Source of the DNA: an uncultured Alphaproteobacteria bacterium
GTDB lineage: Bacteria; Pseudomonadota; Alphaproteobacteria; Micavibrionales; UBA2020
Direction: 5' to 3'
Assembly: GCA_966211335.1 (NCBI GenBank)
Contig: CBIHNF010000001.1
Span: 76,078 to 140,077 of the forward strand
DNA: 64,000 nucleotides
Shown: positions 1 through 64,000 of the stretch, in pieces
How positions within the stretch are numbered: position 1 is the stretch's first letter
How the letters are laid out: each line of letters starts with the position of its first letter
The notes under the pieces: model-generated
Told to the model about the DNA's origin: nothing
The model's database searches: none
The model's input: the letters and a program-made list of their open reading frames with translations, nothing else
Translations under genes and position numbers: made by a program

Positions 1-1187
1 CCGGGTCCGGCTGGCCGGTAATGGCCCCGCGGATGATTTCCGCCCCGATGCGGCTGAAGGTGATTCCGTTGCCGCCAAAGGCCATGACGGCATAGCAGTT
101 CTTGAGGCCCCTCACAGGGCCGATGGCGGGCAGCCCGGTGGAGCTGCTGCCGAAGGAGCCGCACCAGCTGTAGTCCGCCGCCACATCCAGCGAGGGGAAA
201 AGCTTTTGCAATTTCTTTTGCAGCACGGCGGTTTTTTTATCCAGCAGCGCGTCGCGGGTTGCTTCATCGCTGAACTCTTCATCCTCGCCGCCGCAGATGA
301 TGCGGCCGTCATCGGTCGGGCGGATGTAGAGGTAGGGGTCGGCCGCTTCCCACATGAAGGGCAGCTGCGCCCATTTTTTGCCCTGCGGCTTTGTCGCGAA
401 GGCATAGGTCGAATAAACATGGTGGCGGCGGTTGGTGACTTGTTGCGGCAGTTCATAGCCGCCCGCAAAAACCACATGCCTGGCGCGAATGACGGGGCCG
501 TCTGCCGTATAGGCATTCACATGGGTTTTGAGTGCTTCCACATGCGTTAGCGTGACAGGCACATGGATGCGCATGCCGCGCGAGAGACTGCTGCGCAGGA
601 AACAGGCGGTAAAAGCCAGCGGATTGATCGCAAGAGAGCCCTGACAGCGCAGTGCGCCGCCGCGATGGCTGAAGCCGTACTCTTCCTGCAAGTCGCTGTT
701 CTCCAGATAGTCACACCACAAACCGATGTGGCGGCGCAATTCCATTTCTTCCTGCAGTTCGTCACCATCGAGCGTGGTGCCGGCAAGGTAGAGCGACGCT
801 TTGTCGGTATAGCCGCAGTCATAGCAGTTGGAGCGGAGTTTGGCGGCAATGCCATCGACCGCGATTTTTGACCGCCGCCAGGCGCGCATGGATTTCTCGA
901 CGCCGATTTTTTTTGAAAGATTTATGAAAGGAACATCGAGCTCATATTGCACCAAAGCTGTCGAGGCGGCGGTCGAGCCCTTCATGGGGCCGCGACGGTC
1001 GACCATGATGACGGAAAGGCCGGCATCGGTCAGCTCCTCCGCCACCATGGCGCCGCTGATGCCGGCGCCCATGACCAACACGTCGCAGGACACATCGCGG
1101 GAAAGCGGCGTTACCGGAATGCGCGGCTGGGTATAGGCGCGCCAGACGGGGTGGCCGGTTCTTAAATCGCGCTGTCTTGATCTCAAA
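1..1187 (-). CDS. FAD-dependent oxidoreductase (DAO/glycine oxidase-like), runs off the left edge
   Basis: Not in the ORF track. Manual translation from a TTG at 1187 (GGGAG upstream) gives ...CDVLVMGAGISGAMVAEELTDAGLSVIMVDRR...GSTAASTA, a Rossmann GxGxxG motif. Confidence 0.8.
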
Positions 1188-1282
1188 TGCCGGTCTCCCT
1201 TTCAAGAACCGCCAACGCCGCAAGGTTGATTCCGGTTTCCTGCCGCCCTATACTTCCTCAAGGCACAAAGGATGCTGCAACA

Positions 1283-2125
1283 ATGCCCGAATTACCCGAG
1301 GTAGAAACCGTCTGCCGCGGCCTTGCAAAAGCGATGGAAGGCCTGAAGATAACCCATGTCGAAACGCGGCGGGCGAACCTGCGCATTCCCTTCCCGAAAC
1401 ACCTGAAAGAGATTGAAGGCAAAAAGGTTGTCGAAATTTCACGGCGGGCGAAATATATCGTCATGAACCTGTCATCCGGCCTCACCCTGCTGCTGCACCT
1501 TGGCATGAGCGGCCGCATGGTCATTCAGGGCAACAATGCGGAACATGAGGCCGACAAGCACGACCATATGATTTTAACGCTGTCGAACGGCACGCGCGTC
1601 GTGTTCAACGACCCGCGCCGCTTCGGCCTTGTCGACCTTGCGGAAACGAAAGACGTCGAAGCGCATAAATTTTTCAAGCATCTGGGGCCGGAGCCTTTCG
1701 ACAAGGCCTTCAGCGCCGCCTATCTGCTGGAAAAATTCAAGGGCAAGAAGCCCGCGGTGAAGGTTGCGCTGATGGACCAGCAGCTGGTCGTGGGCGTCGG
1801 CAATATTTATGCCGCAGAAGCTTTGTTCCGCGCCCGCATCAACCCCAAGCGCAAGGCGGGCAGCATTAAAAAAGTGGAAGCCGAAAAAATCATCCCCGCC
1901 GTGCGGGAGGTCTTGCAGGAAGCGATCAAGGCTGGCGGCAGTTCCTTGCGCGATTACGTGCAGACAGACGGGGAGCTGGGCTATTTCCAGCACAACTTCG
2001 CCGTCTACGGCCGCACCGGCGAGAAGTGCAAGGGCTGCACCTGCGATATTGATGACACCGGCGGCATCAAGCGCATCACGCAAGGCGGCCGCTCGACCTT
2101 TTATTGTCCTGTGAAACAGAAGTAG
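1283..2125 (+). CDS. mutM: Formamidopyrimidine-DNA glycosylase
   Basis: N-terminal MPELPEVE, HLGMSG, DPRRFG, GVGNIYA and C-terminal zinc finger CKGC...YCPVKQ; start moved to the ATG at 1283. Confidence 0.97.
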   Translation: MPELPEVETVCRGLAKAMEGLKITHVETRRANLRIPFPKHLKEIEGKKVVEISRRAKYIVMNLSSGLTLLLHLGMSGRMVIQGNNAEHEADKHDHMILTLSNGTRVVFNDPRRFGLVDLAETKDVEAHKFFKHLGPEPFDKAFSAAYLLEKFKGKKPAVKVALMDQQLVVGVGNIYAAEALFRARINPKRKAGSIKKVEAEKIIPAVREVLQEAIKAGGSSLRDYVQTDGELGYFQHNFAVYGRTGEKCKGCTCDIDDTGGIKRITQGGRSTFYCPVKQK

Positions 2126-2134
2126 GAGTTTTTA

Positions 2135-2530
2135 ATGAAACGCATTTTGCTGACGGCTGCGATTGTGCTGATGACCACCCCCGCGCTCGCGGTTGAAAAA
2201 ACCCAATACGTGCAGGACGGCGTGCCCGCCATGAAGGGCATGGTGGTAACGCCCTCGGCCAATGGCCAGAACAACGCGAGCGGCGTTGTAAACGGCAACG
2301 ACAAAATGGTGAAGAGCTATTATAACGAAAAGCTGAAAGCCGAAGGCTGGACATCCACCGACCCGCGCCATGAGGTCTACACCCGCAACGGCGAGACCCT
2401 GAACCTGCAGACCGATTTCAAGAACGGCCAGACAACGGTGAATTTCTATACGACACCCGCGGCTCCAGCGCCGGATGCAAAAACACCGGATGCCGCAACC
2501 ACGGCCGCGCCCGCAGCTGAACAGAAATAA
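2135..2530 (+). CDS. Hypothetical secreted protein with Pro/Ala-rich tail
   Basis: Signal peptide [26 protein letters not shown], in the mutM-echA run. Confidence 0.75.
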
Positions 2531-2541
2531 GGATCGAGAAA

Positions 2542-3318
2542 ATGACCTACGAACATCTCCTCACCGAAAAGAAAAACAAGACCGGCCTGATCACCCTCAA
2601 CCGCCCCAAGGCGCTCAACGCGCTGTGTCAGGCGTTGATGGATGAATTGTCTTCCGCTGTCGATGCTTTTGAAAATGACCCCGGCGTTGCCGTCATCGTC
2701 ATCACCGGCAGCGAGAAGGCCTTTGCGGCCGGCGCTGACATTAAAGAGATGGCGCCGAAGACATTTATGGATGTTTACAAGGAAGACTTCATCACCAAGA
2801 ACTGGGAGCGTATTTCCCGCGCGCGCAAACCCGTGATTGCGGCAGTGGCAGGTTACTGCCTTGGCGGCGGCTGCGAGCTGGCCATGATGTGCGACTTTAT
2901 CATTGCGGCGGATACGGCCAAATTCAGCCAGCCGGAAATCACCATCGGCACCATTCCCGGCGCGGGCGGCACCCAGCGCCTGACCCGCCTTGTCGGCAAG
3001 TCGAAAGCCATGGAGCTGTGCCTGACCGGCCGCATGATGGATGCGGCGGAGGCCGAGGCCGCAGGGCTGGTCGCCCGCGTTGTGCCGGCAGCGCAGCTGA
3101 TGGAAGACGTTCTGAAAACTGCCGAGAAAATCTCCACCTTCTCCCAGCCCGCCCTCATGATGGTCAAGGAATCTGTAAACCGGGCCTATGAGACGACGCT
3201 GTCGGAGGGTTTGCGCTTCGAAAGACGGCTTTTCCACGCGACTTTCGCCTCCGAAGACCAGAAAGAGGGCATGGATGCCTTTGCAAACAAGCGTCCCGCC
3301 GCCTTTAAAGACCGGTAA
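2542..3318 (+). CDS. Enoyl-CoA hydratase (crotonase family)
   Basis: [45 protein letters not shown]. Confidence 0.95.
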
Positions 3319-3481
3319 TAGCGTTCAAATTCAAATATTTGGCGGTAAACTGCCGCCTTGCTTGACTTTGACCATAAACCGCATTAAAACCTGCAAGTCC
3401 GGGTGCATAGAGGGCGAAACGCCGATTCTGCGCCTGCCAGAAATTTAACGCTGCTGAATATCCAGAAAGAGACTTCTTACA

Positions 3482-3751
3482 ATGGCCCTCCATAAATCCG
3501 CCAAGAAACGCATCCGCCGCAACGCCAAGCGCCAGGTCATCAACAAAGACCGCATCGGCGAAGCGCGCAACCTGCTCCGCAAGGTTGAAGAAGCGATCAA
3601 GACCGGTGACGAGAAACTGGCGCAAGCTGCCCTGAAAGCAGCCCAGCCGAAACTGGCGAAAACCGCCGGCAAGGGCATCATCCACAAGAAGACCGCATCG
3701 CGCAAAATTTCGCGCCTCTCGGCCCGCATCAAGAACATCAAGAAGAAGTAA
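3482..3751 (+). CDS. rpsT: 30S ribosomal protein S20
   Basis: HKSAKKRIR...IHKKTASRKISRL. Confidence 0.97.
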   Translation: MALHKSAKKRIRRNAKRQVINKDRIGEARNLLRKVEEAIKTGDEKLAQAALKAAQPKLAKTAGKGIIHKKTASRKISRLSARIKNIKKK

Positions 3752-3770
3752 TTTCTTCTTCACCTGTTTC

Positions 3771-3803
3771 AAAAAAAGCCGCGATGTTTTCGCGGCTTTT
3801 TTT
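3771..3803 (+). terminator. Intrinsic terminator after rpsT
   Basis: AAAAAAAGCCGCGA-loop-TCGCGGCTTTTTTT. Confidence 0.9.
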
Positions 3804-3825
3804 ATGCCCGCGACGCCGGCGCTGC

Positions 3826-4255
3826 GAATCTGTTCCCCCGCGGTGATTCTGTTTTCGCGCCGATTCTGCCGCATCATTCCGATTCTGTTTCGGCAAAATC
3901 AAAACGCGATAAAAATGTAAACCCGATTCCGGAAGAGACTGCGTCAACAAGAAAAAATGCGCGCGAAATTTTCATTGGATTTTTTCCGGACCTGCGATTC
4001 ACGAAATTTTTTCAAGAGAAAATTTGGCACGAAAAAATTCATAATTTGATACGTTTGTTGCGAAATTCATTTTATCCACAATTGCCGCTTGCGACTCAAA
4101 ATCCGGGCGTTGTAAGGTTCCTCCACTTCATCATCTCGCGGTCTCATCGAAGCGTTGAACGTTCCCTTGAACAGGTAATTTCAGCACGATCGCGGGAAGG
4201 TGTTCCGAAGACAAACTACCGGCAGATACGTTGGCGATTTTCTAAAACCAGATTC
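3826..4255. promoter_or_regulatory. Cluster of GANTC (CcrM-type) sites in the rpsT-dnaA intergenic region
   Basis: GANTC at 3826, 3845, 3862, 3881, 3925, 3996, 4093 and 4251; the first four all read GAWTCTG. Confidence 0.7.
4072..4080 (+). promoter_or_regulatory. Perfect DnaA box upstream of dnaA
   Basis: TTATCCACA at the end of an AT-rich tract. Confidence 0.85.
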
Positions 4256-4337
4256 GCGACGGGGCTACAGGTGTCTCTTTCGGACGGCAAAAATTGTTAC
4301 CCCGGCAACGGGGCTTATATATAGGGAACGTCGCGGA

Positions 4338-5753
4338 ATGTTTGAACACGGCCAGGCAGCTAGCGTTGACACCACAGCAGAGGAAAATGCCGCACCGGCA
4401 TTCTCGCTCCAGTTCGCGGCGGTCAAGACGCAGATGCAAAAGGAATTCGGCGACACCGCCTTCCGCAGCTGGCTCGCGCCTGTCGAATTCACCTCCTTTG
4501 CCGGTAATGTGCTGAACGTATCGGTCCCGACCCGCTTTATCCGCGACTGGGTGAAGTCGCATTATGCCGACCGCCTGCGCGCGCTCTGGGCCAAGCAGGG
4601 CCATAGCGTCATACGCGTCGATATCGCCATTTCCGGCAAGACCACGCCCGCGCCTGCCGCCACCGCCGTGCCTTTCGAGCCCGTGCCGGTCGCCAATGAA
4701 AACAGCGATAGACAGGCCGCTATCGCAACGCCCACCTCCCCGCTCGACCCCCGCTATACTTTTGACAATTTCGTGACGGGCAAGCCGAACGAGCTCGCCT
4801 ATGCCGCTGCCCGCAAAGTGGCAGAAAGCGATACTATCGCCTTCAACCCCCTGTTCCTGCAGGGGGGCGTGGGCCTTGGCAAGACGCACCTGATGCATGC
4901 GATCGCGCATGAGATCCGCGCCAAGAATTCCGCGCGCAAGGTCATTTATATGTCGGCGGAAAAATTCATGTATGAATTCGTCCGCGCGCTGCGCTTCAAG
5001 GACACCATGTCCTTCAAGGAGCAGTTCCGCTCCGTCGATGTGCTGATGATTGACGATATCCAGTTCATCTGCGGCAAGGAATCGACGCAGGAAGAATTTT
5101 TCCACACCTTCAATGCCCTCATCGACCAGGGCAAACAAATTATTGTCTCGTCGGACAAGCCGCCGTCGGACCTCGACGGCATCGAAGACCGCCTGCGTTC
5201 CCGCCTCGGCATGGGCCTCGTCGCGCATATCGATGCCACGACCTATGAACTGCGCCTTGGTATTTTGCAGTCGAAATGCGCGCTGATGAAGCGGGACATT
5301 CCGCAGGATGTGCTGGAATTCCTCGCAACGCGCGTCACCGCCAATGTGCGCGAGCTGGAAGGCGCCCTCAACCGCCTTGTCGCGCATGCGGAGCTCGTCA
5401 ACCGCCCTGTCACCATCGAAACGGCGATGGACCTGCTGCAGGACATCCTGCGCGCCAACGACCGCCGCATCGGCATTGAAGACATCCAGAAAAAAGTCGC
5501 GGAACATTTCAATATCCGCCTCGCCGATATGCATTCACCCCGCCGCGCGCGCGCGGTTGCCCGCCCGCGTCAGGTTGCCATGTACCTGTCGAAACAGCTG
5601 ACCACGCATTCGCTGCCGGAAATCGGCCGCAAGTTCGGCGGACGCGACCATACCACCATCATCCACGGCGTCCGCAAGATCGAGGAGCTGCTGCTGGAAG
5701 AGCCGCAGCTGCGCGATGATATCGACCGGCTGAAGCGCGCCATTTCCGGCTGA
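4338..5753 (+). CDS. dnaA: Chromosomal replication initiator DnaA
   Basis: NPLFLQGGVGLGKTHL, DVLMIDDIQF, NVRELEGAL, ARPRQVAMYL, GGRDHTTIIH; start at ATG 4338 inferred. Confidence 0.98.
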   Translation: MFEHGQAASVDTTAEENAAPAFSLQFAAVKTQMQKEFGDTAFRSWLAPVEFTSFAGNVLNVSVPTRFIRDWVKSHYADRLRALWAKQGHSVIRVDIAISGKTTPAPAATAVPFEPVPVANENSDRQAAIATPTSPLDPRYTFDNFVTGKPNELAYAAARKVAESDTIAFNPLFLQGGVGLGKTHLMHAIAHEIRAKNSARKVIYMSAEKFMYEFVRALRFKDTMSFKEQFRSVDVLMIDDIQFICGKESTQEEFFHTFNALIDQGKQIIVSSDKPPSDLDGIEDRLRSRLGMGLVAHIDATTYELRLGILQSKCALMKRDIPQDVLEFLATRVTANVRELEGALNRLVAHAELVNRPVTIETAMDLLQDILRANDRRIGIEDIQKKVAEHFNIRLADMHSPRRARAVARPRQVAMYLSKQLTTHSLPEIGRKFGGRDHTTIIHGVRKIEELLLEEPQLRDDIDRLKRAISG

Positions 5754-6364
5754 TGGCGGCGGAAGGCCCAATCCCCAAAATCTCCGTCACCCGCGCCATT
5801 ATTGCGGGCACGCTCTTCGTCAACGGCCCCGTGATGGCGCTGATATTGTCGCCCTTGCTGCTGGTCGACCGCGCGGTCGCGGCGCACATCATCACCCCCG
5901 ACCAGAAATGGATGGTCGTGCCGGCCTTCCTCTGCGGCATTGGCCTTGCCTGGACATGGTGGTCCTTCACCATCGCCCGCTGGCGCATCTGGGCCTTCGA
6001 GCGCGTCGAGGATATTCCGGCCTTGAAGGAAGCGGCGGTCACCGCAGGGCTCACCTGGCCCGAAGGCAGCGCCTTCAGCCGCACCGAGATCAAGTCAAAA
6101 GCGCAGGCGCAAAAGGAGCGCAGCCTTGATGAACGCGCCGAGCGGCTGGACTTTTATGGCCTTGATGAAGTCGTGGCGAGAACCGCCTTCGACCGGGCTT
6201 TGGTGATGGCAAACGGCCGCCGCACCGTCAAAATCACCCTGTCGCCGGAAACCGCGGCATGGCTGGGGCTGGATGGCACGGCATCCGGCTATAACGGCAT
6301 CCCCCTGCATATGCGGGACGGCATGCCGCTTGGCGAAATCGAGCTGGTCACCAAGGCGGTTTGA
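5753..6364 (+). CDS. Hypothetical membrane protein coupled to dnaA
   Basis: TGATG overlap with the dnaA stop; two hydrophobic segments, then WWSFTIARWRIWAF and LTWPEGS. Confidence 0.7.
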   Translation: MAAEGPIPKISVTRAIIAGTLFVNGPVMALILSPLLLVDRAVAAHIITPDQKWMVVPAFLCGIGLAWTWWSFTIARWRIWAFERVEDIPALKEAAVTAGLTWPEGSAFSRTEIKSKAQAQKERSLDERAERLDFYGLDEVVARTAFDRALVMANGRRTVKITLSPETAAWLGLDGTASGYNGIPLHMRDGMPLGEIELVTKAV

Positions 6365-6501
6365 CCCCAACTAAAGCTTATTTTCTAAAACGTTCCGTCT
6401 TTTCGCCGAAAAGTTACAGGCTTTGGCAAAAAAGCTTGCTTTGGCAACGGGCTGCGCATGGCCTATATTTAAAGAAGGATAACCGCTTGAAAGTCAAAAC
6501 C

Positions 6502-8454
6502 ATGCGCCTTTTCGCCCTTGTCATCGCCCTTCTCATGTTTGCAGCGCCGGCCCAAGCCGCGCCGCAGTCGGATCACATCACCCCCCGCCTTTACAGCCCT
6601 GTCACGGCAACGGGCAATGGCGATACGGTGGCGCTGGCGCTGGAATTCAAGATCGAGAATAAATGGGAAACCTATTGGCGCACGCCCGGCGATGCGGGCC
6701 TTGCCCCGTCCTTCGACTGGAAAGGCTCCGAAAACTTTAGCAGCGCGAATGTGAAATATCCCGCGCCGCACCGCTATATCACCGCCGACCTTGATAACAA
6801 CGTCTATACCGACGCCGTCACCTTCCCCATCGACGTGAAACTGGCAAAACCCGGCGAAGCGCTGAACGTCAAGCTGCATCTTGACCTGCTGGTCTGCAAC
6901 GAAATCTGTGTGCCGGAAAAACATGACCTGACCTTCACCCTGCCGGCGGGCGAGGCCGCGCCTTCCGCCGATGCCGAAGCCTATCGCGATGCCTTGAAGA
7001 AACTGCCCGTCACCGCCATGGAAGGCTTCAGCCTGAAAAAGGCCTTCCTCGATGTCGACCCCGCAAACAAGACCTATCTGGTTGTCGAAGCTGCGGCCGA
7101 TTCTGCGCCCGGCATGATGAGCGACATGTTTGTCGAACACCCGACCTTCCTCACCTTCGGCAAGCCGGCCGTGCAATATAACGCGACCGATAAAAACGCC
7201 GTCTTTCGCATGGAAGTGCATTCGAACGATACCAGCGACGCGCTGCAAAAGGGCTTGAGCGATGGCGATTTCACGCTGACATATACCGATGGCGATAAAT
7301 CCTTCGAAGGCAAATTGCCGCTTTCCGCCAAGCCGTCCGACGCGCCGGAGCCGAAAGCGCCGATTGCCCTCAAAGAAAAAATTAAGGGCCTTGATTTTGA
7401 TGTGCTGCTGGCCGCCCTCCTCGGCGGCCTCATCCTGAACCTGATGCCTTGCGTGCTGCCCGTCCTGTCGCTCAAAATCCTCTCCGTCGTCAGCCATGGC
7501 GGGGAAGACAAGGCGACCAAAATGGGCCGCCGCGTCATCTTCCGCAATTTCATGGCTTCGGCCGCCGGTATCATCGTGTCCTTCTGGGCGATGGCGGCGG
7601 TGTTGAGTTCGCTCAAAGCCGCCGGCGATTCCATTGGCTGGGGCATCCAGTTCCAGCACCCGGGCTTCCTGATTTTCCTGCTCGTCGTCGTGCTGCTGTT
7701 TGCCGCCAATATGTGGGGGTTGTTTGAAGTGCCGCTGCCGCGCTTCCTTGCCAAACATCTGGTGCCGAAGCACGAGCATGAGCCGACGCTTGCCGGCCAC
7801 TTCCTGACCGGCGCTTTTGCGACATTGCTGGCAACCCCCTGCTCCGCCCCCTTCCTTGGCACCGCCATCGGCTTTGCCCTGTCGCGCGGCAGTTTCGAGA
7901 TTTTTGCCATCTTCACCTTCTTGGGATTAGGCCTCGCGCTGCCCTATATCGTCCTCGCCGTCTCCCCGCGCCTGTTCAAATACATGCCCAAACCCGGCCG
8001 CTGGATGCTGACGTTGAAGAAGATGCTGGCAGTTGCGCTGCTGATTACCGCCGTCTGGCTTGGCAACGTGCTGATCACCATGTCGACCATGCCGGCCCTT
8101 GATGCCGGCTGGCAGAAGTTTGATGTCGCCCTCATCGCCCCGGCCGTCGCCGAAGGCAAGACGGTGGTGGTGGACGTGACCGCCGACTGGTGCCTGACCT
8201 GCAAGGCGAACAAGAAGTTCGTGCTGGAGCAGAAGGATGTGATCGAGGCGCTCGATTCCGAAAACATCCTGCTGCTGCAGGCCGACTGGACCAGCCATGA
8301 CGAGAAGATTGCGGATTACCTGCACAGCTTCGGCCGTTACGGCATCCCCTTCAACGTGGTCTATGGCCCGGGCGCGCCGGAGGGCATTGCCCTGCCCGAG
8401 CTGCTGAGCAAAAAAGCCATCATGGATGCGCTGTCGGAAGCGGCGTCGGAGTAA
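6502..8454 (+). CDS. dsbD: DsbD-family protein-disulfide reductase
   Basis: Signal peptide, YWRTPGDAG, CNEIC, NLMPCVLP, ATPCSAPFLG and thioredoxin motif ADWCLTC. Confidence 0.92.
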   Translation: MRLFALVIALLMFAAPAQAAPQSDHITPRLYSPVTATGNGDTVALALEFKIENKWETYWRTPGDAGLAPSFDWKGSENFSSANVKYPAPHRYITADLDNNVYTDAVTFPIDVKLAKPGEALNVKLHLDLLVCNEICVPEKHDLTFTLPAGEAAPSADAEAYRDALKKLPVTAMEGFSLKKAFLDVDPANKTYLVVEAAADSAPGMMSDMFVEHPTFLTFGKPAVQYNATDKNAVFRMEVHSNDTSDALQKGLSDGDFTLTYTDGDKSFEGKLPLSAKPSDAPEPKAPIALKEKIKGLDFDVLLAALLGGLILNLMPCVLPVLSLKILSVVSHGGEDKATKMGRRVIFRNFMASAAGIIVSFWAMAAVLSSLKAAGDSIGWGIQFQHPGFLIFLLVVVLLFAANMWGLFEVPLPRFLAKHLVPKHEHEPTLAGHFLTGAFATLLATPCSAPFLGTAIGFALSRGSFEIFAIFTFLGLGLALPYIVLAVSPRLFKYMPKPGRWMLTLKKMLAVALLITAVWLGNVLITMSTMPALDAGWQKFDVALIAPAVAEGKTVVVDVTADWCLTCKANKKFVLEQKDVIEALDSENILLLQADWTSHDEKIADYLHSFGRYGIPFNVVYGPGAPEGIALPELLSKKAIMDALSEAASE

Positions 8455-8481
8455 AATTTCCATACTGCGCCGCAGCCAGCG

Positions 8482-8510
8482 TTGCCAGCGGAACGGGAAA
8501 CCGCTAGGCT
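8482..8510 (+). promoter_or_regulatory. Sigma70-type promoter, probably giving a leaderless mRNA from the ATG at 8517
   Basis: TTGCCA-N17-TAGGCT with an ATG 7 nt downstream and no SD sequence. Confidence 0.5.
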
Positions 8511-9059
8511 ATGAGCATGATTGATCCCATGCTTACAAAGGCCCAGAGCGGCCAGCCCGTCAGCACCAGCCAGTTCTATATGTGGCGCTGCGTGATTGCG
8601 CTTGCCCATGCCGACGACGTTGTGGCGCCGGAAGAGCGCGCCTACCTTGAACGCGTGATTGCTGGTATGGACCGCCGCAACGGGTTGACGGATGAGCAAA
8701 AGGCAACCTTTGCCGCCGACCTTGATACCCCGCAGAAAATTTCCGACCTGCTGCCCTATATCAACGAACCGCAATGGCGCGGCCAGCTGATTTACTTCGG
8801 CGGCCTGCTGGCGCGCGCGGACGGCCACCTTGACCCGCGCGAAGAGCAGATTCTGACCAAGCTGCGCGCCGACCAGCTGTCCTCCCTCGACATGGCCAAA
8901 ATCCGCGCCGATACCAAGGCCTATGTGGACAATGAAATGTTCCGCCATGACCTGGCGCAAAGCGAACTGCGCCCGCACGGCTTCTTCGCGGCGGCGCTTG
9001 ACAGCTTCCTGCTCCGCTTCGGCTATGACATGTACGAAAACAACGCGGGCGAAGAATAA
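8511..9059 (+). CDS. TerB-fold/DUF533-like protein, paralog A
   Basis: MWRCVIALAHADDVVAPEERAYL and a second LARADGHLDPREEQIL motif; start could be 8517. Confidence 0.7.
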   Translation: MSMIDPMLTKAQSGQPVSTSQFYMWRCVIALAHADDVVAPEERAYLERVIAGMDRRNGLTDEQKATFAADLDTPQKISDLLPYINEPQWRGQLIYFGGLLARADGHLDPREEQILTKLRADQLSSLDMAKIRADTKAYVDNEMFRHDLAQSELRPHGFFAAALDSFLLRFGYDMYENNAGEE

Positions 9060-9574
9060 TGGTACAAGCGGTCAACAAGCTCACCATGACCGACAGCCAG
9101 CTGAACATGTGGCGCGCCGTGATTGCGATTGCCCATGCCGACGGCACCGTGCAGCAGGAAGAAAAAGATTACCTATACAAAACCCTCGCCAATATCGACC
9201 GCAGCTATAATCTGACAGACGCACAGCGCATGGCGCTGGCGAATGACCTGAAGGTGCCGCAGAACATCAGCACCCTCATCCCCCTCATCACCGACCCGCA
9301 GCACCGCGCGATGCTGGTGCATTTCGGCGAGGTGCTGGCCTGGGCGGACAACGAAATTTCCGTCGATGAAGAGGCGATTTTAAAGAAGCTGCACGACGGG
9401 CAGATGCAAAGCATCGACCGCGACAAGCTGCGCGCCGAAGTGCAGAAAAAAGTCCATGCACAGGAAGCCGATTACGACCAGCAGATGCGCGAGATCAGGA
9501 ACGACAAGCGCAACCCCGTCTTCCGCGCCCTCGACCGCCTCATGAAAAAAGCCGGCATCGATATTCTCGAGTAA
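9059..9574 (+). CDS. TerB-fold/DUF533-like protein, paralog B
   Basis: MWRAVIAIAHADGTVQQEEKDYL and LAWADNEISVDEEAIL; TAATG overlap; aligns by eye along paralog A. Confidence 0.7.
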   Translation: MVQAVNKLTMTDSQLNMWRAVIAIAHADGTVQQEEKDYLYKTLANIDRSYNLTDAQRMALANDLKVPQNISTLIPLITDPQHRAMLVHFGEVLAWADNEISVDEEAILKKLHDGQMQSIDRDKLRAEVQKKVHAQEADYDQQMREIRNDKRNPVFRALDRLMKKAGIDILE

Positions 9575-9583
9575 TTAGCGGCG

Positions 9584-10027
9584 TCAGCTTTCTGAATTTT
9601 TTGCATGACAATTTTTGTAATAAATAACCGCAGAAAAAATTACAAAAATGAGCGTGGGGTCCAGAATAAAATAAAGCGCGCCAAGGCTGGTAACTTCACC
9701 GTTAATCGATAAATACTTTCCTTCCACCTTTTGCGTGATCCCGCCTCCAGGCATCAGTAGCGTTCCCGTCCAAAAGATCCAAATAGAGGCCGCCGTGAAA
9801 AGCAATGCGCGGGACGAGTGGAAAAATCTGTAACAGATAAAAAAGACGCTATAAAAAAGAAGGCCAATACAGATTCCGGCATACTCGCAAGCCAGCAAAT
9901 TGGGTATCTCGCCATGGCTGACTTGAAAAAAACCGAAACAGATATCTTTGACGTATAGCGACGCGCCGACGGCGAACATAAAGTAAAAAAGCTCCGCCCA
10001 GTACTTTCTGGTGGAGGCTTTTTCCAT
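9584..10027 (-). CDS. AT-rich orphan multi-TM membrane protein
   Basis: TGATG overlap with the mrcA stop; about four hydrophobic segments; codons visibly more AT-rich than neighbours. Confidence 0.6.
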   Translation of the reverse strand: MEKASTRKYWAELFYFMFAVGASLYVKDICFGFFQVSHGEIPNLLACEYAGICIGLLFYSVFFICYRFFHSSRALLFTAASIWIFWTGTLLMPGGGITQKVEGKYLSINGEVTSLGALYFILDPTLIFVIFSAVIYYKNCHAKNSES

Positions 10028-12633
10028 CAATAAAGGCCACCCAACCCCGTATTCACGCTCTCGCCGACGTTGGTGACGTCGGTGACGGTGGAGACGCCTT
10101 GGCCGGTGAACATGGTCGGCTCGTCGGTGGGCTCGGTGCCTTCGACGAAGGCTTCGAGGATGCTCTTGTCGTCGCCGGGGCTGGATCTTGTGCCCGTGTC
10201 AGGATTGACCTGCACAAGGCGGATGCCGGGCGGCACGCGGAAGGGCACGGGCGGCGTGCCTTTGAGTGCTTCCTGCATGAATTCCTTCACGATGGGGAGG
10301 GCGATGCGACCGCCGGTTTCCTTGCCGCCCATGGGTTTCGGGTCGTCAAAGCCGACGTAAGCGCCGACGATGATGTCGGGCGTGAAGCCGATGAACCAGG
10401 CGTCCTTGGAATCATTCGTCGTGCCGGTCTTGCCGGCGACGGGGCGGCCGATATCCTTGATGCCGGTGCCGGTGCCGCGCTGCACGACGCCTTCAAGCAT
10501 CGAGACGATCTGGTACATGTAGCGCGGGTCGGCGATTTGTTCGCGCGTATCGGGGATTTCCGGCGTCGCCTGACCGTTCCAGGGCGCGAGCGGGCCGCAG
10601 ACATCGCAGGCGCGCTTGTCATGCACGAAAATCGTTTTTCCGTGGCGGTCCTGAATGCGGTCGAGCAGCGTCGGGGTGATTTTCTTGCCGCCGTTGACGA
10701 AGGTCGAATAGGCAGTCACCATGCGCAGCAGCGTGGTTTCGCCGGCGCCAATCGCCATGGAGAGCATGGGCGGCAGGTTATCAATCACCCCGAACTTATT
10801 GGAGATATCGACGACCTTGTCCATGCCGACATAGTTGGCAAGGCGGATGGTCATGAGGTTGCGGGATTTCTCGAGGCCCTGACGCATCGTCATAGGGCCG
10901 GAGCCGGTTTCTTCATGGTAGTTCTTCGGCCGCCATGTCGCCTGCCCGGGAATGGTCAGGGTGAAGGGCGCATCGAGGATGAGCGTTGCAGGCGTAAAGC
11001 CGGCTTCAAGGCCTGCGAGGTAGACGAAGGGTTTGAAGGAAGAACCCGGCTGGCGCAGCGCCTGCGTGGCACGATTGAACTGGGACAGCTCCTGGCTGAA
11101 GCCGCCGGCAAGGGCGAAGATACGGCCGGTGTGCGGGTCCATGGCGATAAAGCCGCCTTCAACCGCGGGGATCTGGCGCAGCCAATAGACAGGGCGTTCT
11201 TCGCCTTTTTTGGTGGTGTCTTTCTCGCCGGAATTTTCCGTCATCCAGACATCGCCGACTTTCAGCACATCGGAAACTTTTTTCGGCTCCGCCGCGCCGC
11301 GCTTATGCGCCCATTTCATCTTGTTATAGGTGATGATGCCGGTCTTGCCGTCCTTGAAGCCAACCTCGGCTTCCTTGTCGCCCGATGACAGCACCGCGCC
11401 GAGCTGGAAATCGCCAAGGCCCGCGGGGCGCATGACTTTCATCAGCTCCGCATGCCAGTCCTTCGAGACGTCGATATGCGCAACCGCTTCGCTGTGAAGG
11501 CCATAGCGCATGTCATAGCCGATAAGCCCGTGGCGCAGCGCGGATTCGCCGATGCGCTGCATTTCCGGCACCATGGTGGCATGGGCGATGAGGCCGCCTT
11601 CGTAAAGGCTCTTTTCCCCATACAGTTCCTGCAGCTTGCGGCGCACTTCTTCGGAGAAATAGGGATAGTTGACGAACTGGTCGGCTTCACGCGCGATGGT
11701 CTTGATGGGTTTCGCGACCGCAACATCATATTCGGCGGCGGTGATATAGCCGTTTTCCTTCATTTCCCGCAGAACGTAGTTGCGGCGGTCCAGCGCTTCC
11801 TTGTAGTGGGTCGAAGGGCTGTAGTCGGATGGCGCTTTCGGCAGGCCGCCGAGGAAGGCCGCTTCCTCGATCGTCAGCTCGTTCAGCGGCTTGTTGAAAT
11901 ATTCGAGCGAGGCGGCGGCAACGCCATAGGCGCGCTGGCCGAGGAAGATTTCGTTGAGGTACAGCTCGAGGATTTTATTCTTCGTCATCGCCTGTTCGAT
12001 GCGGAAGGACAAAATCGCTTCCTTCATCTTGCGGTCGATCTTGGCGATGAAATCGCCCTTCTCGGCGGTGACTTCATCTTTCAGCAGGAAGTTCTTGGCG
12101 ACCTGCTGGGTGATGGTGGAGGCGCCTTTGAGACGCTTGTCACTGCCGGCATGGGCAAGGTTTTTCAGCAGCGCGCGGGCAACGCCCGTGGGGTCGATGC
12201 CGGGGTGGATGTAGAAGTTTTTATCTTCCGCCGAAATAAAGGCGTGGATGACGAGCGGCGGCACCGATTCAATCGGCACGAAGACGCGCTTTTCAGTCGC
12301 GAATTCGGCGAGCAACCGGCCGTCGCTCGCATAGGTGCGGGTGACGATGGGCGGGTCGTAGTTGGCAAGGGTATGATAATCCGGCAGGTCATGGCCGAAG
12401 TAGAACAGCACGGCGACAACCGCCGCAATGCCAAGCCCCACGCCGATGAGCGCGAGGGAGAACAGCGACCAGAACAATTTGCCAATCAGGCTGCCGTCAC
12501 GGCGCAGGCGCGTTTGCGGCTGCTTTTTCTCCGGCTTTTGCGGTTTTTCCGGCTTCGGCTCTTTCGCTGCCTTGATCACCTTGGGCTTGATGTCTTTCGG
12601 CGCGTTGTTCGGGTTGGCAATCAGGTCGGCCAT
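10027..12633 (-). CDS. mrcA: Class A penicillin-binding protein 1A
   Basis: EDKNFY, GASTITQQVAKN, RQPGSSFKP, SRNLMT, GKTGTTND. Confidence 0.97.
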   Translation of the reverse strand: MADLIANPNNAPKDIKPKVIKAAKEPKPEKPQKPEKKQPQTRLRRDGSLIGKLFWSLFSLALIGVGLGIAAVVAVLFYFGHDLPDYHTLANYDPPIVTRTYASDGRLLAEFATEKRVFVPIESVPPLVIHAFISAEDKNFYIHPGIDPTGVARALLKNLAHAGSDKRLKGASTITQQVAKNFLLKDEVTAEKGDFIAKIDRKMKEAILSFRIEQAMTKNKILELYLNEIFLGQRAYGVAAASLEYFNKPLNELTIEEAAFLGGLPKAPSDYSPSTHYKEALDRRNYVLREMKENGYITAAEYDVAVAKPIKTIAREADQFVNYPYFSEEVRRKLQELYGEKSLYEGGLIAHATMVPEMQRIGESALRHGLIGYDMRYGLHSEAVAHIDVSKDWHAELMKVMRPAGLGDFQLGAVLSSGDKEAEVGFKDGKTGIITYNKMKWAHKRGAAEPKKVSDVLKVGDVWMTENSGEKDTTKKGEERPVYWLRQIPAVEGGFIAMDPHTGRIFALAGGFSQELSQFNRATQALRQPGSSFKPFVYLAGLEAGFTPATLILDAPFTLTIPGQATWRPKNYHEETGSGPMTMRQGLEKSRNLMTIRLANYVGMDKVVDISNKFGVIDNLPPMLSMAIGAGETTLLRMVTAYSTFVNGGKKITPTLLDRIQDRHGKTIFVHDKRACDVCGPLAPWNGQATPEIPDTREQIADPRYMYQIVSMLEGVVQRGTGTGIKDIGRPVAGKTGTTNDSKDAWFIGFTPDIIVGAYVGFDDPKPMGGKETGGRIALPIVKEFMQEALKGTPPVPFRVPPGIRLVQVNPDTGTRSSPGDDKSILEAFVEGTEPTDEPTMFTGQGVSTVTDVTNVGESVNTGLGGLY

Positions 12634-12639
12634 GGCGGT

Positions 12640-13431
12640 TTAAAGCTCCATCCGGATGGGGCCGGTCGCGGAGCCCTTGATAAACTGGTCGACGTATTCG
12701 TTGCCGCTGTGGTCGATATCTTTCGCCGCGCCCTGCCAGATGATCTGGCCTTTATAGATCATGGCGATTTCATCGGCGATCTTGCGGGCGGAGGCCATGT
12801 CATGCGTGATGGACAAAGCAGTCGCGCCAAGGTTTTTGGTCGTGCTGATGATGAGATCGTTAATGACGTCCGCCATGATGGGGTCAAGACCCGTGGTGGG
12901 CTCATCAAAGAAAATGATTTCGGGGTTGGAGGCGATGGCGCGGGCAAGGCCGACGCGCTTCTGCATACCGCCCGACAGTTCCGCCGGCAAAAGGTTGGCG
13001 ACGCGCGGGGAGAGCCCTACGGCTTTGAGTTTTTCGAGCGCGATGCCGCGCGCTTCGTCCCGGCTCATGCCCTTGCCCTGAATAAGGCCGAAGGCGACGT
13101 TTTCCCAGACCGGCAGGCTGTCAAACAACGCAGCGCCCTGGAAGAGCATGCCGAATTTCTTCATATAGGCATCGCGTTCCGCGCCGCGCAATTTCGCGGT
13201 TTCCGCGCCGTCGATTTTGATGGAGCCTGAATCCGCATGCAGAATGCCAAGCACGCATTTGATCATGACCGACTTGCCGGTGCCCGAGCCGCCGATAACG
13301 ACAAGCGATTTGCCCTTCGGGATCGAGATATTCACGCCGCGCAGCACATGGTTGCTGCCGAAGGATTTATACACATCCTTCAGCTGCAATTTCGGGGCGG
13401 TGTTGGCGTTGGCGTTGACGGGTGTGTTCAT
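12640..13431 (-). CDS. mlaF: MlaF/Ttg2A ABC transporter ATPase
   Basis: GGSGTGKS, LSGGMQKRVGLARA, DEPTTGLDP, SITHD. Confidence 0.92.
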   Translation of the reverse strand: MNTPVNANANTAPKLQLKDVYKSFGSNHVLRGVNISIPKGKSLVVIGGSGTGKSVMIKCVLGILHADSGSIKIDGAETAKLRGAERDAYMKKFGMLFQGAALFDSLPVWENVAFGLIQGKGMSRDEARGIALEKLKAVGLSPRVANLLPAELSGGMQKRVGLARAIASNPEIIFFDEPTTGLDPIMADVINDLIISTTKNLGATALSITHDMASARKIADEIAMIYKGQIIWQGAAKDIDHSGNEYVDQFIKGSATGPIRMEL

Positions 13432-13434
13432 GGC

Positions 13435-14265
13435 TTACTTCCCCGCGAAGAAGAACTGGGTGAGGAAATAGTTGGTGATCAAAATCAGGATGGAGGCGGA
13501 GACGACCGCGTTGGTGGTCGCCGCGCCGACGCCCTGCGCCCCGCGCTGCGAGTTATAACCGTGGTAGCTGCCCATGAGCGCGACGATAAAGCCGAAGGCC
13601 GCCGCCTTCCAAAGGCCGGAGGAAACGTCGTCAAACGTTAAATATTCCCAGGTTTTCTGCAGATAGTTTTCAGGGCCGAAGCCGAGTTTGTAAACGCCGA
13701 CGAGATAACCGCCGAAAACGCCGATGACATCGGCGACGAGGACGAGCAGCGGCAGCATGAGCGTGCCGGCAATCAGCCGCGGTGCGACGAGGTATTTGAA
13801 GGGGTTGGTGGAGAGGGTCGTGAGCGCGTCAATCTGTTCCGTCACGCGCATGGTGCCGGTTTCGGCGGCAATCGACGCGCCGATGCGGCCCGCGACCATG
13901 AGGCCCGCAAGCACAGGCGCAAGTTCGCGCGTGACCGACAAAACAACGACGGTTGCGACCGCGCCTTCCGCCGAGAAGCGGGAGAAGCCGGTATAGCTTT
14001 GCAGCGCCAGCACCATACCGGTGAACAGCGCCGTCATGCCGACGACGGGGAGGGAATAGTAGCCGATATCGATGATCTGGCGCAGCAGCAGGCGCGGATA
14101 GAAGGGCGGGGTGAAGCAGTGGTAAATCCCCTGCCCGGTGAACATGGCCAGGCGGCCGACAGCGCCGAGGAAACCGATGATGGTGGCGCCAAGCGCCTGC
14201 AGCGCATCCAGCGGCGACCAGGTTTTTTTGATCTCTTTTTCTTCGGTGTCTGCAGCGTCGCTCAT
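13435..14265 (-). CDS. mlaE: MlaE permease
   Basis: RELAPVLAGLMVAGRIGASIAAETGTMRVTEQIDAL; start placed at 14265 to avoid overlapping alr. Confidence 0.92.
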   Translation of the reverse strand: MSDAADTEEKEIKKTWSPLDALQALGATIIGFLGAVGRLAMFTGQGIYHCFTPPFYPRLLLRQIIDIGYYSLPVVGMTALFTGMVLALQSYTGFSRFSAEGAVATVVVLSVTRELAPVLAGLMVAGRIGASIAAETGTMRVTEQIDALTTLSTNPFKYLVAPRLIAGTLMLPLLVLVADVIGVFGGYLVGVYKLGFGPENYLQKTWEYLTFDDVSSGLWKAAAFGFIVALMGSYHGYNSQRGAQGVGAATTNAVVSASILILITNYFLTQFFFAGK

Positions 14266-14269
14266 GGTC

Positions 14270-15376
14270 TCAAGTCCCTGTGTAAATTCGCTTATATCTT
14301 TTACCAAGGCTGGTCAGGATTTCATACCCAATCGTGCCGGCCTGCGCCGCCACTTCGTCCACCGTCTGGCCACGGCCAATAATCTCGGCCATATCGCCGG
14401 CTTTGACAGGGGCTTCCGCGCCCGTCACATCAACGATGATAGAGTCCATCGACACGCGGCCGACGACGGGGAATTTTTTGTCGGCAATCACAACCTGCCC
14501 TTTGCCGGTCAGGCTGCGCAAATAGCCGTCTGCATAACCAATTGAAATCGTTGCCAGTTTATCGCCTGCTTTGGCCTCATAGCTGGCGCCGTAGCCGACG
14601 GGTGCGGGGCCTGTCACCTCCCGCGTATCGACGACGCGGGCCTTCAACGTGACGGTGCCATGCATGGGGTTGGCGACGCCTTCCTGCGGATTAATTCCAT
14701 AAAGCGCACAGCCGGGGCGAGTGAGGTCAAAATGATACGCTTCGCCCAAAAAGATACCGGAGGAATTGGCAAGGCTGTAGCGGAAGGCACGGCCGAGCTG
14801 TTTCGAGAGGGTTTTGAACGACTCAAGCTGCTGCGCATTCATCGGGTGCTGCTGTTCATCGCCACAGGCAAGGTGGCTCATGACATAGCGCACATCGAGC
14901 GGCTGCAGCAGTTCCGGCCGCGCGGCCAGCTGTGTCACTTCCTCAGGCGAAAGGCCCAGGCGGTTCATGCCGGTGTCAATATGGATGACGCACGGCAGCC
15001 GCGCGCCGGCGCGGATGGCCGTGTCGTTCCAGTATTCGATATCGCCGATGGTGTTGAGCACGGGAATGAAGTTGGCGGCGGCGAATTCGCGCGGCGGCAG
15101 GCCATAGGGCCCGTTCAGCACATAGATGAGCGCCTCCAGCGGCAGCGCGGCGCGGATGGCGACAGCCTCCGTCACATGCGCCACGAAGAAGTGGCGGCAT
15201 TCCTGCTCGAACAACGCCTGCGACACTTCAACGCCGCCAAGGCCGTAGGCATCGGCCTTTACGACGGCAGCGCAGTCGGCGCCGAGTTTCAGTTTCTTGC
15301 GGAGAAAAAGGTAATTGCGCGCCACACGGTCGAGATGCACCTCGAGCGTCGAGAGCGCCGCATCATAGTTACTCAT
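14270..15376 (-). CDS. alr: Alanine racemase
   Basis: AVVKADAYGLG, HIDTGMNRLG, RPGCALYG, IGYADG, GRVSMD; ATGAGTAA overlap with dnaB. Confidence 0.96.
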   Translation of the reverse strand: MSNYDAALSTLEVHLDRVARNYLFLRKKLKLGADCAAVVKADAYGLGGVEVSQALFEQECRHFFVAHVTEAVAIRAALPLEALIYVLNGPYGLPPREFAAANFIPVLNTIGDIEYWNDTAIRAGARLPCVIHIDTGMNRLGLSPEEVTQLAARPELLQPLDVRYVMSHLACGDEQQHPMNAQQLESFKTLSKQLGRAFRYSLANSSGIFLGEAYHFDLTRPGCALYGINPQEGVANPMHGTVTLKARVVDTREVTGPAPVGYGASYEAKAGDKLATISIGYADGYLRSLTGKGQVVIADKKFPVVGRVSMDSIIVDVTGAEAPVKAGDMAEIIGRGQTVDEVAAQAGTIGYEILTSLGKRYKRIYTGT

Positions 15377-16874
15377 GGTTCTCGACAGTATAGTTGGCAA
15401 GGTTGCTGAAGCGCGTGAATTCGCCCTCGAAGGTCATCTTGACCGTGCCGATCGGGCCGTGACGCTGCTTGGCGATAATGCATTCGGCGACGTTGTGGCA
15501 GGCTTCCATGCGGCGCAGCCAGTCGGCATGGTCTTCGTTGAATTTTTCTTCCGACTGGTTCGCGCCGCGGCCCGGCATGTCGCGCTCGAGGTAATATTCC
15601 TCGCGGTAGACGAACATGACGACGTCCGCGTCCTGCTCGATGGAGCCGGATTCACGAAGGTCGGACAGCTGCGGGCGCTTGTTGTCGCGGTTCTCGACAG
15701 CGCGGGACAGCTGCGAGAGGGCGAGGACGGGAATTTCCAGCTCTTTGGCGATTTGCTTGAGGCCGCGCGTGATCTCGGAAATTTCCTGCACGCGGTTCGC
15801 CTCGCCGGAGCGGCCGGAGCCGCTGACCAGCTGCAAATAGTCAATCACGAGGAGGCCAAGGTTATGCTGGCGCTTCAGGCGGCGCGCGCGGGTGCGTAAG
15901 GCCCCGATGGTAAGGCCCGCCGTATCATCGATGAACAGCGGCATCTGCGAAATTTTCTGGCTTTCGGCGACGAACTTGTGGAAGTCGGTATCGCTCACCT
16001 CCCCGCGGCGGATGCGGTCGGAAGAAATGGAAACGCAGTCGGCAAGAATACGCGAGGCCAGCTGTTCCGCCGACATCTCGAGGGAGAAGAAGCCGACAGC
16101 CGCCCCTTCCTTGCCGTTGCTTTCAAAATGCGCCTTGGCGGCGCGGAAGGCCATGTTGGTGGCCAGTGCTGTTTTGCCCATGGAAGGGCGGCCGGCGAGG
16201 ATGAGCAGGTCGGACTTCTGGAAGCCGCCAAGCTTCTGGTCCATGTCAAGCAGGCCTGTGGTGACGCCGGTGATGGAACCTTCGCGCTGATAGGCCGCCT
16301 GCGCATGATTGATGGCGTTGGTGAGGGATTTGGCGATATGGACGAAGCCGCCCTTGTAGTCGCCCGCGGTTGCAAGGTCAAACAGCCGGCGCTCCGCCTG
16401 CTCGATCTGCTGCTGCGCGGTTTCTTCCACCTTTAAGTCATAAGCACCATTGACGGTGTCTTCGCCCAAGGTCACCAGCGCGCGGCGCAGGTGCAGTTCG
16501 TAAATCGTGCGGCCGTAATCCTCGACGTTGACGACGGAGATGATGTGCGAGGCGAGATCCGCCAAGTACTGCCCGCCGCCGACCTGGCTTAAATCCTGGT
16601 CCTTCTCGAAGAAGTTCTTCAGGGTCATCGGGCTGGCGTCCTGCCCGCGCTCGATAAAGGTCGCAATCGCGCCGTAGATGCGGCCGTGGACGGGGTTGTA
16701 GAAATGCTCCGCGCGCAGGAATTCCGATACTTTTTCCAGCGCCTTGTTGTTGACGAGCAGCGCGCCGAGCAGGGCCTGCTCGACTTCCTCATTATGCGGC
16801 ATGACGCGGTATTCAGGCTCGGTTGCGCTGCGCGATTTGGCGATGTCGGAGAATTTTACGGGTTCGGCTGTCAT
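15369..16874 (-). CDS. dnaB: Replicative DNA helicase DnaB
   Basis: AGRPSMGKT, FSLEMS, IDYLQL, LSQLSR, DLRESGSIEQDAD, KQRHGP; no intein. Confidence 0.98.
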   Translation of the reverse strand: MTAEPVKFSDIAKSRSATEPEYRVMPHNEEVEQALLGALLVNNKALEKVSEFLRAEHFYNPVHGRIYGAIATFIERGQDASPMTLKNFFEKDQDLSQVGGGQYLADLASHIISVVNVEDYGRTIYELHLRRALVTLGEDTVNGAYDLKVEETAQQQIEQAERRLFDLATAGDYKGGFVHIAKSLTNAINHAQAAYQREGSITGVTTGLLDMDQKLGGFQKSDLLILAGRPSMGKTALATNMAFRAAKAHFESNGKEGAAVGFFSLEMSAEQLASRILADCVSISSDRIRRGEVSDTDFHKFVAESQKISQMPLFIDDTAGLTIGALRTRARRLKRQHNLGLLVIDYLQLVSGSGRSGEANRVQEISEITRGLKQIAKELEIPVLALSQLSRAVENRDNKRPQLSDLRESGSIEQDADVVMFVYREEYYLERDMPGRGANQSEEKFNEDHADWLRRMEACHNVAECIIAKQRHGPIGTVKMTFEGEFTRFSNLANYTVENHE

Positions 16875-16959
16875 GGCTATAAATTAGCAGAACGGCGCAA
16901 TTTTTTGAATTGATTCCCGCCTTATTTTCTATCGAATTTAGTCGCCGTTCGGCGCAAAG

Positions 16960-16992
16960 AAAAACGGCCCGCTTATGACAGCGGACCGTTTT
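16960..16992 (-). terminator. Intrinsic terminator after rplI
   Basis: AAAAACGG.CCGCT-loop-AGCGG.CCGTTTT inverted repeat. Confidence 0.75.
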
Positions 16993-17016
16993 AAAAGTAT
17001 CATCCTTGAAAAGCGC

Positions 17017-17646
17017 TTAGGCTGCGGCTTCTTCAGACGGGGCTTCGGCCGCGGCGGCTTCGGCAGCTGCTTTCGCGGCTTCCTTGGCTTCGAGGTCGGC
17101 CACGGCTTTGGCAGCTTTGGCGGCTTTTTCTTCAGCGACGATTTCGTCATCGCGCTTCATGATGAGCGCTTCGCCGCGCTCTTCCTGGATTTTCGCTTCT
17201 TCGGCAGAACGGGCGATGTTGATGGTCACTTCGACCGTCACTTCCGGGTGCAGCGAGATTTTAACGGGGTAGAGGCCGAGCAGCTTGTACGCGCGTTCCA
17301 TGCGGACTTGCGCGCGGTCGACCTTGAAGCCCTGTTCCACAACCGCATCCGCGATGTCGCGGGCGGAAACGGAACCGTAGAGCTGGCCGGCTTCGGAAGC
17401 CTGGCGGATGATGGCGGCTTTGATGCCGTTCATCTTCGCGCCGACTTTTTCAGCTTCGGTTTTGCGCTTCAGGTTGTCAGCTTCCATCGTCTTCTTCTGT
17501 GTATCGAAGTAGGCGATGTTGTCTTTCGTGGCGCGGAGAGCCTTTTGGCGCGGCAGCAGGAAGTTGCGTGCGTAGCCGGCTTTGACGTTGACGACTTCGC
17601 CCATCTGGCCAAGGCTTTCAACGCGTTCGAGCAGAATAACTTGCAT
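17017..17646 (-). CDS. rplI: 50S ribosomal protein L9 with Ala/Glu-rich tail
   Basis: MQVILLERVESLG, GYARNFLLP, LYGSVS. Confidence 0.97.
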   Translation of the reverse strand: MQVILLERVESLGQMGEVVNVKAGYARNFLLPRQKALRATKDNIAYFDTQKKTMEADNLKRKTEAEKVGAKMNGIKAAIIRQASEAGQLYGSVSARDIADAVVEQGFKVDRAQVRMERAYKLLGLYPVKISLHPEVTVEVTINIARSAEEAKIQEERGEALIMKRDDEIVAEEKAAKAAKAVADLEAKEAAKAAAEAAAAEAPSEEAAA

Positions 17647-17660
17647 TGGTATCTAACTCC

Positions 17661-17969
17661 TTACTTCGCGACGTAGGGCATGAGCGCGAGGAAACGGGCG
17701 CGCTTGATTTCGCGGGCCAGTTTACGCTGCGCTTTTTGCGACACGGCGGTAATGCGGGACGGGACGATCTTGCCGCGCTCGGAAATGTAGCGGCCGAGCA
17801 TGCGGGGATCTTTGTAGTCGATTGCGGGGGCGTTCTTGCCCGAGAAGGGGCAGGTCTTGCGACGCTTGAAGAACGGGCGGCGGCCACCGCCTGCAGCGCC
17901 ACCGGCGCCAGGACGGCCTTCACCAGCGGGCTTGCGATCGCCGAACGATTTTTTTTCACCAAAAGCCAT
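17661..17969 (-). CDS. rpsR: 30S ribosomal protein S18 with Gly-rich N-terminal extension
   Basis: [29 protein letters not shown]. Confidence 0.97.
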
Positions 17970-17971
17970 TG

Positions 17972-18466
17972 TTATTCAGCTCCTTCTTCGGTCGTGGCGG
18001 CTGCGGGGGCAGCGGCACGGTCATTGTTGTATTCGCGTTTGAAGCCGCCGCGATCACCGCCGCGGAAACCGCCACGATCACCACCACGGAAGCCGCCGCG
18101 CTCTTCGCGGTCGCCGCCACGGAAGCCGCCTTCTTCGCCTTCATCAGACGATTTCAGGATGGCCGAGGGGCCTTCCGGCAGTTTTTCGATGCGGACGGTC
18201 ATGTGACGCAGCACGTCTTCATTGAGCTTGATGTTGCGTTCCATCTCGACGATGGCGGATGCAGGGGCTTCAATGTGCAGCAGCGTGTAGTGGCCTTTGC
18301 GGTTTTTCTTGATTTTGTAAGCGAGGTTGCGAAGACCCCAGCTTTCGGTCTTTTTCACTTCGCCGCCGTTGTCATTGACGATCTTGGCGAAGGCAGTGGC
18401 GAGGTCTTCCGCAGCTTTCGCGGAAATGTCCTGCCGTGCGATAAACACGGTTTCGTAGAGAGCCAT
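17972..18466 (-). CDS. rpsF: 30S ribosomal protein S6 with RGG-rich tail
   Basis: [32 protein letters not shown]. Confidence 0.97.
18041..18130 (-). repeat. Coding tandem repeat GGFRGGDR in rpsF
   Basis: [31 protein letters not shown]. Confidence 0.9.
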
Positions 18467-18487
18467 TTTGATTCCCTTGGTTGATAG

Positions 18488-18536
18488 GTGGCTTGCCGCT
18501 GTTCCGCCCCGAACCTTTCGGGGCAGCCAGCCGCAC
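18488..18536 (-). promoter_or_regulatory. Structured leader hairpin upstream of rpsF
   Basis: On the minus strand, GCCCCGAA-AGG-UUCGGGGC flanked by GCUG/CAGC pairing, about 20 nt from the start codon. Confidence 0.5.
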
Positions 18537-18700
18537 AAACCGGAGCCGAACCTTAACGTGCAGGAGCGGCGGGTTTACGTAGCGGTGGTTATAGAAGGAT
18601 TCTAAGGACCTGTACAAGCCTTTTCACGGCGAATTAGGGAAAAAATGCGCCTTTGCCCTGTAAAACCGCCAGGAAACCATGGGTCCGCAACTTTCGGGTT

Positions 18701-18717
18701 GTTTTTATTGCCATAAT
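18701..18717 (+). promoter_or_regulatory. 17-bp motif GTTTTTATTGCCATAAT, copy 1
   Basis: Identical copy at 44414-44430; both intergenic and upstream of plus-strand orphan genes. Confidence 0.6.
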
Positions 18718-18760
18718 GTTATATTCTTGCTTGTCTTTATAAATGTGAAAGGGGGTACCG

Positions 18761-19204
18761 ATGCCGTTCTTCAATGATTTCAAACGCCGCAGCGCCGGCG
18801 GCCCCTATGTCGACATGGGCACGACCGCCTGGCTCGACGACAAGGAAGAAGCCCACCGCGACGGCGACCTGCCCGCCGTCATCACCGAGAATGGCGACCG
18901 CGGCTGGTACCAGCACGGAAAACTGCACCGCATCGGCGCCCCCGCCATCGAGCATAAAGACGGCGGCTGGGAATACTTTGAAAATGACAAGCCCCACCGC
19001 TACGGCGCGCCGGCGGTTCATAAAGCCGACGGCACGGATGAATATTACCTCGAGGGCAAAAAGCTCGACGACAAAGGCATCAAAGCCATGTTCGACGAGA
19101 TCGCCCGTAAAGAAGGCATTTTAACCGGCGCCGAAGTCGTGGCCGAAATGCGCCAGGGCGCGAGCCATGCGATGAAGCCGTTGAAGACAGTTCGTTTTAA
19201 ATAG
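18761..19204 (+). CDS. Hypothetical protein with three HRxGxPA repeats and a basic C-terminal tail
   Basis: HRDGDLPAV.../HRIGAPAI.../HRYGAPAV... units of about 23 aa; ends MKPLKTVRFK. Confidence 0.8.
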   Translation: MPFFNDFKRRSAGGPYVDMGTTAWLDDKEEAHRDGDLPAVITENGDRGWYQHGKLHRIGAPAIEHKDGGWEYFENDKPHRYGAPAVHKADGTDEYYLEGKKLDDKGIKAMFDEIARKEGILTGAEVVAEMRQGASHAMKPLKTVRFK

Positions 19205-19212
19205 AAGTTGCT

Positions 19213-19893
19213 ATGAATTTTAAGAGCACCAACTTTATTTTAGTCGGGCTAACCCTTGCTGCCGTTTTCACGTTCTTCTTATTGCAATCCAGCCACCAGC
19301 CGCACGAGGTCGGGCCAAATTGGCCTGAAGGGGACAAGCTGAGATTGTTCACGACTCTCAGTTTCAGCGGCAGCCTAGAAGTGAATGACCAGCGGTTCGT
19401 TACTAAGCTCAGCAGCGGCGCATTTGATAAGGTGGTTTTTGAGGCGTGCAGTGGGCAATTTAAAAAAGACCCCAAATTCCAAGGCATTCAAATTTTTCAC
19501 ACCGATAAAGAAACGGTTTACCAAAGTCATCCCTTGAATTTAGGAATAAAATTTTCTTTAATGCCGGTAAAGACTTTAGCCTATCAAGATGGGCGCGGCG
19601 GTATTACCTATACCTTTTTACGCAGCCAAAAAGCGCTGAAGCTCTTGGAAAAACAGCAGTCAGGAAATGAACCAGAATTAGATAGCGCAGCCCCCGCAAA
19701 TAATGGGACGGAGGTTTTTGCGAGCAGTACGCTACCTGGCGACCCATGTTATCCTGATGCAGATCAATCTCCTGACGAATTTAAAAATTCGATCAAAGCC
19801 TGCATCTCGCATTACTGTAAAAATATTGCGGATGACGCCGAGCCAGCTTTAGAAAATGCCCAAAGGCTGGAACGCTCCCTTCGAGAGAAGTAA
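19213..19893 (+). CDS. AT-rich orphan protein with N-terminal membrane anchor
   Basis: 226-aa ORF, hydrophobic N-terminus, Cys-containing C-terminal part, AT-rich codons. Confidence 0.6.
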   Translation: MNFKSTNFILVGLTLAAVFTFFLLQSSHQPHEVGPNWPEGDKLRLFTTLSFSGSLEVNDQRFVTKLSSGAFDKVVFEACSGQFKKDPKFQGIQIFHTDKETVYQSHPLNLGIKFSLMPVKTLAYQDGRGGITYTFLRSQKALKLLEKQQSGNEPELDSAAPANNGTEVFASSTLPGDPCYPDADQSPDEFKNSIKACISHYCKNIADDAEPALENAQRLERSLREK

Positions 19894-20024
19894 TTCGGAC
19901 TTTTACAAGATTTACGCCGCGTTTGATTTATGTCAAAAGCCCGCAAGCCTTGATACCCCTGTCAATCCTTGTTAAGTAAAGGCCAAGTTTATCGGCGCTT
20001 TATTATTGAAGGGGCACAATCACC

Positions 20025-20966
20025 ATGAAAGCTTTCGTATTCCCGGGCCAGGGCAGCCAGTCGGTCGGCATGGGCAAGGAATTGGCCGAGGCTTTTCCGG
20101 TGGCGAAGCTGGTGTTTCAGGAAGTGGACGATGCGCTGTCGCAAAAACTTTCCAAGATGATTTTTGAAGGCCCCGATACGGAGCTGAACCTGACGGAAAA
20201 CACCCAGCCCGCGCTGATGGCCGTTTCTGTCGCCGTCGCGCGCATTCTGCAGCAGGCGAAAGCGGACCTTCTCACCCCTGCCGTCTGCAAATTCGTGGCG
20301 GGGCATTCGCTGGGCGAATATTCGGCCCTCACCGCCGCGGGTTCCTTCAACCTTGCGGATGCGGCGCGGCTTTTGAAAACGCGCGGACAGGCAATGCAGA
20401 AAGCGGTACCGGTGGGCGTCGGCGCCATGGCCGCCATTCTGGGCCTTGAAATGCCGGATGTGCAGGCGATTGTGAAAGAAGCCTCGGGCACCGATATTGT
20501 CGCCGCCGCGAATGACAATTCCTTCGGCCAGATCGTGATTTCGGGCCACAAGGCCGCCGTTGACAAAGCCATCGGCCTTGCGACCGCCAAGGGAGCTAAA
20601 CGCGCAATCCTCCTCCCCGTTTCCGCCCCGTTCCACTGCGCGCTGATGCAGCCGGCGGCGGAGGTGATGGCGAAAGCCCTTTCGGAAGTGAATATCAACG
20701 CGCCTTCCGTGCCGCTGGTTGCCAACGTGATTGCATCGGAAGTCATCGACCCCGCGCGCATCCGCCAGTTGCTGGTGGAGCAGGTGACGGGCATGGTGCG
20801 CTGGCGTGAATCCGTCCTTTACATGAAAACGCAAGGCGTGACGGAGCTGATCGAGCTGGGCGCCGGCAAAGTTTTGAACGGCCTCACCAAACGCATTGAT
20901 GGCGAGCTGACCGGTCGCGCCATTAACAGCCCGAAAGATATCGAAGAATTCGCGGCGACGCTTTAA
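20025..20966 (+). CDS. fabD: Malonyl-CoA:ACP transacylase
   Basis: FPGQGSQ, TENTQPAL, AGHSLGEY, VSAPFHC. Confidence 0.97.
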   Translation: MKAFVFPGQGSQSVGMGKELAEAFPVAKLVFQEVDDALSQKLSKMIFEGPDTELNLTENTQPALMAVSVAVARILQQAKADLLTPAVCKFVAGHSLGEYSALTAAGSFNLADAARLLKTRGQAMQKAVPVGVGAMAAILGLEMPDVQAIVKEASGTDIVAAANDNSFGQIVISGHKAAVDKAIGLATAKGAKRAILLPVSAPFHCALMQPAAEVMAKALSEVNINAPSVPLVANVIASEVIDPARIRQLLVEQVTGMVRWRESVLYMKTQGVTELIELGAGKVLNGLTKRIDGELTGRAINSPKDIEEFAATL

Positions 20967-21409
20967 TGGCGTTTTTGCTCTATGCCTTTGGCGCTTCGCT
21001 CTGCTGGGGCGTGAGCTATACGATATCGGAGCAGCTGCTGCGCAAGATTTCCGTCGCCTCCGTCATGGTGACGACATCGGTTGCGACGCTTTGCTTCGCG
21101 CTGTGCCTCGGGCTTGCCGGCAATAACTTCGCAGCGGATTTCGAGACGCTCAAGAAAACTTCCGGCGCGGGCTCCCTCGTCCTTATCTCCATCATCGTCT
21201 ATGTCGCGGCGAACTGCTTTATTCTGCTCTCGACCAAGGCGAAGAACGCGACCATGGCGGCTATGGTGGAAATCACCTATCCGCTCTTCACCGCCCTATT
21301 CGCCTGGCTGTTCTTTAAGGAAGTGCAGGTCACGGCCGGCACCGTGCTGGGTGCGCTGCTGATACTTGCGGGCGTCAGCTGTATCTATTATTTTGGCAAA
21401 AGTCTCTAA
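20966..21409 (+). CDS. EamA/DMT-family small membrane transporter
   Basis: Five hydrophobic segments, ITYPLFTALFAWLFFKE, GALLILAG; TAATG overlap with fabD. Confidence 0.8.
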   Translation: MAFLLYAFGASLCWGVSYTISEQLLRKISVASVMVTTSVATLCFALCLGLAGNNFAADFETLKKTSGAGSLVLISIIVYVAANCFILLSTKAKNATMAAMVEITYPLFTALFAWLFFKEVQVTAGTVLGALLILAGVSCIYYFGKSL

Positions 21410-21429
21410 CCCATAAGGATTAAAAAACC

Positions 21430-22167
21430 ATGTTCAATCTTTCCGGTAAAAAAGCGCTTGTCACGGGTGCCTCTGGCGGCATCGGCGGCGCGATTGCGAA
21501 GGCGCTGCATGCGCAAGGAGCCGATGTGGGCCTCTCCGGCCGGAATGTGGAGGCGCTGGAAAAGCTGGCCGCCGAAATCGGCTCCCGCTGCTTCGTGCTG
21601 CCGGGCGACCTGAATACGGCGGAAGCGGCCGATGCGCTGATCAAATCAGCGGAAGAGAAAATGGGACAGGTGGATATCCTCGTCAACAACGCGGGCCTGA
21701 CGAAAGACGGTTTGTTCATGCGCATGAAGGATGACGACTGGCAGGTGGTACAGGATGTAAACCTGACCGCGCCCTTCCGCCTGATCCGCGCTGCGATCAA
21801 AGGCATGATGAAGCGCCGCTTCGGCCGCATCATCAACATCACCTCCGTCGTTGGCGTCACGGGCAACCCCGGGCAGGCGAACTATTGCGCTTCCAAAGCG
21901 GGCATGATCGGCATGAGCAAATCCATGGCGGCGGAAGTCGCCTCCCGCGGCATCACGGTCAACTGCGTCGCCCCCGGCTTCATCGCGACCGCGATGACGG
22001 AAGCGCTGAATGACGACCAGAAAGCCAAAATCAACGCGACCATCCCCGCCGGCGCCATGGGCACGCCCGAAGACATCGCGGCTTCTTGCGTCTACCTCGC
22101 CTCCGATGAAGGCAAATACGTCACCGGCCAGACCATTCATGTGAATGGCGGCATGGCGATGATTTGA
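21430..22167 (+). CDS. fabG: 3-oxoacyl-ACP reductase
   Basis: TGASGGIG, NNAGLTKD, NYCASKAG, VAPGFI. Confidence 0.97.
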   Translation: MFNLSGKKALVTGASGGIGGAIAKALHAQGADVGLSGRNVEALEKLAAEIGSRCFVLPGDLNTAEAADALIKSAEEKMGQVDILVNNAGLTKDGLFMRMKDDDWQVVQDVNLTAPFRLIRAAIKGMMKRRFGRIINITSVVGVTGNPGQANYCASKAGMIGMSKSMAAEVASRGITVNCVAPGFIATAMTEALNDDQKAKINATIPAGAMGTPEDIAASCVYLASDEGKYVTGQTIHVNGGMAMI

Positions 22168-22532
22168 GCTCATGGGAAGTGGCAAATCGCGCAGAAAAAA
22201 TTGACGGCATTATACGAAGGTACAATCTCTTTTTTGTAATTCTCGTTCTAACTGTTTATTCGTTCTGCCTTAGTGTTTTGCCCGTGTTCTTTAACTGGGC
22301 AAAGTCGATTGGCAGTATGTTGCCACCGCCTTTTCTGTTTTTCTGCAGCACCTTTGAGATAATTGGCCGTCATCCCTTGTTTTATCTTTCGGGATGCACT
22401 GCTTATTACGTTCTTTCAGTAAAAATCCTGAAGCCCAGCACCGCGACTATTGTGAATATTGCGCTGCTCGCCGTTTTTACACTAGCACTGCTGATCCTGA
22501 GCGGGCCGTTTCCCTCTCAGCTGCATGATTGA
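22164..22532 (+). CDS. AT-rich orphan membrane protein
   Basis: TTG start overlapping the fabG TGA; about three hydrophobic segments; AT-rich. Confidence 0.5.
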   Translation: MSSWEVANRAEKIDGIIRRYNLFFVILVLTVYSFCLSVLPVFFNWAKSIGSMLPPPFLFFCSTFEIIGRHPLFYLSGCTAYYVLSVKILKPSTATIVNIALLAVFTLALLILSGPFPSQLHD

Positions 22533-22551
22533 GTGAAATTTGGGATAGATC

Positions 22552-22731
22552 TTAGTTCAGGTATCTGCGGACTTTGTCCGGCTCGGGGCCCATGAGTTCT
22601 ACCGCTTCGATAAGCTCAGGCTGGGAGACGCCGAATTCTTCCATCCAGTAGTGGACGGCGTGGGCTTCTGCGAGGGAAATCTGGCCGTGGGTGCCGGTAT
22701 AGAACGGTTGCTGGTTCATGACTTGGCTCAT
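22552..22731 (-). CDS. DUF3606-like small protein (59 aa, below the ORF-track cutoff)
   Basis: Manual translation MSQVMNQQPFYTGTHGQISLAEAHAVHYWMEEFGVSQPELIEAVELMGPEPDKVRRYLN matches the I.L.....V.YW...GVS..EL..AV...G.....VR.YL pattern. Confidence 0.8.
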   Translation of the reverse strand: MSQVMNQQPFYTGTHGQISLAEAHAVHYWMEEFGVSQPELIEAVELMGPEPDKVRRYLN

Positions 22732-22753
22732 GCGTTGTTGCCGTTACCAGACT

Positions 22754-22779
22754 AACGGGGACCCAAAACTGGCGGTTCC
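22754..22779 (-). promoter_or_regulatory. EcfG/SigT general-stress sigma promoter
   Basis: Minus strand GGAAC-N17-CGTT, about 22 nt upstream of the DUF3606-like start. Confidence 0.75.
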
Positions 22780-22864
22780 TGTAACATCCTATAGTATTGA
22801 TTAAATTGGAAAATATCAGCTCGGTCGCTCATTGTTGCAGCCTTTCATTTTGTTCCCAATTTTG

Positions 22865-22894
22865 TTGACATAACGCCAGAATCGCAATTATACT
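22865..22894 (+). promoter_or_regulatory. Near-consensus sigma70 promoter
   Basis: TTGACA-N18-TATACT. Confidence 0.65.
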
Positions 22895-23027
22895 TTGCCC
22901 TGCCGATGGTTACTCCGGCAGCGCGGTTTTGCCCCCTTTGGGGCTTATGTTTCTCGCCTGCCTCTTCAGCCCCGGTAAAACAGCCATGAACAACCCGCAA
23001 CCCTTCATAACCTTGAAAGGATGACGC

Positions 23028-23417
23028 ATGTCTGACGATACCTCGAATTTTAAATCCAATACCGGCATGGCGGAACTGGCCCTGTTCGCAGTGACCCTGT
23101 CGCTGGAAAAGCAAATGAAGGGCATCCGCGAGGCGCGCACGGTGCTGGGGGCGACCTTCGGCGCGATCGTCAACGGACAGCGTATTCTGAAGGACATCAA
23201 ATTCTGCGCGGAAGAAATGGGGCTTTCCATCCCGAAGGGGGAAGACTCCATCAAAACGCTGCAGCGACTTGTCGATGCCGCCGATGCCAGAGGCATTGAT
23301 ACCACCCGCATCAAGAAGACGATGAAGGATGTCGTGGAGATCAATCGGCAGGTGGAAGGCAGCCGCGCCGGCCCCTATAAAACCATCCAGATCGCCCGCC
23401 GCCATTTCAACGGGTAA
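23028..23417 (+). CDS. Hypothetical helical protein
   Basis: 129-aa ORF, AAGGA RBS, host-like codons; ends GPYKTIQIARRHFNG. Confidence 0.7.
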   Translation: MSDDTSNFKSNTGMAELALFAVTLSLEKQMKGIREARTVLGATFGAIVNGQRILKDIKFCAEEMGLSIPKGEDSIKTLQRLVDAADARGIDTTRIKKTMKDVVEINRQVEGSRAGPYKTIQIARRHFNG

Positions 23418-23639
23418 ATTTGTACCGAATTGAATCTAGGGCAGAATTCGGAACGGGGTGGAATTCCGCCATTCCTCGCACCAGCTTATTTCTTGACATA
23501 AGGCGCCAAAACCGCTTATGACAAGGGCAGATTGGATGTTTGCAAACATGGAAACTGTGTGATAATTACACCCTCACCTGTAAAATGCAGCGCTAGAACA
23601 TACGACCAAATATAACCTAACACCGAACGAGGAAATGCA

Positions 23640-23882
23640 ATGAGCAACGTCAACGAACGCGTCAAGAAAATCGTGGTAGAGCACCTCGGAGTCGATGGCG
23701 CAAAAGTCACCGATAACGCCAGCTTTATCGACGATCTGGGCGCAGACAGCCTCGACACCGTCGAGCTGGTCATGGCATTTGAGGAAGAATTCGGCATCGA
23801 AATTCCCGATGACGCGGCTGAAAAAATCCAGACCGTGAAAGACGCAATCTCGTTCATCCAGCAGAACGCGAAAGCCGCTTAA
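23640..23882 (+). CDS. acpP: Acyl carrier protein
   Basis: [20 protein letters not shown]. Confidence 0.98.
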
Positions 23883-23900
23883 CATCGCCTGATACATTTG

Positions 23901-23941
23901 AAAAATGGCCCCTTCTTTTTAAAAAGACCGGGGCCATTTTT
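23901..23941 (+). terminator. Intrinsic terminator or hairpin after acpP
   Basis: AAAAATGGCCCC...GGGGCCATTTTT. Confidence 0.8.
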
Positions 23942-23976
23942 CTTATCAGCCTTTTTACCAATTTTCGGAGTTTTCA

Positions 23977-25248
23977 ATGCGGCGCGTCGTCGTTACCGGC
24001 ATGGGGATTGTCAGCCCGCTCGGCCTTGGCCTCGAGCATAACTGGCAGGCACTGACCAACAGCAAATCGGGCATCAGCCAGATCCACCTGTTCGACGCCT
24101 CCGACATTCCGTCCCGCATCGCGGGCCAGGTGCCGCGCGCGTCGGAAACCGCGACCGGCCCCAACGTCCTCGACCTCAATAAATACATCGAACATAAAGA
24201 GCAGAAGAAGATGGATGACTTCATCCACTTCGGCTATGTCGCGGCGGTGGATGCCGTGGAAGATTCCGGCTGGAAGCCGATCGACCATGAAGACCAGTGC
24301 CGCACCGGCGTGCTGATCGGCTCCGGCATCGGCGGCCTCACCAATATTCAAGACACTTCCATCATGATGCAGGAAAAGGGCACGCGCCGCATATCGCCGT
24401 TCTTCATCCCCTCCTCCCTCATCAACCTGATTTCGGGTCAGGTTTCCATCCGCTACGGCTTCAAGGGGCCGAACCATGCGGTGGTCACGGCCTGCGCGAC
24501 CGGCACCCATGCGATTGGTGACGCTGCGCGCCTGATCGCTTTTGATGATGCCGATGTGATGGTGGCGGGCGGCGCGGAAGCCGCCATTTGCCGCGTCGGC
24601 GTTGCGGGCTTTGCCGCCTGCCGCGCCCTATCGACTGGTTATAACGACACGCCCGAAAAAGCATCCCGCCCGTTCGACAAAAACCGCGACGGCTTCGTGA
24701 TTGGCGAAGGCGCCGGTGTTGTGGTGCTGGAAGAATATGAGCACGCCAAGAAACGCGGCGCGAAAATTTACGCGGAAGTGATTGGCTATGGCCTGTCGGG
24801 CGATGCCTATCACGTCACATCGCCCTCCGAAGACGGCGACGGCGGTTTCCGCGCCATGAAGGCGGCGCTGAAACGCGCCAATATTTCGCCGGATCAGGTT
24901 GATTACATCAACGCGCATGGCACCTCGACCCCGCTGGGTGACGACATTGAACTTGGCGCGGTGAAGCGCATGTTTGGCGATGCGCTTAAAAAGACCAGCA
25001 TTTCCTCCACCAAATCCGCCATCGGTCACCTGCTCGGCGCGGCGGGGGCGGTGGAAGCGATCTTCAGCGTGAAGGCGATCGAGACCGGCGTTGTGCCGCC
25101 GACCTTGAACCTCGATGACCCGACCGATGTGGCGGCGGGGCTTGATCTTGTGCCGCATACCGCAAAGCAGCGCAAAGTCGATATTGCCCTCTCCAACTCC
25201 TTCGGCTTCGGCGGCACCAACGCGACGCTGATTTTCAAGAAAGTCTAA
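23977..25248 (+). CDS. fabF: Beta-ketoacyl-ACP synthase II
   Basis: VTACATG, NAHGTST, KSAIGHLLGAAG, SNSFGFGG. Confidence 0.97.
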   Translation: MRRVVVTGMGIVSPLGLGLEHNWQALTNSKSGISQIHLFDASDIPSRIAGQVPRASETATGPNVLDLNKYIEHKEQKKMDDFIHFGYVAAVDAVEDSGWKPIDHEDQCRTGVLIGSGIGGLTNIQDTSIMMQEKGTRRISPFFIPSSLINLISGQVSIRYGFKGPNHAVVTACATGTHAIGDAARLIAFDDADVMVAGGAEAAICRVGVAGFAACRALSTGYNDTPEKASRPFDKNRDGFVIGEGAGVVVLEEYEHAKKRGAKIYAEVIGYGLSGDAYHVTSPSEDGDGGFRAMKAALKRANISPDQVDYINAHGTSTPLGDDIELGAVKRMFGDALKKTSISSTKSAIGHLLGAAGAVEAIFSVKAIETGVVPPTLNLDDPTDVAAGLDLVPHTAKQRKVDIALSNSFGFGGTNATLIFKKV

Positions 25249-25251
25249 ATC

Positions 25252-26238
25252 TTGGCAAAATTCCTGAAATCGCTTTTCGCCCTGCTGCTTCTTGGCGGCA
25301 TTGGCGCGCTTATCCTTGTCTGGCTCTATGCCAATATGCAGCTGCCCAAAGACGGCCCGCTGCAAAAAGACGCGCTGGTGCTGATCGACGCTGGATCCTC
25401 CACCCAAAAAATTTCCGACACGCTGCTGGCGGCCGGCGCGATTGATACGCCCTGGTTGTTCCGCTACGGCGCCTACATGAAAAAACAGGAAGGCCCCTTA
25501 AAGGCTGGCGAATACGATATCAAAGCGCATTCCAGTATTGCCGCGATTATCGCGCAGCTGCAGTCCGGCAAAGTGTACCAGCACCAGCTGACGATTCCGG
25601 AAGGCCTTACGTCCTTCGAGATTATCACCCTCATCAACAACGCGCCTGCGATGTCGGGCGGGCTTGAAACCATTCCGGCGGAAGGCACGCTGCTGCCCGA
25701 AACCTATAACTACACATACGGCGAAAACCGCTCGACGCTCGTCAACCGCATGGCGGAGAATATGAAGAAGACGCTTGCGGCACTGTGGAAAGACCACGAC
25801 AGCGGCATCCTGCTAAAGACGCCGCAGGAAGCAGTTACCCTCGCCTCCATCGTCGAAAAAGAAACCGCACTGCCGGCGGAGCGCCCGCGCATTGCCGGCG
25901 TTTTCATGAACCGCCTCAAGGCCCCCATGCCGCTGCAGTCCGATCCCACCGTGATTTATGCGGTGACGATGGGCAAGATGAAGCTTGACCGTTCCATCAC
26001 CCGCAACGACCTTGAAATGCAGTCGCCCTATAACACCTATCAGGTCACAGGCCTGCCGCCGGGGCCGATTGCGAATCCCGGCAAGGCATCGCTCAATGCC
26101 GTCATGCATCCTGAAGCGAATCAATATTTCTTCTTCGTGGCGGACGGAACAGGCGGTCATGCCTTTGCCAAAACGAATGACGAACATGCCGCCAATGTCG
26201 CCAAATGGCGCGCGCTGATACAGCAAAAAAAGAAGTAA
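25252..26238 (+). CDS. mltG: Endolytic transglycosylase MltG
   Basis: TIPEGLT, EGTLLPETY, LASIVEKET, LQSDPTV, YNTY...GLPPGPIANPG. Confidence 0.95.
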   Translation: MAKFLKSLFALLLLGGIGALILVWLYANMQLPKDGPLQKDALVLIDAGSSTQKISDTLLAAGAIDTPWLFRYGAYMKKQEGPLKAGEYDIKAHSSIAAIIAQLQSGKVYQHQLTIPEGLTSFEIITLINNAPAMSGGLETIPAEGTLLPETYNYTYGENRSTLVNRMAENMKKTLAALWKDHDSGILLKTPQEAVTLASIVEKETALPAERPRIAGVFMNRLKAPMPLQSDPTVIYAVTMGKMKLDRSITRNDLEMQSPYNTYQVTGLPPGPIANPGKASLNAVMHPEANQYFFFVADGTGGHAFAKTNDEHAANVAKWRALIQQKKK

Positions 26239-26268
26239 TTCGGCTATATATTTAAGGTGTTAGCGGGC

Positions 26269-26283
26269 TTACCAATCCGTTAA
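26269..26283. promoter_or_regulatory. CtrA-like box with one mismatch, upstream of yqgE
   Basis: TTAC-N7-TTAA, intergenic. Confidence 0.35.
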
Positions 26284-26307
26284 GGCTTTTCTGTTAGCAT
26301 ATTCCTT

Positions 26308-26919
26308 ATGACCCAGAAGCACCGTGCCGATAGCAACCAGATCGACCCCAACCTGCTGAAGGGTGAAAGCCCGTTCCGCAACCAGCTGCTGATTGCCATG
26401 CCGGGCATGGATCAGGGTTTTTTCCACCGCAGCGTCGTCTACCTGTGCGCGCATTCCGATGCGGGGGCGATGGGCATCGTCATCAACCAAAAATTGCCCG
26501 ACATTGATTTCAAGGATTTGCTGGCGCAACTGTCATTGCCGAAATCGGAACTGCTGATGCAGCCCATCGTGCATTTCGGCGGGCCGGTGGAAACGGGCCG
26601 CGGCTTCGTGCTGCATTCGACCGATTTCATGCGCGACGACACCGTGCGCATCAACGACCGCATGGCGATTACCGGCACGATAGATATTCTGCGCGCGCTT
26701 GCCGAAGGCCGCGGGCCGGAGCGCAGCATTTTCGCGCTCGGCTATGCCGGCTGGGGGCCGGGGCAGCTGGAAGACGAACTCCGCAACAACGCCTGGCTGA
26801 CCATGCCCGCCGATGATGAAGTGATGTTTGAAACCGCGCTCGGCCGCAAATGGGACGTCGCCATGTCCCGCATCGGCGTCAGTCCGCTGACCCTGTCGAT
26901 GGACGCGGGCCACGCTTAA
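26308..26919 (+). CDS. yqgE: YqgE/AlgH family protein
   Basis: LLIAMP, GAMGIVIN, GGPVETGRGFVLH, GYAGWGPGQLEDEL. Confidence 0.93.
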   Translation: MTQKHRADSNQIDPNLLKGESPFRNQLLIAMPGMDQGFFHRSVVYLCAHSDAGAMGIVINQKLPDIDFKDLLAQLSLPKSELLMQPIVHFGGPVETGRGFVLHSTDFMRDDTVRINDRMAITGTIDILRALAEGRGPERSIFALGYAGWGPGQLEDELRNNAWLTMPADDEVMFETALGRKWDVAMSRIGVSPLTLSMDAGHA

Positions 26920-26922
26920 AGT

Positions 26923-27525
26923 TTAAAAAGCCCCTAGTGAAATAAACTCATCCGCAATCAGTGAATACATCTGGTGATCGCGCCACTGGCCGTCGATGCG
27001 GATAAATTTGCGCGCGAGGCCCTCCGGCTTGAAGCCGCAGTTGGTGAGGACTTTCTGGCTGGCGGTATTTTCCGGCAGCGTGCCGGCCTGAATGCGGTGA
27101 AGGCGCAGCGCGGAAAAGCCAAAGCCCGCCGCCAGCAGCACCGCTTCCGTCATGAAGCCCTGTCTGGTTTCCGCCTTGTCGAGCCAGTAGCCCATGGTCG
27201 CCATCTGCCCCGCGCCGCGCACGATGTTGTTGAGGGTGAGGCCGCCGATCAGCGCGTCGGTATCCTGCCGGAAGATGAAGAAGGTATAGGCAATGTCATC
27301 TTTCCAGTCTTCGAGATAGCAAGGCAGGCGCTGCATATAGCCTTCGCGTGAAATATTGACCATGGCGCCGGCGGGGCTCCAGGGTTTCAGGAAGGATTCA
27401 TTGCGGGCGCGCACGGCGACCCATGCTTTCGCATCGCCCTTTTCCGGCGCGCGCATGTAAATACGCTCGCCATTAAGGCGTTGCGGCACGGGCGGCTGGG
27501 CGGTTTTAAACAGGTTGAGAACCAT
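26923..27525 (-). CDS. rimJ: RimJ/RimL-family N-acetyltransferase
   Basis: GYWLDK...GFMTEA, LHRIQA, NTASQKVL, GFKPEG, IDGQWRDH. Confidence 0.88.
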   Translation of the reverse strand: MVLNLFKTAQPPVPQRLNGERIYMRAPEKGDAKAWVAVRARNESFLKPWSPAGAMVNISREGYMQRLPCYLEDWKDDIAYTFFIFRQDTDALIGGLTLNNIVRGAGQMATMGYWLDKAETRQGFMTEAVLLAAGFGFSALRLHRIQAGTLPENTASQKVLTNCGFKPEGLARKFIRIDGQWRDHQMYSLIADEFISLGAF

Positions 27526-27604
27526 GGTGACCTCGGCATATGCGCCTAAAAATAACTGTTATTCAGGATTATATCTTCTATATTGGGGGTCAAGAAGGGG
27601 CTTT

Positions 27605-28900
27605 ATGACCATGCGCAACCAGACATCCACCATAATCCTGACCTGCCTGCTGGCGCTTGCCATCCAGACTCCGGTAAATGCCGCCGCGATTGTGCAGCCG
27701 GCAGTCAAGCATGTCGGGAAACCGGCCCCGAAGCCCGCCGCCAAAGCGCCCGTAAAGGCCGCGCCAAAGCCCGCAGCAGCCCCCAAAGCCCCCGCCGCCC
27801 ATATCCCTGCCCCGCCGCACGGCAACATGGCCCATCCGCTGGCTGCCAAGGAAGGCAAGGACGGCCCGCTGCCGGTCAAGAACATCGATGAAGGCGCGGA
27901 TTTACCGGATTACCCGGCCGGCGCCAGAATCTCCATCGGCCAGCTGCAGGACTACCAGACGGGCGAGGAAGATACCTTCCTCGATATCGCCCGCCACTTC
28001 GGTCTTGGCTATGTGGAACTGCGCGCCGCCAACCCCGGCATCGACCCCTGGGCACCGCTGCCAGGCACGGAGATGACGATCCCCACCTTCAAGCTGCTGC
28101 CGCGCGCGCCGCAGCAGGGCATTGTCGTCAACCTTGGCGAAATGCGCCTCTATTATTTCTACGAGCAGGGCAAAGCCCCTTACACCTTCCCGCTCGGCAT
28201 CGGCTCGGAAGGACTGGATACGCCGACCGGCACGACCAGCATCGTCCGCAAGGTCGCGGGGCCCGAATGGCACCCGACCGACCGCATGAAACAGATCAAG
28301 CCCTGGCTGCCCTCGACCGTCGGCGCAGGTCCATCCAACCCGCTGGGCACCCATGCCATGTACCTGGGCTGGCCGACCTTCCTCATTCACGGCTCCAACA
28401 AGCCCTGGGGCATTGGCCGCCGCGTGTCATCCGGCTGCATGCGCATGTACCCGGAAGATATCATCCGCGTGTTTGACATGGTGCCGGTCGGCACGCGCGT
28501 CACCGTCGTCGACCAGCCGATTAAAATCGGCTGGCTGAATGACGGCCTCTACCTTGAAGCCAACCCGTCCAAGACGCAGAGCAATGAAATTGAAATGGAC
28601 GGCCGCCAGACCGTAACGCCGATGACCGATAATATCCGCCGCATGATTACCCATGCGGCAGGAGCCGGCGCGGAAAACCGCATTGACTGGTCGGCGGCGG
28701 AGCGCGCCATTCACGACCGCAGCGGCATTCCCGTGCTGATCGCGCCGGCGGAAGGCAAATCCATGCCGGTCGCATCTGGGTCCAGAAAGAAAGACGCGCC
28801 GAAGAAAGAAACCATTATTGAAGGCCGCGAGAAGTTCTACACCGGACAAGGTCGCCTGCGCGCCGCGCCGGGTGATGCGTCCAGCTTCAACGACAATTAA
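27605..28900 (+). CDS. L,D-transpeptidase (ErfK/YbiS/YkuD family)
   Basis: Signal peptide, Pro/Ala/Lys linker, NPGIDPW, NPLG, IHGSN...VSSGCMRM; start moved to 27605. Confidence 0.93.
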   Translation: MTMRNQTSTIILTCLLALAIQTPVNAAAIVQPAVKHVGKPAPKPAAKAPVKAAPKPAAAPKAPAAHIPAPPHGNMAHPLAAKEGKDGPLPVKNIDEGADLPDYPAGARISIGQLQDYQTGEEDTFLDIARHFGLGYVELRAANPGIDPWAPLPGTEMTIPTFKLLPRAPQQGIVVNLGEMRLYYFYEQGKAPYTFPLGIGSEGLDTPTGTTSIVRKVAGPEWHPTDRMKQIKPWLPSTVGAGPSNPLGTHAMYLGWPTFLIHGSNKPWGIGRRVSSGCMRMYPEDIIRVFDMVPVGTRVTVVDQPIKIGWLNDGLYLEANPSKTQSNEIEMDGRQTVTPMTDNIRRMITHAAGAGAENRIDWSAAERAIHDRSGIPVLIAPAEGKSMPVASGSRKKDAPKKETIIEGREKFYTGQGRLRAAPGDASSFNDN

Positions 28901-28938
28901 GTCACTGCCGATAAGTCACACAGGAAAAACACGCAAAG

Positions 28939-28975
28939 AAAAACCGCGCCGGAGAAATCTCCTGGCGCGGTTTTT
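28939..28975. terminator. Bidirectional terminator
   Basis: AAAAACCGCGCC...GGCGCGGTTTTT between convergent genes. Confidence 0.85.
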
Positions 28976-29005
28976 ACTATTTCCTTCGAGATGAAGGAAA
29001 AAGGC

Positions 29006-29188
29006 TTACTTGTGCAGCGAGTGGCTCATTGCACGGTCAGCTTTGTGCTCGACTTTCGTCTGCTCAACGGTGCCTTCGCCGGCCGTACGGCCGCCGGACA
29101 TCGGGGTCCAGGTGCCAGAGTTGCTGCCGGAGCAAGCTGCGAGGCCGAGAACTGCGACGAGAGAAAGTGCCAGGATAGAACGTTTCAT
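29006..29188 (-). CDS. Small lipoprotein (60 aa)
   Basis: MKRSILALSLVAVLGLAA-C lipobox, GAGG RBS, own terminator. Confidence 0.85.
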   Translation of the reverse strand: MKRSILALSLVAVLGLAACSGSNSGTWTPMSGGRTAGEGTVEQTKVEHKADRAMSHSLHK

Positions 29189-29233
29189 TATTTTGTTTCC
29201 TCTAATAGTTTTGCCCCCTGTACGGAGGGCAGT

Positions 29234-29247
29234 TTACAACGTTGTAA
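29234..29247. promoter_or_regulatory. Perfect 14-bp palindrome upstream of the lipoprotein gene
   Basis: TTACAACGTTGTAA. Confidence 0.5.
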
Positions 29248-29335
29248 CACCTAAGTTTATTACTACAGATATATTGCAGAGTCTATGAACTTAGCCTTGC
29301 AAATAATAGAGAAAATGCCCGATTTTGGCCTGAAT

Positions 29336-30757
29336 TCAGAACTTCTGGAGGGCCTGTATTTTTCGGAAGTAGGCATCGATGCCATCCGTGATTGCGGAGG
29401 CGATACGTGCCTGAAATGCCGATGTAGACAGGAGTTTTGCCTCTTCGGGGTTCGATAAAAAGCCTGTCTCTATCAGCACCGAAGGGATGTCCGGAGCCTT
29501 CAAAACAGCGAAGCCGGCAGCCCTGTGGGAATTTGGCAACAGTAATACACTATTGTTGCCGAAGGACTGTTCGAGGAAGCGGGAGAGCAGTTTCGACTCA
29601 TTCATTTTTTCGCGCATGGCGAGGTCGAGGAGAATCCCCGCCACATCCGAATTCTCCTGCGCCAGATCAACCCCGGCGACGACGCCGGAATTGTTCTCCT
29701 GCTCGGCAAGGCGTGCGGTTTCATTGTCCGACGCATTCTGGGACAGCGTGTAAATAGATGCCCCGCGCACGTTGGAGCGGGAAATTTTATCGGCATGGAT
29801 AGAGACGAAAAGGTCGCCCTTCACGCGGCGTGAAATATCCACGCGTTCGCGCAGCTTGATGTAAACGTCCTTGCCGCGCGTCAGTACGACGCGATAGCGG
29901 CCGGTTTCAACAAGGGCACGTTCGAGAGCTTTTGCGATCTGCAGCGTGATGAATTTTTCCGTGATGCCGCAGCAGCCGGCGGCGCCGGGGTCTTCGCCGC
30001 CGTGCCCCGCATCAATGACGATGGTATATTTCTTCACGTTCTCCTGAATGGGATGCAGCGTGAGCGGCGCGGGATTCAAGGTTTTACGGGCATATTTCGC
30101 GCTTCCCGGCGGCTGGTAGACGCCGTTTTTCAAGGGGGATGTGGCCGCATTGGCATCCGGCACGGCGCTGTCGCGCACAATATTGTTCTGCATGGCGGAG
30201 AAACCGACGCCGCCCGTCGCTGCCAAAGCGCCGGAACCTTTCAGGTCACGGTTGCCGAACACAAGGCCCTGCTGCGACTTGAACAGGTTGTCGGAGGCTG
30301 GCATGACATCGAGCACGATGCGGTTTTTTTCAAAATCCGATTTCGGCAGTGTGAAGGCGCCGGTGATGACGGCGGGGCGGGAAAGGTCAAAGATGACACG
30401 CGTCAGCCCGTCTTCCAGCACGCCGCTGCGGTAGGATTTCAGCAAACCGCCGTTATTGAGCAGGGCGGATTTGGGCGCATGCCAGCGCGCGGTGTCAAAA
30501 TCGATGGCGATTCTGGCGGGGTTATCCATGTGGAAGGCGCGGAAATCCGCCTTCTTCTGCAGGTCAAAGACAATGCGGGCGCCGGTGCTGGTCTTGCCGG
30601 TGCGCACGGCTTCCACCGATTGCAGGGCGATATCGGCGGAGGACACGGGTTTTGGCGCGCCAGTCAGCAGCAGGGCGATCAGCGGCAGACATATGAAAAA
30701 CCAGCGACTCAGGCGCAACCGTTTAATCCCTTGAAAACCAAAGCATTCCCTATTCAC
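29336..30757 (-). CDS. amiC: N-acetylmuramoyl-L-alanine amidase (AMIN + Amidase_3)
   Basis: IDAGHGGEDPG, LTRGKD, FVSIHAD, FAVLKAPDIPSVLIETGFLSN; true start probably downstream of 30757. Confidence 0.93.
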   Translation of the reverse strand: MNRECFGFQGIKRLRLSRWFFICLPLIALLLTGAPKPVSSADIALQSVEAVRTGKTSTGARIVFDLQKKADFRAFHMDNPARIAIDFDTARWHAPKSALLNNGGLLKSYRSGVLEDGLTRVIFDLSRPAVITGAFTLPKSDFEKNRIVLDVMPASDNLFKSQQGLVFGNRDLKGSGALAATGGVGFSAMQNNIVRDSAVPDANAATSPLKNGVYQPPGSAKYARKTLNPAPLTLHPIQENVKKYTIVIDAGHGGEDPGAAGCCGITEKFITLQIAKALERALVETGRYRVVLTRGKDVYIKLRERVDISRRVKGDLFVSIHADKISRSNVRGASIYTLSQNASDNETARLAEQENNSGVVAGVDLAQENSDVAGILLDLAMREKMNESKLLSRFLEQSFGNNSVLLLPNSHRAAGFAVLKAPDIPSVLIETGFLSNPEEAKLLSTSAFQARIASAITDGIDAYFRKIQALQKF

Positions 30758-30859
30758 TATAGCCCTGCGCCGCGCGCTTCACAATAAATAACGTGATTCC
30801 AGCAGCTTAAGGGCCGCGCAAATAAAGCATTGAGCCGCAAGGCGAATTAACGTTACACT

Positions 30860-31204
30860 CGAGATGCGACAGAGATGTCTTTTTCCATAGGCTTCCCGCC
30901 ATGGGGCAGAAGACGTCAGGTCAACGAGTTTTGAGGTCTGGTTCATTTCACCTCCTCCGTCAGGAAGTCTATCTTTCCCGGCGGCAGTACGGATGAACCG
31001 CGGTGATGAGACAGGCAGTGACTTTGAAAGCAGCGTCGGCATATCGACGCTCTCTACGATAAGTAAGTAGATGGGACGCCTGAACTTCTTGGGATAATTC
31101 ATCCCCGCGAAAGACAGAATAATCAAAACATCGGCGCGCCGGTTTTTTCCCTTATGTCGCAAAGGGAAAGGCCTTCGGCTTGCGCCATACAAGGATGAGA
31201 TAAA
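30860..31204 (+). promoter_or_regulatory. Long multi-hairpin 5' leader of rne
   Basis: Stems GATGTCTTT/GAAGACGTC, GGTTCAT/ATGAACC, AGCGTCG/CGACGCT, TCTAC/GTAGA, GGGAT/ATCCC and TTTCCCTT/AAGGGAAA. Confidence 0.5.
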
Positions 31205-34162
31205 ATGACGAAACGCATGCTGATCGACGCCACGCACCCGGAAGAAACAAGGGTCGCGGTGGTGTCAGGCACCAAGCTTGAAGAATACGATTACGAAACG
31301 GTTGTTCGAAAACAGTTAAAAGGCAACATCTACCTCGTCAAAGTGACGCGCGTCGAACCCTCCCTGCAAGCAGCCTTTGTCGATTTCGGCGGCAACCGCC
31401 ACGGCTTCCTGCCCTTCCCTGAAATTCACCCCGACTATTACCGCATTCCCATCGCCGACCGCGAAGCCCTGCTGGCGGAAGAGCGCGCGATTGCCGCAGC
31501 GCAAGCCGCCCGCGAAGATGAAGAAGACGAAGCGGAACTCGCAGCGCAAGGCCACAGCCTTGACGACTTCGATGACGAAGATGACAGTGCCGACGAACAC
31601 GAGGGCGATGAACCCGCCGCCGGCAACGTGAGCATGGCGGAAGAAGCCTATGTGCCCCGTCACACCGGCTCCCTCGCCGCCGACATGGCGGAAGAATCGC
31701 AAGCTTCCGTCGAAAACGCGGAAGACGACGCCGAAGCGGAAGAAGCGCAGAACGCAGCGCATGCCGAACAGCATAGCCACGAAGAAACGGCCGAAGCCCC
31801 CCCCGCGGCCCCCGCCGAAAGCCATGGCGAAGGCGAACCCGCGCAAGCGCCCGCAGCCGAAGGCGCCGCAGCTGCCACGGACGAAGAAAAAGACGACGTT
31901 GAGACCGTTGGCGGCGATGTTGTTGAATCGCCCGTCTACCGCTCCTCCATCAAGCGCCGCTATAAAATCCAGGAAGTCATCAAGCGCAACCAGATCATGC
32001 TCATCCAGATTTCCAAGGAAGAGCGCGGCAACAAGGGCGCGGCTGTCACCAGCTACATCTCCCTGCCCGGCCGCTATTGCGTGCTGATGCCGAACAGCCC
32101 CCGTGGCGGCGGCGTTTCCCGCAAAGTCTCCAATGCCAAAGACCGCCAGCGCCTGAAGAAAATCCTGCAGGAACTGAACGTGCCGGAAGGCATGTCAGTC
32201 ATCCTGCGCACCGCGGGCGTTGCCCGCTCGAAAGCCGAGATCAAGCGCGACCTCGATTATCTGCTGCGCCTCTGGGACCAGATCCGCGAATACACGCTGA
32301 AATCTTCCGCGCCCGCGCTGATTTATGAGGAAGGCAACCTCATCAAGCGCGCCATCCGCGACCTGTACCGCCGCGACATCGACGAAGTGCATGTGGCAGG
32401 GGAAGTCGCCTACACCTCCGCCCGCGACTTCATGCAGACCCTGATGCCGAGCCATGCGGAACGCATTCACCATTATAAAGAAGAAAACATTCCGCTGTTC
32501 TTCCGCTATCAGGTTGAATCGCAGATCGACGAAATCCACAACCCGACCGTGCACCTCAAATCCGGCGGCTATATCGTGATTAACCCGACCGAGGCGATGG
32601 TCTCCGTCGACGTTAACTCCGGCCGCGCGACTAAAGGCCGCCACATTGAAGAAACGGCCCTCAAGACCAACATTGAAGCCGCCGATGAAATCGCCCGCCA
32701 GCTGCGCCTGCGCGACCAGGGCGGGTTGATCGTCATCGACTTCATCGACATGGAAGACAAGCGCAACAACCGCATTGTGGAGCGCCGCATGCGCGACGCG
32801 ATGCAGACGGACCGCGCCCGCATCCAGCTCGGCCGCATTTCGGCCTTCGGCCTGCTGGAGCTGTCACGCCAGCGCCTGCACCCGTCGCTCGTCGAGACGA
32901 ACTTTGAAGTCTGCAAGCATTGCACGGGTTCCGGCCTTGTCCGCACCATTGAAACCACCGCCGTCATTATCCTGCGCGCGATCGAGGAAGAGGGCCTGCG
33001 GAACCGCGCGTCCGAAATCACGGTCAACCTGCCGGGCGAAGTCGCGCTCTATATCTTCAACCACAAGCGCGAGATGCTCGCCAATATCGAGCGCCGCTAT
33101 AGCCTGCGCGTGTCGCTGCATGCCGATGAAAGCCTGCTGAAGCCCGCGTACAACATTGAAGTCACCAAGACCACCGGCCAGCAGGCGCGCGACAACCGCC
33201 CGCAGCGCCCGCAGCACGTGCAGACGGTCGATATGTCCGACCTGCCCGCGCTGACCGAGGAAGACATCACCGACCATTCGACCGTGTCTGAAGACGAAGG
33301 CGGCGGCAACGCCTCCTTCGGCGACGATGACGATCATGGCGGCGGCAACGTGCGCGAGGCCCGTGAGGGCGGCGGACGCGACCGCAACCGCGGCGGACGC
33401 CATGGCGGCGGCCGCAGGGATGGCCGTCACGGTGGCCGCAGCGGCGGCGATGGCGACCGTCACGGCGGACGTCATGAAGGCCGCGGCGACCGCAATGAAG
33501 GACGCCACGGCGGCGGCAGGGACCATACCCCCCGCCACGCAGCGCCCCAGCAACAACACGCCTCGCCCGAAGATGTCGCGAACATTGGCGGCGATATGCC
33601 CGCAATTGAAGGCGGCGAGCGTCCGGCACAGGCAGAAGGCGACGACAGCCGCGGCCAGCGCCGCCGTGGACGCCGTGGCGGCAGACGCCGCGGTGGCCGC
33701 AGAGGCGACCGTCCGTTTGACCGAAATGCGCCGCAAGACGGCGGCATGCAGGCCGGCAGCGACGGCCAGCCGCAGGACTTTATTGACACCGGCGACAGCA
33801 GCCAGCCTATCGGCGATGCTGCCGAAGGCACCGCGCCGCAGGCCGAAGGTTTCGACCGCAACCGCGACCGTAACCGTGGCGGCCGCAATCGCGGCGGACG
33901 CGACCGCAACCGCGGCCCGCGCGAGCACAACAACAACGGCCAACGCCAAAGCGGCGGCGACAACGCCATTGCCGGCAGCGGCGAGCAGCCTGCCTATGAA
34001 CGCCAATCCGAGCGTTCACCATCGGAGCAGCCGGCACACAGCCAGCCGCGCGAACAACAATCGCAGCAGCAGCAAAACGCGGCCCCCGACAGTGCCAACG
34101 ACGGCAATGATGCCGGCGATGGCAAGTCGCGCAAAGGCTGGTGGAAACGCCTGACCGAATAA
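31205..34162 (+). CDS. rne: Ribonuclease E
   Basis: S1 domain with acidic insert, DVNSGR, IDFIDM, CKHC zinc link, Arg/Gly-rich disordered CTD, terminal GWWKRL. Confidence 0.98.
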   Translation: MTKRMLIDATHPEETRVAVVSGTKLEEYDYETVVRKQLKGNIYLVKVTRVEPSLQAAFVDFGGNRHGFLPFPEIHPDYYRIPIADREALLAEERAIAAAQAAREDEEDEAELAAQGHSLDDFDDEDDSADEHEGDEPAAGNVSMAEEAYVPRHTGSLAADMAEESQASVENAEDDAEAEEAQNAAHAEQHSHEETAEAPPAAPAESHGEGEPAQAPAAEGAAAATDEEKDDVETVGGDVVESPVYRSSIKRRYKIQEVIKRNQIMLIQISKEERGNKGAAVTSYISLPGRYCVLMPNSPRGGGVSRKVSNAKDRQRLKKILQELNVPEGMSVILRTAGVARSKAEIKRDLDYLLRLWDQIREYTLKSSAPALIYEEGNLIKRAIRDLYRRDIDEVHVAGEVAYTSARDFMQTLMPSHAERIHHYKEENIPLFFRYQVESQIDEIHNPTVHLKSGGYIVINPTEAMVSVDVNSGRATKGRHIEETALKTNIEAADEIARQLRLRDQGGLIVIDFIDMEDKRNNRIVERRMRDAMQTDRARIQLGRISAFGLLELSRQRLHPSLVETNFEVCKHCTGSGLVRTIETTAVIILRAIEEEGLRNRASEITVNLPGEVALYIFNHKREMLANIERRYSLRVSLHADESLLKPAYNIEVTKTTGQQARDNRPQRPQHVQTVDMSDLPALTEEDITDHSTVSEDEGGGNASFGDDDDHGGGNVREAREGGGRDRNRGGRHGGGRRDGRHGGRSGGDGDRHGGRHEGRGDRNEGRHGGGRDHTPRHAAPQQQHASPEDVANIGGDMPAIEGGERPAQAEGDDSRGQRRRGRRGGRRRGGRRGDRPFDRNAPQDGGMQAGSDGQPQDFIDTGDSSQPIGDAAEGTAPQAEGFDRNRDRNRGGRNRGGRDRNRGPREHNNNGQRQSGGDNAIAGSGEQPAYERQSERSPSEQPAHSQPREQQSQQQQNAAPDSANDGNDAGDGKSRKGWWKRLTE

Positions 34163-34180
34163 GCCGGTTACAAGACAAAC

Positions 34181-34216
34181 AAAAACTCCCGCCCTTCAAC
34201 CGGCGGGAGTTTTTTT
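34181..34216. terminator. Bidirectional terminator between rne and divL
   Basis: AAAAACTCCCGCC...GGCGGGAGTTTTTT. Confidence 0.9.
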
Positions 34217-34226
34217 ATGCGTGAAT

Positions 34227-36590
34227 TCAGGCCGCCGGCTGGTGCAGCGGCAGTTTGCAGGTCACAAGCGTGCCCTGCCCTTCCTGGCTTTCGATGGAGA
34301 TATCGCCGCCGTGCAGCTGCACAATACTTTTGACGAGCGCAAGGCCAAGGCCCGCGCCACTGCGGCGGTGGGTTTTTTTGCTGTGAATTTTATCGAAGGG
34401 CGTAAAGACGCGGGCGATATCTTCCGCCGGGATGCCGACGCCGGTGTCGCGCACGCCAAGCAGCAGGAAGTTGCCGTCGCGCTTGGCGGAAATGGTGACG
34501 CGGCCACCGTTGGGGCTGTAGTTGATGGCGTTACTGATAAGGTTGAGCAGCACCTGCTTCAGGCGGCGGTCATCCGCCGTAATCGTCAGCGTCGTATCGG
34601 CGCAGTCGATGCTGATTTCCAGCCGCTGCTTGCGCGCCCAGTCTTCTGTCAGTTGCGCCACCTGCTCGATGAGCTGGCGCACGTTGAGTTCTGCGGGATA
34701 CAGCTTCAGGTAGCCCGCCTCGATCGTCGAGAGATCAAGGATGTCGTTGACGAGGGAGACGAGGCGTTGCCCTGCCTCGATCATGCTGGCGGTATATTCC
34801 AGCTGGCGGTCATTCAGCTTGCCGAAGTATTGCTGGTTGAGCATTTCCGCAAAACCCATGATAGCGTTGAGCGGCGTGCGCAGCTGATAGGAAACGTTGG
34901 CGAGGAAATCTGTCTTCAGCCGCTCCGCTTCTTCAAGCGCAGCGTTCTTTTCCAGCAGCGCCTGCTCCACCTTCACCGTATCGGTAATGTCGAAATAGGC
35001 GTTCAAAATGTTGCCATCCGGCAGCGGCACGACGGAGTATTCAAGCACAGACCCGTTATTGCGCTGCACGCGACCGCGGCGCGGTTCACGCTCCAGCGCG
35101 TTGGCGAGGATGACCTGCTTCATGGCGGGCCAGCCGGCGTCGTCAAAAAACGCTTTCGTACGCTCAATGATTTTGGCGATATGCGGCGTGCCGGTGACTT
35201 CATCCGCCGGAATATTCCACATGCGCGCGAAGGCCTGGTTGGACAGCTTCATGCGCCCGTCTTCGCCGAACACGGCGATGCCTTCGGCCAGGTTATCCAT
35301 CGTTTCTTCCTGCACGGCGATGAGCGTGTTGTAGCTCGTCTCCAGCTGCAGGCGAGAGGTAACGTCTTCGAGGGTAAGCAGCAAGCCGCCCTTCGGCCGC
35401 GGCACCACGATCATGCGAAGGACGGAGCCATCCGGCAGGTATTGCATTTCTTCATAGGGTTCAAGCAGCGCGGTGAATTTGTTGATCCAGGCCTGCTTGA
35501 ACTGCTTGTAATCCGCCTGTTCCGGCAGCTTGCGTAGCTCGCGCAGTTTTTCGATGATCTCGATGAATTTCGGCTTGGCATCGAGCCAGGTGCCGGACAT
35601 GCCGGTCAGCTGCTCGTAGGCGGAGTTGTAGAATTCAAGGCGCGTGTCGGCATCGAACATCGCAATCGCGGTGCGCAGCTGTTCGAGCGCTTCCTGATGC
35701 GAGGTGGCAAGGCGGGCGTAGCTGGCTTCCCACTCCTCCTCCTTCGTGACGTCGGATGCGAAGCCGACCACGCGGCGTTCCTGTGGCATCGGCACTTCGA
35801 CGATTTCCATCAATTTGCGCTGGCCGTCTACAATCATGTGCCCCCGCACGGATTGCTGCGTGAGCTTCGCAAGGGCGCGCTGCGCTAAAATACGCTGGGT
35901 CAGTTCTGTTTTCGCAGCGCCCGTTAAGGGGAGTTCTTTCTGGTCGGCAATCACGGCGGCGCCAGTATCATCTACAATGCGCGCATAGGCCTTGTTCACC
36001 CAGGTGATATCGAGCTTCTGGTTGCGCACCCAGATGGGGAACGGCAGCGCATTGGCATTGGCGCGCAAGTCCGCCTCGCGCTTTTCAACGGCGGAGACCG
36101 CCTCGACGGAGCGAAGCGCCGCCTGCGCGAAATCTGTAATGTCCATGGCCCAGAGGACGGAGAAAAGCTGCGGCATGCCGCCCGGTGTTTTCGGCTGCAT
36201 AATGCCGCGCTTGCCGAACATTTTCAGCGCCCGCTTGCCGGAGGCGTCATAAACGCCGATGTCAAAATGCTCGCCATACTGCTGCAGCCGGTCGTAAAGG
36301 CCTTCGATGGCGGCGGCATCGCTGGGGTTGAGGCCGTTCTGCAGGTCCTGCATGGAAGCGACTTTGTCGAGGCCGAGCAACCCCGGGAAACCCGACGAGA
36401 TCGCCTGCATGCCGTCATTGTCCCAGCCGCAGTATTCGATGGGGATGGCGCCTAAAAACGCTTCCAGCCGGTCGTGCTGGCGCGTGATGCGGCGCGTTTC
36501 CTTTCGGGCGGGGAACACAGCGTCAAGCAGCCGGCCAAAAATGGACGGCTGTTCCGTTTTATCGCTGGCATTGTTGTTAAATCCGCTCAC
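34227..36590 (-). CDS. divL: DivL, PAS-domain atypical histidine kinase
   Basis: H-box reads FLANVSYQLRTPL (Tyr instead of His); N, D and G boxes present; several PAS-like segments; directly downstream of ahcY. Confidence 0.9.
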   Translation of the reverse strand: MSGFNNNASDKTEQPSIFGRLLDAVFPARKETRRITRQHDRLEAFLGAIPIEYCGWDNDGMQAISSGFPGLLGLDKVASMQDLQNGLNPSDAAAIEGLYDRLQQYGEHFDIGVYDASGKRALKMFGKRGIMQPKTPGGMPQLFSVLWAMDITDFAQAALRSVEAVSAVEKREADLRANANALPFPIWVRNQKLDITWVNKAYARIVDDTGAAVIADQKELPLTGAAKTELTQRILAQRALAKLTQQSVRGHMIVDGQRKLMEIVEVPMPQERRVVGFASDVTKEEEWEASYARLATSHQEALEQLRTAIAMFDADTRLEFYNSAYEQLTGMSGTWLDAKPKFIEIIEKLRELRKLPEQADYKQFKQAWINKFTALLEPYEEMQYLPDGSVLRMIVVPRPKGGLLLTLEDVTSRLQLETSYNTLIAVQEETMDNLAEGIAVFGEDGRMKLSNQAFARMWNIPADEVTGTPHIAKIIERTKAFFDDAGWPAMKQVILANALEREPRRGRVQRNNGSVLEYSVVPLPDGNILNAYFDITDTVKVEQALLEKNAALEEAERLKTDFLANVSYQLRTPLNAIMGFAEMLNQQYFGKLNDRQLEYTASMIEAGQRLVSLVNDILDLSTIEAGYLKLYPAELNVRQLIEQVAQLTEDWARKQRLEISIDCADTTLTITADDRRLKQVLLNLISNAINYSPNGGRVTISAKRDGNFLLLGVRDTGVGIPAEDIARVFTPFDKIHSKKTHRRSGAGLGLALVKSIVQLHGGDISIESQEGQGTLVTCKLPLHQPAA

Positions 36591-36602
36591 CCGTACATGT
36601 TA

Positions 36603-36637
36603 AAACGCTTCCCTCGTGCAAAACAAGGGAAGCGTTT
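36603..36637 (-). terminator. Hairpin between ahcY and divL
   Basis: AAACGCTTCCCT...AGGGAAGCGTTT. Confidence 0.6.
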
Positions 36638-36660
36638 GATAATCGGGCATAAAACCCAAA

Positions 36661-37989
<1,329 letters not shown>

Positions 37990-38056
37990 TTTTAAGCTCC
38001 TGAAGGGATTGGGTGAATTCTGCCCTTAAAATAGGCGAAAACGCCGTAAAGTCACG

Positions 38057-38071
38057 CTAAAAGCGCTTTAA
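38057..38071. promoter_or_regulatory. CtrA-like box with one mismatch, upstream of ahcY-divL
   Basis: CTAA-N7-TTAA in the ptsI-ahcY gap. Confidence 0.4.
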
Positions 38072-38120
38072 CGCACTTCAAATTAAGCCGTTGTTTTGAA
38101 ATATAATTAGGCGCAAAGCG

Positions 38121-39863
38121 CTAAATCTTGAAGCGGTTGACCAGCTCGGTAATCCGCTGCGGCTCATACTGGTTCATGACATCCTGCGCAAGGCCTTCGG
38201 CCCGGGCAAGCGACAGGCTGCGGATATACTGCTTCACCCGCGGCAGGCTGGAAAAGCCCATGGAAAATTCGCGAAGGCCTAGGCCGATGAGCAGCGCCGT
38301 GTATTTCGGGTCCGCCCCCATTTCCCCGCAGATGCTGATGGGAATGCCGGCACGCTTTGCGGCCTCGATCGCGAATTCCATGAGGCGCAGCACGGCGGGG
38401 TTTAGCGGGTTATAGAGCGCGGCGACCTGATCATTGCCGCGGTCGATGGCGACGGTGTACTGCACAAGGTCGTTGGTGCCGAGGGCGAAAAAGTCGGAGA
38501 CTGCGGCAAGACTGTCGGCCGAGAGAGCGGCCGCCGGAATTTCAATCATGCTGCCAAGCGGCGGCATTTCGGGCGGCAGGGACACGCCCGCCTTTTTCAA
38601 ATCACGATAGCAGTCGCGCATTATTTTCCGCGCCTGATCAACCTCCCCCGCTGTCGTCACCATGGGCAGCAGGATTTTGACAGGCCCCAGCGCGCCCGCG
38701 CGCAGCATGGCGCGGAACTGGGTTTGCAGCAGGTGCGGTTCTTTCAACGACAGGCGAATGGCGCGAAGGCCCAAGGCCGGGTTATCCGCTTCCGCCAGAT
38801 ATTCGCCGACGGAGCGGGCGAGCTTGTCACCACCGATATCAAGCGTGCGGAAGGTCACGGGCTGGCCCGCCATGGCGCGGACAACTTCGGCCATTGCCGC
38901 GAACTGCTCGTCTTCATCCGGCAGCGTAGCGCGGTTCATAAACAGGAATTCGGTGCGGAACAGCCCGATGCCTGCAGCGCCCGCCTTTTTAATGCTCTCC
39001 GCCTCGCGCGGAATTTCGAGGTTGGCGCGGAGGGTGATTTCGGTGCCATCCGTCGTAATGGCGTGCTGCGCTGACAGCTGCTTTAAGGCTTCGCGGTCGG
39101 CCTGCAGCGCCTTTTGACGGTCGCGGTAGGTTGCGAGGGTTTCTTCCGTCGGCGTGAGGATAACGCGGCCCTCGATGCCGTCGACGATAATCGTCTGGCC
39201 CTGAATTTGGCTATCCATGATGGCGGGGTCGAGGCCGAGGACGGCGGGTAGGCCCAAGCTGCGCGCCATGATGGCGGTATGCCCTGCCGCGCCGCCATGC
39301 ACCGTCGCAAGGCCGATAAAACGTCGCGGGTCGAGCAGCGCGGTATCGGCCGGTGAAATTTCCTTCGCCAGCACGATGCCGCCGTTGGGCACAGTATCGA
39401 GCGACATATAGGGCAGCTTCAGGAGCGCGCGCATCAACCGGCCGCCGACGGCCTCCACATCATCGACGCGCGCCGCGATGTAATTGTCTTTCAGCAGGCG
39501 GAACTGTTCGGAAATTTCCAAGGTCGCTTGGTGCAGCGCCCATTCGGCGTTGATTTTTTCTGACGTAATCCGGCTGACAGCCCCGCGGATAAGGCGGGAG
39601 CCGGAGAGCATGGCCAGATGCGCATCCAGCAGCATGGCGACTTCTTCGGCCGCGGTATCGGGCAATTCTTCCGACTGGTGCTTCAGCTTTTGCAGCTCGG
39701 CCGTCACCTGCGCTACCGCTTCGGTAAAACGCTTCGTTTCCGATTCAACGTTGTCGATTTTATATTGCGGCGCCTTCGGGTTATCGAGCTGGACGATAAA
39801 GGCGGGGCCGATGGCGATGCCGTGGGAAACGCCTAAGCCCGTAAAACTACGCTCGACTGCCAT
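38121..39863 (-). CDS. ptsI: PTS enzyme I without a GAF domain
   Basis: GVSHGIAIG, GHTAIMARSLG, GLFRTEFL, RTLDIGGDK, GTNDLVQY, CGEMG; start set at 39863. Confidence 0.95.
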   Translation of the reverse strand: MAVERSFTGLGVSHGIAIGPAFIVQLDNPKAPQYKIDNVESETKRFTEAVAQVTAELQKLKHQSEELPDTAAEEVAMLLDAHLAMLSGSRLIRGAVSRITSEKINAEWALHQATLEISEQFRLLKDNYIAARVDDVEAVGGRLMRALLKLPYMSLDTVPNGGIVLAKEISPADTALLDPRRFIGLATVHGGAAGHTAIMARSLGLPAVLGLDPAIMDSQIQGQTIIVDGIEGRVILTPTEETLATYRDRQKALQADREALKQLSAQHAITTDGTEITLRANLEIPREAESIKKAGAAGIGLFRTEFLFMNRATLPDEDEQFAAMAEVVRAMAGQPVTFRTLDIGGDKLARSVGEYLAEADNPALGLRAIRLSLKEPHLLQTQFRAMLRAGALGPVKILLPMVTTAGEVDQARKIMRDCYRDLKKAGVSLPPEMPPLGSMIEIPAAALSADSLAAVSDFFALGTNDLVQYTVAIDRGNDQVAALYNPLNPAVLRLMEFAIEAAKRAGIPISICGEMGADPKYTALLIGLGLREFSMGFSSLPRVKQYIRSLSLARAEGLAQDVMNQYEPQRITELVNRFKI

Positions 39864-39870
39864 TACCGGT

Positions 39871-40146
39871 TTATTCTTCCTCGCCGAAGCGCTGCTCGAC
39901 AAGGGTGACGAGCTCCTGCAACGCTTCATCCGCCCCCTCGCCCACCGTCGTGATGGTAATGGAGGTGCCTTGACTGCCCGACAGCATGAGCAGGCCCATG
40001 ATGGAATCACCACCAACGTGCATATCGTCCTTCGTCACGGTGATCTGGCAGTCATAGGATTCCGCAAGGCGCACGAATTTGGCGGCGGCCCTTGCATGCA
40101 GCCCGCGCTTATTTGTGATCTGGACTGTCTTTTCCAGCGGCGGCAT
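39871..40146 (-). CDS. ptsH: HPr/NPr phosphocarrier
   Basis: GLHARAAAKF (His15) and DSIMGLLML (Ser46). Confidence 0.96.
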   Translation of the reverse strand: MPPLEKTVQITNKRGLHARAAAKFVRLAESYDCQITVTKDDMHVGGDSIMGLLMLSGSQGTSITITTVGEGADEALQELVTLVEQRFGEEE

Positions 40147-40149
40147 GGG

Positions 40150-40584
40150 TTAACCCGTCTGCAGCAGCGCGGAGGCCGCGTTGATATATTTGCGCCCCGC
40201 TTCCTGACCCGAGAGCGCCGCCTGTGACAGTGTTTCCGTCTGGCGCGCGGAGGCGAGCTTGATGAGCATCGGCAGGTTGATGCCGGCCAGCGCCTCGATC
40301 TTTTTATCCTGCGTGATCGAAATCGCGAGGTTCGACGGGGTGCCACCGAACATATCGGTCAAAACCAGCACGCCCTTGCCGCTGTCGACATCTTTCGCTT
40401 TCTGGATGATTTCGAGGCGTTTTTGCTCGAGATCGTCATCGGGCATCATGCAGACGGCGGCGATCTGCTTTTGCGGCCCCACGATGTGTTCCATGACGGA
40501 GACGAATTCATCCGCAAGGCGGCCATGCGTCACGATAACGATGCCGATGAGGCTGGCCGCGGGTTTATCTGTATCAGCTGTCAT
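40150..40584 (-). CDS. PTS EIIA, mannose type
   Basis: IGIVIVTHG, LTDMFGGTPSN, GINLPML; start 40584. Confidence 0.93.
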   Translation of the reverse strand: MTADTDKPAASLIGIVIVTHGRLADEFVSVMEHIVGPQKQIAAVCMMPDDDLEQKRLEIIQKAKDVDSGKGVLVLTDMFGGTPSNLAISITQDKKIEALAGINLPMLIKLASARQTETLSQAALSGQEAGRKYINAASALLQTG

Positions 40585-41537
40585 GCTGCTTTCCTTTTTC
40601 TTGTTTTTATCTGCTTGCGTGCTTCTTGCTTGTCCTCGGGCGCTTTCATCTGCTGCGCCGCCCATTTTTCAAGGTCGCGGTGACGAACACCGGCGGCGAC
40701 CTTTTTGCTCCCCAGCCATTTCGCCAGCGTTTCCGCTGTATAGACGGAACGGTGGCGGCCGCCGGTGCAGCCGATGGCGATGGTGAGGTAATTTTTCCCC
40801 TCCCGGTCATAGCGCGGCAGCAGGTGCTGCAGCAGGCCGGTGAGGTTTTTGAAGAAGGGCTTAAATTCGGGGTCTTTGGAAATTTTATCCATCACCGGCT
40901 TGTCGCGGCCGGACAGCGGGCGCAGTTTTGCGTCCCAGTGCGGGTTGTCGAGGAAGCGGACATCGAACACCAGATCCGCATCGCGCGGCACGCCGTTGCG
41001 AAAACCGAAGGAGGTGACGGCCACATAAAGCCCGCGGTCGCCTTCCAGCGCGAACAACCCGTCGATGAGGCGGCGGAGGTCATGCGCCTTGATGTCCGTC
41101 GTATCAATCACATGGTCGGCGGCCTTGCGCACCGGCTGCAGCAATTGGCGTTCGCGCAAGACACCATCCGCCACCGGACGGTCGACGGCGAGCGGATGCA
41201 CACGGCGCGTTTCGGTATAGCGTTGCTGCAAAACCTGATCATCGCAGTTGATGAAGACGAGCGCGGCGGAGGTATTTTTCAGCTTCTTGAGATTGTCGAT
41301 TTTTTGCAGAATTTTCGCGGCGCTGAAATCCCATGTCCGGCTGTCGATGCCGATAGCGACGGGCTGGCCGCGGCCTTCTTTTTGCGCCAGCAGCGCATCG
41401 ACAAGCGCCAGCGGCAGGTTATCCACCGCCTTGTAGCCAAGGTCTTCGAGCGATTTCAGCGCGGTTGACAGCCCCGCGCCGGAAAGGCCGGTGACGAGGA
41501 GGATTTTGCGGGGCGCGGTGCTGCGGGTTCTTTTCAT
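40581..41537 (-). CDS. rapZ: RapZ/YvcJ family protein
   Basis: VDNLP, DVRFLDNPHW, IAIGCTGGRHRSV; P-loop reads GLSGAGLS. Confidence 0.93.
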   Translation of the reverse strand: MKRTRSTAPRKILLVTGLSGAGLSTALKSLEDLGYKAVDNLPLALVDALLAQKEGRGQPVAIGIDSRTWDFSAAKILQKIDNLKKLKNTSAALVFINCDDQVLQQRYTETRRVHPLAVDRPVADGVLRERQLLQPVRKAADHVIDTTDIKAHDLRRLIDGLFALEGDRGLYVAVTSFGFRNGVPRDADLVFDVRFLDNPHWDAKLRPLSGRDKPVMDKISKDPEFKPFFKNLTGLLQHLLPRYDREGKNYLTIAIGCTGGRHRSVYTAETLAKWLGSKKVAAGVRHRDLEKWAAQQMKAPEDKQEARKQIKTRKRKAA

Positions 41538-42022
41538 CAGTTCACCAGCAGGCCCGGCTTGGCGATGATTTCCAGCGCCTTGTTGATTTTCAGCATTGTC
41601 GAATTGTCAAAGGCGCAGAGGCGGTAGCGCGGCAGGGCGACGCCGAGAATCTCGAAGGTTTCAGGGTCCGGCAGGCGCGGCACTTCATCCCGCTTCACAA
41701 GGTCAATCACAAGGCTGACGCGCGTTGCCGGCGCGACGGGGTAGCGCAACAGGCCGATGCCGCGCACCTCCAGCAGGCCGCGGATGCTTTCGACATGATC
41801 GGCGTAAATGCGGTTGTGGCGCTTTTCAAAACCGACCTGGTCATCGCAAATCAGCTGCCCGCCCGCCTCGATCAGCCGGAAGGCAAGGTCGGACTTGCCG
41901 GCGCCGGACAGGCCGCGCAGAAAAATACAAGCCGCTTCCCCGCCGACAGGGCGCAGCAGCACGGCGGTGCCATGCAGCGTCGTCTTCGTCGGTTCCGGCG
42001 GCGGTGTGCGCGTGATACCCAA
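41537..42022 (-). CDS. hprK: Short alphaproteobacterial HPr kinase/phosphorylase
   Basis: LHGTAV, GLSGAGKSDLA, LICDDQV, GLLEVRGIG; TTG start inferred. Confidence 0.88.
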   Translation of the reverse strand: MGITRTPPPEPTKTTLHGTAVLLRPVGGEAACIFLRGLSGAGKSDLAFRLIEAGGQLICDDQVGFEKRHNRIYADHVESIRGLLEVRGIGLLRYPVAPATRVSLVIDLVKRDEVPRLPDPETFEILGVALPRYRLCAFDNSTMLKINKALEIIAKPGLLVN

Positions 42023-42042
42023 GGGTTGGCCTTTAACAGGAA

Positions 42043-43401
42043 TTAAGCGGCTTCGTTGATCTTCAGGGCGTGCCCGACAAGATAGAGCGACCCTGTTATG
42101 ATTATACGCTGCGGGGCCTTGAATTGGAAGGTAAGAGCGCGGATGGCGCTTTCCAGATTGGGTGCAGGCCGCGCATCGGCAAAGCCCGCGCCTTTCAAAT
42201 AATTGCAAAGTTCATCGGCCGAGAGCATGGGCGCATCAATATTGGCGTCCACCGCCTGAATGGTGACGGGAATACCGGCTAGCTTCTCATAAAAATTGTC
42301 GGGTTCCTTGCGGCGCTTGTAGCCCGTAATGATATGCGGCGGTTTGTCCGCCCCCCAGGCCTTGACCTGCGCCATCAACACTTCCGCGCCGCTGTCGTTA
42401 TGCGCGCCGTCGACCCAGAGTTCCCAGCCGGAAGGCAGTAATTTTGCCAGCGCGCCGGACTCCAGCCGCTGCAGGCGGCCCTGCCAGCGCACGCTGTTCA
42501 TGGCTTTCGTCAGCACAGGTTCGGAAAGGCAGGTCATGAAGGGGCTTTGCGCAATTGCGGCAATGGCCGTGCCCGCGTTGACGACTTGGTGACTACCCAA
42601 GAGGCGCGGCAGCGGCAGGCTGAATTCCATGCCGCGGGCGCGATAGATGAAACCCTTGTCGTCTTCTTCAACCGACCATTCACGGTTGGCAAGAAACATC
42701 GGCGCATGCAGTGCGGCGGCGCGGGTTTCAAAAATTTTCAAGACGTCATTATCCGTCTGCGGCGCGACGATAACGGGGCAGTTTTGCTTGATGATGCCAG
42801 CCTTGTTTTCGGCAATCAGCGGCAGGGTTGCGCCCAAGAGGCGCATGTGGTCGAAAGAAATACGCGTCAGCAGGCTGATGCTTTTTTCAACCACGTTGGT
42901 CGCGTCATAGGTGCCGCCAAGGCCGGTTTCCAGCAGCACGGCATCCGCCTTGTGGCGTTGGAAAGCGAGGAAGGTAAGTGCGGTGAAGAATTCGAAGAAG
43001 GATACGGGTTCATCCCCGCCTGCCGCTTCACATTCATCAATCAGCGAGAGCAGCAAATCATCGGAGATTTCCTTGCCGCCGATGACGATGCGTTCTTCAA
43101 ACCGCACCAGATGCGGGGAAATGAATTTATGGACAGTGAGTCCCGCTGATTCCAGAATGGCCTGAATAAAGGCGAGGGAGGAGCCCTTGCCATTGGTGCC
43201 CGCCACATGAAAAACCGGCTGCAAATGGAGGTGTGGATTGCCAAGGTTTTCGAGGAAATTCTGGAAGCGTGACAGCCCCGCCGGCAGCATGGGTTCATGC
43301 TTTTCGCGCACAGCAGTAATTGCGTTTTCAACCGCAGGATTGGGCGAATAGGTATATTCGGTTAAGGGCGCTTGCTCGGCGATTTTCAGCGGCTCGGGCA
43401 T
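42043..43401 (-). CDS. folC: Folylpolyglutamate/dihydrofolate synthase
   Basis: VAGTNGKGS, SPHLVRFEERI, ETGLGG, WQGRLQ, DGAHN. Confidence 0.96.
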   Translation of the reverse strand: MPEPLKIAEQAPLTEYTYSPNPAVENAITAVREKHEPMLPAGLSRFQNFLENLGNPHLHLQPVFHVAGTNGKGSSLAFIQAILESAGLTVHKFISPHLVRFEERIVIGGKEISDDLLLSLIDECEAAGGDEPVSFFEFFTALTFLAFQRHKADAVLLETGLGGTYDATNVVEKSISLLTRISFDHMRLLGATLPLIAENKAGIIKQNCPVIVAPQTDNDVLKIFETRAAALHAPMFLANREWSVEEDDKGFIYRARGMEFSLPLPRLLGSHQVVNAGTAIAAIAQSPFMTCLSEPVLTKAMNSVRWQGRLQRLESGALAKLLPSGWELWVDGAHNDSGAEVLMAQVKAWGADKPPHIITGYKRRKEPDNFYEKLAGIPVTIQAVDANIDAPMLSADELCNYLKGAGFADARPAPNLESAIRALTFQFKAPQRIIITGSLYLVGHALKINEAA

Positions 43402-43419
43402 TGAAAATCCTTTGCGACG

Positions 43420-44328
43420 TCAGCCTTCGCCTTTTTTGCGGGCATCAGGTGGGCGTTTGTGTTCCGCCATGCCGCTGCGCTTTTGCGTCAGCAGCTGCAG
43501 GATGGTGACAAGCTTCTGGCGCAAATCACCGCGCGGTACGACAAGATCCACCATGCCATGCGCCTGCAGGTATTCCGCCGTCTGGAAGCCTTCTGGCAGC
43601 TGGGCGCGGATGGTTTCCTGAATGACGCGGCGACCGGCAAAGCCGATCTGCGCGCCGGGTTCGGCAATATGCAGGTCGCCAAGCATCGCGAAAGAGGCGG
43701 AAACGCCGCCGGTGGTTGGGTCGGTCAGCAGCACAATATAGGGCAGGCCCGCTTCCTTCACCTGTTCGACCGCGATGACGGAGCGCGGCATCTGCATCAG
43801 GGAAATCATACCCTCCTGCATGCGCGCGCCGCCCGAAGCAGGGATGACGATATAGGGCGCTTTGAGGGAGACAGCGAGGCGCGCGCCGGTGATCAAACCG
43901 TCACCCACCGCCGCACCCATGGAGCCGCCCATGAAGTCGAAATTGAAAGCAGCGATGACGACGGGCGATCCGCCCATCAACCCGTTGGCCACAACAATCG
44001 CGTCCTTCTTGCCGGTTTCGGTCTGGGCGTCCTTCAGGCGGTCGGCGTATTTTTTGCGGTCGCGGAATTTGAGCGGGTCATGCACGGGTTTCGGCAAATC
44101 GGATTCTGTATAGATGCCGGAATCAAACAGCATCTTCAGCCGCTCCTCCACGCTCATGCGCAGGTGGTAGCCGCAGTGGTGGCAGACGTTGAGGTTCTTC
44201 ACCAGTTCCTGGTGGTGCAGCATGGTCTCGCAGCCGGGGCACTTCTGCCAGAGGTTGTCGGGGACATCCTTCTTGGCGGTGATGAGGGCCTTGATCTTGG
44301 GCCGGACGAAGTTCGTAATCCAGTTCAT
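43420..44328 (-). CDS. accD: Acetyl-CoA carboxylase carboxyltransferase beta subunit
   Basis: CPGC...CHHC zinc finger, FMGGSMG, SGGARMQEG, IGFAGRRV. Confidence 0.97.
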   Translation of the reverse strand: MNWITNFVRPKIKALITAKKDVPDNLWQKCPGCETMLHHQELVKNLNVCHHCGYHLRMSVEERLKMLFDSGIYTESDLPKPVHDPLKFRDRKKYADRLKDAQTETGKKDAIVVANGLMGGSPVVIAAFNFDFMGGSMGAAVGDGLITGARLAVSLKAPYIVIPASGGARMQEGMISLMQMPRSVIAVEQVKEAGLPYIVLLTDPTTGGVSASFAMLGDLHIAEPGAQIGFAGRRVIQETIRAQLPEGFQTAEYLQAHGMVDLVVPRGDLRQKLVTILQLLTQKRSGMAEHKRPPDARKKGEG

Positions 44329-44413
44329 GCGCGGGGTCTGTCCTTGTGAGGAAAAGCCGTTTCAGAAGGGCAATTTCTAACATAAGGGGGGCTTGTTGCG
44401 GCAGAAAATATTG

Positions 44414-44430
44414 GTTTTTATTGCCATAAT
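44414..44430 (+). promoter_or_regulatory. 17-bp motif GTTTTTATTGCCATAAT, copy 2
   Basis: Identical to 18701-18717; 11 nt upstream of TTGACA-N17-TACAAA (44442-44470). Confidence 0.6.
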
Positions 44431-44511
44431 ATGCCATGGCGTTGACATAACCGCCTTAGGGGCGTACAAATAAATGACCCCGTTAACCTTTTGCAGAAGA
44501 TGCTCTTCCCC

Positions 44512-44772
44512 ATGGCCGGAAAGGTCCAGTTCAATACTGTCTCGCTGAATGCGCCGATGTCGCCGGAAGACATGGGGCGGCACCTGCTGCTGGAAGCCTG
44601 CAAGGATTACCCCGATTTCCAAAAGGCCCTCGGCCTTATCGAATGCGGCGCGACGACCAATGTGCGGGACGACAATGGCTTCACCGCGCTGATGTGGGCG
44701 GTGACCAAGGGCCATGATGATCTGGCTGATGCCATCATCCAGCGCGGGCGTGAAGAAGATTATGCCGAATAG
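44512..44772 (+). CDS. Ankyrin-repeat ORF, upstream part (possibly the N-terminus of a split gene)
   Basis: GATTNVRDDNGFTALMWAVTKGHDDLA; start codon uncertain (44491, 44500 or 44512). Confidence 0.75.
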   Translation: MAGKVQFNTVSLNAPMSPEDMGRHLLLEACKDYPDFQKALGLIECGATTNVRDDNGFTALMWAVTKGHDDLADAIIQRGREEDYAE

Positions 44773-45391
44773 CCCCAACCCCAATTCGCCCTTCCGGCTG
44801 GGCCAGTCGCTGCTGCGCGAATTGCAGGATGCGGAGGGCGATGCCGATACCGCCATCAAGCTCATTGCCCTTGGCGCGGATGCGAATGCGGAAGATATGC
44901 ATGGCTTGAGCTGCCTTGCCATCGCCGCGCGCCGCGGCTGGGCGGATGTGACGGCGGCGCTGCTGCAGTCCGACGCAAAAGTCGACTGGCGCAACCAGGA
45001 CGGCTGGACGCCGCTGCTCTGGGCCGTCACCAACGGTCACACGGCCGTCGCGGAAGTTTTGCTGAAATACAAAGCCGATGTGAACGCGCAGAACGAGAAC
45101 AGCGATACGCCCCTTATCATGGCGACGATGATCGATGATGAACCTGTCCGTGTTCCCATGGCGAAACTGCTGCTGAAACACGGCGCGGATGTGACGATTG
45201 AAGGCAAGAACGGCCAGCGCGCCCATGAATCCGCGATCGAGCAGCATGATGATGCGATGATAAAATTATTGCAGCCCTTATTCGACCGCACCCAGCCGGC
45301 GATCACGCCCCGCGCGCTTCAGTCCGCGACAACGCTGGAGAAAGACCTGCGGCCGTTGAAACCTGTAAAGTTCAAGCCGCCCGGGCATTGA
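44762..45391 (+). CDS. Ankyrin-repeat protein with basic C-terminal tail
   Basis: DGWTPLLWAVTNGH, ADVNAQ...DTPLIMA, GQRAHESA; ends LRPLKPVKFKPPGH. Confidence 0.88.
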   Translation: MPNSPNPNSPFRLGQSLLRELQDAEGDADTAIKLIALGADANAEDMHGLSCLAIAARRGWADVTAALLQSDAKVDWRNQDGWTPLLWAVTNGHTAVAEVLLKYKADVNAQNENSDTPLIMATMIDDEPVRVPMAKLLLKHGADVTIEGKNGQRAHESAIEQHDDAMIKLLQPLFDRTQPAITPRALQSATTLEKDLRPLKPVKFKPPGH

Positions 45392-46094
45392 TGGACTGCA
45401 GAATTTCCGCCGCCGCCGCCGCAGGGTTTGCCGCCTGCGTAATCGGCCGGCCGATCACCAGATAATCCGCGCCCAGCGCCGCCGCCTCGACAGGCGTCAT
45501 AATGCGCTTCTGATCGCCCGCTGCACTTCCTGCAGGGCGAATGCCGGGAACGACGAGCAGCGTTTCGGGTTTCAGAATTTTGCGCAGCACGGCGATTTCC
45601 TGCGGCGAACAGACAATCCCGTGAAGGCCGCAGTCTTCAGCGAGTTTCGCGAGGTGCTGTACCTGTTCTGCTGCGGGAGCCTTCTGGCCGATTTCGCCAA
45701 GGTCCTTGTCATCCAGCGTGGTGAGGACAGTGACGCCAAGTAATTTCGGCGCGGCAACACTGTGTTCAACTGCGGCTTCGGCCGCCGCCTTCACCGCCGC
45801 CTGCATCATGGCACGGCCGCCGGAGGTGTGAATGGTGATGAAGTCCGGCGCGGCCTTGACGGCGGAGCGGATGGCGCCCGCAACCGTGTTGGGAATATCA
45901 TGTAATTTGAGGTCGAGGAAAATTTCAACCTTGCCACCCGCCGCCGTGCGCAGCTCTTTGATGCAGGCAGGACCTTCTGCGGTAAAAAGCTCGAGCCCGA
46001 TTTTAAAACCGAGGTTTGCGCCGGAGAGTTTTTCCACAAGTATTTTCGCCTCTGCAATATCCGCAGCGTCAATGGCGCAGAAAATACCTGTCAT
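45372..46094 (-). CDS. pyrF: Orotidine-5'-phosphate decarboxylase
   Basis: FKIGLE, DLKLHDIPNTV, VPGIRP, DQKR, VIGRPIT. Confidence 0.97.
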   Translation of the reverse strand: MTGIFCAIDAADIAEAKILVEKLSGANLGFKIGLELFTAEGPACIKELRTAAGGKVEIFLDLKLHDIPNTVAGAIRSAVKAAPDFITIHTSGGRAMMQAAVKAAAEAAVEHSVAAPKLLGVTVLTTLDDKDLGEIGQKAPAAEQVQHLAKLAEDCGLHGIVCSPQEIAVLRKILKPETLLVVPGIRPAGSAAGDQKRIMTPVEAAALGADYLVIGRPITQAANPAAAAAEILQSINARAA

Positions 46095-46105
46095 GGGAAA
46101 ATTCC

Positions 46106-46570
46106 TTATTTAATTTCGAAGATCGCATCCACCTCGACCGCCGCGCCGAGCGGCAAAGCGGCGACGCCGACGGCGGCACGCGCATGTTTACCAGCCTCCG
46201 CGAAAACCGCGACGATCAAATCAGACGCGCCGTTGATGACTTTGGGATGATCATAAAAATCATGCGTCGAGGCGACAAAGCCGCCGAGGCGCAGGCAGCG
46301 CGTAATGCGGCTAAGATCGCCGTTCAGCGCGGCATTCGCCTGCGCGATGATATTGATGGCGCAGGCCTTCGCTGCCTCCTGCCCTTCCTCGACCGACATA
46401 TTTTCCCCAAGCTGGCCTTTGATGAGATGGCCGTCTTTCGACGGCAGCTGGCCGGAGATATACAGAGTGTTGCCGGAAATGGTGTAGGGCACATAGTTGG
46501 CCAGCGGCGCCGCCAGCTGCGGCAGCACGATGTTGAGGGCAGTGAGGCGTTCGGAAATTTTGTCGGACAT
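46106..46570 (-). CDS. RidA/YjgF family protein
   Basis: ANYVPY, YISGQLP, FYDHPKVINGASDL, HARAAVG. Confidence 0.93.
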   Translation of the reverse strand: MSDKISERLTALNIVLPQLAAPLANYVPYTISGNTLYISGQLPSKDGHLIKGQLGENMSVEEGQEAAKACAINIIAQANAALNGDLSRITRCLRLGGFVASTHDFYDHPKVINGASDLIVAVFAEAGKHARAAVGVAALPLGAAVEVDAIFEIK

Positions 46571-46637
46571 GAAAAAGCTCCTTTAGCGATGAACCTAAAG
46601 GAGCTTATGCCGTCATGCAACGGTGGCTTGAAGCGAC

Positions 46638-46811
46638 CTACATATTGCTGAGGTCGAGCTTGGCGAAATTGTTGTATTCAACGTCCGGCGCGACGGTTGC
46701 GACCATCACTTCCTTGCGCGGCGAGGAGGCGGAAAAGCCGGAGCGGAGATCCGGCATGCTGGCAGCCCAGGCCTCGGCTTCGGGGAAGTTTGCTTCTTTA
46801 ATGACGTTCAT
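46638..46811 (-). CDS. Untracked 57-aa hypothetical protein
   Basis: Manual translation MNVIKEANFPEAEAWAASMPDLRSGFSASSPRKEVMVATVAPDVEYNNFAKLDLSNM; host-like GC3; AAGG upstream. Confidence 0.6.
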   Translation of the reverse strand: MNVIKEANFPEAEAWAASMPDLRSGFSASSPRKEVMVATVAPDVEYNNFAKLDLSNM

Positions 46812-46870
46812 GTTGTGCCTTGCCTTCTTTACGCCGGTAAGATGCGCTTCTTTATTCTGGTAATAGGTTC

Positions 46871-46903
46871 AGTATAGGCTTTGAAAGATTAACACAGCGT
46901 TAA
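46871..46903 (-). promoter_or_regulatory. Perfect CtrA box plus -10 element
   Basis: TTAA-N7-TTAA at 46889-46903, then 12 nt, then TATACT (46871-46876) on the minus strand. Confidence 0.75.
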
Positions 46904-47086
46904 GATTGGCAGCGTTCAAGTGGCTTGAGAATATATTTTAAGTAATTGAAAATATAAGGAAATGTAGTGGGAACTTTGTCCATTTCATATGTTTTACATA
47001 TTATTTGCTATTTTAAGCCTCTTTCGGCATAATGTTGCTCACCTTTCCGCGGGGAGAATCGGCAAGGGCATCTAGGGGGAAGAATC

Positions 47087-47920
47087 ATGAGTTTGCTGAA
47101 AGCCATCTTTAATCGCGCCGCGCCTGCGCTGACGCCGGAGCAACAGCTGGCGCTGGATACTGCGCTGCTGGATGCCGCCCAGTTCAATAATGTCGAGAAG
47201 ATAAAAGAGCTGCTGGACAAGGGCGCCAATATCAACGCCCGCGCGCCGAATACGGAAGACACTCCCCTCATCATCGCCAGCCGCGAAGACGATCTGGCAG
47301 ATGTCGTCAACTTCCTGCTCGACCAGAAGCCCGACCTGACCCCCGTCAACAGCATCGGCCAGACGGCATTACACGTTATTCTGCGGGAGCATAACAGCGC
47401 TGCCTGCGCCATCCGCATGATTAACGCGGACGCGCCATTGAATGGACGCGACATGCACGGCGCGACCCCCGCCTTCTGGGCGGCGCAAGACGGCCGCACT
47501 GATGTAATGGAAGCGCTGATCGCCAAGGACGCCGACCTGACCATACCCAACAACGCGGGCGAACTGCCGCTGATGCATGCGACGAAACTGCCGCACCCCG
47601 CAACGGTTGCCGTGATGCTGAAAGCGAATGCCGGCATCGACGTGCCGGACGAGGAAGGCATGACGGGCCTGATGTGGTCTATTCTGCTGCACAAGCCCAA
47701 ACAGGCGATGTTGTACATAGAAGCGGGCTGCAACATTATGATGCAGAACAAAGCCGGCGAAAACGCGCTCGACCTTGCGAAAAAAGAAGGCCTTGATGAG
47801 GTTGCGACCGCCCTGCGCCTGAAGATGGCAGAAAATATGGCGCCGATTTTGGAAGGCGTCAAAATCAAGCCGATCAAAACCGTCCGCTTCGCCGCGAAGC
47901 CGCCGACGAGCTTGCGTTAA
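47087..47920 (+). CDS. Ankyrin-repeat protein with basic C-terminal tail
   Basis: GANINAR...DTPLIIA, GQTALH, GATPAFWAA, GELPLMHA, GMTGLMW; ends IKPIKTVRFAAKPPTSLR. Confidence 0.92.
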   Translation: MSLLKAIFNRAAPALTPEQQLALDTALLDAAQFNNVEKIKELLDKGANINARAPNTEDTPLIIASREDDLADVVNFLLDQKPDLTPVNSIGQTALHVILREHNSAACAIRMINADAPLNGRDMHGATPAFWAAQDGRTDVMEALIAKDADLTIPNNAGELPLMHATKLPHPATVAVMLKANAGIDVPDEEGMTGLMWSILLHKPKQAMLYIEAGCNIMMQNKAGENALDLAKKEGLDEVATALRLKMAENMAPILEGVKIKPIKTVRFAAKPPTSLR

Positions 47921-50539
47921 TTAAAGAACAGCCTTGCTGCGCAGGGGCACTTCTGCCGCCTCTTCAGCCATTTCTTCTGCATCATCGGATTCACTTAGCG
48001 GCAACGCCAGCGGGTGCAGCAGGGAACAACCGTCACGGTAGAGGGACAGGCGCTTGACGCCGAGTTCCCAGCCGAGCAGCAGCAGCTTCTGGACATCTTC
48101 AATCGCGGTGTAATGCGACAGCTCAATTGTGTGGCAGACCGCGCCGGAGAGGAACGGCTCCACTGCCGCCTGCATTTTTACCTGCGCGTCCGGCATGACG
48201 CGGCGGACACCGGAGCCTGCGGGCGCAATACCGTCAAACACGGCCATATGCTGCGGCAGCAGGTGCGGCGCGCCTTCCAAAGTCATGGCACCACAGCAGT
48301 ACAAATTCGCGTCATCAATATCGTCTTCGGAAAAGCCGAGCGCGCGCAGCATGTCGAAGGTGCCGCTCTCGAGGCTGCCGTTGTCAAAGCCCAGCATGCG
48401 CTGGCAGAAATCATCCCCCAGCGTCCATTTGTTGAAGACATAGCGGATATGCTGCGCGGTGCCGAGGGCTGCTTCCAAAGCATCCAGCGCCGCCTGATGG
48501 AAACCGAGTTTTTTTAACGACGCATGGTTGATGGCGGGGGCGGACAGCAGCGTGCCGTGGCCGACCGCATAGAAGTTGATGTCGTCAATTTCCGCCGCGC
48601 CATAGCCGAGCTTCTGCAGCGCGCGCGGCACCAAGGGATTGAGCTTCTTGCCATACAGCGCCGCCTGCTCCCCGCCTTCGAAATGGCCTTCAAAGCGCAC
48701 CAAGGCGGGTGCCGGCGCAATGTCGCGCGCGGGGGATGACAGCAGCGACTGCATGGCGGCGGGGGTGCCCAGCGCGGTCAAATGCGCGTGGCGGAAGCCT
48801 TTGTCCCGCCCCGCATGATAGGCACGCGCCCAGGTATCGCGCACGGCATCCGCCAGATGCGGGTCGGGCGACAGCGTGGCTTTCAGCTGCACAGGTCGGC
48901 GTGTCAGGCCCTTCTGCATGTAAGACGTGCCGTTGAAGGCGCTGATTTTATCCTTCAGCCCCTGCAGGCAGTTTTTTTCGAACTTCGGATAGGCCTCAAA
49001 CGCGCCGGTGCGCTGCGCGATCAGGCCGGAGGCTTCCTGCGCCGCGCCGGTGACCAGCGCCGTGACAAGCCCTGCCACCGCGCGGCCGGCGTCTGAATCA
49101 TAGGCCAGCGCATTGCCCATGAGCACGCCGGAAAGTCCCGTGACGCCGATATTCAGGGGGCGGTACTGCAGCGTTTCCGGCGAAGGATTGGAAATGGCGA
49201 AAGACGCTTCCAGCGCGAGGGTGATGATTTTAACAACATGCACCAGCCGTTCCGCATCCAGCACATGCGCGCCGGTGCTGAATTTCAACAGGTTGACAGT
49301 CGCGCCCGGCGCGGCAGTGCCGGGCAGGAAGATCATGCCGCCCGTGCCGCTGGGGCTTAAGGGCAGGCCCGCATCCTGCAGCGGCGAGGCGGCGGCCGAT
49401 GAGTCACGGAAAAACAGCGCGGGATCACCCGACGACCAAATGGCGGCGGCAATGCCGTTCCAGAGTTTTTCGGCAGGATAATGTTTTAGTGCCGCGCCGC
49501 CTTCCACCAGCATGAAGCTATGGCCGGTCAGCGCGCGTTCGATAAATTCGTCGGGCAGCGACAGCGTGGCATCGAGCGGCGGGGAGGTAATATCTTCTTC
49601 CACCGGTTGCAGGCCGATATCTTCATATCCCTGCTGCGCATAGCTCAGCGCCATGCGGATGGCGGCATCGCTGATGCCCGCACGGCGCGCTTCGGAAATC
49701 GCCAGCTTCAGGCGACCATTGTAAGCGGGATCAAAACCGAACACCGTATCGCGGTCGCAGGCGTCCATGATGTAATGCAGCGCGGAATCGAGAGCCTTGC
49801 GGCCGAGGGTTGCGGAAACCGTATCGATATCCGACTGGCGCTTCATGTTGATGAAGGCAAGGCTGTCGGCGCATTCAACCGGCAGCGTCACCGCGATTTT
49901 CTGGCTAGGCGCGTCGACGGCTTTTGCATCGCCAAGAATTTTCAGCCGCTTCAGAATATTTTTTTCCGGCGCATCGGCGCTCACCGTCACGGCGGCGGCG
50001 GCGATTTTATTGCCGGTGAGTTCCGTCGAGAACGGCAGGATCTGCGCCGTTGGTGTAAAACTTGCGGGCAGGCCATAGGCCCAGTCGAGGCCCGCGGCCG
50101 CCAGCGCCTTCAGCTCCAGCGCGGCATATTGGTGCAGCAGAATAAACTGCAGCTCGGCGCGGAAGGTTTTTGCTTCTTCCTCGCTGGTGAAGAGCCCTAC
50201 CTTCCAGCCGTGGTAGGTGAGGCCACCGGAGATGCGCGCAAAAACATCCGTGAAGTGCATTTCCTGCCCGTAGCGGAATTCGGCGGAGATGGCATCAAGC
50301 CCCTGTTCATCGGCGATATGCCGCCACAGCCATTGCGGCACGCCTGCTTCCTCGACCGGCAGCAGCAGCGAAGGGATAGGCATTTTGCAGAATATTTCGT
50401 CCACAAGGACGCTCGCCGCCGCCTCCCCCCAATGCTTGGGCACGGCGTATTCCACCCAGTCTTCGCCCTGAACGACGCGCGCCTGTACGGGGCTTTGCGG
50501 ATTCTCTTCGGCTTTTGTGAAATGACGGGCGATCAGCAA
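47921..50539 (-). CDS. Class II (B12-dependent) ribonucleotide reductase homolog with eroded catalytic motifs
   Basis: NrdJ landmarks GLTYHGWKVG, GLDWAYG, YDSDAGRA, YAVGHGTL, FNKWTLG, CGAMTLEGAP and LYRDG are present; NPCSE reads SPSGTG. Start uncertain (TTG 50539 or ATG 50584). Confidence 0.88.
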   Translation of the reverse strand: MLIARHFTKAEENPQSPVQARVVQGEDWVEYAVPKHWGEAAASVLVDEIFCKMPIPSLLLPVEEAGVPQWLWRHIADEQGLDAISAEFRYGQEMHFTDVFARISGGLTYHGWKVGLFTSEEEAKTFRAELQFILLHQYAALELKALAAAGLDWAYGLPASFTPTAQILPFSTELTGNKIAAAAVTVSADAPEKNILKRLKILGDAKAVDAPSQKIAVTLPVECADSLAFINMKRQSDIDTVSATLGRKALDSALHYIMDACDRDTVFGFDPAYNGRLKLAISEARRAGISDAAIRMALSYAQQGYEDIGLQPVEEDITSPPLDATLSLPDEFIERALTGHSFMLVEGGAALKHYPAEKLWNGIAAAIWSSGDPALFFRDSSAAASPLQDAGLPLSPSGTGGMIFLPGTAAPGATVNLLKFSTGAHVLDAERLVHVVKIITLALEASFAISNPSPETLQYRPLNIGVTGLSGVLMGNALAYDSDAGRAVAGLVTALVTGAAQEASGLIAQRTGAFEAYPKFEKNCLQGLKDKISAFNGTSYMQKGLTRRPVQLKATLSPDPHLADAVRDTWARAYHAGRDKGFRHAHLTALGTPAAMQSLLSSPARDIAPAPALVRFEGHFEGGEQAALYGKKLNPLVPRALQKLGYGAAEIDDINFYAVGHGTLLSAPAINHASLKKLGFHQAALDALEAALGTAQHIRYVFNKWTLGDDFCQRMLGFDNGSLESGTFDMLRALGFSEDDIDDANLYCCGAMTLEGAPHLLPQHMAVFDGIAPAGSGVRRVMPDAQVKMQAAVEPFLSGAVCHTIELSHYTAIEDVQKLLLLGWELGVKRLSLYRDGCSLLHPLALPLSESDDAEEMAEEAAEVPLRSKAVL

Positions 50540-50722
50540 GGGAATAACCAATTGAATTGAAACAAAATCAATAGAGAACGGCATTATGGGGCGGCCCCGA
50601 CTGTCGCATAAGCCACAGGGCAAAATCAATCGTTGCTTGGAAGGCGTTGCGGGGCAGAAAAAAGTTGCGCTTTTCAACCATCTGGGCTTATTTATGGTGC
50701 TTGTAGAATTAAAGGAACCGCG

Positions 50723-51115
50723 ATGGCGAAAATTTCCATATTCGGCGTTATCAGCAATGTGCAGATGCTGTTCCACACCATGCTGCGCGGCAGCTTTGTC
50801 GGCAAGGACACGCTCGGCAATAAATATTACCGCGGCAAGCCCCGCAAGGGCACGAAACGCGAGCGCCGCTGGGTGATGTTCGCCGGCGCGCCCGAAGCCT
50901 CGACCGTACCGCCGGAATGGCATGGCTGGCTGCACCACCAGACGGATAAAGTGCCGCCGCTGAACGGCAGCCACCACCGCAAGCCCTGGCAATTGCCGCA
51001 CCAGCCCAACCAGACCGGCACCGCCGGCGCCTACCTGCCCCCCGGCCACACGCTGAAGGGCGGCGCGCGCGATGGTGCCACCGGCGACTACACCGCCTGG
51101 CAGCCGCCGCGCTAA
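50723..51115 (+). CDS. NDUFA12-family complex I accessory protein
   Basis: VGKDTLGNKYY, RRWVMF, PPEWHGWLHH, HQPNQTGT, DYTAWQP. Confidence 0.92.
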   Translation: MAKISIFGVISNVQMLFHTMLRGSFVGKDTLGNKYYRGKPRKGTKRERRWVMFAGAPEASTVPPEWHGWLHHQTDKVPPLNGSHHRKPWQLPHQPNQTGTAGAYLPPGHTLKGGARDGATGDYTAWQPPR

Positions 51116-51157
51116 ACTTTAATTCCGCCTGCATTATTCCCGCGAGACGAGGACGTC

Positions 51158-51748
51158 ATGAAAAGAAATATGGTTGAAACAATTCTGGGCGCCGTGGTTC
51201 TGCTGGTCGCCGGCTGTTTCCTGCTGTTCTTCTACCGCACGACGGACATCAAACCCGCAACGGGCTACGAGCTGGTCGCGGAATTCGACAAGATCGACGG
51301 CCTGCAGGTCGGCACCCCCGTGCGCATCAGCGGCGTCAAGGTCGGCCAGGTGACGCGCTTTGAACTCAACCACAAAAACTACCGCGCCGATGTGTACCTG
51401 AATGTGCAGGATGATGTGAAACTGCCGGTCGACAGCTCTGCCGTGATTGCGAGCGCCGGCCTGCTGGACGGCAAATTCATGACACTGACTCCCGGCGGCG
51501 ATGAAGAAATGCTGAAGCCCGGCGGCCATATTGAATACACGCAGTCGAGCGCGAGCCTGGAGCAGATGCTGGGCCAGTTTATCTTCAGCGTCAGCAAATC
51601 GAAAAAATCGGACGACGAGGACGAAGCTGCCTCGCCTGAGAAAGACGCGCCGAAAACGCCGGATGCGACCGAAGATAAGGCACCGGAAAAATCGGGTGAC
51701 GCCCCTGCCCCCGCCACCAATAAAGACGACGGAGACGATCACCCGTGA
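51158..51748 (+). CDS. mlaD: MlaD/MCE protein with acidic tail
   Basis: TM anchor, DGLQVGTPVRISGVKVGQV, GLLDGKFMTLTPG. Confidence 0.92.
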   Translation: MKRNMVETILGAVVLLVAGCFLLFFYRTTDIKPATGYELVAEFDKIDGLQVGTPVRISGVKVGQVTRFELNHKNYRADVYLNVQDDVKLPVDSSAVIASAGLLDGKFMTLTPGGDEEMLKPGGHIEYTQSSASLEQMLGQFIFSVSKSKKSDDEDEAASPEKDAPKTPDATEDKAPEKSGDAPAPATNKDDGDDHP

Positions 51749-52551
51749 TGCGTCCTTTCCTCCTTCTTGGCCTTTTGCTGCTGGCGGCAACGCCCGCACA
51801 AGCGGATGGCCGCCAGATGGAGGACACCAGCACGGTTGTGCTGCGCACGATTGACAAGCTTTCCGCCCGCGCGCATACCTTTGACATTCCCGTCGACAAG
51901 ACGGTGAAATTCGGCAATTCGCTGTTCATCAAGGCCCGCGCCTGCCGCAAGTCATCGCCGCTCGACACGCCGGAATCGGCCGCCTTCCTGCAGATTTGGG
52001 AGCGGAAACCGAGCGAGCAGACGGCGCACTGGATTTTCAGCGGCTGGATGTACGGCTCCAACCCCTCGCTCTCCTACATGGACCATCCGGTCTATGACGT
52101 CTGGGTGATCGAGTGCAAGAATGCGGTCACAACCGCGAAGGCATCGGAAGAATTCTCCTCCGAAAAAGTGCCGGAACATGCGCCGGCCAAAGACGCTGTC
52201 GCGCCCGCTTCATCGGACAAATCCGCCGCCGCGACGACGCCGACCGCCGTGCCGCTGACGGATAAATCCGGCGACAAGGCGGAAGTCAAAGCCGCCGATA
52301 AATCCAAGCCTGACGCCAAGCCCGCGCTGCTGAAGCCCGAAGCGCATAAGGGCGCGGCAGACCCTGAAAAAGAACTGCTTGACCGTTCGGTGTCGGAAGA
52401 TGACGACGGTGATGCCGACAAGCCCGCCGCAGCGCCCGTTCCCGCCGGTGAAATTGCGCCGGACGCCAAGCCGACGCCCGCCCCGCCGATTGAAAAACTG
52501 CCGGGCTCCTTCGAGGACGGCGAAGACCCCAATAATCTTCCCGCCGACTGA
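51745..52551 (+). CDS. DUF2155-domain protein with Pro/Ala/Lys/Asp-rich tail
   Basis: Signal peptide, LRTIDKLSA, AFLQIW, IFSGWMYGSNPSLSYMDHPVYDVWVIEC. Confidence 0.88.
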   Translation: MMRPFLLLGLLLLAATPAQADGRQMEDTSTVVLRTIDKLSARAHTFDIPVDKTVKFGNSLFIKARACRKSSPLDTPESAAFLQIWERKPSEQTAHWIFSGWMYGSNPSLSYMDHPVYDVWVIECKNAVTTAKASEEFSSEKVPEHAPAKDAVAPASSDKSAAATTPTAVPLTDKSGDKAEVKAADKSKPDAKPALLKPEAHKGAADPEKELLDRSVSEDDDGDADKPAAAPVPAGEIAPDAKPTPAPPIEKLPGSFEDGEDPNNLPAD

Positions 52552-53135
52552 CCGCCGAAACTTACATCCATCGCTATGGCTTTCTTCAGCTGCCACTGAT
52601 AGTCGCGGCGCGGAATTTCATGCGCGCCGAACTGCAGCAGGTGATTGTTGATGAACTGCGTATCCAGCAGAACATAGCCGCACTGCCAGAGGCGGGAGAC
52701 GAGGTAGACCAGCGCAATCTTGCTGGCATCCGTCGCGGTCGAAAACATGCTCTCGCCAAAGAACGCGCCGCCGAGCGAAATGCCGTAGACGCCGCCGACC
52801 AGCTTTTCGCCCTGCCACGCCTCGACGCTATGCGCATTGCCCTGATGATGCAGCGCGGTGTAGAGGTTTATAATATCGTCATTGATCCAGGTTTCCGCCC
52901 GCACATCGGCGCAGCCGCGAATGACGCCTGCAAAATTTTCATCGAAGCTGATGCGGTAGGGGCGCTGGCGGATGGTTTTGGCAAGGCGCTTTGGCACATG
53001 CAGGTGCGGGATTGATAGCACTCCGCGCCGCGGCGGGTCGTACCAGTTCAGCTCCGTCCCGTCCCTGCCCTCCGCCATCGGGAAGATGCCCATGGCATAG
53101 GCCTGCAACAGCAATTCGGGCGTAATTTCTGTCAT
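52092..53135 (-). CDS. aat: Leucyl/phenylalanyl-tRNA-protein transferase with a long read-through extension
   Basis: LLQAYAMGIFPM, WYDPPRRG, HSVEAW, GGAFFGESMFS, DASKIAL, LDTQF; no stop until 52092. Confidence 0.92.
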   Translation of the reverse strand: MTEITPELLLQAYAMGIFPMAEGRDGTELNWYDPPRRGVLSIPHLHVPKRLAKTIRQRPYRISFDENFAGVIRGCADVRAETWINDDIINLYTALHHQGNAHSVEAWQGEKLVGGVYGISLGGAFFGESMFSTATDASKIALVYLVSRLWQCGYVLLDTQFINNHLLQFGAHEIPRRDYQWQLKKAIAMDVSFGGQSAGRLLGSSPSSKEPGSFSIGGAGVGLASGAISPAGTGAAAGLSASPSSSSDTERSSSSFSGSAAPLCASGFSSAGLASGLDLSAALTSALSPDLSVSGTAVGVVAAADLSDEAGATASLAGACSGTFSEENSSDAFAVVTAFLHSITQTS

Positions 53136-53638
53136 AGGCTTTTGACAAGCTTCAACGTCAGCAAATCATCGATCGGGCGCAGCTCACCATTTTTGACCGG
53201 CACATCGTCATAGCAGGCACCGGCGCCATCGGGCACATAACCGCGCTGCACATACAGCCGCTGCGCCGCCCCGTAGCGCGGGTAAAGGCCGACGCTGATG
53301 GCGATATCTGTGCCGCCGCGCCGCTTCACTTCCTGCTCGCAATATTCCACCAGCGCCGCGCCAATGCCCTGCTGCCGCGCATCGGGCACAACATTCAAGT
53401 CCTGCACTTCAGGCATGTTGAAACGGCGGAAGGGCGGGTAGAGCGGCTTGAAATTCAGCTGCACATAGCCGACCGGCGCATCCGCAATGGCAAGCAGGAC
53501 AAGGCGATTGCCGGCATCTTGCTCGGCAAGGCAGCGCTCGAAGTAGTTTTCCTCGTGGGTCTGCTTCATCGCGACGGCGATTTTATCGAGCGCGCCGATA
53601 TCGGCGGCGGTGGCGGTGCGGATATTGATGTTTGTCAT
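53132..53638 (-). CDS. GNAT acetyltransferase
   Basis: VQDLNVVPDARQQGIGAAL, AAQRLYVQRGYVPDG; start 53638; ATGA overlap with aat. Confidence 0.88.
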   Translation of the reverse strand: MTNINIRTATAADIGALDKIAVAMKQTHEENYFERCLAEQDAGNRLVLLAIADAPVGYVQLNFKPLYPPFRRFNMPEVQDLNVVPDARQQGIGAALVEYCEQEVKRRGGTDIAISVGLYPRYGAAQRLYVQRGYVPDGAGACYDDVPVKNGELRPIDDLLTLKLVKSL

Positions 53639-53774
53639 ATATTGCAGCAGCTCTTCCGCTTCCTTGCCCTGATGTTGCCTAATCCTAACTTGCCTTTTGG
53701 CGGCAAACCAACCATTTTTGCTGGTCTTGACCGCCCTAAACGGGGGATAATAAAGCGGGTAACAGGCGAGACAG

Positions 53775-55067
53775 ATGACGGCCGAAATCTTCAATTACAT
53801 TCAATCGCAGGGAAAGCTGCCGCTGTTGTGGCCGACGGGCGCTTTTGCGAGCGGTATTTTCCTCTACCTCGCCCTCCGCTCCCACTATCGCAGCCTTGCC
53901 GATAAAGAAACATTAAGCGCGCGCTGGTATCGCCGCCTGCTGCCCCTCTCCGCCCCCCTCGCCGCAGCCCTGATCCTCGTCACGGAACACGCCGTGCTCG
54001 GCAAAAAGGGCGTCGCCGTGGACGAGGGCTATGTGCATGTGGTGCGTACTTTGTGGTCTTGCTGGTTTTTGATCGCGGCCGTTTATGTCCTGACGCACAG
54101 CCGCTTGAAGACCATTTTTGCCGGCGGCTTCGTGGTGCTTTTCGGCTTCCTGTCGGTGACGGACCTGCTGCCGGATGTCATCAAGTTCCTGTCCGACATT
54201 TCTTTCGCCGTCGGCAAGATCGAAATTTCACTGTATCAAATCTGCAAGTTCACAATCGCGATCGTGCTGCTAGTCTGGCTGTCCGGCGCCATCCTGCGCG
54301 GTATCGACCTGTCGCTGCAAAAAATGCAGCACCTGCGCCCCTCGACGCGGCAGCTATTCAACTCCATCTCGCGCGTGACGGTTTATGTGATTGCAGGGCT
54401 CGTCGCCCTTTCAACCCTCGGGATTGATCTTACCGCTTTCGCCGTCTTCGGCGGCGCCCTCGGCGTCGGGCTCGGCTTTGGTCTCCAGAAAATCGCCTCC
54501 AACTTCATCAGCGGGCTGATTTTGCTGTTCGAGCGCTCGATCGAGGTCAATGACATGATCGAGATGCACAACGGCGACACCTTCGGCATCGTCAAGAAAA
54601 CCGGCGCGCGCTATACGCTGGTTGAAACCTTCGACAATCGCGAGATTATGATTCCGAACGAGGATTTCATCAGCCAGCGCGTGACCAACTGGACGCTGTC
54701 CAACGCGCGCGGTTTGCTCAAAATTCCGGTCGCCGTTTCCTATGAGGCGGACCTTGAAACCGCGCGGCACATCCTGCTGTCTGCGGCGCGGGAACACCCG
54801 CGCGCGCTGGCGGAGCCGCCGCCTGTCTGCCTGCTGATGGGCTTCACCGACCTTGGCGTCAACATGCAGCTGAACATCTGGATCGGCGATATCCGCGAAA
54901 AACGCATGACGACGCAGAGCGAAGTTTTAATGTCCATCTGGCGCAAGTTTTCGGAGCATGGCATCGGCCTGCCGCACCAGGCGCGGGAATCGCATTATCG
55001 CGCGCGGGAGAAATACAAGGCGGAACGCGCGGCGCTCGATGCCGCGAAAGAGGCGGAGAAACAGTAA
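53775..55067 (+). CDS. mscS: MscS-family mechanosensitive channel
   Basis: GGALGVGLGFGLQKIASNFISGLILLFER, IPNEDF, VSYEAD. Confidence 0.93.
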   Translation: MTAEIFNYIQSQGKLPLLWPTGAFASGIFLYLALRSHYRSLADKETLSARWYRRLLPLSAPLAAALILVTEHAVLGKKGVAVDEGYVHVVRTLWSCWFLIAAVYVLTHSRLKTIFAGGFVVLFGFLSVTDLLPDVIKFLSDISFAVGKIEISLYQICKFTIAIVLLVWLSGAILRGIDLSLQKMQHLRPSTRQLFNSISRVTVYVIAGLVALSTLGIDLTAFAVFGGALGVGLGFGLQKIASNFISGLILLFERSIEVNDMIEMHNGDTFGIVKKTGARYTLVETFDNREIMIPNEDFISQRVTNWTLSNARGLLKIPVAVSYEADLETARHILLSAAREHPRALAEPPPVCLLMGFTDLGVNMQLNIWIGDIREKRMTTQSEVLMSIWRKFSEHGIGLPHQARESHYRAREKYKAERAALDAAKEAEKQ

Positions 55068-56036
55068 ATGGAAGAAACCAAGGCCTGCCTGTTATCTTAC
55101 GTGCTCGACGGCAATGGCGGCGGCGCCGTCGTTGACCTTGCCACCATCACGCCGGAAGACCCGCGCTTTATCTGGATTCACCTGAACGGCCGCCATGCCG
55201 ACGCGAAGAAGTTTTTGCGCGATGCTGTGGGGCTTGACCCGCTTATCATCCGCTCCCTTGTGGCGGAAGAAACACGGCCGCGCCTTGAAGTCGTCAATGA
55301 CAAGACGCTGATCATGGTGCGCGGCATCAACTTCAACCCCGGCCCCGCGCCGGAGGACTTGGTTTCCATCCGCATCTGGATTGACCGCAACCGCATCATC
55401 ACCGTCGGCCGCCGCAAGGCCCGTGCCGTCGCCGATATCGACGACCGCATCCGCCACAACCGCGGGCCGCGCCGCGTTGGCGAATTCGTCTCCCTCCTCT
55501 GCGCGCATCTGAACGAGGGGATCGAGCCGGCGCTGAACGAGCTTGAAATCAACATCGACAAGCTGGAAGAAATCTCGCTTGAGAACCCGGATGCCAAACT
55601 GCGGCACGACATTGCCGCGGTCAGGAAGCAGGCGACGCTGTTCCGCCGCCATATGGGGCCGCAGCGCGAAGTCTTTAACCGGTTGCAGGGCCTCGACCAG
55701 CCATGGCTGACGCCCGCCGATAAATGGTCGATGCAGGACAACAACGACCGCATGACCAACTTCCTCGAAGACCTCGATTCCATCCGCGAACGCTCGCAGA
55801 TTTTGCAAGATGAGCTGTATTCAGCGCTGTCCGCCAAGCTGAACAAGAACCTTTACGTTCTTTCTGTCATCACTGTCATCTTCATGCCGCTGACCTTCGT
55901 TTCCGGCCTCCTCGGCATGAACGTCGAGGGGATCCCGGGCGCGAAGGACCCTTACGCCTTTATCATCGTCTGCGGGTTGATTGTCGCGCTGGCGGCGGGG
56001 CAGCTGTGGATCTTCCGCAAGTTGAAGTGGGTTTAA
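55068..56036 (+). CDS. zntB: ZntB/CorA-family transporter
   Basis: WIHL, ETRPR, LVSIRIW, PLTFVSGLLGMNVEGIPG. Confidence 0.9.
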   Translation: MEETKACLLSYVLDGNGGGAVVDLATITPEDPRFIWIHLNGRHADAKKFLRDAVGLDPLIIRSLVAEETRPRLEVVNDKTLIMVRGINFNPGPAPEDLVSIRIWIDRNRIITVGRRKARAVADIDDRIRHNRGPRRVGEFVSLLCAHLNEGIEPALNELEINIDKLEEISLENPDAKLRHDIAAVRKQATLFRRHMGPQREVFNRLQGLDQPWLTPADKWSMQDNNDRMTNFLEDLDSIRERSQILQDELYSALSAKLNKNLYVLSVITVIFMPLTFVSGLLGMNVEGIPGAKDPYAFIIVCGLIVALAAGQLWIFRKLKWV

Positions 56037-56169
56037 CTGGCATTATGGGCATTCGAGCCTAAACGGCCTCGGGCTCGACGCTATTGATTTATCGGCGTAT
56101 ATTTGTTGGAATCGTTTACGCCATGCCGTCATTATTCAGGCCGCTGGCAACATATGAAATTAATGGCGC

Positions 56170-56652
56170 ATGGCTGATAATAAACAAAAAATTTCCATGA
56201 CGATGCTGATATTCCTGCTTCTTGTTGCAGCAGCGAATTTTGCGTTTGTGAACATCGCCTTTAAAAATAATGGCCAAACCGATGACGGCTTCATTGCGCC
56301 GATTTCCGGCGGCTCCAACGCCACTTTCACCGGGCCTGCCGTTGTTGGCCCCAACGTCGAGCCTGAGCTGCGCGGCGAAGTGGTGGTCGAGAAAAAAGAA
56401 GGCGGCAAGTACGACATCACCATCTTCGCCCAGAACAAGAAAAAGCAGCCGGTTATTCTTGAGGGCTTTTCCGCCGATGTCCATCTGCTGGGCATGACCG
56501 AGCCCCGCATGATACCGGCCTTCCGCAAGGTGGGCGACGGTAAATATACCGCCACCATGACCTTCCCGGAAAAAGGCCGCTGGGAAGTACGCGTCCGCCT
56601 CAACAAGAAAAATGAATCGCTGGAATTTTACCAGAGCTTCGATATTTTCTAG
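56170..56652 (+). CDS. YtkA/FixH-like membrane-anchored Ig-fold protein
   Basis: N-terminal TM; GDGKYTATMTFPEKGRWEVRV. Confidence 0.7.
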   Translation: MADNKQKISMTMLIFLLLVAAANFAFVNIAFKNNGQTDDGFIAPISGGSNATFTGPAVVGPNVEPELRGEVVVEKKEGGKYDITIFAQNKKKQPVILEGFSADVHLLGMTEPRMIPAFRKVGDGKYTATMTFPEKGRWEVRVRLNKKNESLEFYQSFDIF

Positions 56653-56667
56653 TCAGTCTCCGGCCTT

Positions 56668-57774
56668 TTAACCCGCTTTCTTCTTCGGTGCGGCATGGCG
56701 GTTGCTGTGGAAACCGCGTAAGTATTGCGGCGGCGCATCGACATCGGCACCAAGCGCCTGCGCCGCATTCAGCGGCCAGTGCGGGTCACGCAGCGACGCC
56801 CGTGCGATAAAGACCATATCTGCCGCGCCATCCTTCACAATGTCATTTGCCTGTGAAGGCTCGGTAATAAGGCCGACGGCCGCAACGGGAATGCCGCTTT
56901 CCGCACGGATTTGCTTTGCAAAAGGCACCTGATAGCCGGGGGTTGAAGGAATTTTTGCATCGGGAATATTGCCGCCGGAAGAGCAATCGATAAAGTCGAC
57001 GCCCCTCTCCTTCAGCTGTTTCGCAAGGCGCACAGCGGCATCGATATCAAAGCCGCCGTCTTTCCATTCGCTGCAGGAGAGACGCGCGGCCAGAACGATA
57101 TGCGCGGGGATGGCGGCACGCACAGCGCTGGCAACTTCAAGAATAAGGCGGGCGCGGTTTTCCTCGGTGCCGCCGTAGTTATCCGTCCGCTGGTTGCTGA
57201 AGGGCGAGAGGAATTCATGCAGCAGGTAGCCATGCGCGCCATGCAGTTCGATAATCTCGAAACCGGCGGCGACGGCGCGTTTCGCGGCAGATACAAAATC
57301 ATCGGTCAACTTTTTGATATCATCAAGACTCATCGCCTGCGGCACGGGTGAATCCGGTGAAAAAGCAATCGCGGAGGGGCCGATGGTCTGCCAGCCGCCC
57401 TGCGCTGCTGTGAGCGCCTTGCCGCCCTCCCACGGCACGGCGCAGCTGGCTTTGCGGCCCGCATGGCCGATCTGGATGCCGGGCGCAGCGCCATGTCGGC
57501 GGATAAACGCGGTGATACGCTTCAACCCTTCGACATGCGCATCGAGATAGATACCGTGGCAGCCGGGGGTAATACGGCCTTCGGGCGTCACGCCAGTCGC
57601 CTCCATCATCACAAGCCCCGCGCCGCCGGCCGCCCGCGCGCCGAGGTGTACGAAATGCCAGTCATTGGCGAAACCGTTCACGGCCGAATACATGCACATG
57701 GGCGAAATGCCGATGCGGTTACGCAGTGTCAGCTGGCGGAAGGTGATGGGCTGGAAAAGGGCGACGTCGGTCAT
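56668..57774 (-). CDS. namA: NADH:flavin oxidoreductase (old yellow enzyme, NamA/YqjM type)
   Basis: SPMCMYS, QIGHAGRK, HGAHGYLLHEFLSP, NQRTDNYGG, LRDPHW. Confidence 0.93.
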   Translation of the reverse strand: MTDVALFQPITFRQLTLRNRIGISPMCMYSAVNGFANDWHFVHLGARAAGGAGLVMMEATGVTPEGRITPGCHGIYLDAHVEGLKRITAFIRRHGAAPGIQIGHAGRKASCAVPWEGGKALTAAQGGWQTIGPSAIAFSPDSPVPQAMSLDDIKKLTDDFVSAAKRAVAAGFEIIELHGAHGYLLHEFLSPFSNQRTDNYGGTEENRARLILEVASAVRAAIPAHIVLAARLSCSEWKDGGFDIDAAVRLAKQLKERGVDFIDCSSGGNIPDAKIPSTPGYQVPFAKQIRAESGIPVAAVGLITEPSQANDIVKDGAADMVFIARASLRDPHWPLNAAQALGADVDAPPQYLRGFHSNRHAAPKKKAG

Positions 57775-58316
57775 GATGCTTTCACTTTTGTTGCGGCAAT
57801 ATTATCAAGGAAGCGCTGCGCCGCCTTCGGCGAGCGCAACCGGATATAGGTTACACTGGGATATTGTCCAGCCGTGCCAAAAATTTCCGCGTATTCGCGG
57901 CGGCGGCGGCGGAAGCTGGTGAACAACCACAGCAAAATGCTGTCTTTCGAAAAGAACTGCTTCCAGCTTTCGATATTGCCGTTGCAGACCGGGTTGCGGT
58001 CAATCGCGCGCATGATGGAGCGGCGCAGCAGGCGCCAGAAGACCAGCAGGAACGGGTAATCCAGCCAGATGAAGGTTTCCGCCTTCGGCCATATCGCCTG
58101 ACGCACTTTGGAATAGTTGCCGATGATGACCCATTGCGGGAGCGACGTCGCGCGGTCGGCAAGGTCATAGAACACCTGCGGCTCCTGCTTCTTCCAGCCC
58201 GGCAGCCAGTGCAGGTCATCGAGATCGGTCGAAGGGATGCCGAGAAGGTCGCCCAGCTTCCGCCCGAAGGTCGTCTTGCCGGAACCTGTCACGCCCAGAA
58301 CAACGATACGCTGCAT
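57771..58316 (-). CDS. Adenylate-kinase-like P-loop protein (FlaR/topology-modulation family)
   Basis: GVTGSGKTT, DLDDLHWLPGW, WVIIGNY, WLDYP; ATGA overlap with namA. Confidence 0.85.
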   Translation of the reverse strand: MQRIVVLGVTGSGKTTFGRKLGDLLGIPSTDLDDLHWLPGWKKQEPQVFYDLADRATSLPQWVIIGNYSKVRQAIWPKAETFIWLDYPFLLVFWRLLRRSIMRAIDRNPVCNGNIESWKQFFSKDSILLWLFTSFRRRRREYAEIFGTAGQYPSVTYIRLRSPKAAQRFLDNIAATKVKAS

Positions 58317-58427
58317 GTATGTGGCCTCCCCGATCTGTTGCGCCAAGCCATGGAAAATACGGCACTATTGCCTTTTCAACAAGGGCTAAAACCCCTAACA
58401 TAACAGGCAGAAAAAGGAACACGTTCC

Positions 58428-59639
58428 ATGCTCGCGTCTTTATCGGGAAAATTATTCAAGAACATGCCGCGCAACGTCATCGCGCTCGGCTTTGTCAGCA
58501 TGTTCATGGATATTTCATCGGAGATGGTGCATAGCGTGCTGCCGATTTTCCTGACCAAAACGCTGGGCGTGACCGCGCTCGCCGTTGGCTTTCTGGAAGG
58601 TATCGCGGAATCGACGGCCTGCATCGTCAAAATTTTTTCCGGCGTTATCTCTGACCGCATCGGCAAGCGCAAACCGCTGCTGCTGCTCGGCTATGGACTC
58701 TCGACGCTGACGAAGCCGCTGTTCCCCCTGGCGCAAGGATTTTCCGGTATTCTTTTCGCGCGCTTTTCCGACCGGATCGGCAAGGGCATTCGCGTCGCGC
58801 CGCGCGATGCGCTCGTCGCCGATGTTACCACGGCAGAAAACCGCGGCAACGCCTATGGCCTCCGCCAGACCATGGACACCATCGGCGCTTTCACAGGCCC
58901 GACGATTGCGATTTTGCTGATGCTGTGGACGGCCAACAACTTCCGCTTCGTTTTCTGGGCGGCGGTTATTCCCGCGCTGCTGGTGGTGCTGACCATCATG
59001 TTCGCGATTGACGAACCAAAGCGCGACGCCGCCGTAGAAAAACGTCCCTTCCCATTGAGCCGCAGCCAGCTGTCGTTGCTGCCGGCGGGCTTCTGGTTTG
59101 TCACCGCGCTTGGCGCTGTTTTGACGCTGGCGCGTTTTTCTGACGCGTTCCTCATATTACGCGGTGATGCAGCAGGCCTCCCCGCCTATTCCGCGCCGGC
59201 GATTTTGATTGTGATGAATATCGTTTATGCGCTCTCCGCCTGGCCTGCCGGCGCGCTGTCGGACCGCATCGGCAAGAATGGCCTGCTCACGGCGGGCATT
59301 GCAGTTCTCATCGCAGCAGACCTTGTTCTTGCCTATGCGTCATCGGCATGGCTTGTATTTTTCGGCGCGGGACTGTGGGGGCTGCACATGGGGCTGACGC
59401 AAGGCATCATCACCGCCTTCGTCGCCAATGAAGCGCCGGCGCAATTGCGCGGCACGGCGTTCGGCATTTTCAACCTGCTCACAGGCCTTGCCCTGCTGGC
59501 AGCGAGCGTGATTGCGGGGGCGCTGTGGTCGCAATTTGGCCCGATAGCCGCCTTCACCGCCGGCGCGGCATTCTCCGCCCTGTCGCTCGCGGGCTTCCTT
59601 GGCTTCCGCCGCAAATTTGAAAAGGTGGTTACCGCATGA
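58428..59639 (+). CDS. MFS transporter
   Basis: DISSEM, SDRIGKRK, DRIGKGIRVAPRDALVAD, about 12 TM segments. Confidence 0.93.
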   Translation: MLASLSGKLFKNMPRNVIALGFVSMFMDISSEMVHSVLPIFLTKTLGVTALAVGFLEGIAESTACIVKIFSGVISDRIGKRKPLLLLGYGLSTLTKPLFPLAQGFSGILFARFSDRIGKGIRVAPRDALVADVTTAENRGNAYGLRQTMDTIGAFTGPTIAILLMLWTANNFRFVFWAAVIPALLVVLTIMFAIDEPKRDAAVEKRPFPLSRSQLSLLPAGFWFVTALGAVLTLARFSDAFLILRGDAAGLPAYSAPAILIVMNIVYALSAWPAGALSDRIGKNGLLTAGIAVLIAADLVLAYASSAWLVFFGAGLWGLHMGLTQGIITAFVANEAPAQLRGTAFGIFNLLTGLALLAASVIAGALWSQFGPIAAFTAGAAFSALSLAGFLGFRRKFEKVVTA

Positions 59640-60109
59640 ACCAGGATACGCTGCAGGCCTGGGAAATGGCCAGTTATGTCGTGACCGTCGTCGGCCTGCC
59701 CTATGCGCTGGCCATGGTGATGGTCGATAATTATAAAGAGCGCCAGATCGAGAATGAGGAGCTGTACCAGAAGCTGGCGGAAGAATACGCCAAATTCGCC
59801 AACCTTATGATCGACAACGCGGATTTGCGCCTGATGACAGGTTATATTCCGGACAGGGAACTTTCGCCGGAGCAGGTGGAGCGCAAAAAGATTATCTTCG
59901 ACATGCTGGTCGCGCTGTTCGAGCGGGCCTATATTCTTGTCTACGAAGAGAAAATGGACCGGCAGACGAAACGCCTCTGGGCGACGTGGGAAGACTATAT
60001 CAAGTTCTGGTGCCGGCGCGACGACTTTAAGCGCATGCTGCCGGAACTCCTCGTCGGGGAGGATCCTGATTTCACAAGTTACATGCGCCGCGCCGCGGGG
60101 CTGATTTAA
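59636..60109 (+). CDS. Hypothetical protein with N-terminal TM, coupled to the MFS gene
   Basis: ATGA overlap; ASYVVTVVGLP, FERAY, WATWEDY. Confidence 0.7.
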   Translation: MNQDTLQAWEMASYVVTVVGLPYALAMVMVDNYKERQIENEELYQKLAEEYAKFANLMIDNADLRLMTGYIPDRELSPEQVERKKIIFDMLVALFERAYILVYEEKMDRQTKRLWATWEDYIKFWCRRDDFKRMLPELLVGEDPDFTSYMRRAAGLI

Positions 60110-60134
60110 ACCATCCAGCAGGAGTTGCCTTAAA

Positions 60135-60557
60135 ATGCCCGTTCTTTACACAGCCCATGTCAACGTCACCGGCGGCCGCGAAGGCAAGGCGGAATCGGAC
60201 GATAAAAAACTCAGCGTCACCCTGTCGCGTCCCGCGCCCGGCGGCACCGGCACCAACCCCGAGCAGCTATTCGCCGCAGGCTATGCCGCCTGTTTTGCCA
60301 GCGCCATTGCTTTTGTCGCAGGGCAAAAGAAGATGGAGACCGGCGCCATCAACGTGCAGTCGGAAGTGACACTGAACCAGAATGACGGCGGATTTTACTT
60401 GGAAGCCGTGCTGAACTTCCTGCTGCCCTCCCTCGACCGCGAGACGGCGGAAGCGCTGGTGGCGGAAGCGCATACCGTCTGCCCCTATTCCAAGGCAACA
60501 CGCGGCAATGTGACCGTGACGCTGAAGGTGAATGGCAACCCGATTGGAGTGAAATAA
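60135..60557 (+). CDS. ohr: Organic hydroperoxide resistance protein
   Basis: GGREG, TNPEQLFAAGYAACF, HTVCPYSKATRGN (both Cys present). Confidence 0.95.
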   Translation: MPVLYTAHVNVTGGREGKAESDDKKLSVTLSRPAPGGTGTNPEQLFAAGYAACFASAIAFVAGQKKMETGAINVQSEVTLNQNDGGFYLEAVLNFLLPSLDRETAEALVAEAHTVCPYSKATRGNVTVTLKVNGNPIGVK

Positions 60558-60558
60558 T

Positions 60559-61080
60559 ATGATGCGTCTTTTTGCTGTGCTGATGCTGCTGCTCACCTCC
60601 TCTCCGGCCTTCGCCGCCATGGCGCGCCCGCCCGAGCTGGATGGAAAAATTGCGGCTTCCGCCCCCTATGGCGAGGGTGAGCTGCACAAGCTGATGTTTC
60701 ATGTTTACGACAGCAGTCTTTGGACAGATGCCAAAGACTTCAGCGCTGATTCCACCTATGCCCTCGTCATTCGCTACAATATGAATTTTTCGGTGAAGGA
60801 ACTTGTCGACCGTTCGATCACGGAAATGGAACGCGCCGGCAAATTATCCGACGATGAGAAAGAAACCTATGCGTCAGAGCTGACATCACGCTTCCATGCC
60901 GTGAAACCCGGCGACCGCATCACCGCGCTGTTCGTCAAGGGCAAGGGCGGCTACTTCTTTTATAACGGCAAGATGCAGGGGAGTGTCATGGCCTCCGCAC
61001 ACGCCAAGCGCTTTCTGGATATCTGGCTTGGTTCACATACCTCCGAGCCCGCGCTCCGCAAGCAGCTGTTGCGCCTTTGA
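60559..61080 (+). CDS. Chalcone-isomerase-like periplasmic protein
   Basis: Signal peptide, FHVYD, VKPGDRIT, FLDIWLG...SEPALRKQLL. Confidence 0.8.
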   Translation: MMRLFAVLMLLLTSSPAFAAMARPPELDGKIAASAPYGEGELHKLMFHVYDSSLWTDAKDFSADSTYALVIRYNMNFSVKELVDRSITEMERAGKLSDDEKETYASELTSRFHAVKPGDRITALFVKGKGGYFFYNGKMQGSVMASAHAKRFLDIWLGSHTSEPALRKQLLRL

Positions 61081-61754
61081 TGAACCTGCCGCGCGATGAA
61101 TGGGCGTTTCTTGTCCTTCTCGCGGGGATACCGCTTGTTTTATATATCGACTATCGCAAGCACCTGACGCGGCAGGCGGCGCGGGTGGGCGGCAGTGATA
61201 CGCTGCCGGAACCCTATCCGCTTCGCCTTCATCTGGCTGTCGCACTCATGACGGCTTTCTGGTTGTACGGCCTTCTCGGCCCGCTGTTTGTGCCGGCAGA
61301 GTCTTTCCGCGACACAGGCACAGGCATGGCGCTGGCCGGTGACATCTGGATGACCATCTGGGCGGTCAAGCGCTACCGCAGCGGCAAATGGCGCGAAACG
61401 CCCAACATGACGGCGGCAAAAGCCAAATTCGGCGTCGTCTGCGTGCCGCTGGTGATGTTCTTTATTTTCTGGGGTGCGATTGTGACGACCGGCGGCGGCG
61501 TTTACACCCGCCTCACCGGCACTGTTGATACGCTGCGCCTCACGCCGACGAAATATCATTACCACGATAAATTCGGCGACCATTACTGCCTGTCGTCGCC
61601 GGCCTTCCGCCCGGCCTATCCCTGCGACATCTTCGATAATTTTTGCGGCCTTGATGAAGATGAATTCGATGCTTTGCCAGACCAGTTTCCGGCCACCTTC
61701 ACGCTACGACGATCTGCACTTGGATTTATCGTCGAAAGCTACAAGAAGGATTAG
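61077..61754 (+). CDS. Hypothetical membrane protein
   Basis: Overlaps the upstream stop; about four TM segments plus a Cys-containing C-terminal domain. Confidence 0.65.
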   Translation: MMNLPRDEWAFLVLLAGIPLVLYIDYRKHLTRQAARVGGSDTLPEPYPLRLHLAVALMTAFWLYGLLGPLFVPAESFRDTGTGMALAGDIWMTIWAVKRYRSGKWRETPNMTAAKAKFGVVCVPLVMFFIFWGAIVTTGGGVYTRLTGTVDTLRLTPTKYHYHDKFGDHYCLSSPAFRPAYPCDIFDNFCGLDEDEFDALPDQFPATFTLRRSALGFIVESYKKD

Positions 61755-62461
61755 GCGGCAAGCGCCTTCACGCGCGCGGCGACGGCTTCCGCCAGAATGT
61801 CAAAATAGCTTAATATCCTGACACCGTCAACGCTACCGGCGGCGCGGCGCTTTGCCATCGGCGCATCGGCCCTTGCGAAAAGGACTTCGGTGACGCCGGC
61901 ATCGCGCCAGCTGGCTGTGATATTTTCCATCACGGCTTCTACCGGCGCGGCGGATTTAAGGCGCTTGCCTTCTTCCTCCGCTTCAAGAAGCTGCGCGGCC
62001 TGCGCTTCATCCGGCACCACAGCCTTGTCACCGAAAATTTCGACAATGCGCTGTTTCGCGGGACGCATATGGATGACGCCCAGCTTCGCAACGCCAGAAT
62101 ATTTTTCACCCAGCGCGGTCGAGAGGCGCAAAATGGGTAAGTCCAGCACGGTTTCAATGCCGTCATGAAAGCCGATCATCGACATGCAGGGCATGACGCG
62201 AATATCGGCCGTTGCCGCGCCGGCTTCCAGCGCATCCGCTGCGACAGCCTTGTACAACTGCTGGCGTTTTTCCTCGTCCTTCAGCGCTTCGGCACGCAAG
62301 GGGCGGCCAGGCGCGGATTGACCTTCCGCGTTCGGGTAGGGCGCGGCGAAACGCAGCGTATAACTGAAGCCGTCATGCGCGGCCAAAGCCGCAAGGCAAG
62401 TGTCAAACTCTTGATAGCTTTCGGCATTCAGCGCACCGAAGGCGGCGATGGTGATGGCCAT
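61751..62461 (-). CDS. Divergent Asp/Glu racemase-fold protein
   Basis: VMPCMSMIGFHDGIETVLDLPILRL resembles IPCNTAH.F.D.I...VDIPIL; second Cys motif not recognisable. Confidence 0.6.
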   Translation of the reverse strand: MAITIAAFGALNAESYQEFDTCLAALAAHDGFSYTLRFAAPYPNAEGQSAPGRPLRAEALKDEEKRQQLYKAVAADALEAGAATADIRVMPCMSMIGFHDGIETVLDLPILRLSTALGEKYSGVAKLGVIHMRPAKQRIVEIFGDKAVVPDEAQAAQLLEAEEEGKRLKSAAPVEAVMENITASWRDAGVTEVLFARADAPMAKRRAAGSVDGVRILSYFDILAEAVAARVKALAA

Positions 62462-62473
62462 GATACGCCCCCG

Positions 62474-63523
62474 TTACTGGTTGACGCCCTGCAGACGCGC
62501 GCGGCGGCGGGCCTCCAGCTTTTCTTTCAACGTCGCATCGTCGCCAGCATTATTCGCCCGCACAGCTCCCACGGCTTGTGGCGTTGTCGTCGTGCCGCCC
62601 GCGTTGCCAGTGCGCAACTGCTCGATCTTCTGGCGGCGCTCCTCGATCTGCTGCTGGCGCTGCTGTTGTATCTGCTGGCGGTTGTCGCCGTTCTGCTGAT
62701 ACTGCTGCAGGATTTTCTGGCGACGCTCCTGCATTTGTTCCTGACGCTGTTCCTGCCTTTGCTGCAGCTGCTCTCCGCGACCGTTGGCGTTGCCATTCAT
62801 GCCGCCAGCTTTACGCTTTTCCATGAAGTCGCGGAAGCGGCCGCGCAACTCCTGCTGGCGGCTGCTATTCTGGGCAATGCGCTTGGCGACGACATCGGCA
62901 TGCTTCAGCTGGATCGTCTGGCGGATTTTTTCGCGACGTTCGCGGCTCCAGGCGGCGGCCCTTGTTGGCGCGTCCCTGCGGCTGCGCACGTCGGTGCCCT
63001 CGCCCGCCTTCACGGTCACTTTGCCACCATCGTTCACGACGTCGATGACACCTTCATCGACATGCACGCCATAGCCCTTGTCGGTCGCGCCCGACCACAA
63101 ATGCGTGCCGCGCACGCCGATCGAACCATAGGCCGTCTGGATCTGAACGTCCGGCTGCGGCTTCTTCGTCATCAGGCCGCTCAAATAATCAAACGTACCG
63201 GTGATAAAGGAATACCGCGCGTGGTTGCCGCTGAAGTCTTTGTCGTTGAAGGCATAGTCGGTCGCCTTGAAACGGGAATTTTCCGACAGGGTCAGCTGCG
63301 TATCATCAATGAACAGAAGGAACACCCGCGCACCCGCACCGGTCGAGACTTCATCATTAATGCCAAGCGTGTCGTTGAGCGCAGCGGGATGCGCTTTACC
63401 GTCGGCCGGGGTGATAGTCGCCGAGCCTTCGACTTCCATGACCGTCGCGATAACGCCGTCATCGGCAAAGGCTTTCAATGGCAGGAGGAGGAAAACGGCA
63501 AGCACCATTGCGCGCAGCAACAT
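62474..63523 (-). CDS. Secreted FecR-domain protein with Gln/Arg-rich tail
   Basis: Signal peptide, VEGSA, STGAGARV.L.F.DDTQLTLSENS, SIGVRGT, VDEGVI; start 63523 with AAGGAG RBS. Confidence 0.85.
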   Translation of the reverse strand: MLLRAMVLAVFLLLPLKAFADDGVIATVMEVEGSATITPADGKAHPAALNDTLGINDEVSTGAGARVFLLFIDDTQLTLSENSRFKATDYAFNDKDFSGNHARYSFITGTFDYLSGLMTKKPQPDVQIQTAYGSIGVRGTHLWSGATDKGYGVHVDEGVIDVVNDGGKVTVKAGEGTDVRSRRDAPTRAAAWSRERREKIRQTIQLKHADVVAKRIAQNSSRQQELRGRFRDFMEKRKAGGMNGNANGRGEQLQQRQEQRQEQMQERRQKILQQYQQNGDNRQQIQQQRQQQIEERRQKIEQLRTGNAGGTTTTPQAVGAVRANNAGDDATLKEKLEARRRARLQGVNQ

Positions 63524-63534
63524 GAAATATCTCC

Positions 63535-63549
63535 TTAACAAATCATTAA
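63535..63549. promoter_or_regulatory. Perfect CtrA box between the divergent FecR genes
   Basis: TTAA-CAAATCA-TTAA. Confidence 0.7.
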
Positions 63550-63716
63550 GCGCCCCGGTGGTTGTCCAGTATAGCAAAGCCGAATTTTCATGCAGCCGCA
63601 ATTTATGTTGCCATATAAACAAGGCGATGGCGCCGTTATCACCACCCTCCTCTGGCGTCTGTCATGTGTTCCGTTATGATAGATACGCTGTTCAACCCCT
63701 AACCCCTGTGCATTTC

Positions 63717-64000
63717 ATGAAAAATTTTATTCTGCTCCTGCCCGTGCTTGCGCTGTCCTTCCTGCTACCATCGAAATCCATTGCGGCCACGGCCGCCACC
63801 CAGCCCGTTATCGGCACCATTCTGGAGGTGGAAGGCAGTGCTTCCGTCACGCCGCCGAATGGCAATAAAATCGCCGCCGCTATCAAGACACCCGTGCATA
63901 TGCGCGACCTGATTGTGACAGGGCCAAAATCGAAGGTCTTTATCCTGTTCATCGACGATACGAAGATGACGCTGTCGGAAAACACGCAGCTCACGGTTGA
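63717..64000 (+). CDS. Second secreted FecR-domain protein, runs off the right edge
   Basis: Manual translation MKNFILLLPVLALSFLLPSKSIAA...VIGTILEVEGSASVTP...VFILFIDDTKMTLSENTQL aligns with 62474-63523. Confidence 0.85.
   Translation, partial: MKNFILLLPVLALSFLLPSKSIAATAATQPVIGTILEVEGSASVTPPNGNKIAAAIKTPVHMRDLIVTGPKSKVFILFIDDTKMTLSENTQLTV

Follow-up and report, generated by a model that had tools for sequence, protein, structure and literature searches.

Two copies of an identical 17-bp word lie in conserved promoter regions of a Micavibrio-like genome whose tail and ankyrin genes are marked by a different, -35-type box

An identical 17-bp word found upstream of two genes in a 64,000-nucleotide stretch of a Micavibrio-like genome (the window) probably represents two independent instances of a lineage-specific promoter-region word, one that tunes neighbouring core promoters and does not define a regulon. 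The tail and ankyrin genes of this genome, G000, are marked as a set by a TTGACATA(A)/TTGACATAA -35 box, not by the 17-mer. All promoter assignments given here rest on consensus and conservation, and the coordinates of the features are collected in the table.

Features of the three window loci discussed in the text
Feature	Position	Strand	Remarks
rpsF (ribosomal protein S6), divergent neighbour of site 1	17972..18470	-	
Candidate rpsF promoter TTGTAC-N18-TATAAC	18617-18588	-	inferred; TATA[AT]C block conserved in genus
Candidate -35 TTGTTT, MORN-like gene	18699..18704	+	TTG invariant in 13 orthologous regions
17-mer copy 1, GTTTTTATTGCCATAAT	18701..18717	+	from G of -35 hexamer through 13 nt of MORN-like promoter spacer
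Candidate -10 TATTCT, MORN-like gene	18722..18727	+	T, A and last T invariant in 13 species, middle varies
HRxGxPA (MORN-like) repeat gene, 147 aa	18761..19204	+	tail KPLKTVRFK; tail PWM score 34.4
accD, divergent neighbour of site 2	43420..44328	-	
17-mer copy 2 (box A)	44414..44430	+	ATT..CATAA conserved in 12 species
TTGACATAA (box B), -35 hexamer + TAA	44442..44450	+	TTGAC[AG]TAA invariant in 12 species
Candidate -10 TACAAA, 17 nt past TTGACA	44465..44470	+	TAnnAA in orthologues
Ankyrin locus	44491..45391	+	tail RPLKPVKFKPPGH; two overlapping frames, 44491/44512-44772 and 44714-45391
Degenerate box TTTACATATT	46993..47002	+	12 nt upstream of third-gene -35; ATTACCATAAT or TTTACATAAT in relatives
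Promoter of third tail gene	47005..47033	+	TTGCTA 47005-47010, 17 nt, CATAAT 47028-47033; tool call and orthologues
Third tail-bearing ankyrin gene	47087..47920	+	ends ...KPIKTVRFAAKPP...

The original prediction had placed an identical motif in sense orientation upstream of the HRxGxPA-repeat gene and of the ankyrin locus, and this is borne out: both copies of GTTTTTATTGCCATAAT are exact and on the + strand, the first ending 43 nt before ATG 18761 and the second 60 nt before TTG 44491, or 81 nt before the conserved ATG 44512. These are the only exact copies in the 3.07-Mb genome, where the next best match has 2 mismatches; a window scan allowing up to 3 mismatches found no match beyond the two, and none of 100 shuffles of the window contained two or more copies. 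The flanks of the copies have nothing in common, and a dispersed repeat, REP or mobile element was rejected on the unrelated flanks and the two genome copies. Each copy sits in a divergent intergenic region (rpsF/MORN-like gene and accD/ankyrin locus), at a position relative to the core promoter that differs between the two sites.

Identity of this length is unusual for two promoters chosen beforehand (about 1e-4 to 1e-3), yet not overwhelming. CATAAY-anchored 17-mers from intergenic DNA formed 122,265 pairs with a mean identity of 8.46; 3 of these reached 17/17 (an empirical chance of about 2.5e-5 per anchored pair), and 0.05% reached at least 15/17. Across the genus alignments, counted by hand, the identity between the site 1 and site 2 words is 17 in G000, 15 in its nearest relative, G004, and 12, 12, 11, 10, 9, 9, 8 and 8 of 17 in further relatives, one of the two values of 12 belonging to G009. 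The perfect match is peculiar to G000, and the identity decays to background in relatives.

At site 1, the word lies within a promoter of the form TTGTTT-N17-TATTCT, whose -10 candidate ends 33 nt before the start codon and whose spacer contains an invariant TT..CATAAT. In 13 genus genomes the TTG, TT..CATAAT and TAnnnT columns are invariant and the flanks vary; the TTG-to-TAnnnT spacing is 17 nt in the orthologues, 18 in one. The critical bases of a sigma70-type -35, spacer and -10 are thereby retained in 13 species, and a strict consensus promoter scan made no call for the site 1 promoter. In an ordinary promoter a conserved 10-bp box within the spacer would be odd; an operator would account for it. 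An intrinsic terminator at this site was rejected (a weak, unconserved 6-pair stem at 18682-18700 with no + strand gene upstream), as was an Rfam family, the CrcZ match falling below threshold (14.8 versus 95 bits); the Rfam search at site 2 gave no match.

At site 2, genus alignments show an invariant TTGACATAA, then N14, then TACAAA, which reads TACCAA, TAAAAA, TAGATA or TATGAA in orthologues; the strict scan missed this promoter because TACAAA is without the usual final T. Here it is box B, invariant in 12 species, that supplies the sigma70-type -35, and it is a true member of the TTGACATAAY promoter class of the lineage. The TTGCCA of box A starts 21 bp upstream of the ankyrin promoter -35 and 92 nt from the accD start, and two boxes 21 bp apart were seen at site 2 only. 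The two-frame split of the ankyrin locus recurs in G004. Because both are under purifying selection, sites 1 and 2 are shown to be functional. No coherent pattern emerged from the more distant loci (L001-L012).

Before the third tail-bearing gene, the predicted partial match GCATAATGTT is present at 47027-47036, but it is simply the -10 hexamer of that gene's TTGCTA-N17-CATAAT promoter, which reads TTGCAT-N17-TATGAT, TTGCAA-N17-TATAGT and TTGATA-N17-CATACT in orthologues. Besides its -10, this promoter has a separate conserved ATTACCATAAT-type box.

The box that does carry information about the gene set is TTGACATA(A). Its TTGACATAA form occurs 77 times in G000, 62 of them intergenic, versus about 3 for the reversed control; for 54 of the 61 intergenic copies examined no better -35 lies nearby, and 38 of the 61 (62%) have TAnnnT at 16-18 nt. 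Copies lie a median of 59 nt from the start codon and are sense-only in 32 cases versus antisense-only in 2. With 59-224 copies in genomes of the genus, 27-85 in the family and roughly background numbers in other orders, TTGACATA(A) is an oriented -35-type element amplified only in the Micavibrio-like family. At no offset around 92 TTGACATA sites was a second box enriched.

In an unbiased k-mer test TTGACATA ranks first upstream of tail genes (8/28 versus 72/1522, p=5e-5), and it lies upstream of 14/48 ankyrin genes versus 65/1502 others (OR 9.1, p=3e-8), giving odds ratios of 7-9 with tail and ankyrin genes, all on crude gene calls. It is found at 16 of 62 tail or ankyrin genes versus 2.7 expected from matched controls, and 0 of 5000 simulations reach 16. 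The controls for this link (TTGACA without a following TA, the reverse complement, and matching for AT content and length) were null; AT-richness and intergenic length as confounders were rejected by matched controls and logistic regression. The association recurs in a second species, G001. A common promoter class, as originally predicted, therefore exists for the tail and ankyrin set through TTGACATA(A), but is not defined by the 17-mer.

The 17-mer reads TTGCCATAA at both sites in place of the exact TTGACATAA word: unlike the TTGACATAAY class, it has C, not A, at hexamer position 4 and no -10 at 17 nt. The six bases 17 nt past TTGCCA are TGTCTT at site 1 and GACATA at site 2, and TTGCCA as a -35 was rejected, since neither the two sites nor their orthologues have a TAnnnT-type -10 at 16-18 nt. 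Genome-wide, the TTGCCATAA core is abundant in intergenic DNA (46 copies versus 3.3 expected, 14-fold), is followed by T in only 16/56 copies, and lies in divergent regions in 26/46 cases. Its position with respect to promoters is not fixed. Only 4/46 sites are accompanied by a -10 at 16-18 nt, versus 38/61 for TTGACATAA, and orientation is sense-only in 7 and antisense-only in 13, not significant, versus the 32 and 2 of TTGACATAA. When the predicted enrichment was checked across the genome, the core was not significantly tied to tail or ankyrin genes (3/62 versus 27/1488 for the rest, p=0.12; 688/5000 matched-control runs give at least as many), and it occurs in 2 of about 28 tail-gene promoters. 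Set information is carried by TTGACATA(A) and not by the 17-mer; therefore the 17-mer lends no independent support to grouping the three window genes as one system.

We favour the following account of the two sites. The word would be TT[G/A][C/A]CATAAY after a T-run, each instance lying in a conserved control region that a housekeeping gene shares with an effector-like gene on the divergent side. At site 1 it would fill the 17-nt spacer of a sigma70-type promoter, and at site 2 it would stand two helical turns upstream of the ankyrin promoter, although it could just as well be part of the accD control region. The 17/17 identity would be coincidence or convergence in the G000/G004 lineage, not a dedicated tail-gene recognition site. 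The box may be a secondary docking site for the reader of TTGACATAAY, whether RpoD holoenzyme or a factor bound alongside, and such a docking box would tune the adjoining core promoters without defining a regulon. Counting against this account are the operator-like box in the site 1 spacer, the absence of both promoters from the strict scan and the crude gene calls; in addition, the low per-pair chance of 17/17 leaves room for selection on a common site in the lineage, and in several relatives all three window loci have ATT[GA]CCATAA[TCA], a hint of a real shared element.

That hint bears on a dedicated transcription factor that would co-regulate the tail-bearing effector genes with the 17-mer or its ATT[GA]CCATAAY core as operator, which we consider quite unlikely. 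In G002, G007, G010 and G011 the box stands at all three window loci as ATTGCCATAAT, ATTACCATAA[CA] and ATTACCATAAT; with its upstream TA, TTGCCATAA forms the near-palindrome TATTGCCATA (8/10 symmetric); by hand count, the box starts 13, 35 and 44 bp before the start of the -10 (23 bp in class promoters), which is roughly one helical face; and the logistic odds ratio is 3.7. However, the non-significant gene-set counts speak against such an operator, as do the remaining tail-gene promoters without a box, the lack of a fixed position, the decay of identity among relatives, and a palindrome extended at only 15/46 sites. Also unlikely is that the box works in reverse orientation, as TTATGGCAAT, on accD and rpsF, the housekeeping genes of the divergent side, and stands before tail genes only incidentally. 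Box A or a related sequence is kept, with its distance from accD unchanged, in three genomes without an ankyrin gene at this place (L032, L033 and L035), an TTTTACATAAC box is kept upstream of rpsF in G008 (L048), which is without the MORN-like gene, and in reverse orientation 39/46 TTGCCATAA sites across the genome point at a gene start, at a median of about 78 nt (hand count). The genes so faced are mostly housekeeping-like by N-terminal sequence (leuA, dxs, peroxiredoxin, gdh, gpmA, ppc, accD). Yet the antisense excess is not significant, the site 1 box is some 240 nt away from the start of rpsF and precedes the best candidate for its promoter by some 95 nt, and TTATGG resembles neither a -35 nor a -10 and has no partner element that we could find.

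Pure chance, by which two unrelated AT-rich stretches would be identical without function, is highly improbable. Other exact repeats of 16-20 nt occur in the window by chance, such as a direct repeat of 17 nt at 16733/41569 and an inverted one of 20 nt at 49995/63861; genome-wide, exactly one 17-mer is common to each of 48 pairs of intergenic segments, and sub-words of the 17-mer show no excess over maximal-order Markov expectation; against this, across 12-13 species no block of either intergenic region is better conserved than these sites, and TTGCCATAA is strongly over-represented. Chance is already largely refuted by the conservation. A bolder possibility, which we regard as speculative and rather doubtful, is that one lineage-specific DNA-binding factor or sigma-associated subunit reads TT[G/A][A/C]CATAAY boxes. 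At boxes that coincide with the -35 the factor would switch on a dispersed regulon of 60-220 promoters, many of them serving ankyrin and tail-bearing Dot/Icm substrates, and at TTGCCATAAT variants in a spacer or upstream, as in the 17-mer, it would modulate or repress. If true, DNA sequence by itself would suffice to predict, through this motif, which effectors an uncultured predator or symbiont lineage possesses.

G000 has 79 ankyrin genes, at least 43 tail genes and a DotH/IcmK (E=2e-70), and the tail and ankyrin genes are probable injected effectors, putatively Dot/Icm substrates. To our knowledge, epibiotic predation is the only way of life on record for the Micavibrio-like lineage. In Legionella and Coxiella, a shared promoter element first served to extend the lists of effectors, and a cis-element marking part of an effector set would be useful here in the same way, the informative one being TTGACATA(A) and not the 17-mer. 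In the Dot/Icm regulons of those genera, PmrAB activates about 40 effector genes and CpxRA about 30 (PMC6989116). As in PmrA and CpxR regulons, some of the putative type IVB effector genes (ankyrin or tail proteins) of a genome encoding DotH/IcmK are preceded by the same short cis-element, the enrichment being found for TTGACATA and not for the 17-mer. Unlike the tandem direct repeat of PmrA, TTGACATA(A) consists of one 9-bp box that coincides with the -35, and its sites show no second box at -10/-11 or -21/-22 and hence no tandem repeat at helical spacing. A PhoB/OmpR-like response-regulator array at site 2 (TGCCAT/TGCCAT/TGACAT at 10-11 bp steps) was rejected, the class having no periodic second box.

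A further likeness is to alphaproteobacterial RpoD (sigma70) promoters: TTGnnn-N17-TAnnn[T/A] is conserved across species at both sites and at the third gene, and TTGACATAA boxes are oriented and near start codons. Sigma54 was rejected because GG-N10-GC spacing misfits both sites (read by hand), and a dedicated alternative sigma because BLAST with an RpoD fragment, a search covering sigma factors other than the ECF group, returned only RpoD and an RpoH (with the RpoH box). An extended -10 (TGcCATAAT) was rejected as a general reading: the median distance to start codons is 56-62 nt for TGnCATAAT and CATAAT, like that of -35 boxes, versus 38 nt for TATAAT, and few TTGCCATAA copies continue with T. 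At site 1 it may still apply. Unlike in RpoD promoters, the 17-mer box is off the -35 position at both loci, and TAA is coupled to TTGACA in G000, following it in 42% of TTGACA promoters versus 0-12% after other -35 variants and being absent from 6/6 tRNA promoters with TTGACA (hand count). A general sigma70 taste for TAA after the -35 was rejected, being seen neither with other -35 variants nor at tRNA promoters, although the rRNA promoter does have TTGACTTAA.

An identical 17-mer, GTTTTTATTGCCATAAT, had been noted in sense orientation upstream of two distant genes sharing a C-terminal tail. Our scan confirmed exact + strand copies upstream of the HRxGxPA-repeat (MORN-like) gene (site 1, facing rpsF) and of the ankyrin locus (site 2, facing accD), with no third match in the window at up to 3 mismatches; two matches arose in 0/100 shuffles. 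The window spans C1:76078-140077 of a genome (G000; 3.07 Mb, 57.5% G+C, six contigs) that contains only these two exact copies, the next best having 2 mismatches, and comparison of their flanks revealed no relation. The match is less unusual than it appears. The window also holds repeats that are clearly due to chance, another direct one of 17 nt without mismatch and a perfect inverted one of 20 nt; genome-wide, exactly one 17-mer is common to both members of 48 intergenic segment pairs; the sub-words of the 17-mer occur at maximal-order Markov expectation; and when intergenic 17-mers ending CATAAY were compared in 122,265 pairs, 3 were identical and 0.05% agreed at 15/17 or better (mean identity 8.46). 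For a promoter pair chosen beforehand such identity is unusual, at about 1e-4 to 1e-3, and not decisive. Three more tail-gene upstream regions have an exact 17-mer (TTAAGCCGTTGATAAAA, CAGCAAATTTAATTGCC and AAGCGCTGGTTTTTAAT) in common with an unrelated intergenic region; counting sites 1 and 2, short exact matches involve 5 of ~12 tail-gene upstream segments, apparently above expectation.

Across relatives in the genus, the perfect match is a feature of the G000 lineage only. Counted from alignments (the G009 comparison and the site-2 17-mers being extracted by script), the two sites agree at 17/17 positions in G000 and 15/17 in its nearest relative, G004, then at 12 in G009 and G010, 11 in G002, 10 in G007, 9 in G011 and G013, and 8 in G001 and G005. 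The identities in relatives overlap the background of CATAAY-anchored intergenic 17-mers (mean 8.46, with 11% of pairs at 11 or more). Taken singly, both sites are marked by their alignments as conserved promoter-region elements; terminator, Rfam family and repeat-element readings were rejected.

Site 1 ends 43 nt upstream of the ATG (18761) of a 147-aa protein with the C-terminus KPLKTVRFK. Regions upstream of rpsF were obtained from 15/15 genus genomes, and in our alignment of the 13 retaining the gene all sequences share TTG, farther on TT..CATAAT and finally T-A-n-n-n-T. As a sigma70-type promoter the site is best read as TTGTTT-17-TATTCT, whose -10 has the critical T-12, A-11 and T-7 invariant and its other positions variable. 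On this reading, the 17-mer would start at the G of the -35 and extend over 13 nt of the predicted spacer, inside which the conserved TTGCCATAAT would be an additional element. TGcCATAAT might instead be an extended -10, but genome-wide CATAAT and TGnCATAAT are spaced from start codons as a -35 would be (medians 56-62 nt, whereas TATAAT has 38 nt), which disfavours it. TTGCCA as the -35 was rejected, there being no -10 at 16-18 nt downstream in any species. The S6 protein encoded by rpsF ends in GGFRGGDR-type (RGG-like) repeats, unusual among bacterial S6 proteins. Directly downstream of the MORN-like gene, the crude gene finder missed an ORF of 226 aa whose N-terminus resembles a signal peptide; G+C is low in this stretch (47% vs 57.5%).

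Site 2 precedes an ankyrin product whose C-terminus is RPLKPVKFKPPGH. In accD upstream regions from 15 genomes there are two conserved boxes: box A, the 17-mer core (ATT..CATAA), and, 21 bp after it, box B, TTGAC[AG]TAA, invariant in 12 species. Judged by this conservation, the ankyrin locus probably has its promoter at box B. Three genomes without an ankyrin gene there (L032, L033, L035) keep box A at an unchanged distance from accD, so that this box could belong with accD instead. The ankyrin locus is split into two overlapping frames, the second at +1, as it also is in G004, and a single open frame of 328 aa occupies the orthologous place in G001; the split may reflect a frameshift common to G000 and G004, a pseudogene, two separate genes or recoding.

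Coordinates of features at the two 17-mer sites and related loci (G000 unless stated)
Feature	Position	Strand	Remark
17-mer, copy 1	18701-18717	+	site 1
Candidate -35, TTGTTT	18699-18704	+	best sigma70-type reading, site 1
Candidate -10, TATTCT	18722-18727	+	17-nt spacer after TTGTTT
rpsF (S6)	17972-18470	-	
226-aa ORF	19213-19893	+	
17-mer, copy 2	44414-44430	+	site 2
-10 of predicted box B promoter, TACAAA	44465-44470	+	17 nt after TTGACA of box B; TAnnAA in orthologues
Ankyrin locus, first frame	44491/44512-44772		
Ankyrin locus, second frame	44714-45391		+1
Ankyrin split in G004	L022 2799-3482		
Conserved box TTTACATATT	46993-47002	+	degenerate here; 12 nt upstream of third-gene -35
Third-gene predicted promoter, TTGCTA-17-CATAAT	47005-47033	+	promoter scan call
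Tail-gene upstream 17-mer pairs	C1:427974-428211 vs 334213-334390; C1:776650-776740 vs 712960-713125; C3:11034-11127 vs C1:908197-908481		
Example tail genes	C1:461904-462596, 582967-583599, 1051789-1054479; C3:9871-11034		
dotH/icmK	C1:500483-501196		E=2e-70
Ank_2 gene cluster	C1:483-497 kb		adjoins dotH/icmK
Orphan family members	C1:644900-646309, 646542-647807, 713126-713995, 1654362-1655015; C5:26799-27938		
RpoH-type sigma factor gene	C4:60647-61546		on 196-kb contig C4

A partial copy had also been noted before a third tail-bearing gene. The string, GCATAATGTT, is indeed present upstream of this ankyrin gene (C-terminus KPIKTVRFAAKPP), but its kinship with the 17-mer did not hold: the predicted promoter together with orthologue promoters (TTGCAT-17-TATGAT, TTGCAA-17-TATAGT and TTGATA-17-CATACT) identifies it as a -10 hexamer. 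The separate box upstream of the -35 reads ATTACCATAAT in six relatives and TTTACATAAT in two.

Near-matches to the 17-mer in 40 relatives are mostly nTTTTTATTGACATAAT, and two similar boxes can be told apart. The first, TTGACATAA (TTGACATAA class), is an oriented -35-type box: 62 of its 77 copies in G000 are intergenic (3.5 expected), no better -35 lies near 54 of the 61 intergenic copies examined, TAnnnT follows at 16-18 nt in 62%, and 32 are sense-only against 2 antisense-only. TAA is coupled to TTGACA, following it in 42% of TTGACA promoters and other -35 variants in 0-12%; it follows in 0/6 tRNA promoters having TTGACA, although the rRNA promoter is TTGACTTAA. Genomes of the genus carry 59-224 copies and other genera of the family 27-85 (reversed control, 1-12); elsewhere in the class, other orders show a ratio of about 1-3. 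The second, TTGCCATAA, is the core of the 17-mer; G000 has 46 copies of it in intergenic DNA against 3.3 expected (a 14-fold excess), while its reversed control has 3. Over whole genomes the excess is modest (2-4 fold) and seen in the genus alone. Only 4/46 copies have a -10 at 16-18 nt, orientation shows no preference (7 sense-only vs 13 antisense-only), and 26/46 lie in divergent regions. Read in reverse, the core faces a gene start in 39/46 copies; judging by the N-termini, most of the genes concerned resemble those of housekeeping enzymes (accD, leuA, dxs, gpmA, ppc, gdh, peroxiredoxin).

It is the TTGACATAA box, not the 17-mer, that is over-represented upstream of tail and ankyrin genes. 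A PWM built on 19 strict tails (cut-off score >=8) matched 43 C-termini in G000 and none at internal control positions, so that at least 43 proteins carry the form [KR]P[LIVM][KR][TP]V[RKT]F[K..P]; 20 of the 43 tail genes are among the genome's 79 ankyrin genes (Pfam Ank_2), and DotH/IcmK is encoded in the same genome. With the crude gene calls that underlie these statistics, TTGACATA ranked top in an unbiased k-mer test, upstream of 8/28 tail genes vs 72/1522 others (p=5e-5). The box precedes 14/48 ankyrin genes vs 65/1502 others (OR 9.1, p=3e-8), and 16/62 tail or ankyrin genes against 2.7 expected, a count reached in 0/5000 simulations with controls matched for AT content and length (logistic odds ratio 8.1). 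TTGACA not followed by TA, TTGAC[CGT] and the reverse complement gave no such link, and non-ankyrin tail genes contribute only 2/14 to the association. By contrast, the genome-wide check failed for the 17-mer core: TTGCCATAA precedes 3/62 tail or ankyrin genes vs 27/1488 others (p=0.12), a count reached by matched controls in 688/5000 runs. The original inference is thus borne out in part: there is a promoter class common to these genes, defined by a motif other than the 17-mer. Downstream of TTGACATAA, 52 proteins comprise 12 ankyrin proteins, ~11 with other domains (ACP, Hsp70, PPK2 and others) and a remainder with no Pfam match. In G001, 10/100 TTGACATAA sites have an Ank_2 domain no more than 800 nt downstream on their own strand, against 2 with the strand flipped and a mean of 1.27 (maximum 7) at random positions in 2000 runs.

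Because BLAST with an RpoD fragment returned RpoD and RpoH only, we infer that RpoD drives both the TTGACATAA-class and the 17-mer-site promoters. A lineage-specific reader would recognise the TAA beside the -35, and the TTGCCATAAT boxes would serve either as secondary sites of this reader or as operators for a distinct factor; a more novel, less likely possibility is a single factor that binds both the 17-mer and TTGACATAAT. Among published systems the nearest is the control of Legionella Dot/Icm effector genes by global regulators, PmrAB activating about 40 of them and CpxRA regulating about 30 (PMC6989116). No periodic second box was found around the class promoters, and a PmrA/PhoB-type tandem site is therefore unlikely; the closest parallel in kind is an ordinary alphaproteobacterial sigma70 promoter. 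The sole RpoH-type sigma factor gene found (RpoH box SQKSLFFNLRRLR) adjoins an ankyrin/tail gene with a TTGACATAA promoter (C4:59479). We also observed a paralogous orphan family with a common N-terminus, F-x-D-T-x-L-P...[KR]AF, and Pro/Lys-rich ends, mostly behind TTG[AC]CATAA-type boxes.

Follow-up and report, generated by a model that had tools for sequence, protein, structure and literature searches.

A basic C-terminal peptide of roughly 15 residues, …R-x-Φ-K-P-Φ-K-T-V-R-F-K-x-P, is carried by about 38 otherwise unrelated soluble proteins of this Micavibrio-like genome and is confined to their C-termini. We consider this tag, with a probability of about 0.6, a new, basic and sharply defined candidate translocation signal of a Dot/Icm-type type IVB secretion system (T4BSS). 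The proposal combines the positional enrichment of the tag, the selection on its peptide and the substrate-like character of its carriers with the T4BSS machinery, the linkage of tag genes to it, the concerted evolution of the tag and features on the receptor side.

Three of the tagged genes lie in the window, the 64,000-nucleotide stretch of DNA analysed here (Table 1). The sequence-only reading had named four proteins in it as sharing a C-terminal motif, (K/R)P(L/I)K(T/P)V(R/K)F. The motif is real; the tails of all four match the translations exactly. Its formula was essentially right for this genome, in which some 38 proteins with scattered genes bear one tag of the full form [KT]-R-[AGS]-Φ-[KRT]-P-Φ-[KR]-[TP]-[VP]-[RK]-F-[KRA]-[PK]-[PK], with the Phe 1 to 16 residues from the C-terminal end. 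P0001, P0002 and P0003 are members, while P0004 fell below the threshold of both the HMM and the position-specific scoring matrix (PSSM) and was rejected. Searches of Pfam and NCBIfam returned no match for P0004, the corresponding interval of the sister genome G001, which is syntenic, yielded no homologue, and, because opposite-strand ORFs overlap it, it is only a putative coding gene.

Table 1. Tag genes of the window, their tags and the fourth candidate.
Feature	Positions	Strand	Description	C-terminal end or tag
P0001	18761..19204	+	147 aa; three MORN-type beta-hairpin repeats (HRxGxPA), long C-terminal helix (residues 104-136), predicted flexible tagged tail	...HAMKPLKTVRFK
Tag of P0001	19163..19201	+	core PLKTVRF 19178-19198; 39.2 bits; Phe 1 residue from end	ASHAMKPLKTVRFK
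P0002	44714..45391	+	ankyrin-repeat protein, 225 aa from first ATG; Pfam Ank_2 E=7.7e-21	...DLRPLKPVKFKPPGH
Tag of P0002	45338..45388	+	core PLKPVKF 45353-45373; 34.1 bits; Phe 5 residues from end	TLEKDLRPLKPVKFKPPGH
P0003	47087..47920	+	ankyrin-repeat protein, 277 aa; Pfam Ank_2 E=4.5e-22; convergent with nrdJ-like gene	...KIKPIKTVRFAAKPPTSLR
Tag of P0003	47855..47917	+	core PIKTVRF 47870-47890; 35.6 bits; Phe 9 residues from end	EGVKIKPIKTVRFAAKPPTSLR
P0004	23028..23417	+	outside the tag family; weaker fourth candidate of the sequence-only reading	...GPYKTIQIARRHFNG

The enrichment of the tag is far beyond chance. The expression P[LIVM]K[TPSA][VI][KR]F, run in six frames over the whole 3.07 Mb genome, matched 16 times compared to about 0.3 expected from composition (a rough estimate), and 15 of these matches sit 1 to 9 residues ahead of a stop codon, in ORFs that stay open for 97 codons or more before the match. 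When all ORFs were scanned with the PSSM (cut-off ≥12 bits), 43 matches emerged: 38 lie no more than 15 residues from the C-terminus, one lies at 16 residues and four are internal, even though the scan covered 8.4 times more internal than C-terminal positions (2,055,138 vs 243,232). Fourteen of the 38 C-terminal matches were outside the training set, and from those alone the enrichment is still about 30-fold. One PSSM match, a GH130 enzyme (C1:910607-911587), was discarded as a false positive; it has no Phe, and its conserved orthologue ends in an ordinary tail. At the motif, codons vary freely (Lys, 13 AAA and 17 AAG; Phe, 29 TTC and 7 TTT; Thr as ACC, ACA, ACG and ACT; Val as GTG, GTT, GTA and GTC), so that, as judged from codon usage, selection demonstrably acts on the peptide. 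Some carriers are tandem paralogues (C1:1051789-1054479, 1779095-1780499 and 68423-69507), as would be expected if the tag had no function and reflected chance, a repeated DNA element over gene ends or recent 3'-end duplication. We regard this as negligibly probable: the enrichment statistics contradict it, synonymous variation at the motif is free and there is no nucleotide repeat, at least four unrelated folds carry the tag, a second genome provides an independent replicate, and across 17 homologues the tag core is as conserved as the folded body (mean column identity in the P0001 orthologue alignment of 0.58 and 0.61, respectively, and 0.40 in the linker).

An AF2 model of P0001 built on a 17-sequence alignment (pLDDT 81.5) places the tag on a predicted flexible tail behind the long helix (pLDDT above 90 in the body, about 52 in the coil of the tail); its best fold matches, MORN1/MORN4, are weak (E ~0.02). 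Tagged proteins span 93-387 aa. None of the 39 PSSM matches has a Sec-like N-terminus or a transmembrane helix by hydropathy (highest 12-residue N-terminal Kyte-Doolittle mean, 1.78; no 19-residue window above 1.76); the lack of a Sec signal had been proposed for the window proteins. The carriers comprise 19 ankyrin proteins (half), three of MORN type, five or six CbbX/EccA-like AAA+ proteins (profile match to CbbX, E=1.4e-11) and orphans. Their last 25 residues have a net charge of +4.9, vs +1.1 genome-wide, and are rich in K, P and M, with KHPMWC residues at 31% vs 21%. The notion that the window genes are all insertions into conserved blocks did not hold: orthologues or positional equivalents occupy the same syntenic places in G001, and the window tag genes have a G+C of 0.582 vs a genome mean of 0.577. 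P0001 has a syntenic orthologue there, that of P0003 lies at G001:550687-551514 (E=1.2e-41), and the gap between accD and pyrF that houses P0002 holds a tagged gene in G001 as well. For P0002, position 44762 is an in-frame alternative to the start at 44714.

In sister species, the tag takes other forms. Within the P0001 family it reads KPL[KR]TV[RK]F in G000 and G004, KPLKAVRF in G009, RPLRMKF in G006 and AP[KR]TA[SRH]F in G001-type genomes, and other proteins of G009 and G006 end in KPLKPVRF and RP[ML]RPLRF, respectively. On the syntenic orthologues of the window genes, the G001 form is [AS]-A-P-[KR]-T-A-x-F. Searching 0.8 Mb of G001 (744 genes) with [AVSI][AS]P.[TVA][AV].F gave nine C-terminal and no internal matches, and a further scan added three dialect tails. 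Five pairs of syntenic orthologues change from the G000 to the G001 form, and in a sixth the G000 member is tagged and the G001 member has a basic, Pro-rich end without the Phe. DotO is 88% identical between species whose dialects differ. These comparisons demonstrate that from one sister species to another the tag shifts in concert across separate proteins, and the tag of this genome is one dialect of a genus-wide tag. Such a shift implies that a single co-evolving reader, encoded by the bacterium itself, would recognise the tag.

The concerted shift bears on two other explanations. A short linear motif acting after delivery on a target-cell protein, such as a mimic of the PP1-docking RVxF motif, would suit the ankyrin-rich repertoires typical of bacteria that manipulate eukaryotes; K-T-V-R-F fits the expression [RK]-x(0,1)-[VI]-{P}-[FW], as do 23 of the 38 tails of this genome. 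The K-P-P-R-F variants and all 12 tails of the G001 dialect (K-T-A-x-F) do not fit, however, and, because the RVxF groove of PP1 is nearly invariant across eukaryotes, a motif dictated by the target would not be expected to change jointly from one sister species to the next. Nor is there a reason why some 38 proteins should all keep a docking motif in their last 16 residues, and we hold this explanation to be very improbable. An intracellular docking or regulatory tag that involves no export (a degron, a polar-hub or membrane tether, or a chaperone handle) is unlikely but has more in its favour, given that degrons and docking tails are likewise short, flexible, basic-hydrophobic and C-terminal, and that AAA+ ATPase domains, present among the carriers, as a rule act in the cytoplasm of the cell that makes them. 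Core proteases and degrons are nevertheless highly conserved, and the dialect shift fits a fast-evolving dedicated reader better; prolines at fixed positions speak against an amphipathic membrane helix, and the preponderance of ankyrin and MORN repeat proteins among the carriers, together with the clustering of the genome's 81 ankyrin ORFs around the T4BSS, is typical of delivered effectors.

[quoted passage not shown] It is near-complete, with scattered loci: DotL matches R64 TrbC (E=1e-63), DotM matches Legionella DotM (6sz9_B, E=6e-23), and DotO, DotB, DotC, DotD, DotG, DotH, two DotI/IcmL and three DotA/TraY paralogues are also present. Searches of the genome found neither the VirB4 family (T4ASS) nor the T6SS sheath protein TssC, and FlhA occurs in one copy only; no injection-type system other than the T4BSS was found. 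It is ancestral to the whole order, and since DotO occurs in all 41 sampled genomes, there is no presence/absence contrast to correlate with the tag. An ankyrin gene that directly follows dotL, 0.45 kb behind it, is tagged here and in G009, and its orthologues in other genomes have degenerate versions. Of the 38 tag genes, six fall in the zones reaching 20 kb from T4BSS loci, and these zones cover 5.8% of the genome (p=0.02). The linkage speaks for a translocation signal; that the neighbourhood enrichment is modest counts against one, as do the failure to find a promoter motif common to the tag genes and the lack of a tag on about three quarters of the 81 ankyrin ORFs, including the cluster adjoining dotI-dotO, whose tails differ from it. 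The sequence-only assignment to type IV substrates stands as far as the ankyrin carriers, the secretion system and the tag gene behind dotL are concerned, and export itself is putative.

It is quite improbable that the tag serves export by other means, whether through a type I system, in vesicles or along a pathway not yet described. Type I signals are C-terminal and uncleaved, alphaproteobacterial ankyrin proteins such as the Orientia Anks and Ehrlichia Ank200 are among the substrates (PMC4315096, PMC3417381), and cultured Micavibrio aeruginosavorus has a complete type I system (PMC3189940). Those signals lack a consensus, are rich in LDAVTSIF and poor in KHPMWC, and are mostly borne by acidic proteins (PMC4315096), whereas the tag has a sharp consensus and is opposite in composition and charge; type I genes were not located in this genome.

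The T4BSS itself resembles that of Legionella and Coxiella in its homologous components and in a coupling protein with a long C-terminal extension, and its putative substrates resemble theirs in the extreme C-terminal position of the signal on soluble proteins without a Sec signal, many of them ankyrin proteins. Three Dot/Icm signals are described there: a hydrophobic residue close to the terminus, as in RalF; the E-block (EExxE), which basic patches on DotM recognise; and the FxxxLxxxK helix, which is recognised by LvgA bound to the tail of DotL (PMC7251119, PMC5802825). Unlike these fuzzy acidic or compositional signals, the tag is basic, contains Pro and has a sharp 15-residue consensus. 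Neither the E-block nor FxxxLxxxK occurs in any of the 38 tagged tails, and a hydrophobic residue at -3/-4 is not enriched (14 of 38, vs 46% genome-wide); the lack of likeness to all three counts against a translocation signal, and comparison with described signals and curated families gave no match.

The receptor side differs from that of Legionella. Three of the five E-block-binding Arg of Legionella DotM are non-basic here (R196->D, R197->Y, R315->T); a simple charge-inverted DotM was rejected, as its cytoplasmic domain is basic overall (pI 9.8). The C-terminal extension of DotL is acidic (pI 4.6) and has two to four conserved P-[LVI]-S-W-x-[DE]-V-I-G (Trp) repeats in place of the IcmSW/LvgA sites, and no IcmS homologue was detected in a search that had no positive control. 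DotM interfaces have been proposed to co-evolve with different tails (Meir et al. 2018, PMC5802825). We suggest that the tag would mark cytoplasmically made proteins as T4BSS substrates and would be read by the type IV coupling complex DotL-DotM, most plausibly at the acidic Trp-repeat extension of DotL.

Other type IV signals resemble the tag in part. VirB/D4 (type IVA) signals, such as the R-x7-R-x-R-x-R of Agrobacterium VirF, VirE2 and VirE3 or the BID domain with basic tail of the Bartonella Beps, are likewise net positive, extreme C-terminal, uncleaved and alphaproteobacterial, but in the tag Pro and Phe stand at invariant places, which goes beyond Arg spacing, its carriers share no BID-size domain, and the only type IV system found here is IVB. 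XVIPCD, a conserved C-terminal domain of about 120 residues read by VirD4, is found on the bacteria-killing X-T4SS effectors of Xanthomonas and Stenotrophomonas; like the tag on its candidate effectors, it is a recognisable C-terminal element on unrelated T4SS effectors of a bacterium that attacks bacteria, but it is a folded type IVA domain about eight times longer than the short linear peptide of this type IVB system. An element of this kind permits effectors to be discovered from sequence. In the kib T4BSS of Pseudomonas putida IsoF, a Dot/Icm-type machine is used against bacteria (PMC9519443, which also cites XVIPCD); it is a recently acquired island with one effector-immunity pair and no common tag described, whereas here the T4BSS is ancestral and tagged proteins number in the dozens. 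The kib system shows that eukaryotes are not the necessary target of a T4BSS, a point that matters for a predator of the Micavibrio kind, and the ankyrin, MORN and AAA+ proteins with the tag may be destined for another cell, be it that of a prey bacterium or of a eukaryote.

The four open reading frames in which the sequence-only reading had seen a shared basic C-terminal motif translate exactly as it wrote them, and the motif recurs throughout the genome under study (G000; 3.07 Mb in six contigs, 57.5% G+C, completeness 96.6%). When the whole genome was translated in all six frames, P[LIVM]K[TPSA][VI][KR]F matched 16 times, against a chance expectation of about 0.3, a rough estimate from composition. 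The suspected C-terminal enrichment was borne out genome-wide, with 15 of the 16 matches ending 1 to 9 residues before a stop codon and preceded by at least 97 open codons, and the sixteenth lying in a two-codon frame. More diverged members were recovered with an HMM and then with a position matrix, both built from the regex-positive tails. At 12 bits or more, the matrix found 38 matches within 15 residues of the C-terminus, one at 16 and 4 internal among all ORFs, in a scan where internal positions outnumbered C-terminal ones 8.4 to 1; 14 of the 38 were absent from the training set. A GH130 enzyme that lacks the Phe was rejected as a matrix false positive, which leaves a family of about 38 members whose tag Phe lies 1 to 16 residues from the end. 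The extended consensus, [KT]-R-[AGS]-Φ-[KRT]-P-Φ-[KR]-[TP]-[VP]-[RK]-F-[KRA]-[PK]-[PK], comes in two subtypes, K-T-V-R-F and K-P-P-R-F. P0004, proposed earlier as a fourth and weaker carrier, falls outside the family. Coordinates of these and the other features discussed are collected in the table.

Tag carriers, variable spots and T4BSS (Dot/Icm-type type IVB secretion system) loci in G000; C1 and C2 are contigs
Feature	Location	Description
P0001	window 18761-19204 (+)	MORN-type tag carrier
Low-G+C ORF	window 19213-19893	226 aa, N-terminal TM/signal-like
Low-G+C ORF	window 22164-22532	
P0004	window 23028-23417 (+)	outside the tag family
Low-G+C ORF	window 23516-23857	
P0002	window 44714-45391 (+)	ankyrin tag carrier
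Antisense ORF	window 47008-47877 (-)	289 aa
P0003	window 47087-47920 (+)	ankyrin tag carrier
Large ankyrin block	C1:486888-497794; also C1:509423-511572	350-765 aa
DotI, DotH, DotG	C1:498159-502584	R64 queries
DotO	C1:506334-509369	E=2e-97, R64 query
DotC, DotB	C1:586695-589135	R64 queries
ORF after dotB	C1:589139-589420	93 aa
DotM	C1:771952-773133	R64 query
DotL	C1:773675-776287	E=1e-63, R64 query
Ankyrin gene behind dotL	C1:776741-777460	
Tandem CbbX/EccA-like AAA+ domains	C1:1051789-1054479 and C1:1779095-1780499	209-255 aa
Three tandem DotA/TraY-like paralogues	C2:8627-19292	1030, 1280 and 1108 aa
DotA/TraY homologue	C2:11942-15784	R64 query

Likeness between carriers is restricted to about 15 residues, the preceding linker being unconserved. 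Over their last 25 residues, tagged proteins have a net charge of +4.9, compared to +1.1 genome-wide (p = 9e-18), and tagged tails are richer in KHPMWC residues (31% vs 21%) and poorer in LDAVTSIF residues (47% vs 51%). Every conserved residue is written with several synonymous codons (Lys AAA 13 and AAG 17; Phe TTC 29 and TTT 7; four kinds each for Thr and Val; Arg CGC, CGT and CGG), so that selection on the tag is at the peptide level and a DNA-repeat artefact is ruled out. The regions upstream of the tag genes contained no significant shared promoter motif after correction for about 4300 words, the best word being TTGACATA (6/33 regions vs 68/2819). A search of 1.84 billion representative proteins returned 10 matches at E ≤ 0.001, 9 of them C-terminal, with a tag profile whose 34 positions are too short to reach further in the database. 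The 5 inspected were proteins of G000 itself with different start codons, and 4 more have the lengths of G000 tag proteins.

The carriers are small proteins (93 to 387 aa) and, as the sequence-only reading had held for its four proteins, none has a Sec-like N-terminus; no TM-grade hydrophobic segment was found in any of them. Nineteen are ankyrin-repeat proteins and three contain the HRxGxPA repeat. The AlphaFold2 (AF2) model of P0001, computed from a 17-sequence alignment, shows a beta-hairpin repeat body predicted with confidence (pLDDT above 90), followed by a helix (residues 104-136) and then by a low-confidence coil that corresponds to the tag; in a fold search its best matches, although weak, were MORN1 and MORN4. 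The single-sequence model of P0003 was of low quality (pLDDT 45.6) and served only to show a coil tail. A four-paralogue tandem array and one or two further carriers are AAA+ domains of the CbbX/EccA type (profile matches at E = 1.4e-11 against CbbX, 4.4e-10 against EccA1); the small domains in the two tandem loci are all tagged and make unusual effector candidates. The remaining carriers had no match in Pfam or NCBIfam, where no model covers the tail or the orphan bodies. The tag is found on only about a quarter of the 81 ankyrin ORFs of G000, many of which cluster at C1:450-630 kb around T4BSS genes. The large ankyrin block directly upstream of dotI-dotO, outside the window, is kept in the sister species G001 and in G010 and G020, and its proteins have other tails (…KRYNPWGGGPYGGF, …EKSYKKYRP, …KAGKFSLKP). 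Several classes of tail may exist.

Contrary to the earlier suggestion, the tag genes are not insertions in conserved gene blocks. Their G+C content is 0.582 compared to 0.577 for the genome, and the window, which spans C1:76078-140077, is colinear with G001:514-556 kb; together, G+C and synteny rule out recent insertion or horizontal transfer. The places in this region that truly vary are the low-G+C ORFs (0.45-0.48 vs 0.58), which sit beside P0001 and within the fabD-fabG-acpP-fabF block, and the fabG-acpP gap, not the tag genes. For the 226-aa ORF among them, the syntenic site in G001 contains no homologue, and the fabG-acpP gap of G001 holds different genes, two paralogues ending …YLTKNTS[TP]VK. 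Length by itself would favour the antisense ORF that overlaps P0003 almost fully; it was rejected because Pfam ankyrin matches and an orthologue identify the plus-strand ORF as the true gene.

Comparison with congeners provides what we regard as the strongest evidence on the tag. Profiles built from G000 gave 23 hits in G009 (MAG Micavibrio sp. Chal_Metagen_Bin5), 19 in G004, 12 in G014, 10 in G006 and 8 in G003, again at the C-terminus with a shifted consensus such as KPLKPVRF in G009 and RP[ML]RPLRF in G006. The same profiles found nothing in G001, G002, G005, G007, G008, G010, G011 and G012, although ankyrin genes are as numerous in these eight as in the positive genomes. Homologues of P0001 in six of the negatives (G001, G002, G005, G007, G010, G012) carry a respelled tag, ...PKV[ST]AP[KR]TA[SRH]FSR. 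In 0.8 Mb of G001 (744 genes), the pattern [AVSI][AS]P.[TVA][AV].F occurred nine times within 28 residues of the C-terminus and never internally, and a six-frame scan of that sequence gave three more tails in this species-specific spelling, or dialect. The G000 HMMs were rejected as sole detector of the tag since they miss other dialects, which were seen only through orthologues and this 0.8 Mb of G001. At the syntenic sites in G001, the P0001 orthologue ends ...AAPRTASFSR, the P0003 orthologue ends ...LAAPATARFKPKQPVTE, and the accD-pyrF gap that holds P0002 contains a tagged gene ending ...IAAPAVARFRRAG. Further syntenic pairs read, in G000 and G001 respectively, GIKPMKTLRF and VSAPKTATF, SLKPVKTVTF and IAPRTASF, and NIKPLKPPRF and VPKDPARF. 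Within the P0001 family, mean column identity is 0.58 in the tag core, 0.61 in the folded body and 0.40 in the linker before the tag. That tags on different proteins shifted in the same way implies a common, bacterium-encoded reader co-evolving with them.

This pattern bears on the eukaryotic PP1-docking motif RVxF, a signal that the target would impose. K-T-V-R-F does fit it ([RK]-x(0,1)-[VI]-{P}-[FW]) in 23 of the 38 G000 tails; none of the 12 orthologous or dialect tails of G001 does, however, and one would not expect a motif imposed by the target to shift in concert or to be restricted to C-termini. We consider an export signal the best-supported reading of the tag, with a probability of roughly 0.6 judged from sequence evidence, and rank an intracellular degron or docking tag second. 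Uniform tails of other kinds were seen on ankyrin arrays farther afield: …GT[PR]xx[RH]KIRRPKxxAAP on at least eight proteins of G017, from another genus (loci L074-L075), and …INKAKNxVKxAKIxxIKNxRKI in G037 (locus L076). They hint that the family and order hold additional dialects or different tags.

A type IV route for the tag had been proposed from sequence, and G000 does encode a T4BSS with a coupling protein, identified by phmmer with the Tra/Trb proteins of the IncI plasmid R64 as queries. Its DotM matches the Legionella DotM of the coupling-complex structures 6sz9 and 7ovb (PDB 6sz9_B, E = 5.9e-23), and with Pfam, DotD and another DotI/IcmL were identified as well. There was no match to the VirB4 family (PF03135, CagE/TrbE/VirB4) in G000, although a control genome gave one, TssC was not found and there is a single FlhA, which leaves the T4BSS as the sole injection-type system detected. 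Two of the three tandem DotA/TraY-like paralogues flank the DotA gene; Legionella has one DotA. The 93-aa ORF after dotB, which starts MAEGGWHWRNTMKTVRFFIFDARA and has K-T-V-R-F at its N-terminus beside a TM segment, is probably IcmT/TraK-like by position, and its K-T-V-R-F, though the sole internal copy inside a T4BSS locus, is probably a coincidence.

DotO was present in 41/41 sampled genomes of the order (identity 59-98%), which makes co-occurrence of tag and T4BSS uninformative as a test; the machine is ancestral to the order. Most genomes of families f2-f8 (G025-G040) keep DotO at about 60% identity and are nearly devoid of ankyrin genes (0-3 candidates); G037 (176 candidates) is an exception, and 29 were counted in G031 and 11 in G033. 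Ankyrin expansion is a trait of family f1, and the ancestral T4BSS cargo is therefore something else. The M. aeruginosavorus genome paper reported no sign of a type III or type IV secretion system (PMC3189940), and a T4BSS was listed in passing for seven marine Micavibrionales MAGs (Needham et al. 2022, PMC9418006). Our literature search found no paper linking Micavibrio to T4BSS substrates or signals.

Tag genes lie near the machine more often than expected, with 6 of 38 no farther than 20 kb from T4BSS loci, which account for 5.8% of the genome (p = 0.02); this gives modest support. The ankyrin gene behind dotL ends ...VLQRGMNPVRTVRFKGPQ and its G009 orthologue ...VLQRNLKPLKPVRFGRG, and the orthologues that follow dotL in more distant genomes have related but degenerate basic tails, e.g. 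...LQKPVKPLRPVKIRPPKT and ...LQKDISVAKPVTVRRRAPK.

The tag itself is absent from the searchable literature and from curated families; on the export reading it would belong with the known C-terminal type IV translocation signals. Dot/Icm signals in general lie in the last 20-35 residues of soluble proteins without a Sec signal; the tag, with its Phe 1 to 16 residues from the end of such proteins, agrees with this, and G000 also encodes a T4BSS and coupling protein. It is unlike the individual signals described. No tagged protein has a Legionella E-block-like stretch (EExxE) in its last 30 residues or the LvgA-read FxxxLxxxK motif in its last 40 (0/38 each), and a RalF-type hydrophobic residue at -3/-4 is not enriched (14/38, compared to 46% of all proteins). 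VirB/D4 (T4ASS) signals share the net positive charge in their C-terminal 20-30 residues (+4.9 over the last 25 residues of tagged proteins), but no VirB/D4-type machine was detected in G000. Type I secretion (T1SS) likewise relies on signals at the C-terminus, and ankyrin proteins are among its exports in Rickettsiales; its signals, however, are C-terminal stretches of 50-60 residues without consensus, rich in LDAVTSIF and poor in KHPMWC (including K, P and M), on acidic proteins (PMC4315096), whereas the tag is strongly basic, sharply conserved and KHPMWC-rich. Sortase and exosortase tags (LPXTG, PEP-CTERM, GlyGly-CTERM) need a signal peptide, a C-terminal TM helix and a basic cluster, whereas the carriers lack a signal peptide and their tails a hydrophobic helix. 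The XVIPCD of X-T4SS effectors is a shared folded domain of about 120 residues, compared to the tag's roughly 15 residues after an unconserved linker.

Three signals are described for Legionella Dot/Icm (PMC7251119): a hydrophobic residue close to the C-terminus, FxxxLxxxK, which LvgA binds, and the acidic E-block, which docks on Arg patches in DotM (PMC5802825). At the positions of Legionella R196, R197, R217, R314 and R315, G000 DotM has D, Y, K, R and T in a pairwise alignment of low identity and hence approximate, suggesting that the E-block site is not kept. The idea of a simply charge-inverted DotM was rejected, as its cytoplasmic domain remains basic, with a pI of 9.8. DotL has an acidic C-terminal extension (pI 4.6) in which P-[LVI]-[ST]-W-x-[DE]-V-I-[GS] is repeated four times, two to four copies being kept across much of the order; among candidate sites where a basic-hydrophobic tail might dock, we favour this extension. 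Across loci L003-L036 and the G000 DotL, the first repeat (PLSWTEVIG) is missing from the G001-type loci L004, L005, L007, L008 and L010, whereas the genomes with a KP-type dialect, G000, G009 and G014, have it, a comparison confounded by phylogeny. A search for IcmS (PF12608), run without a positive control, gave no match. One could envisage Micavibrio-like bacteria using an adaptor-free, charge-inverted Dot/Icm recognition system, in which the acidic DotL extension itself would read a sharp basic peptide (a Pro and then the core [KR]-[TP]-[VA]-x-F), each of its two to four conserved P-[LVI]-S-W-x-[DE]-V-I-G repeats holding a single tail. The dialects of each species would then reflect joint evolution of tag and reader, and the ankyrin, MORN and small AAA+ cargo, injected into prey or an unrecognised eukaryotic host, would form the first effector repertoire of epibiotic bacterial predators to be defined from sequence. 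Taken as a whole, down to a tag-defined injected repertoire of a predator, we consider this scheme speculative and rather unlikely.

Signals of the Legionella and Coxiella T4BSS are fuzzy, so effectors there have to be found by machine learning and screening. If the tag is a translocation signal, effector repertoires would be legible straight from the genomes of a whole order, and a crisp linear tag would offer a simple peptide-receptor pair for studying substrate choice by a type IV coupling complex. The concerted shift between sister species would then be a natural co-evolution experiment, with signal and receptor changing together. For the epibiotic predator Micavibrio, whose means of killing and feeding are, to our knowledge, not established, an order-wide T4BSS with tagged cargo is a concrete, testable candidate mechanism of predation.

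Follow-up and report, generated by a model that had tools for sequence, protein, structure and literature searches.

A conserved gene for a small acidic protein behind a putative CtrA-activated promoter in Micavibrio-like bacteria

The window, as we call the whole 64,000-nucleotide stretch of DNA analysed here, carries on its minus strand a gene for a 57-amino acid protein that is conserved and maintained by purifying selection in Micavibrio-like bacteria. Considered together with its surroundings, this gene probably constitutes a stand-alone unit, in which a single gene for a lineage-restricted, acidic and soluble protein of 56–75 residues would be activated by CtrA and terminated by a hairpin. 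The original prediction had described a perfect TTAA-N7-TTAA box, a 12-nt gap, TATACT, a leader of approximately 50 nt and a 57-codon ORF, all of which are present on the minus strand in the following arrangement:

46903..46889, minus strand: CtrA-type box TTAACGCTGTGTTAA (TTAA-N7-TTAA), covering the predicted -35 region of the promoter of the small gene
46876..46871, minus strand: -10 hexamer TATACT, assigned by consensus only and separated from the box by 12 nt
46863..46854, minus strand: TTACCAGAAT, covering +1 to +10 of the predicted transcript
46812..46864, minus strand: predicted 5' leader of approximately 52 nt, with the Shine-Dalgarno sequence AAGG (46821..46818) or GAAGG (46828..46824)
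46811..46638, minus strand: 57-amino acid ORF MNVIKEANFPEAEAWAASMPDLRSGFSASSPRKEVMVATVAPDVEYNNFAKLDLSNM, encoding an acidic, soluble protein of a family without assignment

The plus-strand letters at 46889-46903 are TTAACACAGCGTTAA. The leader length of approximately 52 nt assumes a start located approximately 7 nt past the hexamer, the distance from the end of the hexamer to the ATG being 59 nt. As read from the sequence, the ORF starts with the ATG at 46811 and comprises 57 codons, with the TAG stop at 46640..46638. In the other loci, Shine-Dalgarno sequences of the GGAG or AGGA type are located 6–10 nt before the ATG.

Homologues of the small ORF were identified at the same syntenic position in 24 loci, drawn from a single Micavibrio-like family and representing six genera or more, and the gene order (a dead NrdJ-like gene, an ankyrin gene, the small ORF, a RidA-like gene, pyrF and accD) is constant in all loci examined. 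In tblastn and profile searches, an open, stop-free homologue was found, one per genome, in most members of the family: the small gene is present in 13 of the 14 genomes searched in the window's genus and in every genome sampled from a second genus, and two further genera also carry it. Diverged small ORFs that are recognisable by eye occupy the syntenic spot in three further genera (L033, L035 and L037), and none of the more than 200 genomes searched from other families of the order contains the gene. Among the closest pairs, dN/dS values range from 0.10 to 0.25 (Nei-Gojobori), and the variability at the third codon position is 0.39, versus 0.25 and 0.21 at the other two. The gaps and length changes in the alignment of 13 protein sequences are frame-preserving, including those in the linker, the length of which varies, and the residues F9, P10, E11, A14, W15, F26, E45, Y46, F49 and A50 are invariant. 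Judging from these comparisons, the ORF is a genuine, selection-maintained protein gene that is confined to Micavibrio-like bacteria. The codon usage is host-like, as had been proposed, with a GC3 of 0.75 in the ORF and of 0.70–0.80 in the neighbouring genes. An 82-amino acid ORF on the opposite strand (46615..46863, plus strand) was also considered and was discarded, since it is the minus-strand frame that accounts for the conservation, for the variation by codon position and for length changes that leave the reading frame intact.

The gene had been thought to be untracked and missed by gene callers. This is not the case, because exactly the same 57-amino acid protein is already present in a public predicted-protein collection, and relatives are annotated at NCBI as 'hypothetical protein' (MBI1216159.1, MFN7113853.1, MBL8711928.1 and MDF3022883.1). 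The proposal that the protein belongs to an undescribed family was borne out by the open syntenic homologues, the alignment, the dN/dS values and a profile search against 1.84 billion representative proteins, which yielded only 22 clusters, all of 56–75 amino acids. The family is thus new but small, and its value lies in providing a candidate for later genetics.

Two deviations were observed within the window's own genus. The proteins of L021-L029 represent a second, very different allele class (MGHEEKFPDGDAWAATITDDFKSK...YETFANLDLTKLGL) with only approximately 33% identity to the window's protein, despite belonging to the same genus. In L032 (G013:C5), the RidA-like gene and the hairpin described below have been kept; the upstream small ORF is apparently eroded, and only an unrelated 37-codon frame is left in its place. 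This looks like a lineage-specific loss of the small gene.

The box proved to be conserved in relatives as well. A homologous site (TTA[AG], TTCA or TTAT-N7-TTAA), followed by a -10-like hexamer (nAT[AT]CT or CATAAT), is present in all of the 24 loci. The half-site nearer to the -10 hexamer is TTAA in 23 of the 24 loci, and the farther half-site is TTAG in 10, TTCA in 7, TTAA in 5 and TTAT in 1 of the 23 loci scored by the scan. A perfect box is found in only 5 of the 24 loci, the usual form being TTAG- or TTCA-N7-TTAA. In 22 loci, 11 nt separate the box from the -10 hexamer, and only the window and its closest relative have a spacer of 12 nt; this gap would place the box at approximately -39 to -25 relative to the predicted start, and no sigma-70 -35 hexamer is found at this position in the small gene's promoter. 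The box, the spacer and the -10 hexamer are retained even in L033, L035 and L037, where the protein is barely recognisable; therefore, the promoter architecture is the most stable feature of the locus and, in these alignments, is better conserved than the protein itself. As originally counted, the window contains exactly two perfect matches to TTAA-N7-TTAA (0.21 expected; 3 of 100 shuffles reach two), the second of which is located at 63535-63549. The promoters of L021-L029 contain three half-sites in 11-bp phase (TTAA-N7-TTCA-N7-TTAA).

A further conserved element, TTACCAGAAT, is located at the predicted start. All 11 of the aligned intergenic regions share its CAGAAT portion without change, and the element has been kept in 13 loci and is absent from the diverged subgroup L021-L029. 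Among the 13 closest loci, it is better conserved than the CtrA box. Nine loci read GAATC within the element, and thus contain a GANTC methylation site that is not present in the window. With its context, TTACCAGAAT is unique in the genome. The possibility that it is a common promoter element was discarded, because it was found at the small gene's promoter alone; it may instead be the site of a second regulator or an RNA element of the 5' end. Together with the -10 hexamer, it forms an imperfect palindrome (ATACTG-N10-CAGAAT).

Genome-wide evidence is consistent with recognition of the box by CtrA. The genome encodes a CtrA ortholog at C2:44348-45043, which scores 402.5 bits against NF045991 (cut-off, 350); the identification rests on this NCBIfam score. 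In the whole genome, TTAA-N7-TTAA is present in 71 copies, nearly all of them intergenic, versus 21–40 copies for the other spacings from 3 to 13, indicating a 2–3-fold enrichment of N7. A -10-like hexamer is located at exactly 11 or 12 nt from 14 of the 71 boxes, and at 10 or 13 nt from none. Boxes with a -10 hexamer account for 10% of the oriented N7 sites versus approximately 2% for most other spacings, with N6 also reaching 10%. Other genes located behind an N7 box with a -10 hexamer at 11 or 12 nt are as follows:

C1, approximately 1,017,960: DivK-type single-domain receiver
C1, approximately 1,059,750: TadE-like pilus protein
C1, approximately 1,063,440: prepilin peptidase A24
C2, approximately 25,250: 68-amino acid putative membrane protein
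Also behind an N7 box and a -10 hexamer: a DUF2336 protein, a CMD-family protein, another ankyrin protein and several orphans

Pilus genes and DivK-like genes are typical targets of CtrA. Taken together, the 14 promoters with a box and a -10 hexamer may serve as a draft of the CtrA regulon. The small gene would add a well-defined and conserved candidate target to this regulon, which is undescribed in Micavibrio-like bacteria; a literature search for CtrA in Micavibrio yielded nothing relevant (one paper, on another subject), and a search for Micavibrio attack-phase promoters also yielded nothing relevant. The region upstream of ctrA, which is encoded on the minus strand, contains TTAATCTTTATTAAC (TTAA-N6-TTAA) followed after 9 nt by TATACT (C2, approximately 45,090-45,125), and this promoter resembles the autoregulated ctrA P2 promoter of Caulobacter (PMC11264516).

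In Caulobacter, most CtrA-activated promoters contain one near-consensus site at -35 (PMC11264516). The full-motif promoters of Caulobacter crescentus (ctrA P2, fliQ, fliL and pilA site 1) have a site of the TTAA-N7-TTAA type at -35, where the box of the small gene is predicted to lie, and no sigma-70 -35 hexamer, and in both sets single-base deviations of the half-sites are tolerated and pilus genes and divK-like receivers are among the targets (PMC11264516). Unlike these promoters, that of the small gene belongs to an uncultured Micavibrio-like bacterium and has a TATACT(G)-like -10 hexamer and an additional conserved element at +1. We consider it likely that the small gene is under the control of CtrA. 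Phosphorylated CtrA would most likely activate the gene from the TTAA-N7-TTAA site at -35, located 11–12 nt upstream of the TATACT-type -10 hexamer. If CtrA activates the gene in this way, expression of the gene should coincide with CtrA activity. CtrA of Caulobacter is active in the predivisional and swarmer stages, and by analogy the small gene would be expressed in late-division and free-living (attack-phase) cells. The compact promoter, which consists of the box, 11–12 nt and TATACT, might also be used as a reporter of CtrA activity in Micavibrio-like organisms.

Upstream of the small gene lies a divergent gene with a promoter of its own:

47087..47920, plus strand: ankyrin-repeat gene, divergent to the small gene
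47005..47033, plus strand: sigma-70-like promoter of the ankyrin gene (TTGCTA-17-CATAAT), with blocks conserved across the alignment

Several other readings of the small gene's promoter were weighed against CtrA control. It is rather unlikely that a different regulator uses the TTAR-N7-TTAA element, or that the element simply stands in for a -35 hexamer by being AT-rich, so that the gene would be free of cell-cycle control. The predominance of TTAG and TTCA over TTAA in the farther half-site would fit such an explanation, as would the AT-rich nature of the intergenic region, given that TTAA pairs of any spacing are almost all intergenic, and the better-conserved element TTACCAGAAT hints at further regulation. 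However, the enrichment is specific to the N7 spacing, the 11/12-nt geometry recurs at the promoters of pilus and DivK-like genes, and a CtrA equivalog is encoded in the genome; furthermore, characterised Caulobacter sites deviate in a similar manner, such as CTAA-N7-TTAA at fliQ and AAAA-N7-TTAA at fliL (PMC11264516). The original prediction had also allowed for the box serving the ankyrin gene on the other strand. Because the half-sites are palindromic, the orientation of the box is not readable from the box alone, and a divergent ankyrin neighbour is present in the window and in 11 of the 12 related loci, with none detected on the short contig of L015. Nevertheless, we regard it as improbable that the box serves the ankyrin gene, or both genes, instead of the small ORF alone. 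The ankyrin gene has its own promoter approximately 100 nt from the box, with the conserved consensus TTGCnA-17-[CT]ATAAT; the box lies 127 to 216 nt from the ankyrin ATG, depending on the locus, in contrast to the 11–12 nt that separate the box from the small gene's -10 hexamer in 24 of 24 loci; and the plus-strand hexamer located 12 nt past the box is TCAAGT, a poor -10. The variable distance, the separate ankyrin promoter and the lack of a usable plus-strand -10 hexamer all assign the box to the small gene. The palindrome across the -10 hexamer and the start offers yet another reading, because the LexA box of gammaproteobacteria has the form CTG-N10-CAG and all of the 13 closest loci contain the palindrome: the small gene might encode a division inhibitor of the SOS type under LexA control. 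This is extremely unlikely. The genome contains a single copy of AT[AT]CTG-N10-CAG[AT]AT, and the looser [AT]CTG-N10-CAG[AT] is no more frequent than its counterparts with other spacings, so the palindrome defines no regulon. In its left arm, the palindrome coincides with the TATACTG -10 that is common in this promoter class, and it is missing from L021-L029. In addition, SidA-like SOS inhibitors are membrane peptides, whereas the small protein contains no membrane segment.

Downstream of the small ORF, the following features separate it from the next genes:

46570..46606, minus strand: intrinsic terminator of the small gene, with the stem at 46606..46575 (AAGCTCCTTTAG / CTAAAGGAGCTT) followed by a T-run
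46592..46620, minus strand: predicted sigma-70-type promoter of the RidA-like gene and pyrF, with TTGCAT (46620..46615), 17 nt and TAGGTT (46597..46592)
46106..46570, minus strand: YjgF/RidA-like gene (PF14588), with the ATG at 46570
45372..46094, minus strand: pyrF, after the RidA-like gene

The terminator is a 12-bp hairpin located 31 nt past the small gene's stop codon and is followed by TTTTT, and its 3' arm is the Shine-Dalgarno sequence (AAGGAG) of the RidA-like gene. The -10 hexamer of the downstream promoter, TAGGTT, sits in the 5' arm and loop of the hairpin. As many as 20 loci of six genera retain the hairpin, and 3 of its 10 pairs show compensatory changes. L011, L012 and L016 contain a canonical terminator in place of the hairpin; the arm that masks the Shine-Dalgarno sequence has been lost from these loci, and the downstream promoter has been kept. 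TTG[CAT]nn-N17-TA[GA]nnT was found in every locus inspected, including the three without the hairpin. An Rfam search of positions 46000-47300 detected only a chance snoRNA match below the threshold.

This arrangement raises the question of whether the ORF might be a leader peptide or upstream ORF that attenuates RidA-like/pyrF expression, with the hairpin acting as the switch. The pyr genes of other bacteria are controlled by attenuation, the ORF is always located directly upstream of RidA-like/pyrF, and the hairpin sequesters the Shine-Dalgarno sequence of the RidA-like gene and is followed by a T-run. Both the layout of terminator and promoter in the loci and the selection acting on the protein argue against this explanation, which we consider very improbable. 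The protein is under purifying selection and contains two conserved motifs across its length; the stop codon is located 30–60 nt before the hairpin, which is too far for ribosome coupling; and no alternative anti-terminator pairing was seen. Moreover, a conserved sigma-70 promoter is present in the hairpin region of every locus, and in L011, L012 and L016 the hairpin has given way to an ordinary terminator, with the downstream promoter retained. Rather than a leader of RidA-like/pyrF, the small gene is, on this sequence evidence, a separate transcription unit with which RidA-like/pyrF are not co-regulated.

In the proposed arrangement, transcription of the small gene would stop at the hairpin and T-run, and the transcripts of RidA-like/pyrF would begin at about the AAGGAG Shine-Dalgarno sequence and would not contain the 5' arm. 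In read-through RNA, the Shine-Dalgarno sequence of the RidA-like gene would be paired in the hairpin, and translation would be poor. Poor translation of read-through RNA would insulate the housekeeping genes RidA-like/pyrF from the cell-cycle promoter, and the conserved layout suggests that such insulation may operate. In the general insulation of bacterial genes, a hairpin and T-run likewise end the upstream unit and a downstream promoter starts inside; the present layout differs in having been deduced only from sequence and conservation. The overlap of terminator, promoter and Shine-Dalgarno sequence may illustrate a means of shielding housekeeping genes from a neighbouring cell-cycle gene.

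The small protein is hydrophilic, with a pI of 4.56 (family median, 5.07) and a GRAVY value of -0.2, contains neither Cys nor His, and has no hydrophobic run of at least 12 residues and no membrane segment. Two conserved aromatic/acidic segments, FPE-x-[ED]-AWAA and EY-x-x-FA-x-LDL, are separated by the variable linker. No match to Pfam or NCBIfam was obtained for any of the 35 family members, and searches of PDB sequences with the protein and its profile yielded nothing meaningful. AlphaFold2 models three short helices over FPEAEAWAAS, LRSGFS and DVEYNNFAK, with a pLDDT of 65 and a pTM of 0.23-0.24 from 13 or 35 sequences, the deeper alignment being no better; with this low-confidence model as the query, Foldseek found no matches in the PDB. 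The lack of a Pfam or NCBIfam match agrees with the original statement that the protein resembles neither SciP nor a Flp pilin. SciP, a transcription co-regulator in the CtrA regulon of Caulobacter, is also a small cytoplasmic protein encoded behind a CtrA box. Unlike SciP, the present protein is shorter (57 amino acids) and acidic and has no sequence-family match or confident fold, and neither sequence (Pfam and NCBIfam) nor fold (Foldseek) placed it in the SciP family. The hydrophobic N-terminal segment of a Flp/Fap pilin is absent, and no Flp_Fap match was detected.

According to the model and the conserved segments, the small protein probably works by binding another protein. That it is largely disordered and binds a partner through the two conserved aromatic segments is the simplest reading of the AlphaFold2 model and the conservation patterns, but a tentative one and on balance doubtful. 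Candidate partners are the products of the conserved neighbours, namely the ankyrin protein and the dead NrdJ-like protein. A more elaborate scheme would be a clade-specific switch of the cell cycle or predation phase, in which the protein, made only when CtrA is active, docks via two aromatic helices on a conserved partner (the ankyrin protein or the catalytically dead NrdJ-like protein) and thereby controls, in attack-phase cells that are not growing, either replication or the supply of DNA precursors; we regard this scheme as speculative and improbable. Two interpretations of the C-terminus were discarded. A shared C-terminal motif was ruled out because no other real genomic ORF ends in an LDLSN-like tail. 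The beta-clamp-binding motif is QL[SD]LF, and this interpretation was dropped because the fifth position of the small protein's tail is Ser or Thr and not hydrophobic.

The divergent intergenic region contains two additional blocks, one of which is the following:

46939..46951, minus strand: conserved IHF-like block TTTCAATTACTTA at the centre of the region, with the box lying approximately 40 nt downstream

This block is called IHF-like by comparison with the IHF consensus, WATCAANNNNTTR; among the aligned intergenic regions, the match to this consensus is perfect in L014, L015 and L016. The other block, ATATGTTTTACATATTA (46987-47004, plus strand), is partly palindromic (CATATG..CATAT) and has been kept across genera. 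It is located directly upstream of the ankyrin -35 hexamer, where it might act as an operator or as an UP element for the ankyrin gene.

Follow-up and report, generated by a model that had tools for sequence, protein, structure and literature searches.

A ribonucleotide reductase-like gene without catalytic residues, conserved at the nrdJ locus of an uncultured alphaproteobacterium

Few enzymes have been studied as intensively as ribonucleotide reductases (RNRs), and some viral pseudo-RNRs are known. The betaherpesvirus R1 homologues M45/UL45, for example, are inactive homologues of the RNR large subunit that have been retained for a non-enzymatic role; they are derived from class I enzymes and act on host cell-death proteins via an added N-terminal motif. 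The protein described here, referred to as pseudo-NrdJ, is a new case of this theme, but there is no specific homology to M45/UL45 and no shared mechanism is implied. Our literature search found no paper that documents strong selection on a catalytically dead RNR large subunit from a bacterium. A curated NCBIfam family, NF005401 (PRK06948, 'ribonucleotide reductase-like protein'), does gather RNR-like proteins without naming them reductases; pseudo-NrdJ is placed outside it because it scores 54.4 bits against a cut-off of 906.

The closest described proteins are B12-dependent reductases of the NrdJd type. The NrdJd of Stackebrandtia nassauensis belongs to the same subclass as pseudo-NrdJ, but it is an active enzyme, in which the Cys-rich C-terminal domain (CRD) passes on electrons and contributes to oligomerisation (Loderer et al. 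2017, PMC5704485). A truncated form without the CRD is still active with DTT (PMC5704485); pseudo-NrdJ, unlike this truncation, also lacks the active site. The best solved relative is Rhodobacter sphaeroides NrdJ (7B9P/7B9Q, NrdJd, PRK07562), to which pseudo-NrdJ is colinear (E 1e-121 to 7B9P) at 30-35% identity. The two proteins share the N-terminal domain, the helical insert, a long hairpin, the HUG-like insert described below and the C-terminal barrel strands, whereas pseudo-NrdJ lacks the thiyl Cys/Asn/Glu, the redox Cys, the phosphate loop and the Cys-rich end, and its alphaA/loop-1 region has collapsed. An earlier reading made from the sequence alone had proposed this colinearity with alphaproteobacterial NrdJ, and the alignment agrees, the protein being of the long NrdJd type. 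The Caulobacter protein CCNA_01966 is called NrdJ in PMC6538847. None of the control genomes reaches the PRK07562 cut-off, their hits being scored piecewise.

The locus and its reading frame

Pseudo-nrdJ is encoded on the minus strand of the window, i.e., the whole 64-kb stretch of DNA that was analyzed. The coding sequence, its upstream element and the neighboring genes are located as follows.

47921..50539, minus strand: pseudo-nrdJ coding sequence, 872 aa, TTG start at 50539 and TAA stop at 47923-47921, based on an orthologue-fixed start, NrdJ homology and dN/dS
50600..50629, minus strand: promoter-like element, TTGATT, 17-18 nt, (T)ATGCGACAGT, about 60 nt 5' of the start, from a by-eye alignment of 27 upstream regions
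50723..52551, plus strand: synteny anchors NDUFA12 (50723-51115), MlaD (51158-51748) and DUF2155 (51745-52551), divergent from pseudo-nrdJ

The frame stays open from 51049 to 47921, and the TTG at 50539 occupies the position homologous to the start of the orthologues, most of which have a stop 2-3 codons 5' of 'M(R/L)IAR..T'. Codon use is host-like, with a GC3 of 0.73 compared to 0.65-0.85 in the neighboring genes and codon counts that correlate with those of MetH plus NrdA (r = 0.86). Both the uninterrupted frame of about 870 aa and the host-like codons reported from the sequence alone are thus as first described.

The neighborhood, which had been called the usual one for nrdJ, is indeed that: the true nrdJ genes of Allostella and Tistlia are 1-3 kb away from the same NDUFA12, MlaD and DUF2155 genes. 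The synteny holds in 23 further loci, where the common backbone is CorA-GNAT-hyp131-DUF2155-MlaD-NDUFA12 divergent from pseudoNrdJ-(Ank)-hyp57-YjgF-PyrF-AccD-FolC. By position, pseudo-nrdJ is orthologous to the gene for alphaproteobacterial B12-dependent NrdJd, and it has descended in place at the ancestral nrdJ locus. Apart from this backbone, the 23 loci share no conserved operon partner that would hint at a ligand or a pathway. A 171-aa membrane ORF directly 3' of pseudo-nrdJ was considered as such a partner and set aside, as it is confined to one sub-clade.

The element at 50600..50629 is conserved across genera and may function as a promoter. Another conserved string, GCGCAAYnnTTTTCT at 50656-50670, has no second copy in the genome and can be read as the -35 region of the NDUFA12 promoter on the opposite strand; therefore, it was rejected as a regulon motif. 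No Rfam family, riboswitch or other RNA, matches anywhere in the window, and none of the PADLOC anti-phage defence models matches at E <= 0.01. The genome has an nrdR gene, and a consensus scan detected no pair of NrdR boxes 5' of pseudo-nrdJ, a result to be read as underpowered because the same scan was also blank upstream of nrdAB.

Parts lost and parts retained

Pseudo-NrdJ matches PF08471 and PF02867 in Pfam, and it scores well below the cut-offs of the NCBIfam NrdJ model NF005736 (524.5 bits versus 1737) and of TIGR02504 (120.7 versus 399.95). No likeness to any other enzyme family was found with the Pfam, NCBIfam and PADLOC profiles. The integrity of the barrel had been left to structure prediction, and the AlphaFold (AF2) model (pLDDT 92.1, pTM 0.91) confidently predicts that the ten-stranded alpha/beta barrel is retained together with the NrdJd accessory domains; Foldseek gives TM values of 0.86 to 7B9P and 0.52/0.71 to Thermotoga maritima NrdJ. 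An AF2 model of a real NrdJ (P0109) made for comparison has low confidence in the alphaA/loop-1 region, and so the structural comparison of that region is approximate only.

Four regions have been lost or replaced.

49298..49360, minus strand: former finger loop and betaF, residues 394-414, LSPSGTGGMIFLPGTAAPGAT, from the sequence alignment
48755..48772, minus strand: former substrate phosphate loop, residues 590-595, family-variable
49880..50065, minus strand: collapsed betaA-alphaA-loop1-alphaB-loop2, residues 159-220, the former specificity site and dimer-helix region
47924..48004, minus strand: disordered acidic-then-basic tail, residues 846-872, pLDDT < 50, omega 0.2-1

The motif losses that had been listed from the sequence all reappear in the alignment with 7B9P. 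SNPCSE has become PSGTGG, so that the thiyl Cys aligns with T399, the Asn with S397 and the Glu with G401. TACNLAS reads TAAPGAT, with the second redox Cys at A410; A410-P411 is fixed in at least 90% of the family, whereas the finger loop is variable and even deleted among its members. IAPTGT reads LGTPAA, APNSPQ reads ALELKA (50105-50122), and PHACFIQ (the first redox Cys, betaA), the GGTTRRAAK loop and SGQNSNNS have no counterpart. Catalytic residues are missing in all 92 of the 92 family members.

The 62 residues of segment 159-220 stand in for 116 residues of 7B9P (169-284). This is the least conserved part of the protein (identity 0.34 between dead proteins and 0.13 between dead and real ones), and in the AF2 model it consists of a short helix (172-176) and a second helix (195-209), with alphaA reduced to five residues. 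Judging from the alignment, the canonical dNTP specificity site of NrdJd is lost. At the other end, pseudo-NrdJ terminates 34 residues past LYRDGC, and the tail replaces the linker, TSCPD and zinc-finger domain of real NrdJd; no TSCPD match was found in the protein or anywhere in the genome, and there is no Cys-rich C-terminus, in keeping with the earlier remark that the protein ends soon after LYRDG. By the same criterion of aligned residues, pseudo-NrdJ has lost substrate binding, radical chemistry and the reductant-shuttling C-terminal domain.

The regions that have been retained are the following.

50066..50539, minus strand: N-terminal domain, residues 1-158 (PF08471 region, ends GLDWAYG), from Pfam and the alignment
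49580..49879, minus strand: NrdJd-type helical insert, residues 221-320, with motifs MDACDRD (49748-49768), GFDP..N and YA.QG.E
48605..48709, minus strand: long beta-hairpin alphaH-betaH, residues 611-645 (LVRFEG...LYGKKLNP), strands 614-619 and 628-633, omega 0.00-0.13
48170..48604, minus strand: NrdJd-specific insert, residues 646-790 (FYAVGHGTLL..FNKWTLG..CCGAMTLEGAPHL), a gap in the Pfam barrel model at residues ~655-731
48005..48169, minus strand: last barrel strands betaH-betaJ, residues 791-845, including LYRDGC (48026-48043), omega 0.00-0.08

The best kept regions are the NrdJd-specific insert, the cofactor-side beta-hairpin and the last barrel strands. The insert most likely corresponds to the dimer clasp known as the 'HUG' domain (Fietze et al. 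2022), and it is called HUG-like here. From YAVGHGTL to CCGAMTLEGAP its identity is 0.65 among the dead proteins, 0.64 among the real ones and 0.52 between the two, which bears out the initial impression that it is the best-preserved part. The hairpin is the element that is thought to bind the radical cofactor in RNRs (PMC9531940), and the helical insert has a weak likeness to YebC/TACO1-N. At 99 positions, conservation reaches 90% or more in dead and real proteins alike; 22 of these are in the N-domain and 29 in the HUG-like insert, which has lost only five, and together these two regions hold 51 of the 99. Another 49 positions are newly fixed (at least 90%) in the pseudo-NrdJ family, including D259, D262, R263, E306, D330, E334, H340 and R378. 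This pattern of kept and discarded parts separates the NrdJd accessory domains from catalysis, and it hints that they have a role beyond stabilizing the active enzyme.

Selection, distribution and the dead NrdJd clade

Intact pseudo-nrdJ is present in 35 of 37 genomes of the same bacterial family, distributed over seven genera at 43-87% identity, and none of the copies is interrupted by a stop. All of the carriers found in a contig-level search are MAGs. The expression table of M. aeruginosavorus ARL-13 has no recognizable pseudo-nrdJ entry, and the synteny around pyrF differs in that organism.

The dN/dS of syntenic orthologues is 0.04-0.15 at a dS of 0.4-0.9; by structural region it is 0.00-0.25, with the disordered tail at 0.2-1, and the neighboring genes in the same genome pairs have values of 0.02-0.31. 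Purifying selection on pseudo-nrdJ is strong and acts over its full length, with dN/dS as low as that of the neighboring housekeeping genes, and so the proposal that the gene is selected rather than decaying neutrally is upheld. All of the catalytic parts are lost, yet the gene is conserved like housekeeping genes, and therefore the protein must have another job.

Pseudo-NrdJ also has many relatives in the same condition. In a FastTree phylogeny, a single branch sets 95 of 100 dead sequences apart, with no active enzyme on their side, and pseudo-NrdJ is inside this all-dead side (SH-like support 99), although long-branch attraction may inflate the single-clade result because the sequences are fast-evolving and were chosen with the dead-family profile. 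The branches of the dead proteins are 2-4 times longer than those of real NrdJ. As far as this tree can be taken, dead descendants of NrdJd form a large, unannotated clade, of which the pseudo-NrdJ family is one reduced branch. Other members, such as WP_150214167.1 ('Candidatus Tokpelaia sp.'), likewise lack the thiyl Cys and are on the same side of the tree. Many of them are longer (1000-1640 aa) and have TSCPD, sometimes a zinc-finger tail, and a full-length alphaA-alphaB, whereas the Micavibrio-type family is among the most reduced forms. The clade offers a graded series, from full-length dead to strongly reduced proteins, in which to study how an essential enzyme turns into a pseudoenzyme.

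Possible functions

A search for an active RNR elsewhere in the genome, which the sequence-only reading had recommended, found class I nrdA (with NLCSEI and a C-terminal CLACQ) and nrdB, and NrdB is present in 58 of 61 relatives. No active NrdJ was found in the genome. By gene content, NrdAB is the only working RNR and the source of the deoxyribonucleotides. The genome also encodes MetH (DVHDIGK motif). MetE, a cobalamin riboswitch and a PduO- or CobA-type corrinoid adenosyltransferase were not found in it.

On balance, we lean towards pseudo-nrdJ encoding a pseudoenzyme, i.e., a non-catalytic protein that uses the barrel as a scaffold and the old cofactor face as its functional surface. Along with the barrel, it retains the NrdJd accessory modules listed above, from the N-domain to the last barrel strands. 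The protein would still dimerize through the HUG-like clasp and work as a binding or scaffold protein, with the hairpin, the insert and betaH-J forming the functional surface; in doing so, it would carry on a second, non-catalytic property of real NrdJd enzymes. It is probably dimeric but could also be a monomer, given the weak conservation of the finger loop and the loss of most of alphaA, which supplies half of the canonical dimer interface. The leading candidates for its ligand or partner are a corrinoid and another protein. A bolder version, which we regard as tentative and rather unlikely, is that this second function of NrdJd (N-domain, helical insert, hairpin and HUG) outlived catalysis in a single ancient event and founded a large radiation of ex-reductases (at least 95 clusters at <=50% identity) in uncultured and host-associated Alphaproteobacteria, and that the former active site of the Micavibrio type gained a polar site for a metal or small ligand formed by D259, D262, R263, E306, D330, E334, H340 and R378.

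Pseudo-NrdJ might instead be specifically a corrinoid-binding protein that keeps the cobalamin face and captures or stores scavenged B12 or passes it on, for instance to MetH. Its ancestor was an AdoCbl enzyme, and the hairpin and betaJ region implicated in cofactor binding (PMC9531940) are among the parts of pseudo-NrdJ under the tightest constraint. The genome is also B12-dependent, because it has MetH without MetE and without a cobalamin riboswitch. However, betaJ and the finger-loop Cys flank the adenosyl pocket, and it is this loop that varies or is deleted in the family. In addition, class II RNRs bind AdoCbl only weakly and reversibly, and the genome yielded no PduO- or CobA-type adenosyltransferase. 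We rate a dedicated corrinoid carrier as unlikely. As for the B12 sensor that had been suggested, the missing adenosyltransferases make sensing of AdoCbl less likely, while the protein could still bind some corrinoid. A new enzyme built on the re-tooled barrel is quite improbable, even though many of the 49 family-specific positions are acidic, basic or His and concentrate in the helical insert and mid-barrel (H586 might join the eight residues named above), and even though the barrel around the former active site has a very low omega; the protein resembles no other enzyme family, and the locus has no linked genes for a cofactor or a pathway.

Sensing nucleotides comes naturally to RNR large subunits, and a nucleotide sensor or a regulator of an active RNR had also been proposed; such a protein would bind dNTPs at the specificity site or form a heterodimer with an active reductase. 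Neither role fared well, and we consider them very improbable: pseudo-NrdJ has no ATP-cone, the alphaA/loop1/loop2 segment that would bind the nucleotide has shrunk to about half its length and is conserved least of all regions, the genome has no active NrdJ with which to pair, and class I alpha dimerizes via the same helices that pseudo-NrdJ is missing. The absence of convincing NrdR boxes points the same way, though from the underpowered scan. It is scarcely conceivable that the gene is a decaying pseudogene or an annotation artefact that is open by chance. The loss of every catalytic motif and the long branches are what decay would produce, but the intact orthologues, down to 43% identity, the dN/dS overall and by region, the conserved family-specific motifs and the confident predicted fold are not, and decay is ruled out at the sequence level.

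The public names of the dead proteins are 'vitamin B12-dependent ribonucleotide reductase' (WP_150214167.1 is one so annotated), 'ribonucleoside-diphosphate reductase alpha chain' and 'hypothetical protein'. Through such annotation, metabolic reconstructions wrongly credit the bacteria that carry them with a B12-dependent, oxygen-independent route to dNTPs.

Locus, reading frame and lost catalytic parts

The pseudo-nrdJ gene encodes a descendant of the B12-dependent ribonucleotide reductase (RNR) NrdJd and is transcribed divergently from NDUFA12-MlaD-DUF2155. These same genes lie 1-3 kb from the true nrdJ of Allostella and Tistlia, and by position pseudo-nrdJ is the nrdJ orthologue. The arrangement CorA-GNAT-hyp131-DUF2155-MlaD-NDUFA12, divergent from pseudoNrdJ-(ankyrin)-hyp57-YjgF-PyrF-AccD-FolC, was seen again in 23 other loci; these come from MAGs, and no cultured carrier was found. 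The features in the window are:

47921-50539, minus strand: pseudo-nrdJ, 872 aa
50629-50624 (TTGATT) and 50605-50600 (GACAGT): promoter-like element 5' of pseudo-nrdJ
47087-47920, plus strand: ankyrin-repeat gene
44512-47920: ankyrin-repeat stretch
46615-46863: hyp57, a 57-aa ORF 5' of yjgF

The minus-strand frame has no stop from 51049 to 47921. Most of 27 orthologues have a stop 2-3 codons 5' of the conserved N-terminus M(R/L)IAR..T, and therefore the homologous start is the TTG at 50539; the database copy of the protein has 887 aa, from an ATG further upstream. GC3 is 0.73 (neighbour genes, 0.65-0.85), and codon counts correlate with those of the genome's own MetH and NrdA (r = 0.86). The promoter-like element, TTGAT-N17-18-TGTG(C/T)CACAGT, is conserved across genera about 60-80 nt before the start. 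A second conserved upstream motif, GCGCAAYnnTTTTCT, occurs nowhere else in the genome; it fits the -35 region of the promoter of the divergent NDUFA12. No Rfam family matched within the window, and a rough scan for NrdR boxes gave no match upstream of pseudo-nrdJ or at nrdAB.

Pfam recognizes the class II N-terminal domain and the RNR barrel, and the NCBIfam long-NrdJ model scores 524 bits against a cut-off of 1737. The closest solved structure is that of Rhodobacter sphaeroides NrdJ (7B9P, E 1e-121), which is colinear. In a residue-by-residue alignment, SNPCSE reads PSGTGG, so that the thiyl Cys is T399, the Asn S397 and the Glu G401; TACNLAS reads TAAPGAT, APNSPQ reads ALELKA and IAPTGT reads LGTPAA, while PHACFIQ, GGTTRRAAK and SGQNSNNS have no equivalent in the protein. 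Residues 159-220 occupy the place of 7B9P residues 169-284. Just 34 residues follow LYRDGC, and a TSCPD or Cys-rich domain is lacking; TSCPD was found nowhere in the genome. The C-terminal part that is missing is the Cys-rich zinc-finger domain, which in S. nassauensis NrdJd delivers electrons and supports oligomerisation (PMC5704485). The window protein cannot be a ribonucleotide reductase, and the canonical effector site is gone. The sequence-only reading had proposed this start and length, host-like codons, an nrdJ neighbourhood, colinearity with alphaproteobacterial NrdJ, each of these motif replacements and the loss of the Cys-bearing C-terminus, and all of these hold.

Selection, fold and regional conservation

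A protein search gave about 92 clusters of relatives (780-920 aa, 39-87% identity), the named ones being Micavibrio sp. or Alphaproteobacteria MAGs, and no catalytic motif was found in any of them. The genomes of 60 relatives were surveyed. In the window's own family, 35 of 37 genomes have an intact copy free of internal stops; these copies span seven genera, with identity down to 43%. The seven other families of the order have a copy in only one of 24 genomes (G049), which is also dead but less diverged. This copy, an 856-aa ORF (locus L041, G049:C67, 4047-6614), has SNAGFL for SNPCSE, but TINEW is retained, as is a Cys in TSCPTAT. It may represent an intermediate, or else a form that is eroding independently.

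Pairwise dN/dS (NG86) for pseudo-nrdJ is 0.044-0.15 at dS 0.4-0.9. Every structural region gave 0.00-0.25, including the former active-site barrel, and only the disordered tail is relaxed. Compared with its neighbours, the dead NrdJ is constrained like housekeeping genes.

Neighbour-gene dN/dS in the same genome pairs
CorA: 0.02-0.09
MscS: 0.08-0.11
PyrF: 0.07-0.14
NDUFA12: 0.12-0.31
MlaD: 0.09-0.30

An AlphaFold2 model (117-sequence alignment) has pLDDT 92.1 and pTM 0.91, and Foldseek places it nearest to 7B9P (TM 0.86), followed by T. maritima NrdJ and class I large subunits. The fold and the NrdJd accessory modules are kept, and the protein is under strong selection.

Mean pairwise identity by region (dead-dead, real-real, dead-real)
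NrdJd-specific insert, residues 646-790: 0.65, 0.64, 0.52
Beta-hairpin ahead of the insert, residues 611-645: 0.61, 0.86, 0.40
Last barrel strands, residues 791-845: 0.60, 0.86, 0.38
Collapsed alphaA-alphaB segment, residues 159-220: 0.34, 0.90, 0.13

The insert, which breaks the Pfam barrel model between about residues 655 and 731, is the only region conserved as in the real enzymes. We take it to be the HUG domain of the R. sphaeroides enzyme, which, in work of Fietze et al. from 2022, is said to stabilise the active dimer. It holds 29 of the 99 positions that are at least 90% conserved in both groups (the N-domain holds 22), and only five of the 207 that are at least 95% conserved in real NrdJ and lost in the dead family. 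Another 49 positions are at least 90% fixed in the dead family only, including D259, D262 and R263 (MDACDRD), E306, D330, E334, T338 and H340 (LSVPD.FIE.ALTGH), R378 (FFRDS), R547, R548 and H586; they are a signature of new constraint and not of mere retention. In RNRs, the dimer interface and specificity site are built from alphaA, alphaB and loops 1 and 2, the long alphaH-betaH hairpin is thought to bind the radical cofactor, and betaJ and the finger-loop Cys flank the adenosyl pocket (Burnim et al., PMC9531940). Taken with the regional pattern, these roles mean that the family discarded the substrate, effector and reductant parts and kept the cofactor-side block. The sequence-only reading was thus correct that the insert is the best-preserved part and that the gene is selected rather than decaying, and the barrel proved intact in the model.

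A helical NrdJd insert (window 49580-49879; residues about 268-302, GFDP..N..L..A...AR.AG.PEAA.R.AI.YA.QG) shows a weak likeness to the YebC/TACO1 N-terminal domain (PF20772, E 0.018); the match is also precomputed for many real NrdJ proteins and reaches 24.6 bits in the dead representative P0135.

Cobalamin economy and possible function

One further RNR barrel is encoded in the genome, which is 96.6% complete: a class I NrdA that carries NLCSEI and, at its C-terminus, CLACQ, and that adjoins NrdB. Of 61 relatives, 58 have NrdB. A search for an active RNR elsewhere thus succeeded, and the class I enzyme does the reductase chemistry. MetH is present (C1:999699-1003532, DVHDIGK motif), and neither MetE nor a cobalamin riboswitch was found in the genome. 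PduO- and CobA-type corrinoid adenosyltransferases are both absent from it, so the cell cannot make AdoCbl by known routes. The loss of AdoCbl chemistry is in keeping with this, although MetH still requires a cobalamin; methionine synthase appears to be the only enzyme for which the organism relies on scavenged cobalamin.

We lean towards the dead NrdJ being a putative non-catalytic binding or scaffold protein, which would probably dimerise through its HUG clasp and use the old cofactor face as its working surface. That this face binds a corrinoid is suggested by a metabolism with MetH alone and by the conservation of the hairpin and betaJ, but the finger loop is variable and an adenosyltransferase is absent, which makes it rather unlikely. 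The newly fixed polar residues might instead belong to a new catalytic site, which we consider improbable. A dNTP sensor or RNR partner, as the sequence-only reading had suggested, is contradicted by the eroded alphaA/loop segment and by the lack of an active NrdJ in the genome, and has very little probability. Neutral decay would account for the loss of every catalytic motif and for branches longer than those of real NrdJ; however, the intact copies throughout the family, the low dN/dS and the confident fold make it barely credible.

The wider clade and adjacent genes

A dead-family profile searched against 1.84 billion representative proteins gave 1864 matches at E <= 1e-30. Among the best 150 of these, 141 are new, 81 are proteins of at least 650 aa without the thiyl Cys and about 55 retain N-C-E, intein-split ones included. 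The dead proteins have 690-1640 aa, and many long ones still have TSCPD; 15 of the 81 retain the CxxC...CxxC tail. In the dead proteins the alphaA-alphaB segment is anything from absent (0 residues) to full length (67). They are a graded erosion series, with the Micavibrio type as a strongly reduced form. In a FastTree phylogeny of 164 sequences, a single branch (SH-like support 99) sets apart 95 of 100 dead proteins, and no active enzyme is among them; a smaller IQ-TREE analysis gave the same split. Long-branch attraction and profile-biased sampling are real caveats, subject to which the trees would fit a single ancient loss and a later radiation. RefSeq annotates one clade member, from 'Candidatus Tokpelaia sp.', as a vitamin B12-dependent RNR.

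Many very long active NrdJd representatives are broken exactly at the thiyl-Cys position. For example, P0188, P0202, P0209, P0213, P0233 and P0248 (1300-2000 aa) align there as SNP-SEY or SNPNSEY, a pattern that would fit inteins sitting at the catalytic cysteine.

The stop codons of pseudo-nrdJ and the convergent ankyrin-repeat gene abut at 47917-47924 (TTAATTAA) with zero intergenic bases, leaving no space for a terminator between them. Most genera have one to three ankyrin-repeat genes between pseudo-nrdJ and yjgF-pyrF-accD, and some (L060, L062) have none; in the window and loci L043-L065 these eukaryote-like repeat proteins form an islet that varies within a conserved backbone. A co-directional ORF of ~171 aa (MADTLEY.YKVN.KKMGLLIPVIAGLA...) begins at or overlaps the dead nrdJ stop in L011, L012, L015 and L016 (genomes G002, G011, G005 and G001); it is limited to one sub-clade and absent from the window. 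By tblastn, hyp57 is conserved across several genera (L043, L044, L052, L058, L060 and L062-L065) and is therefore probably a genuine small gene.
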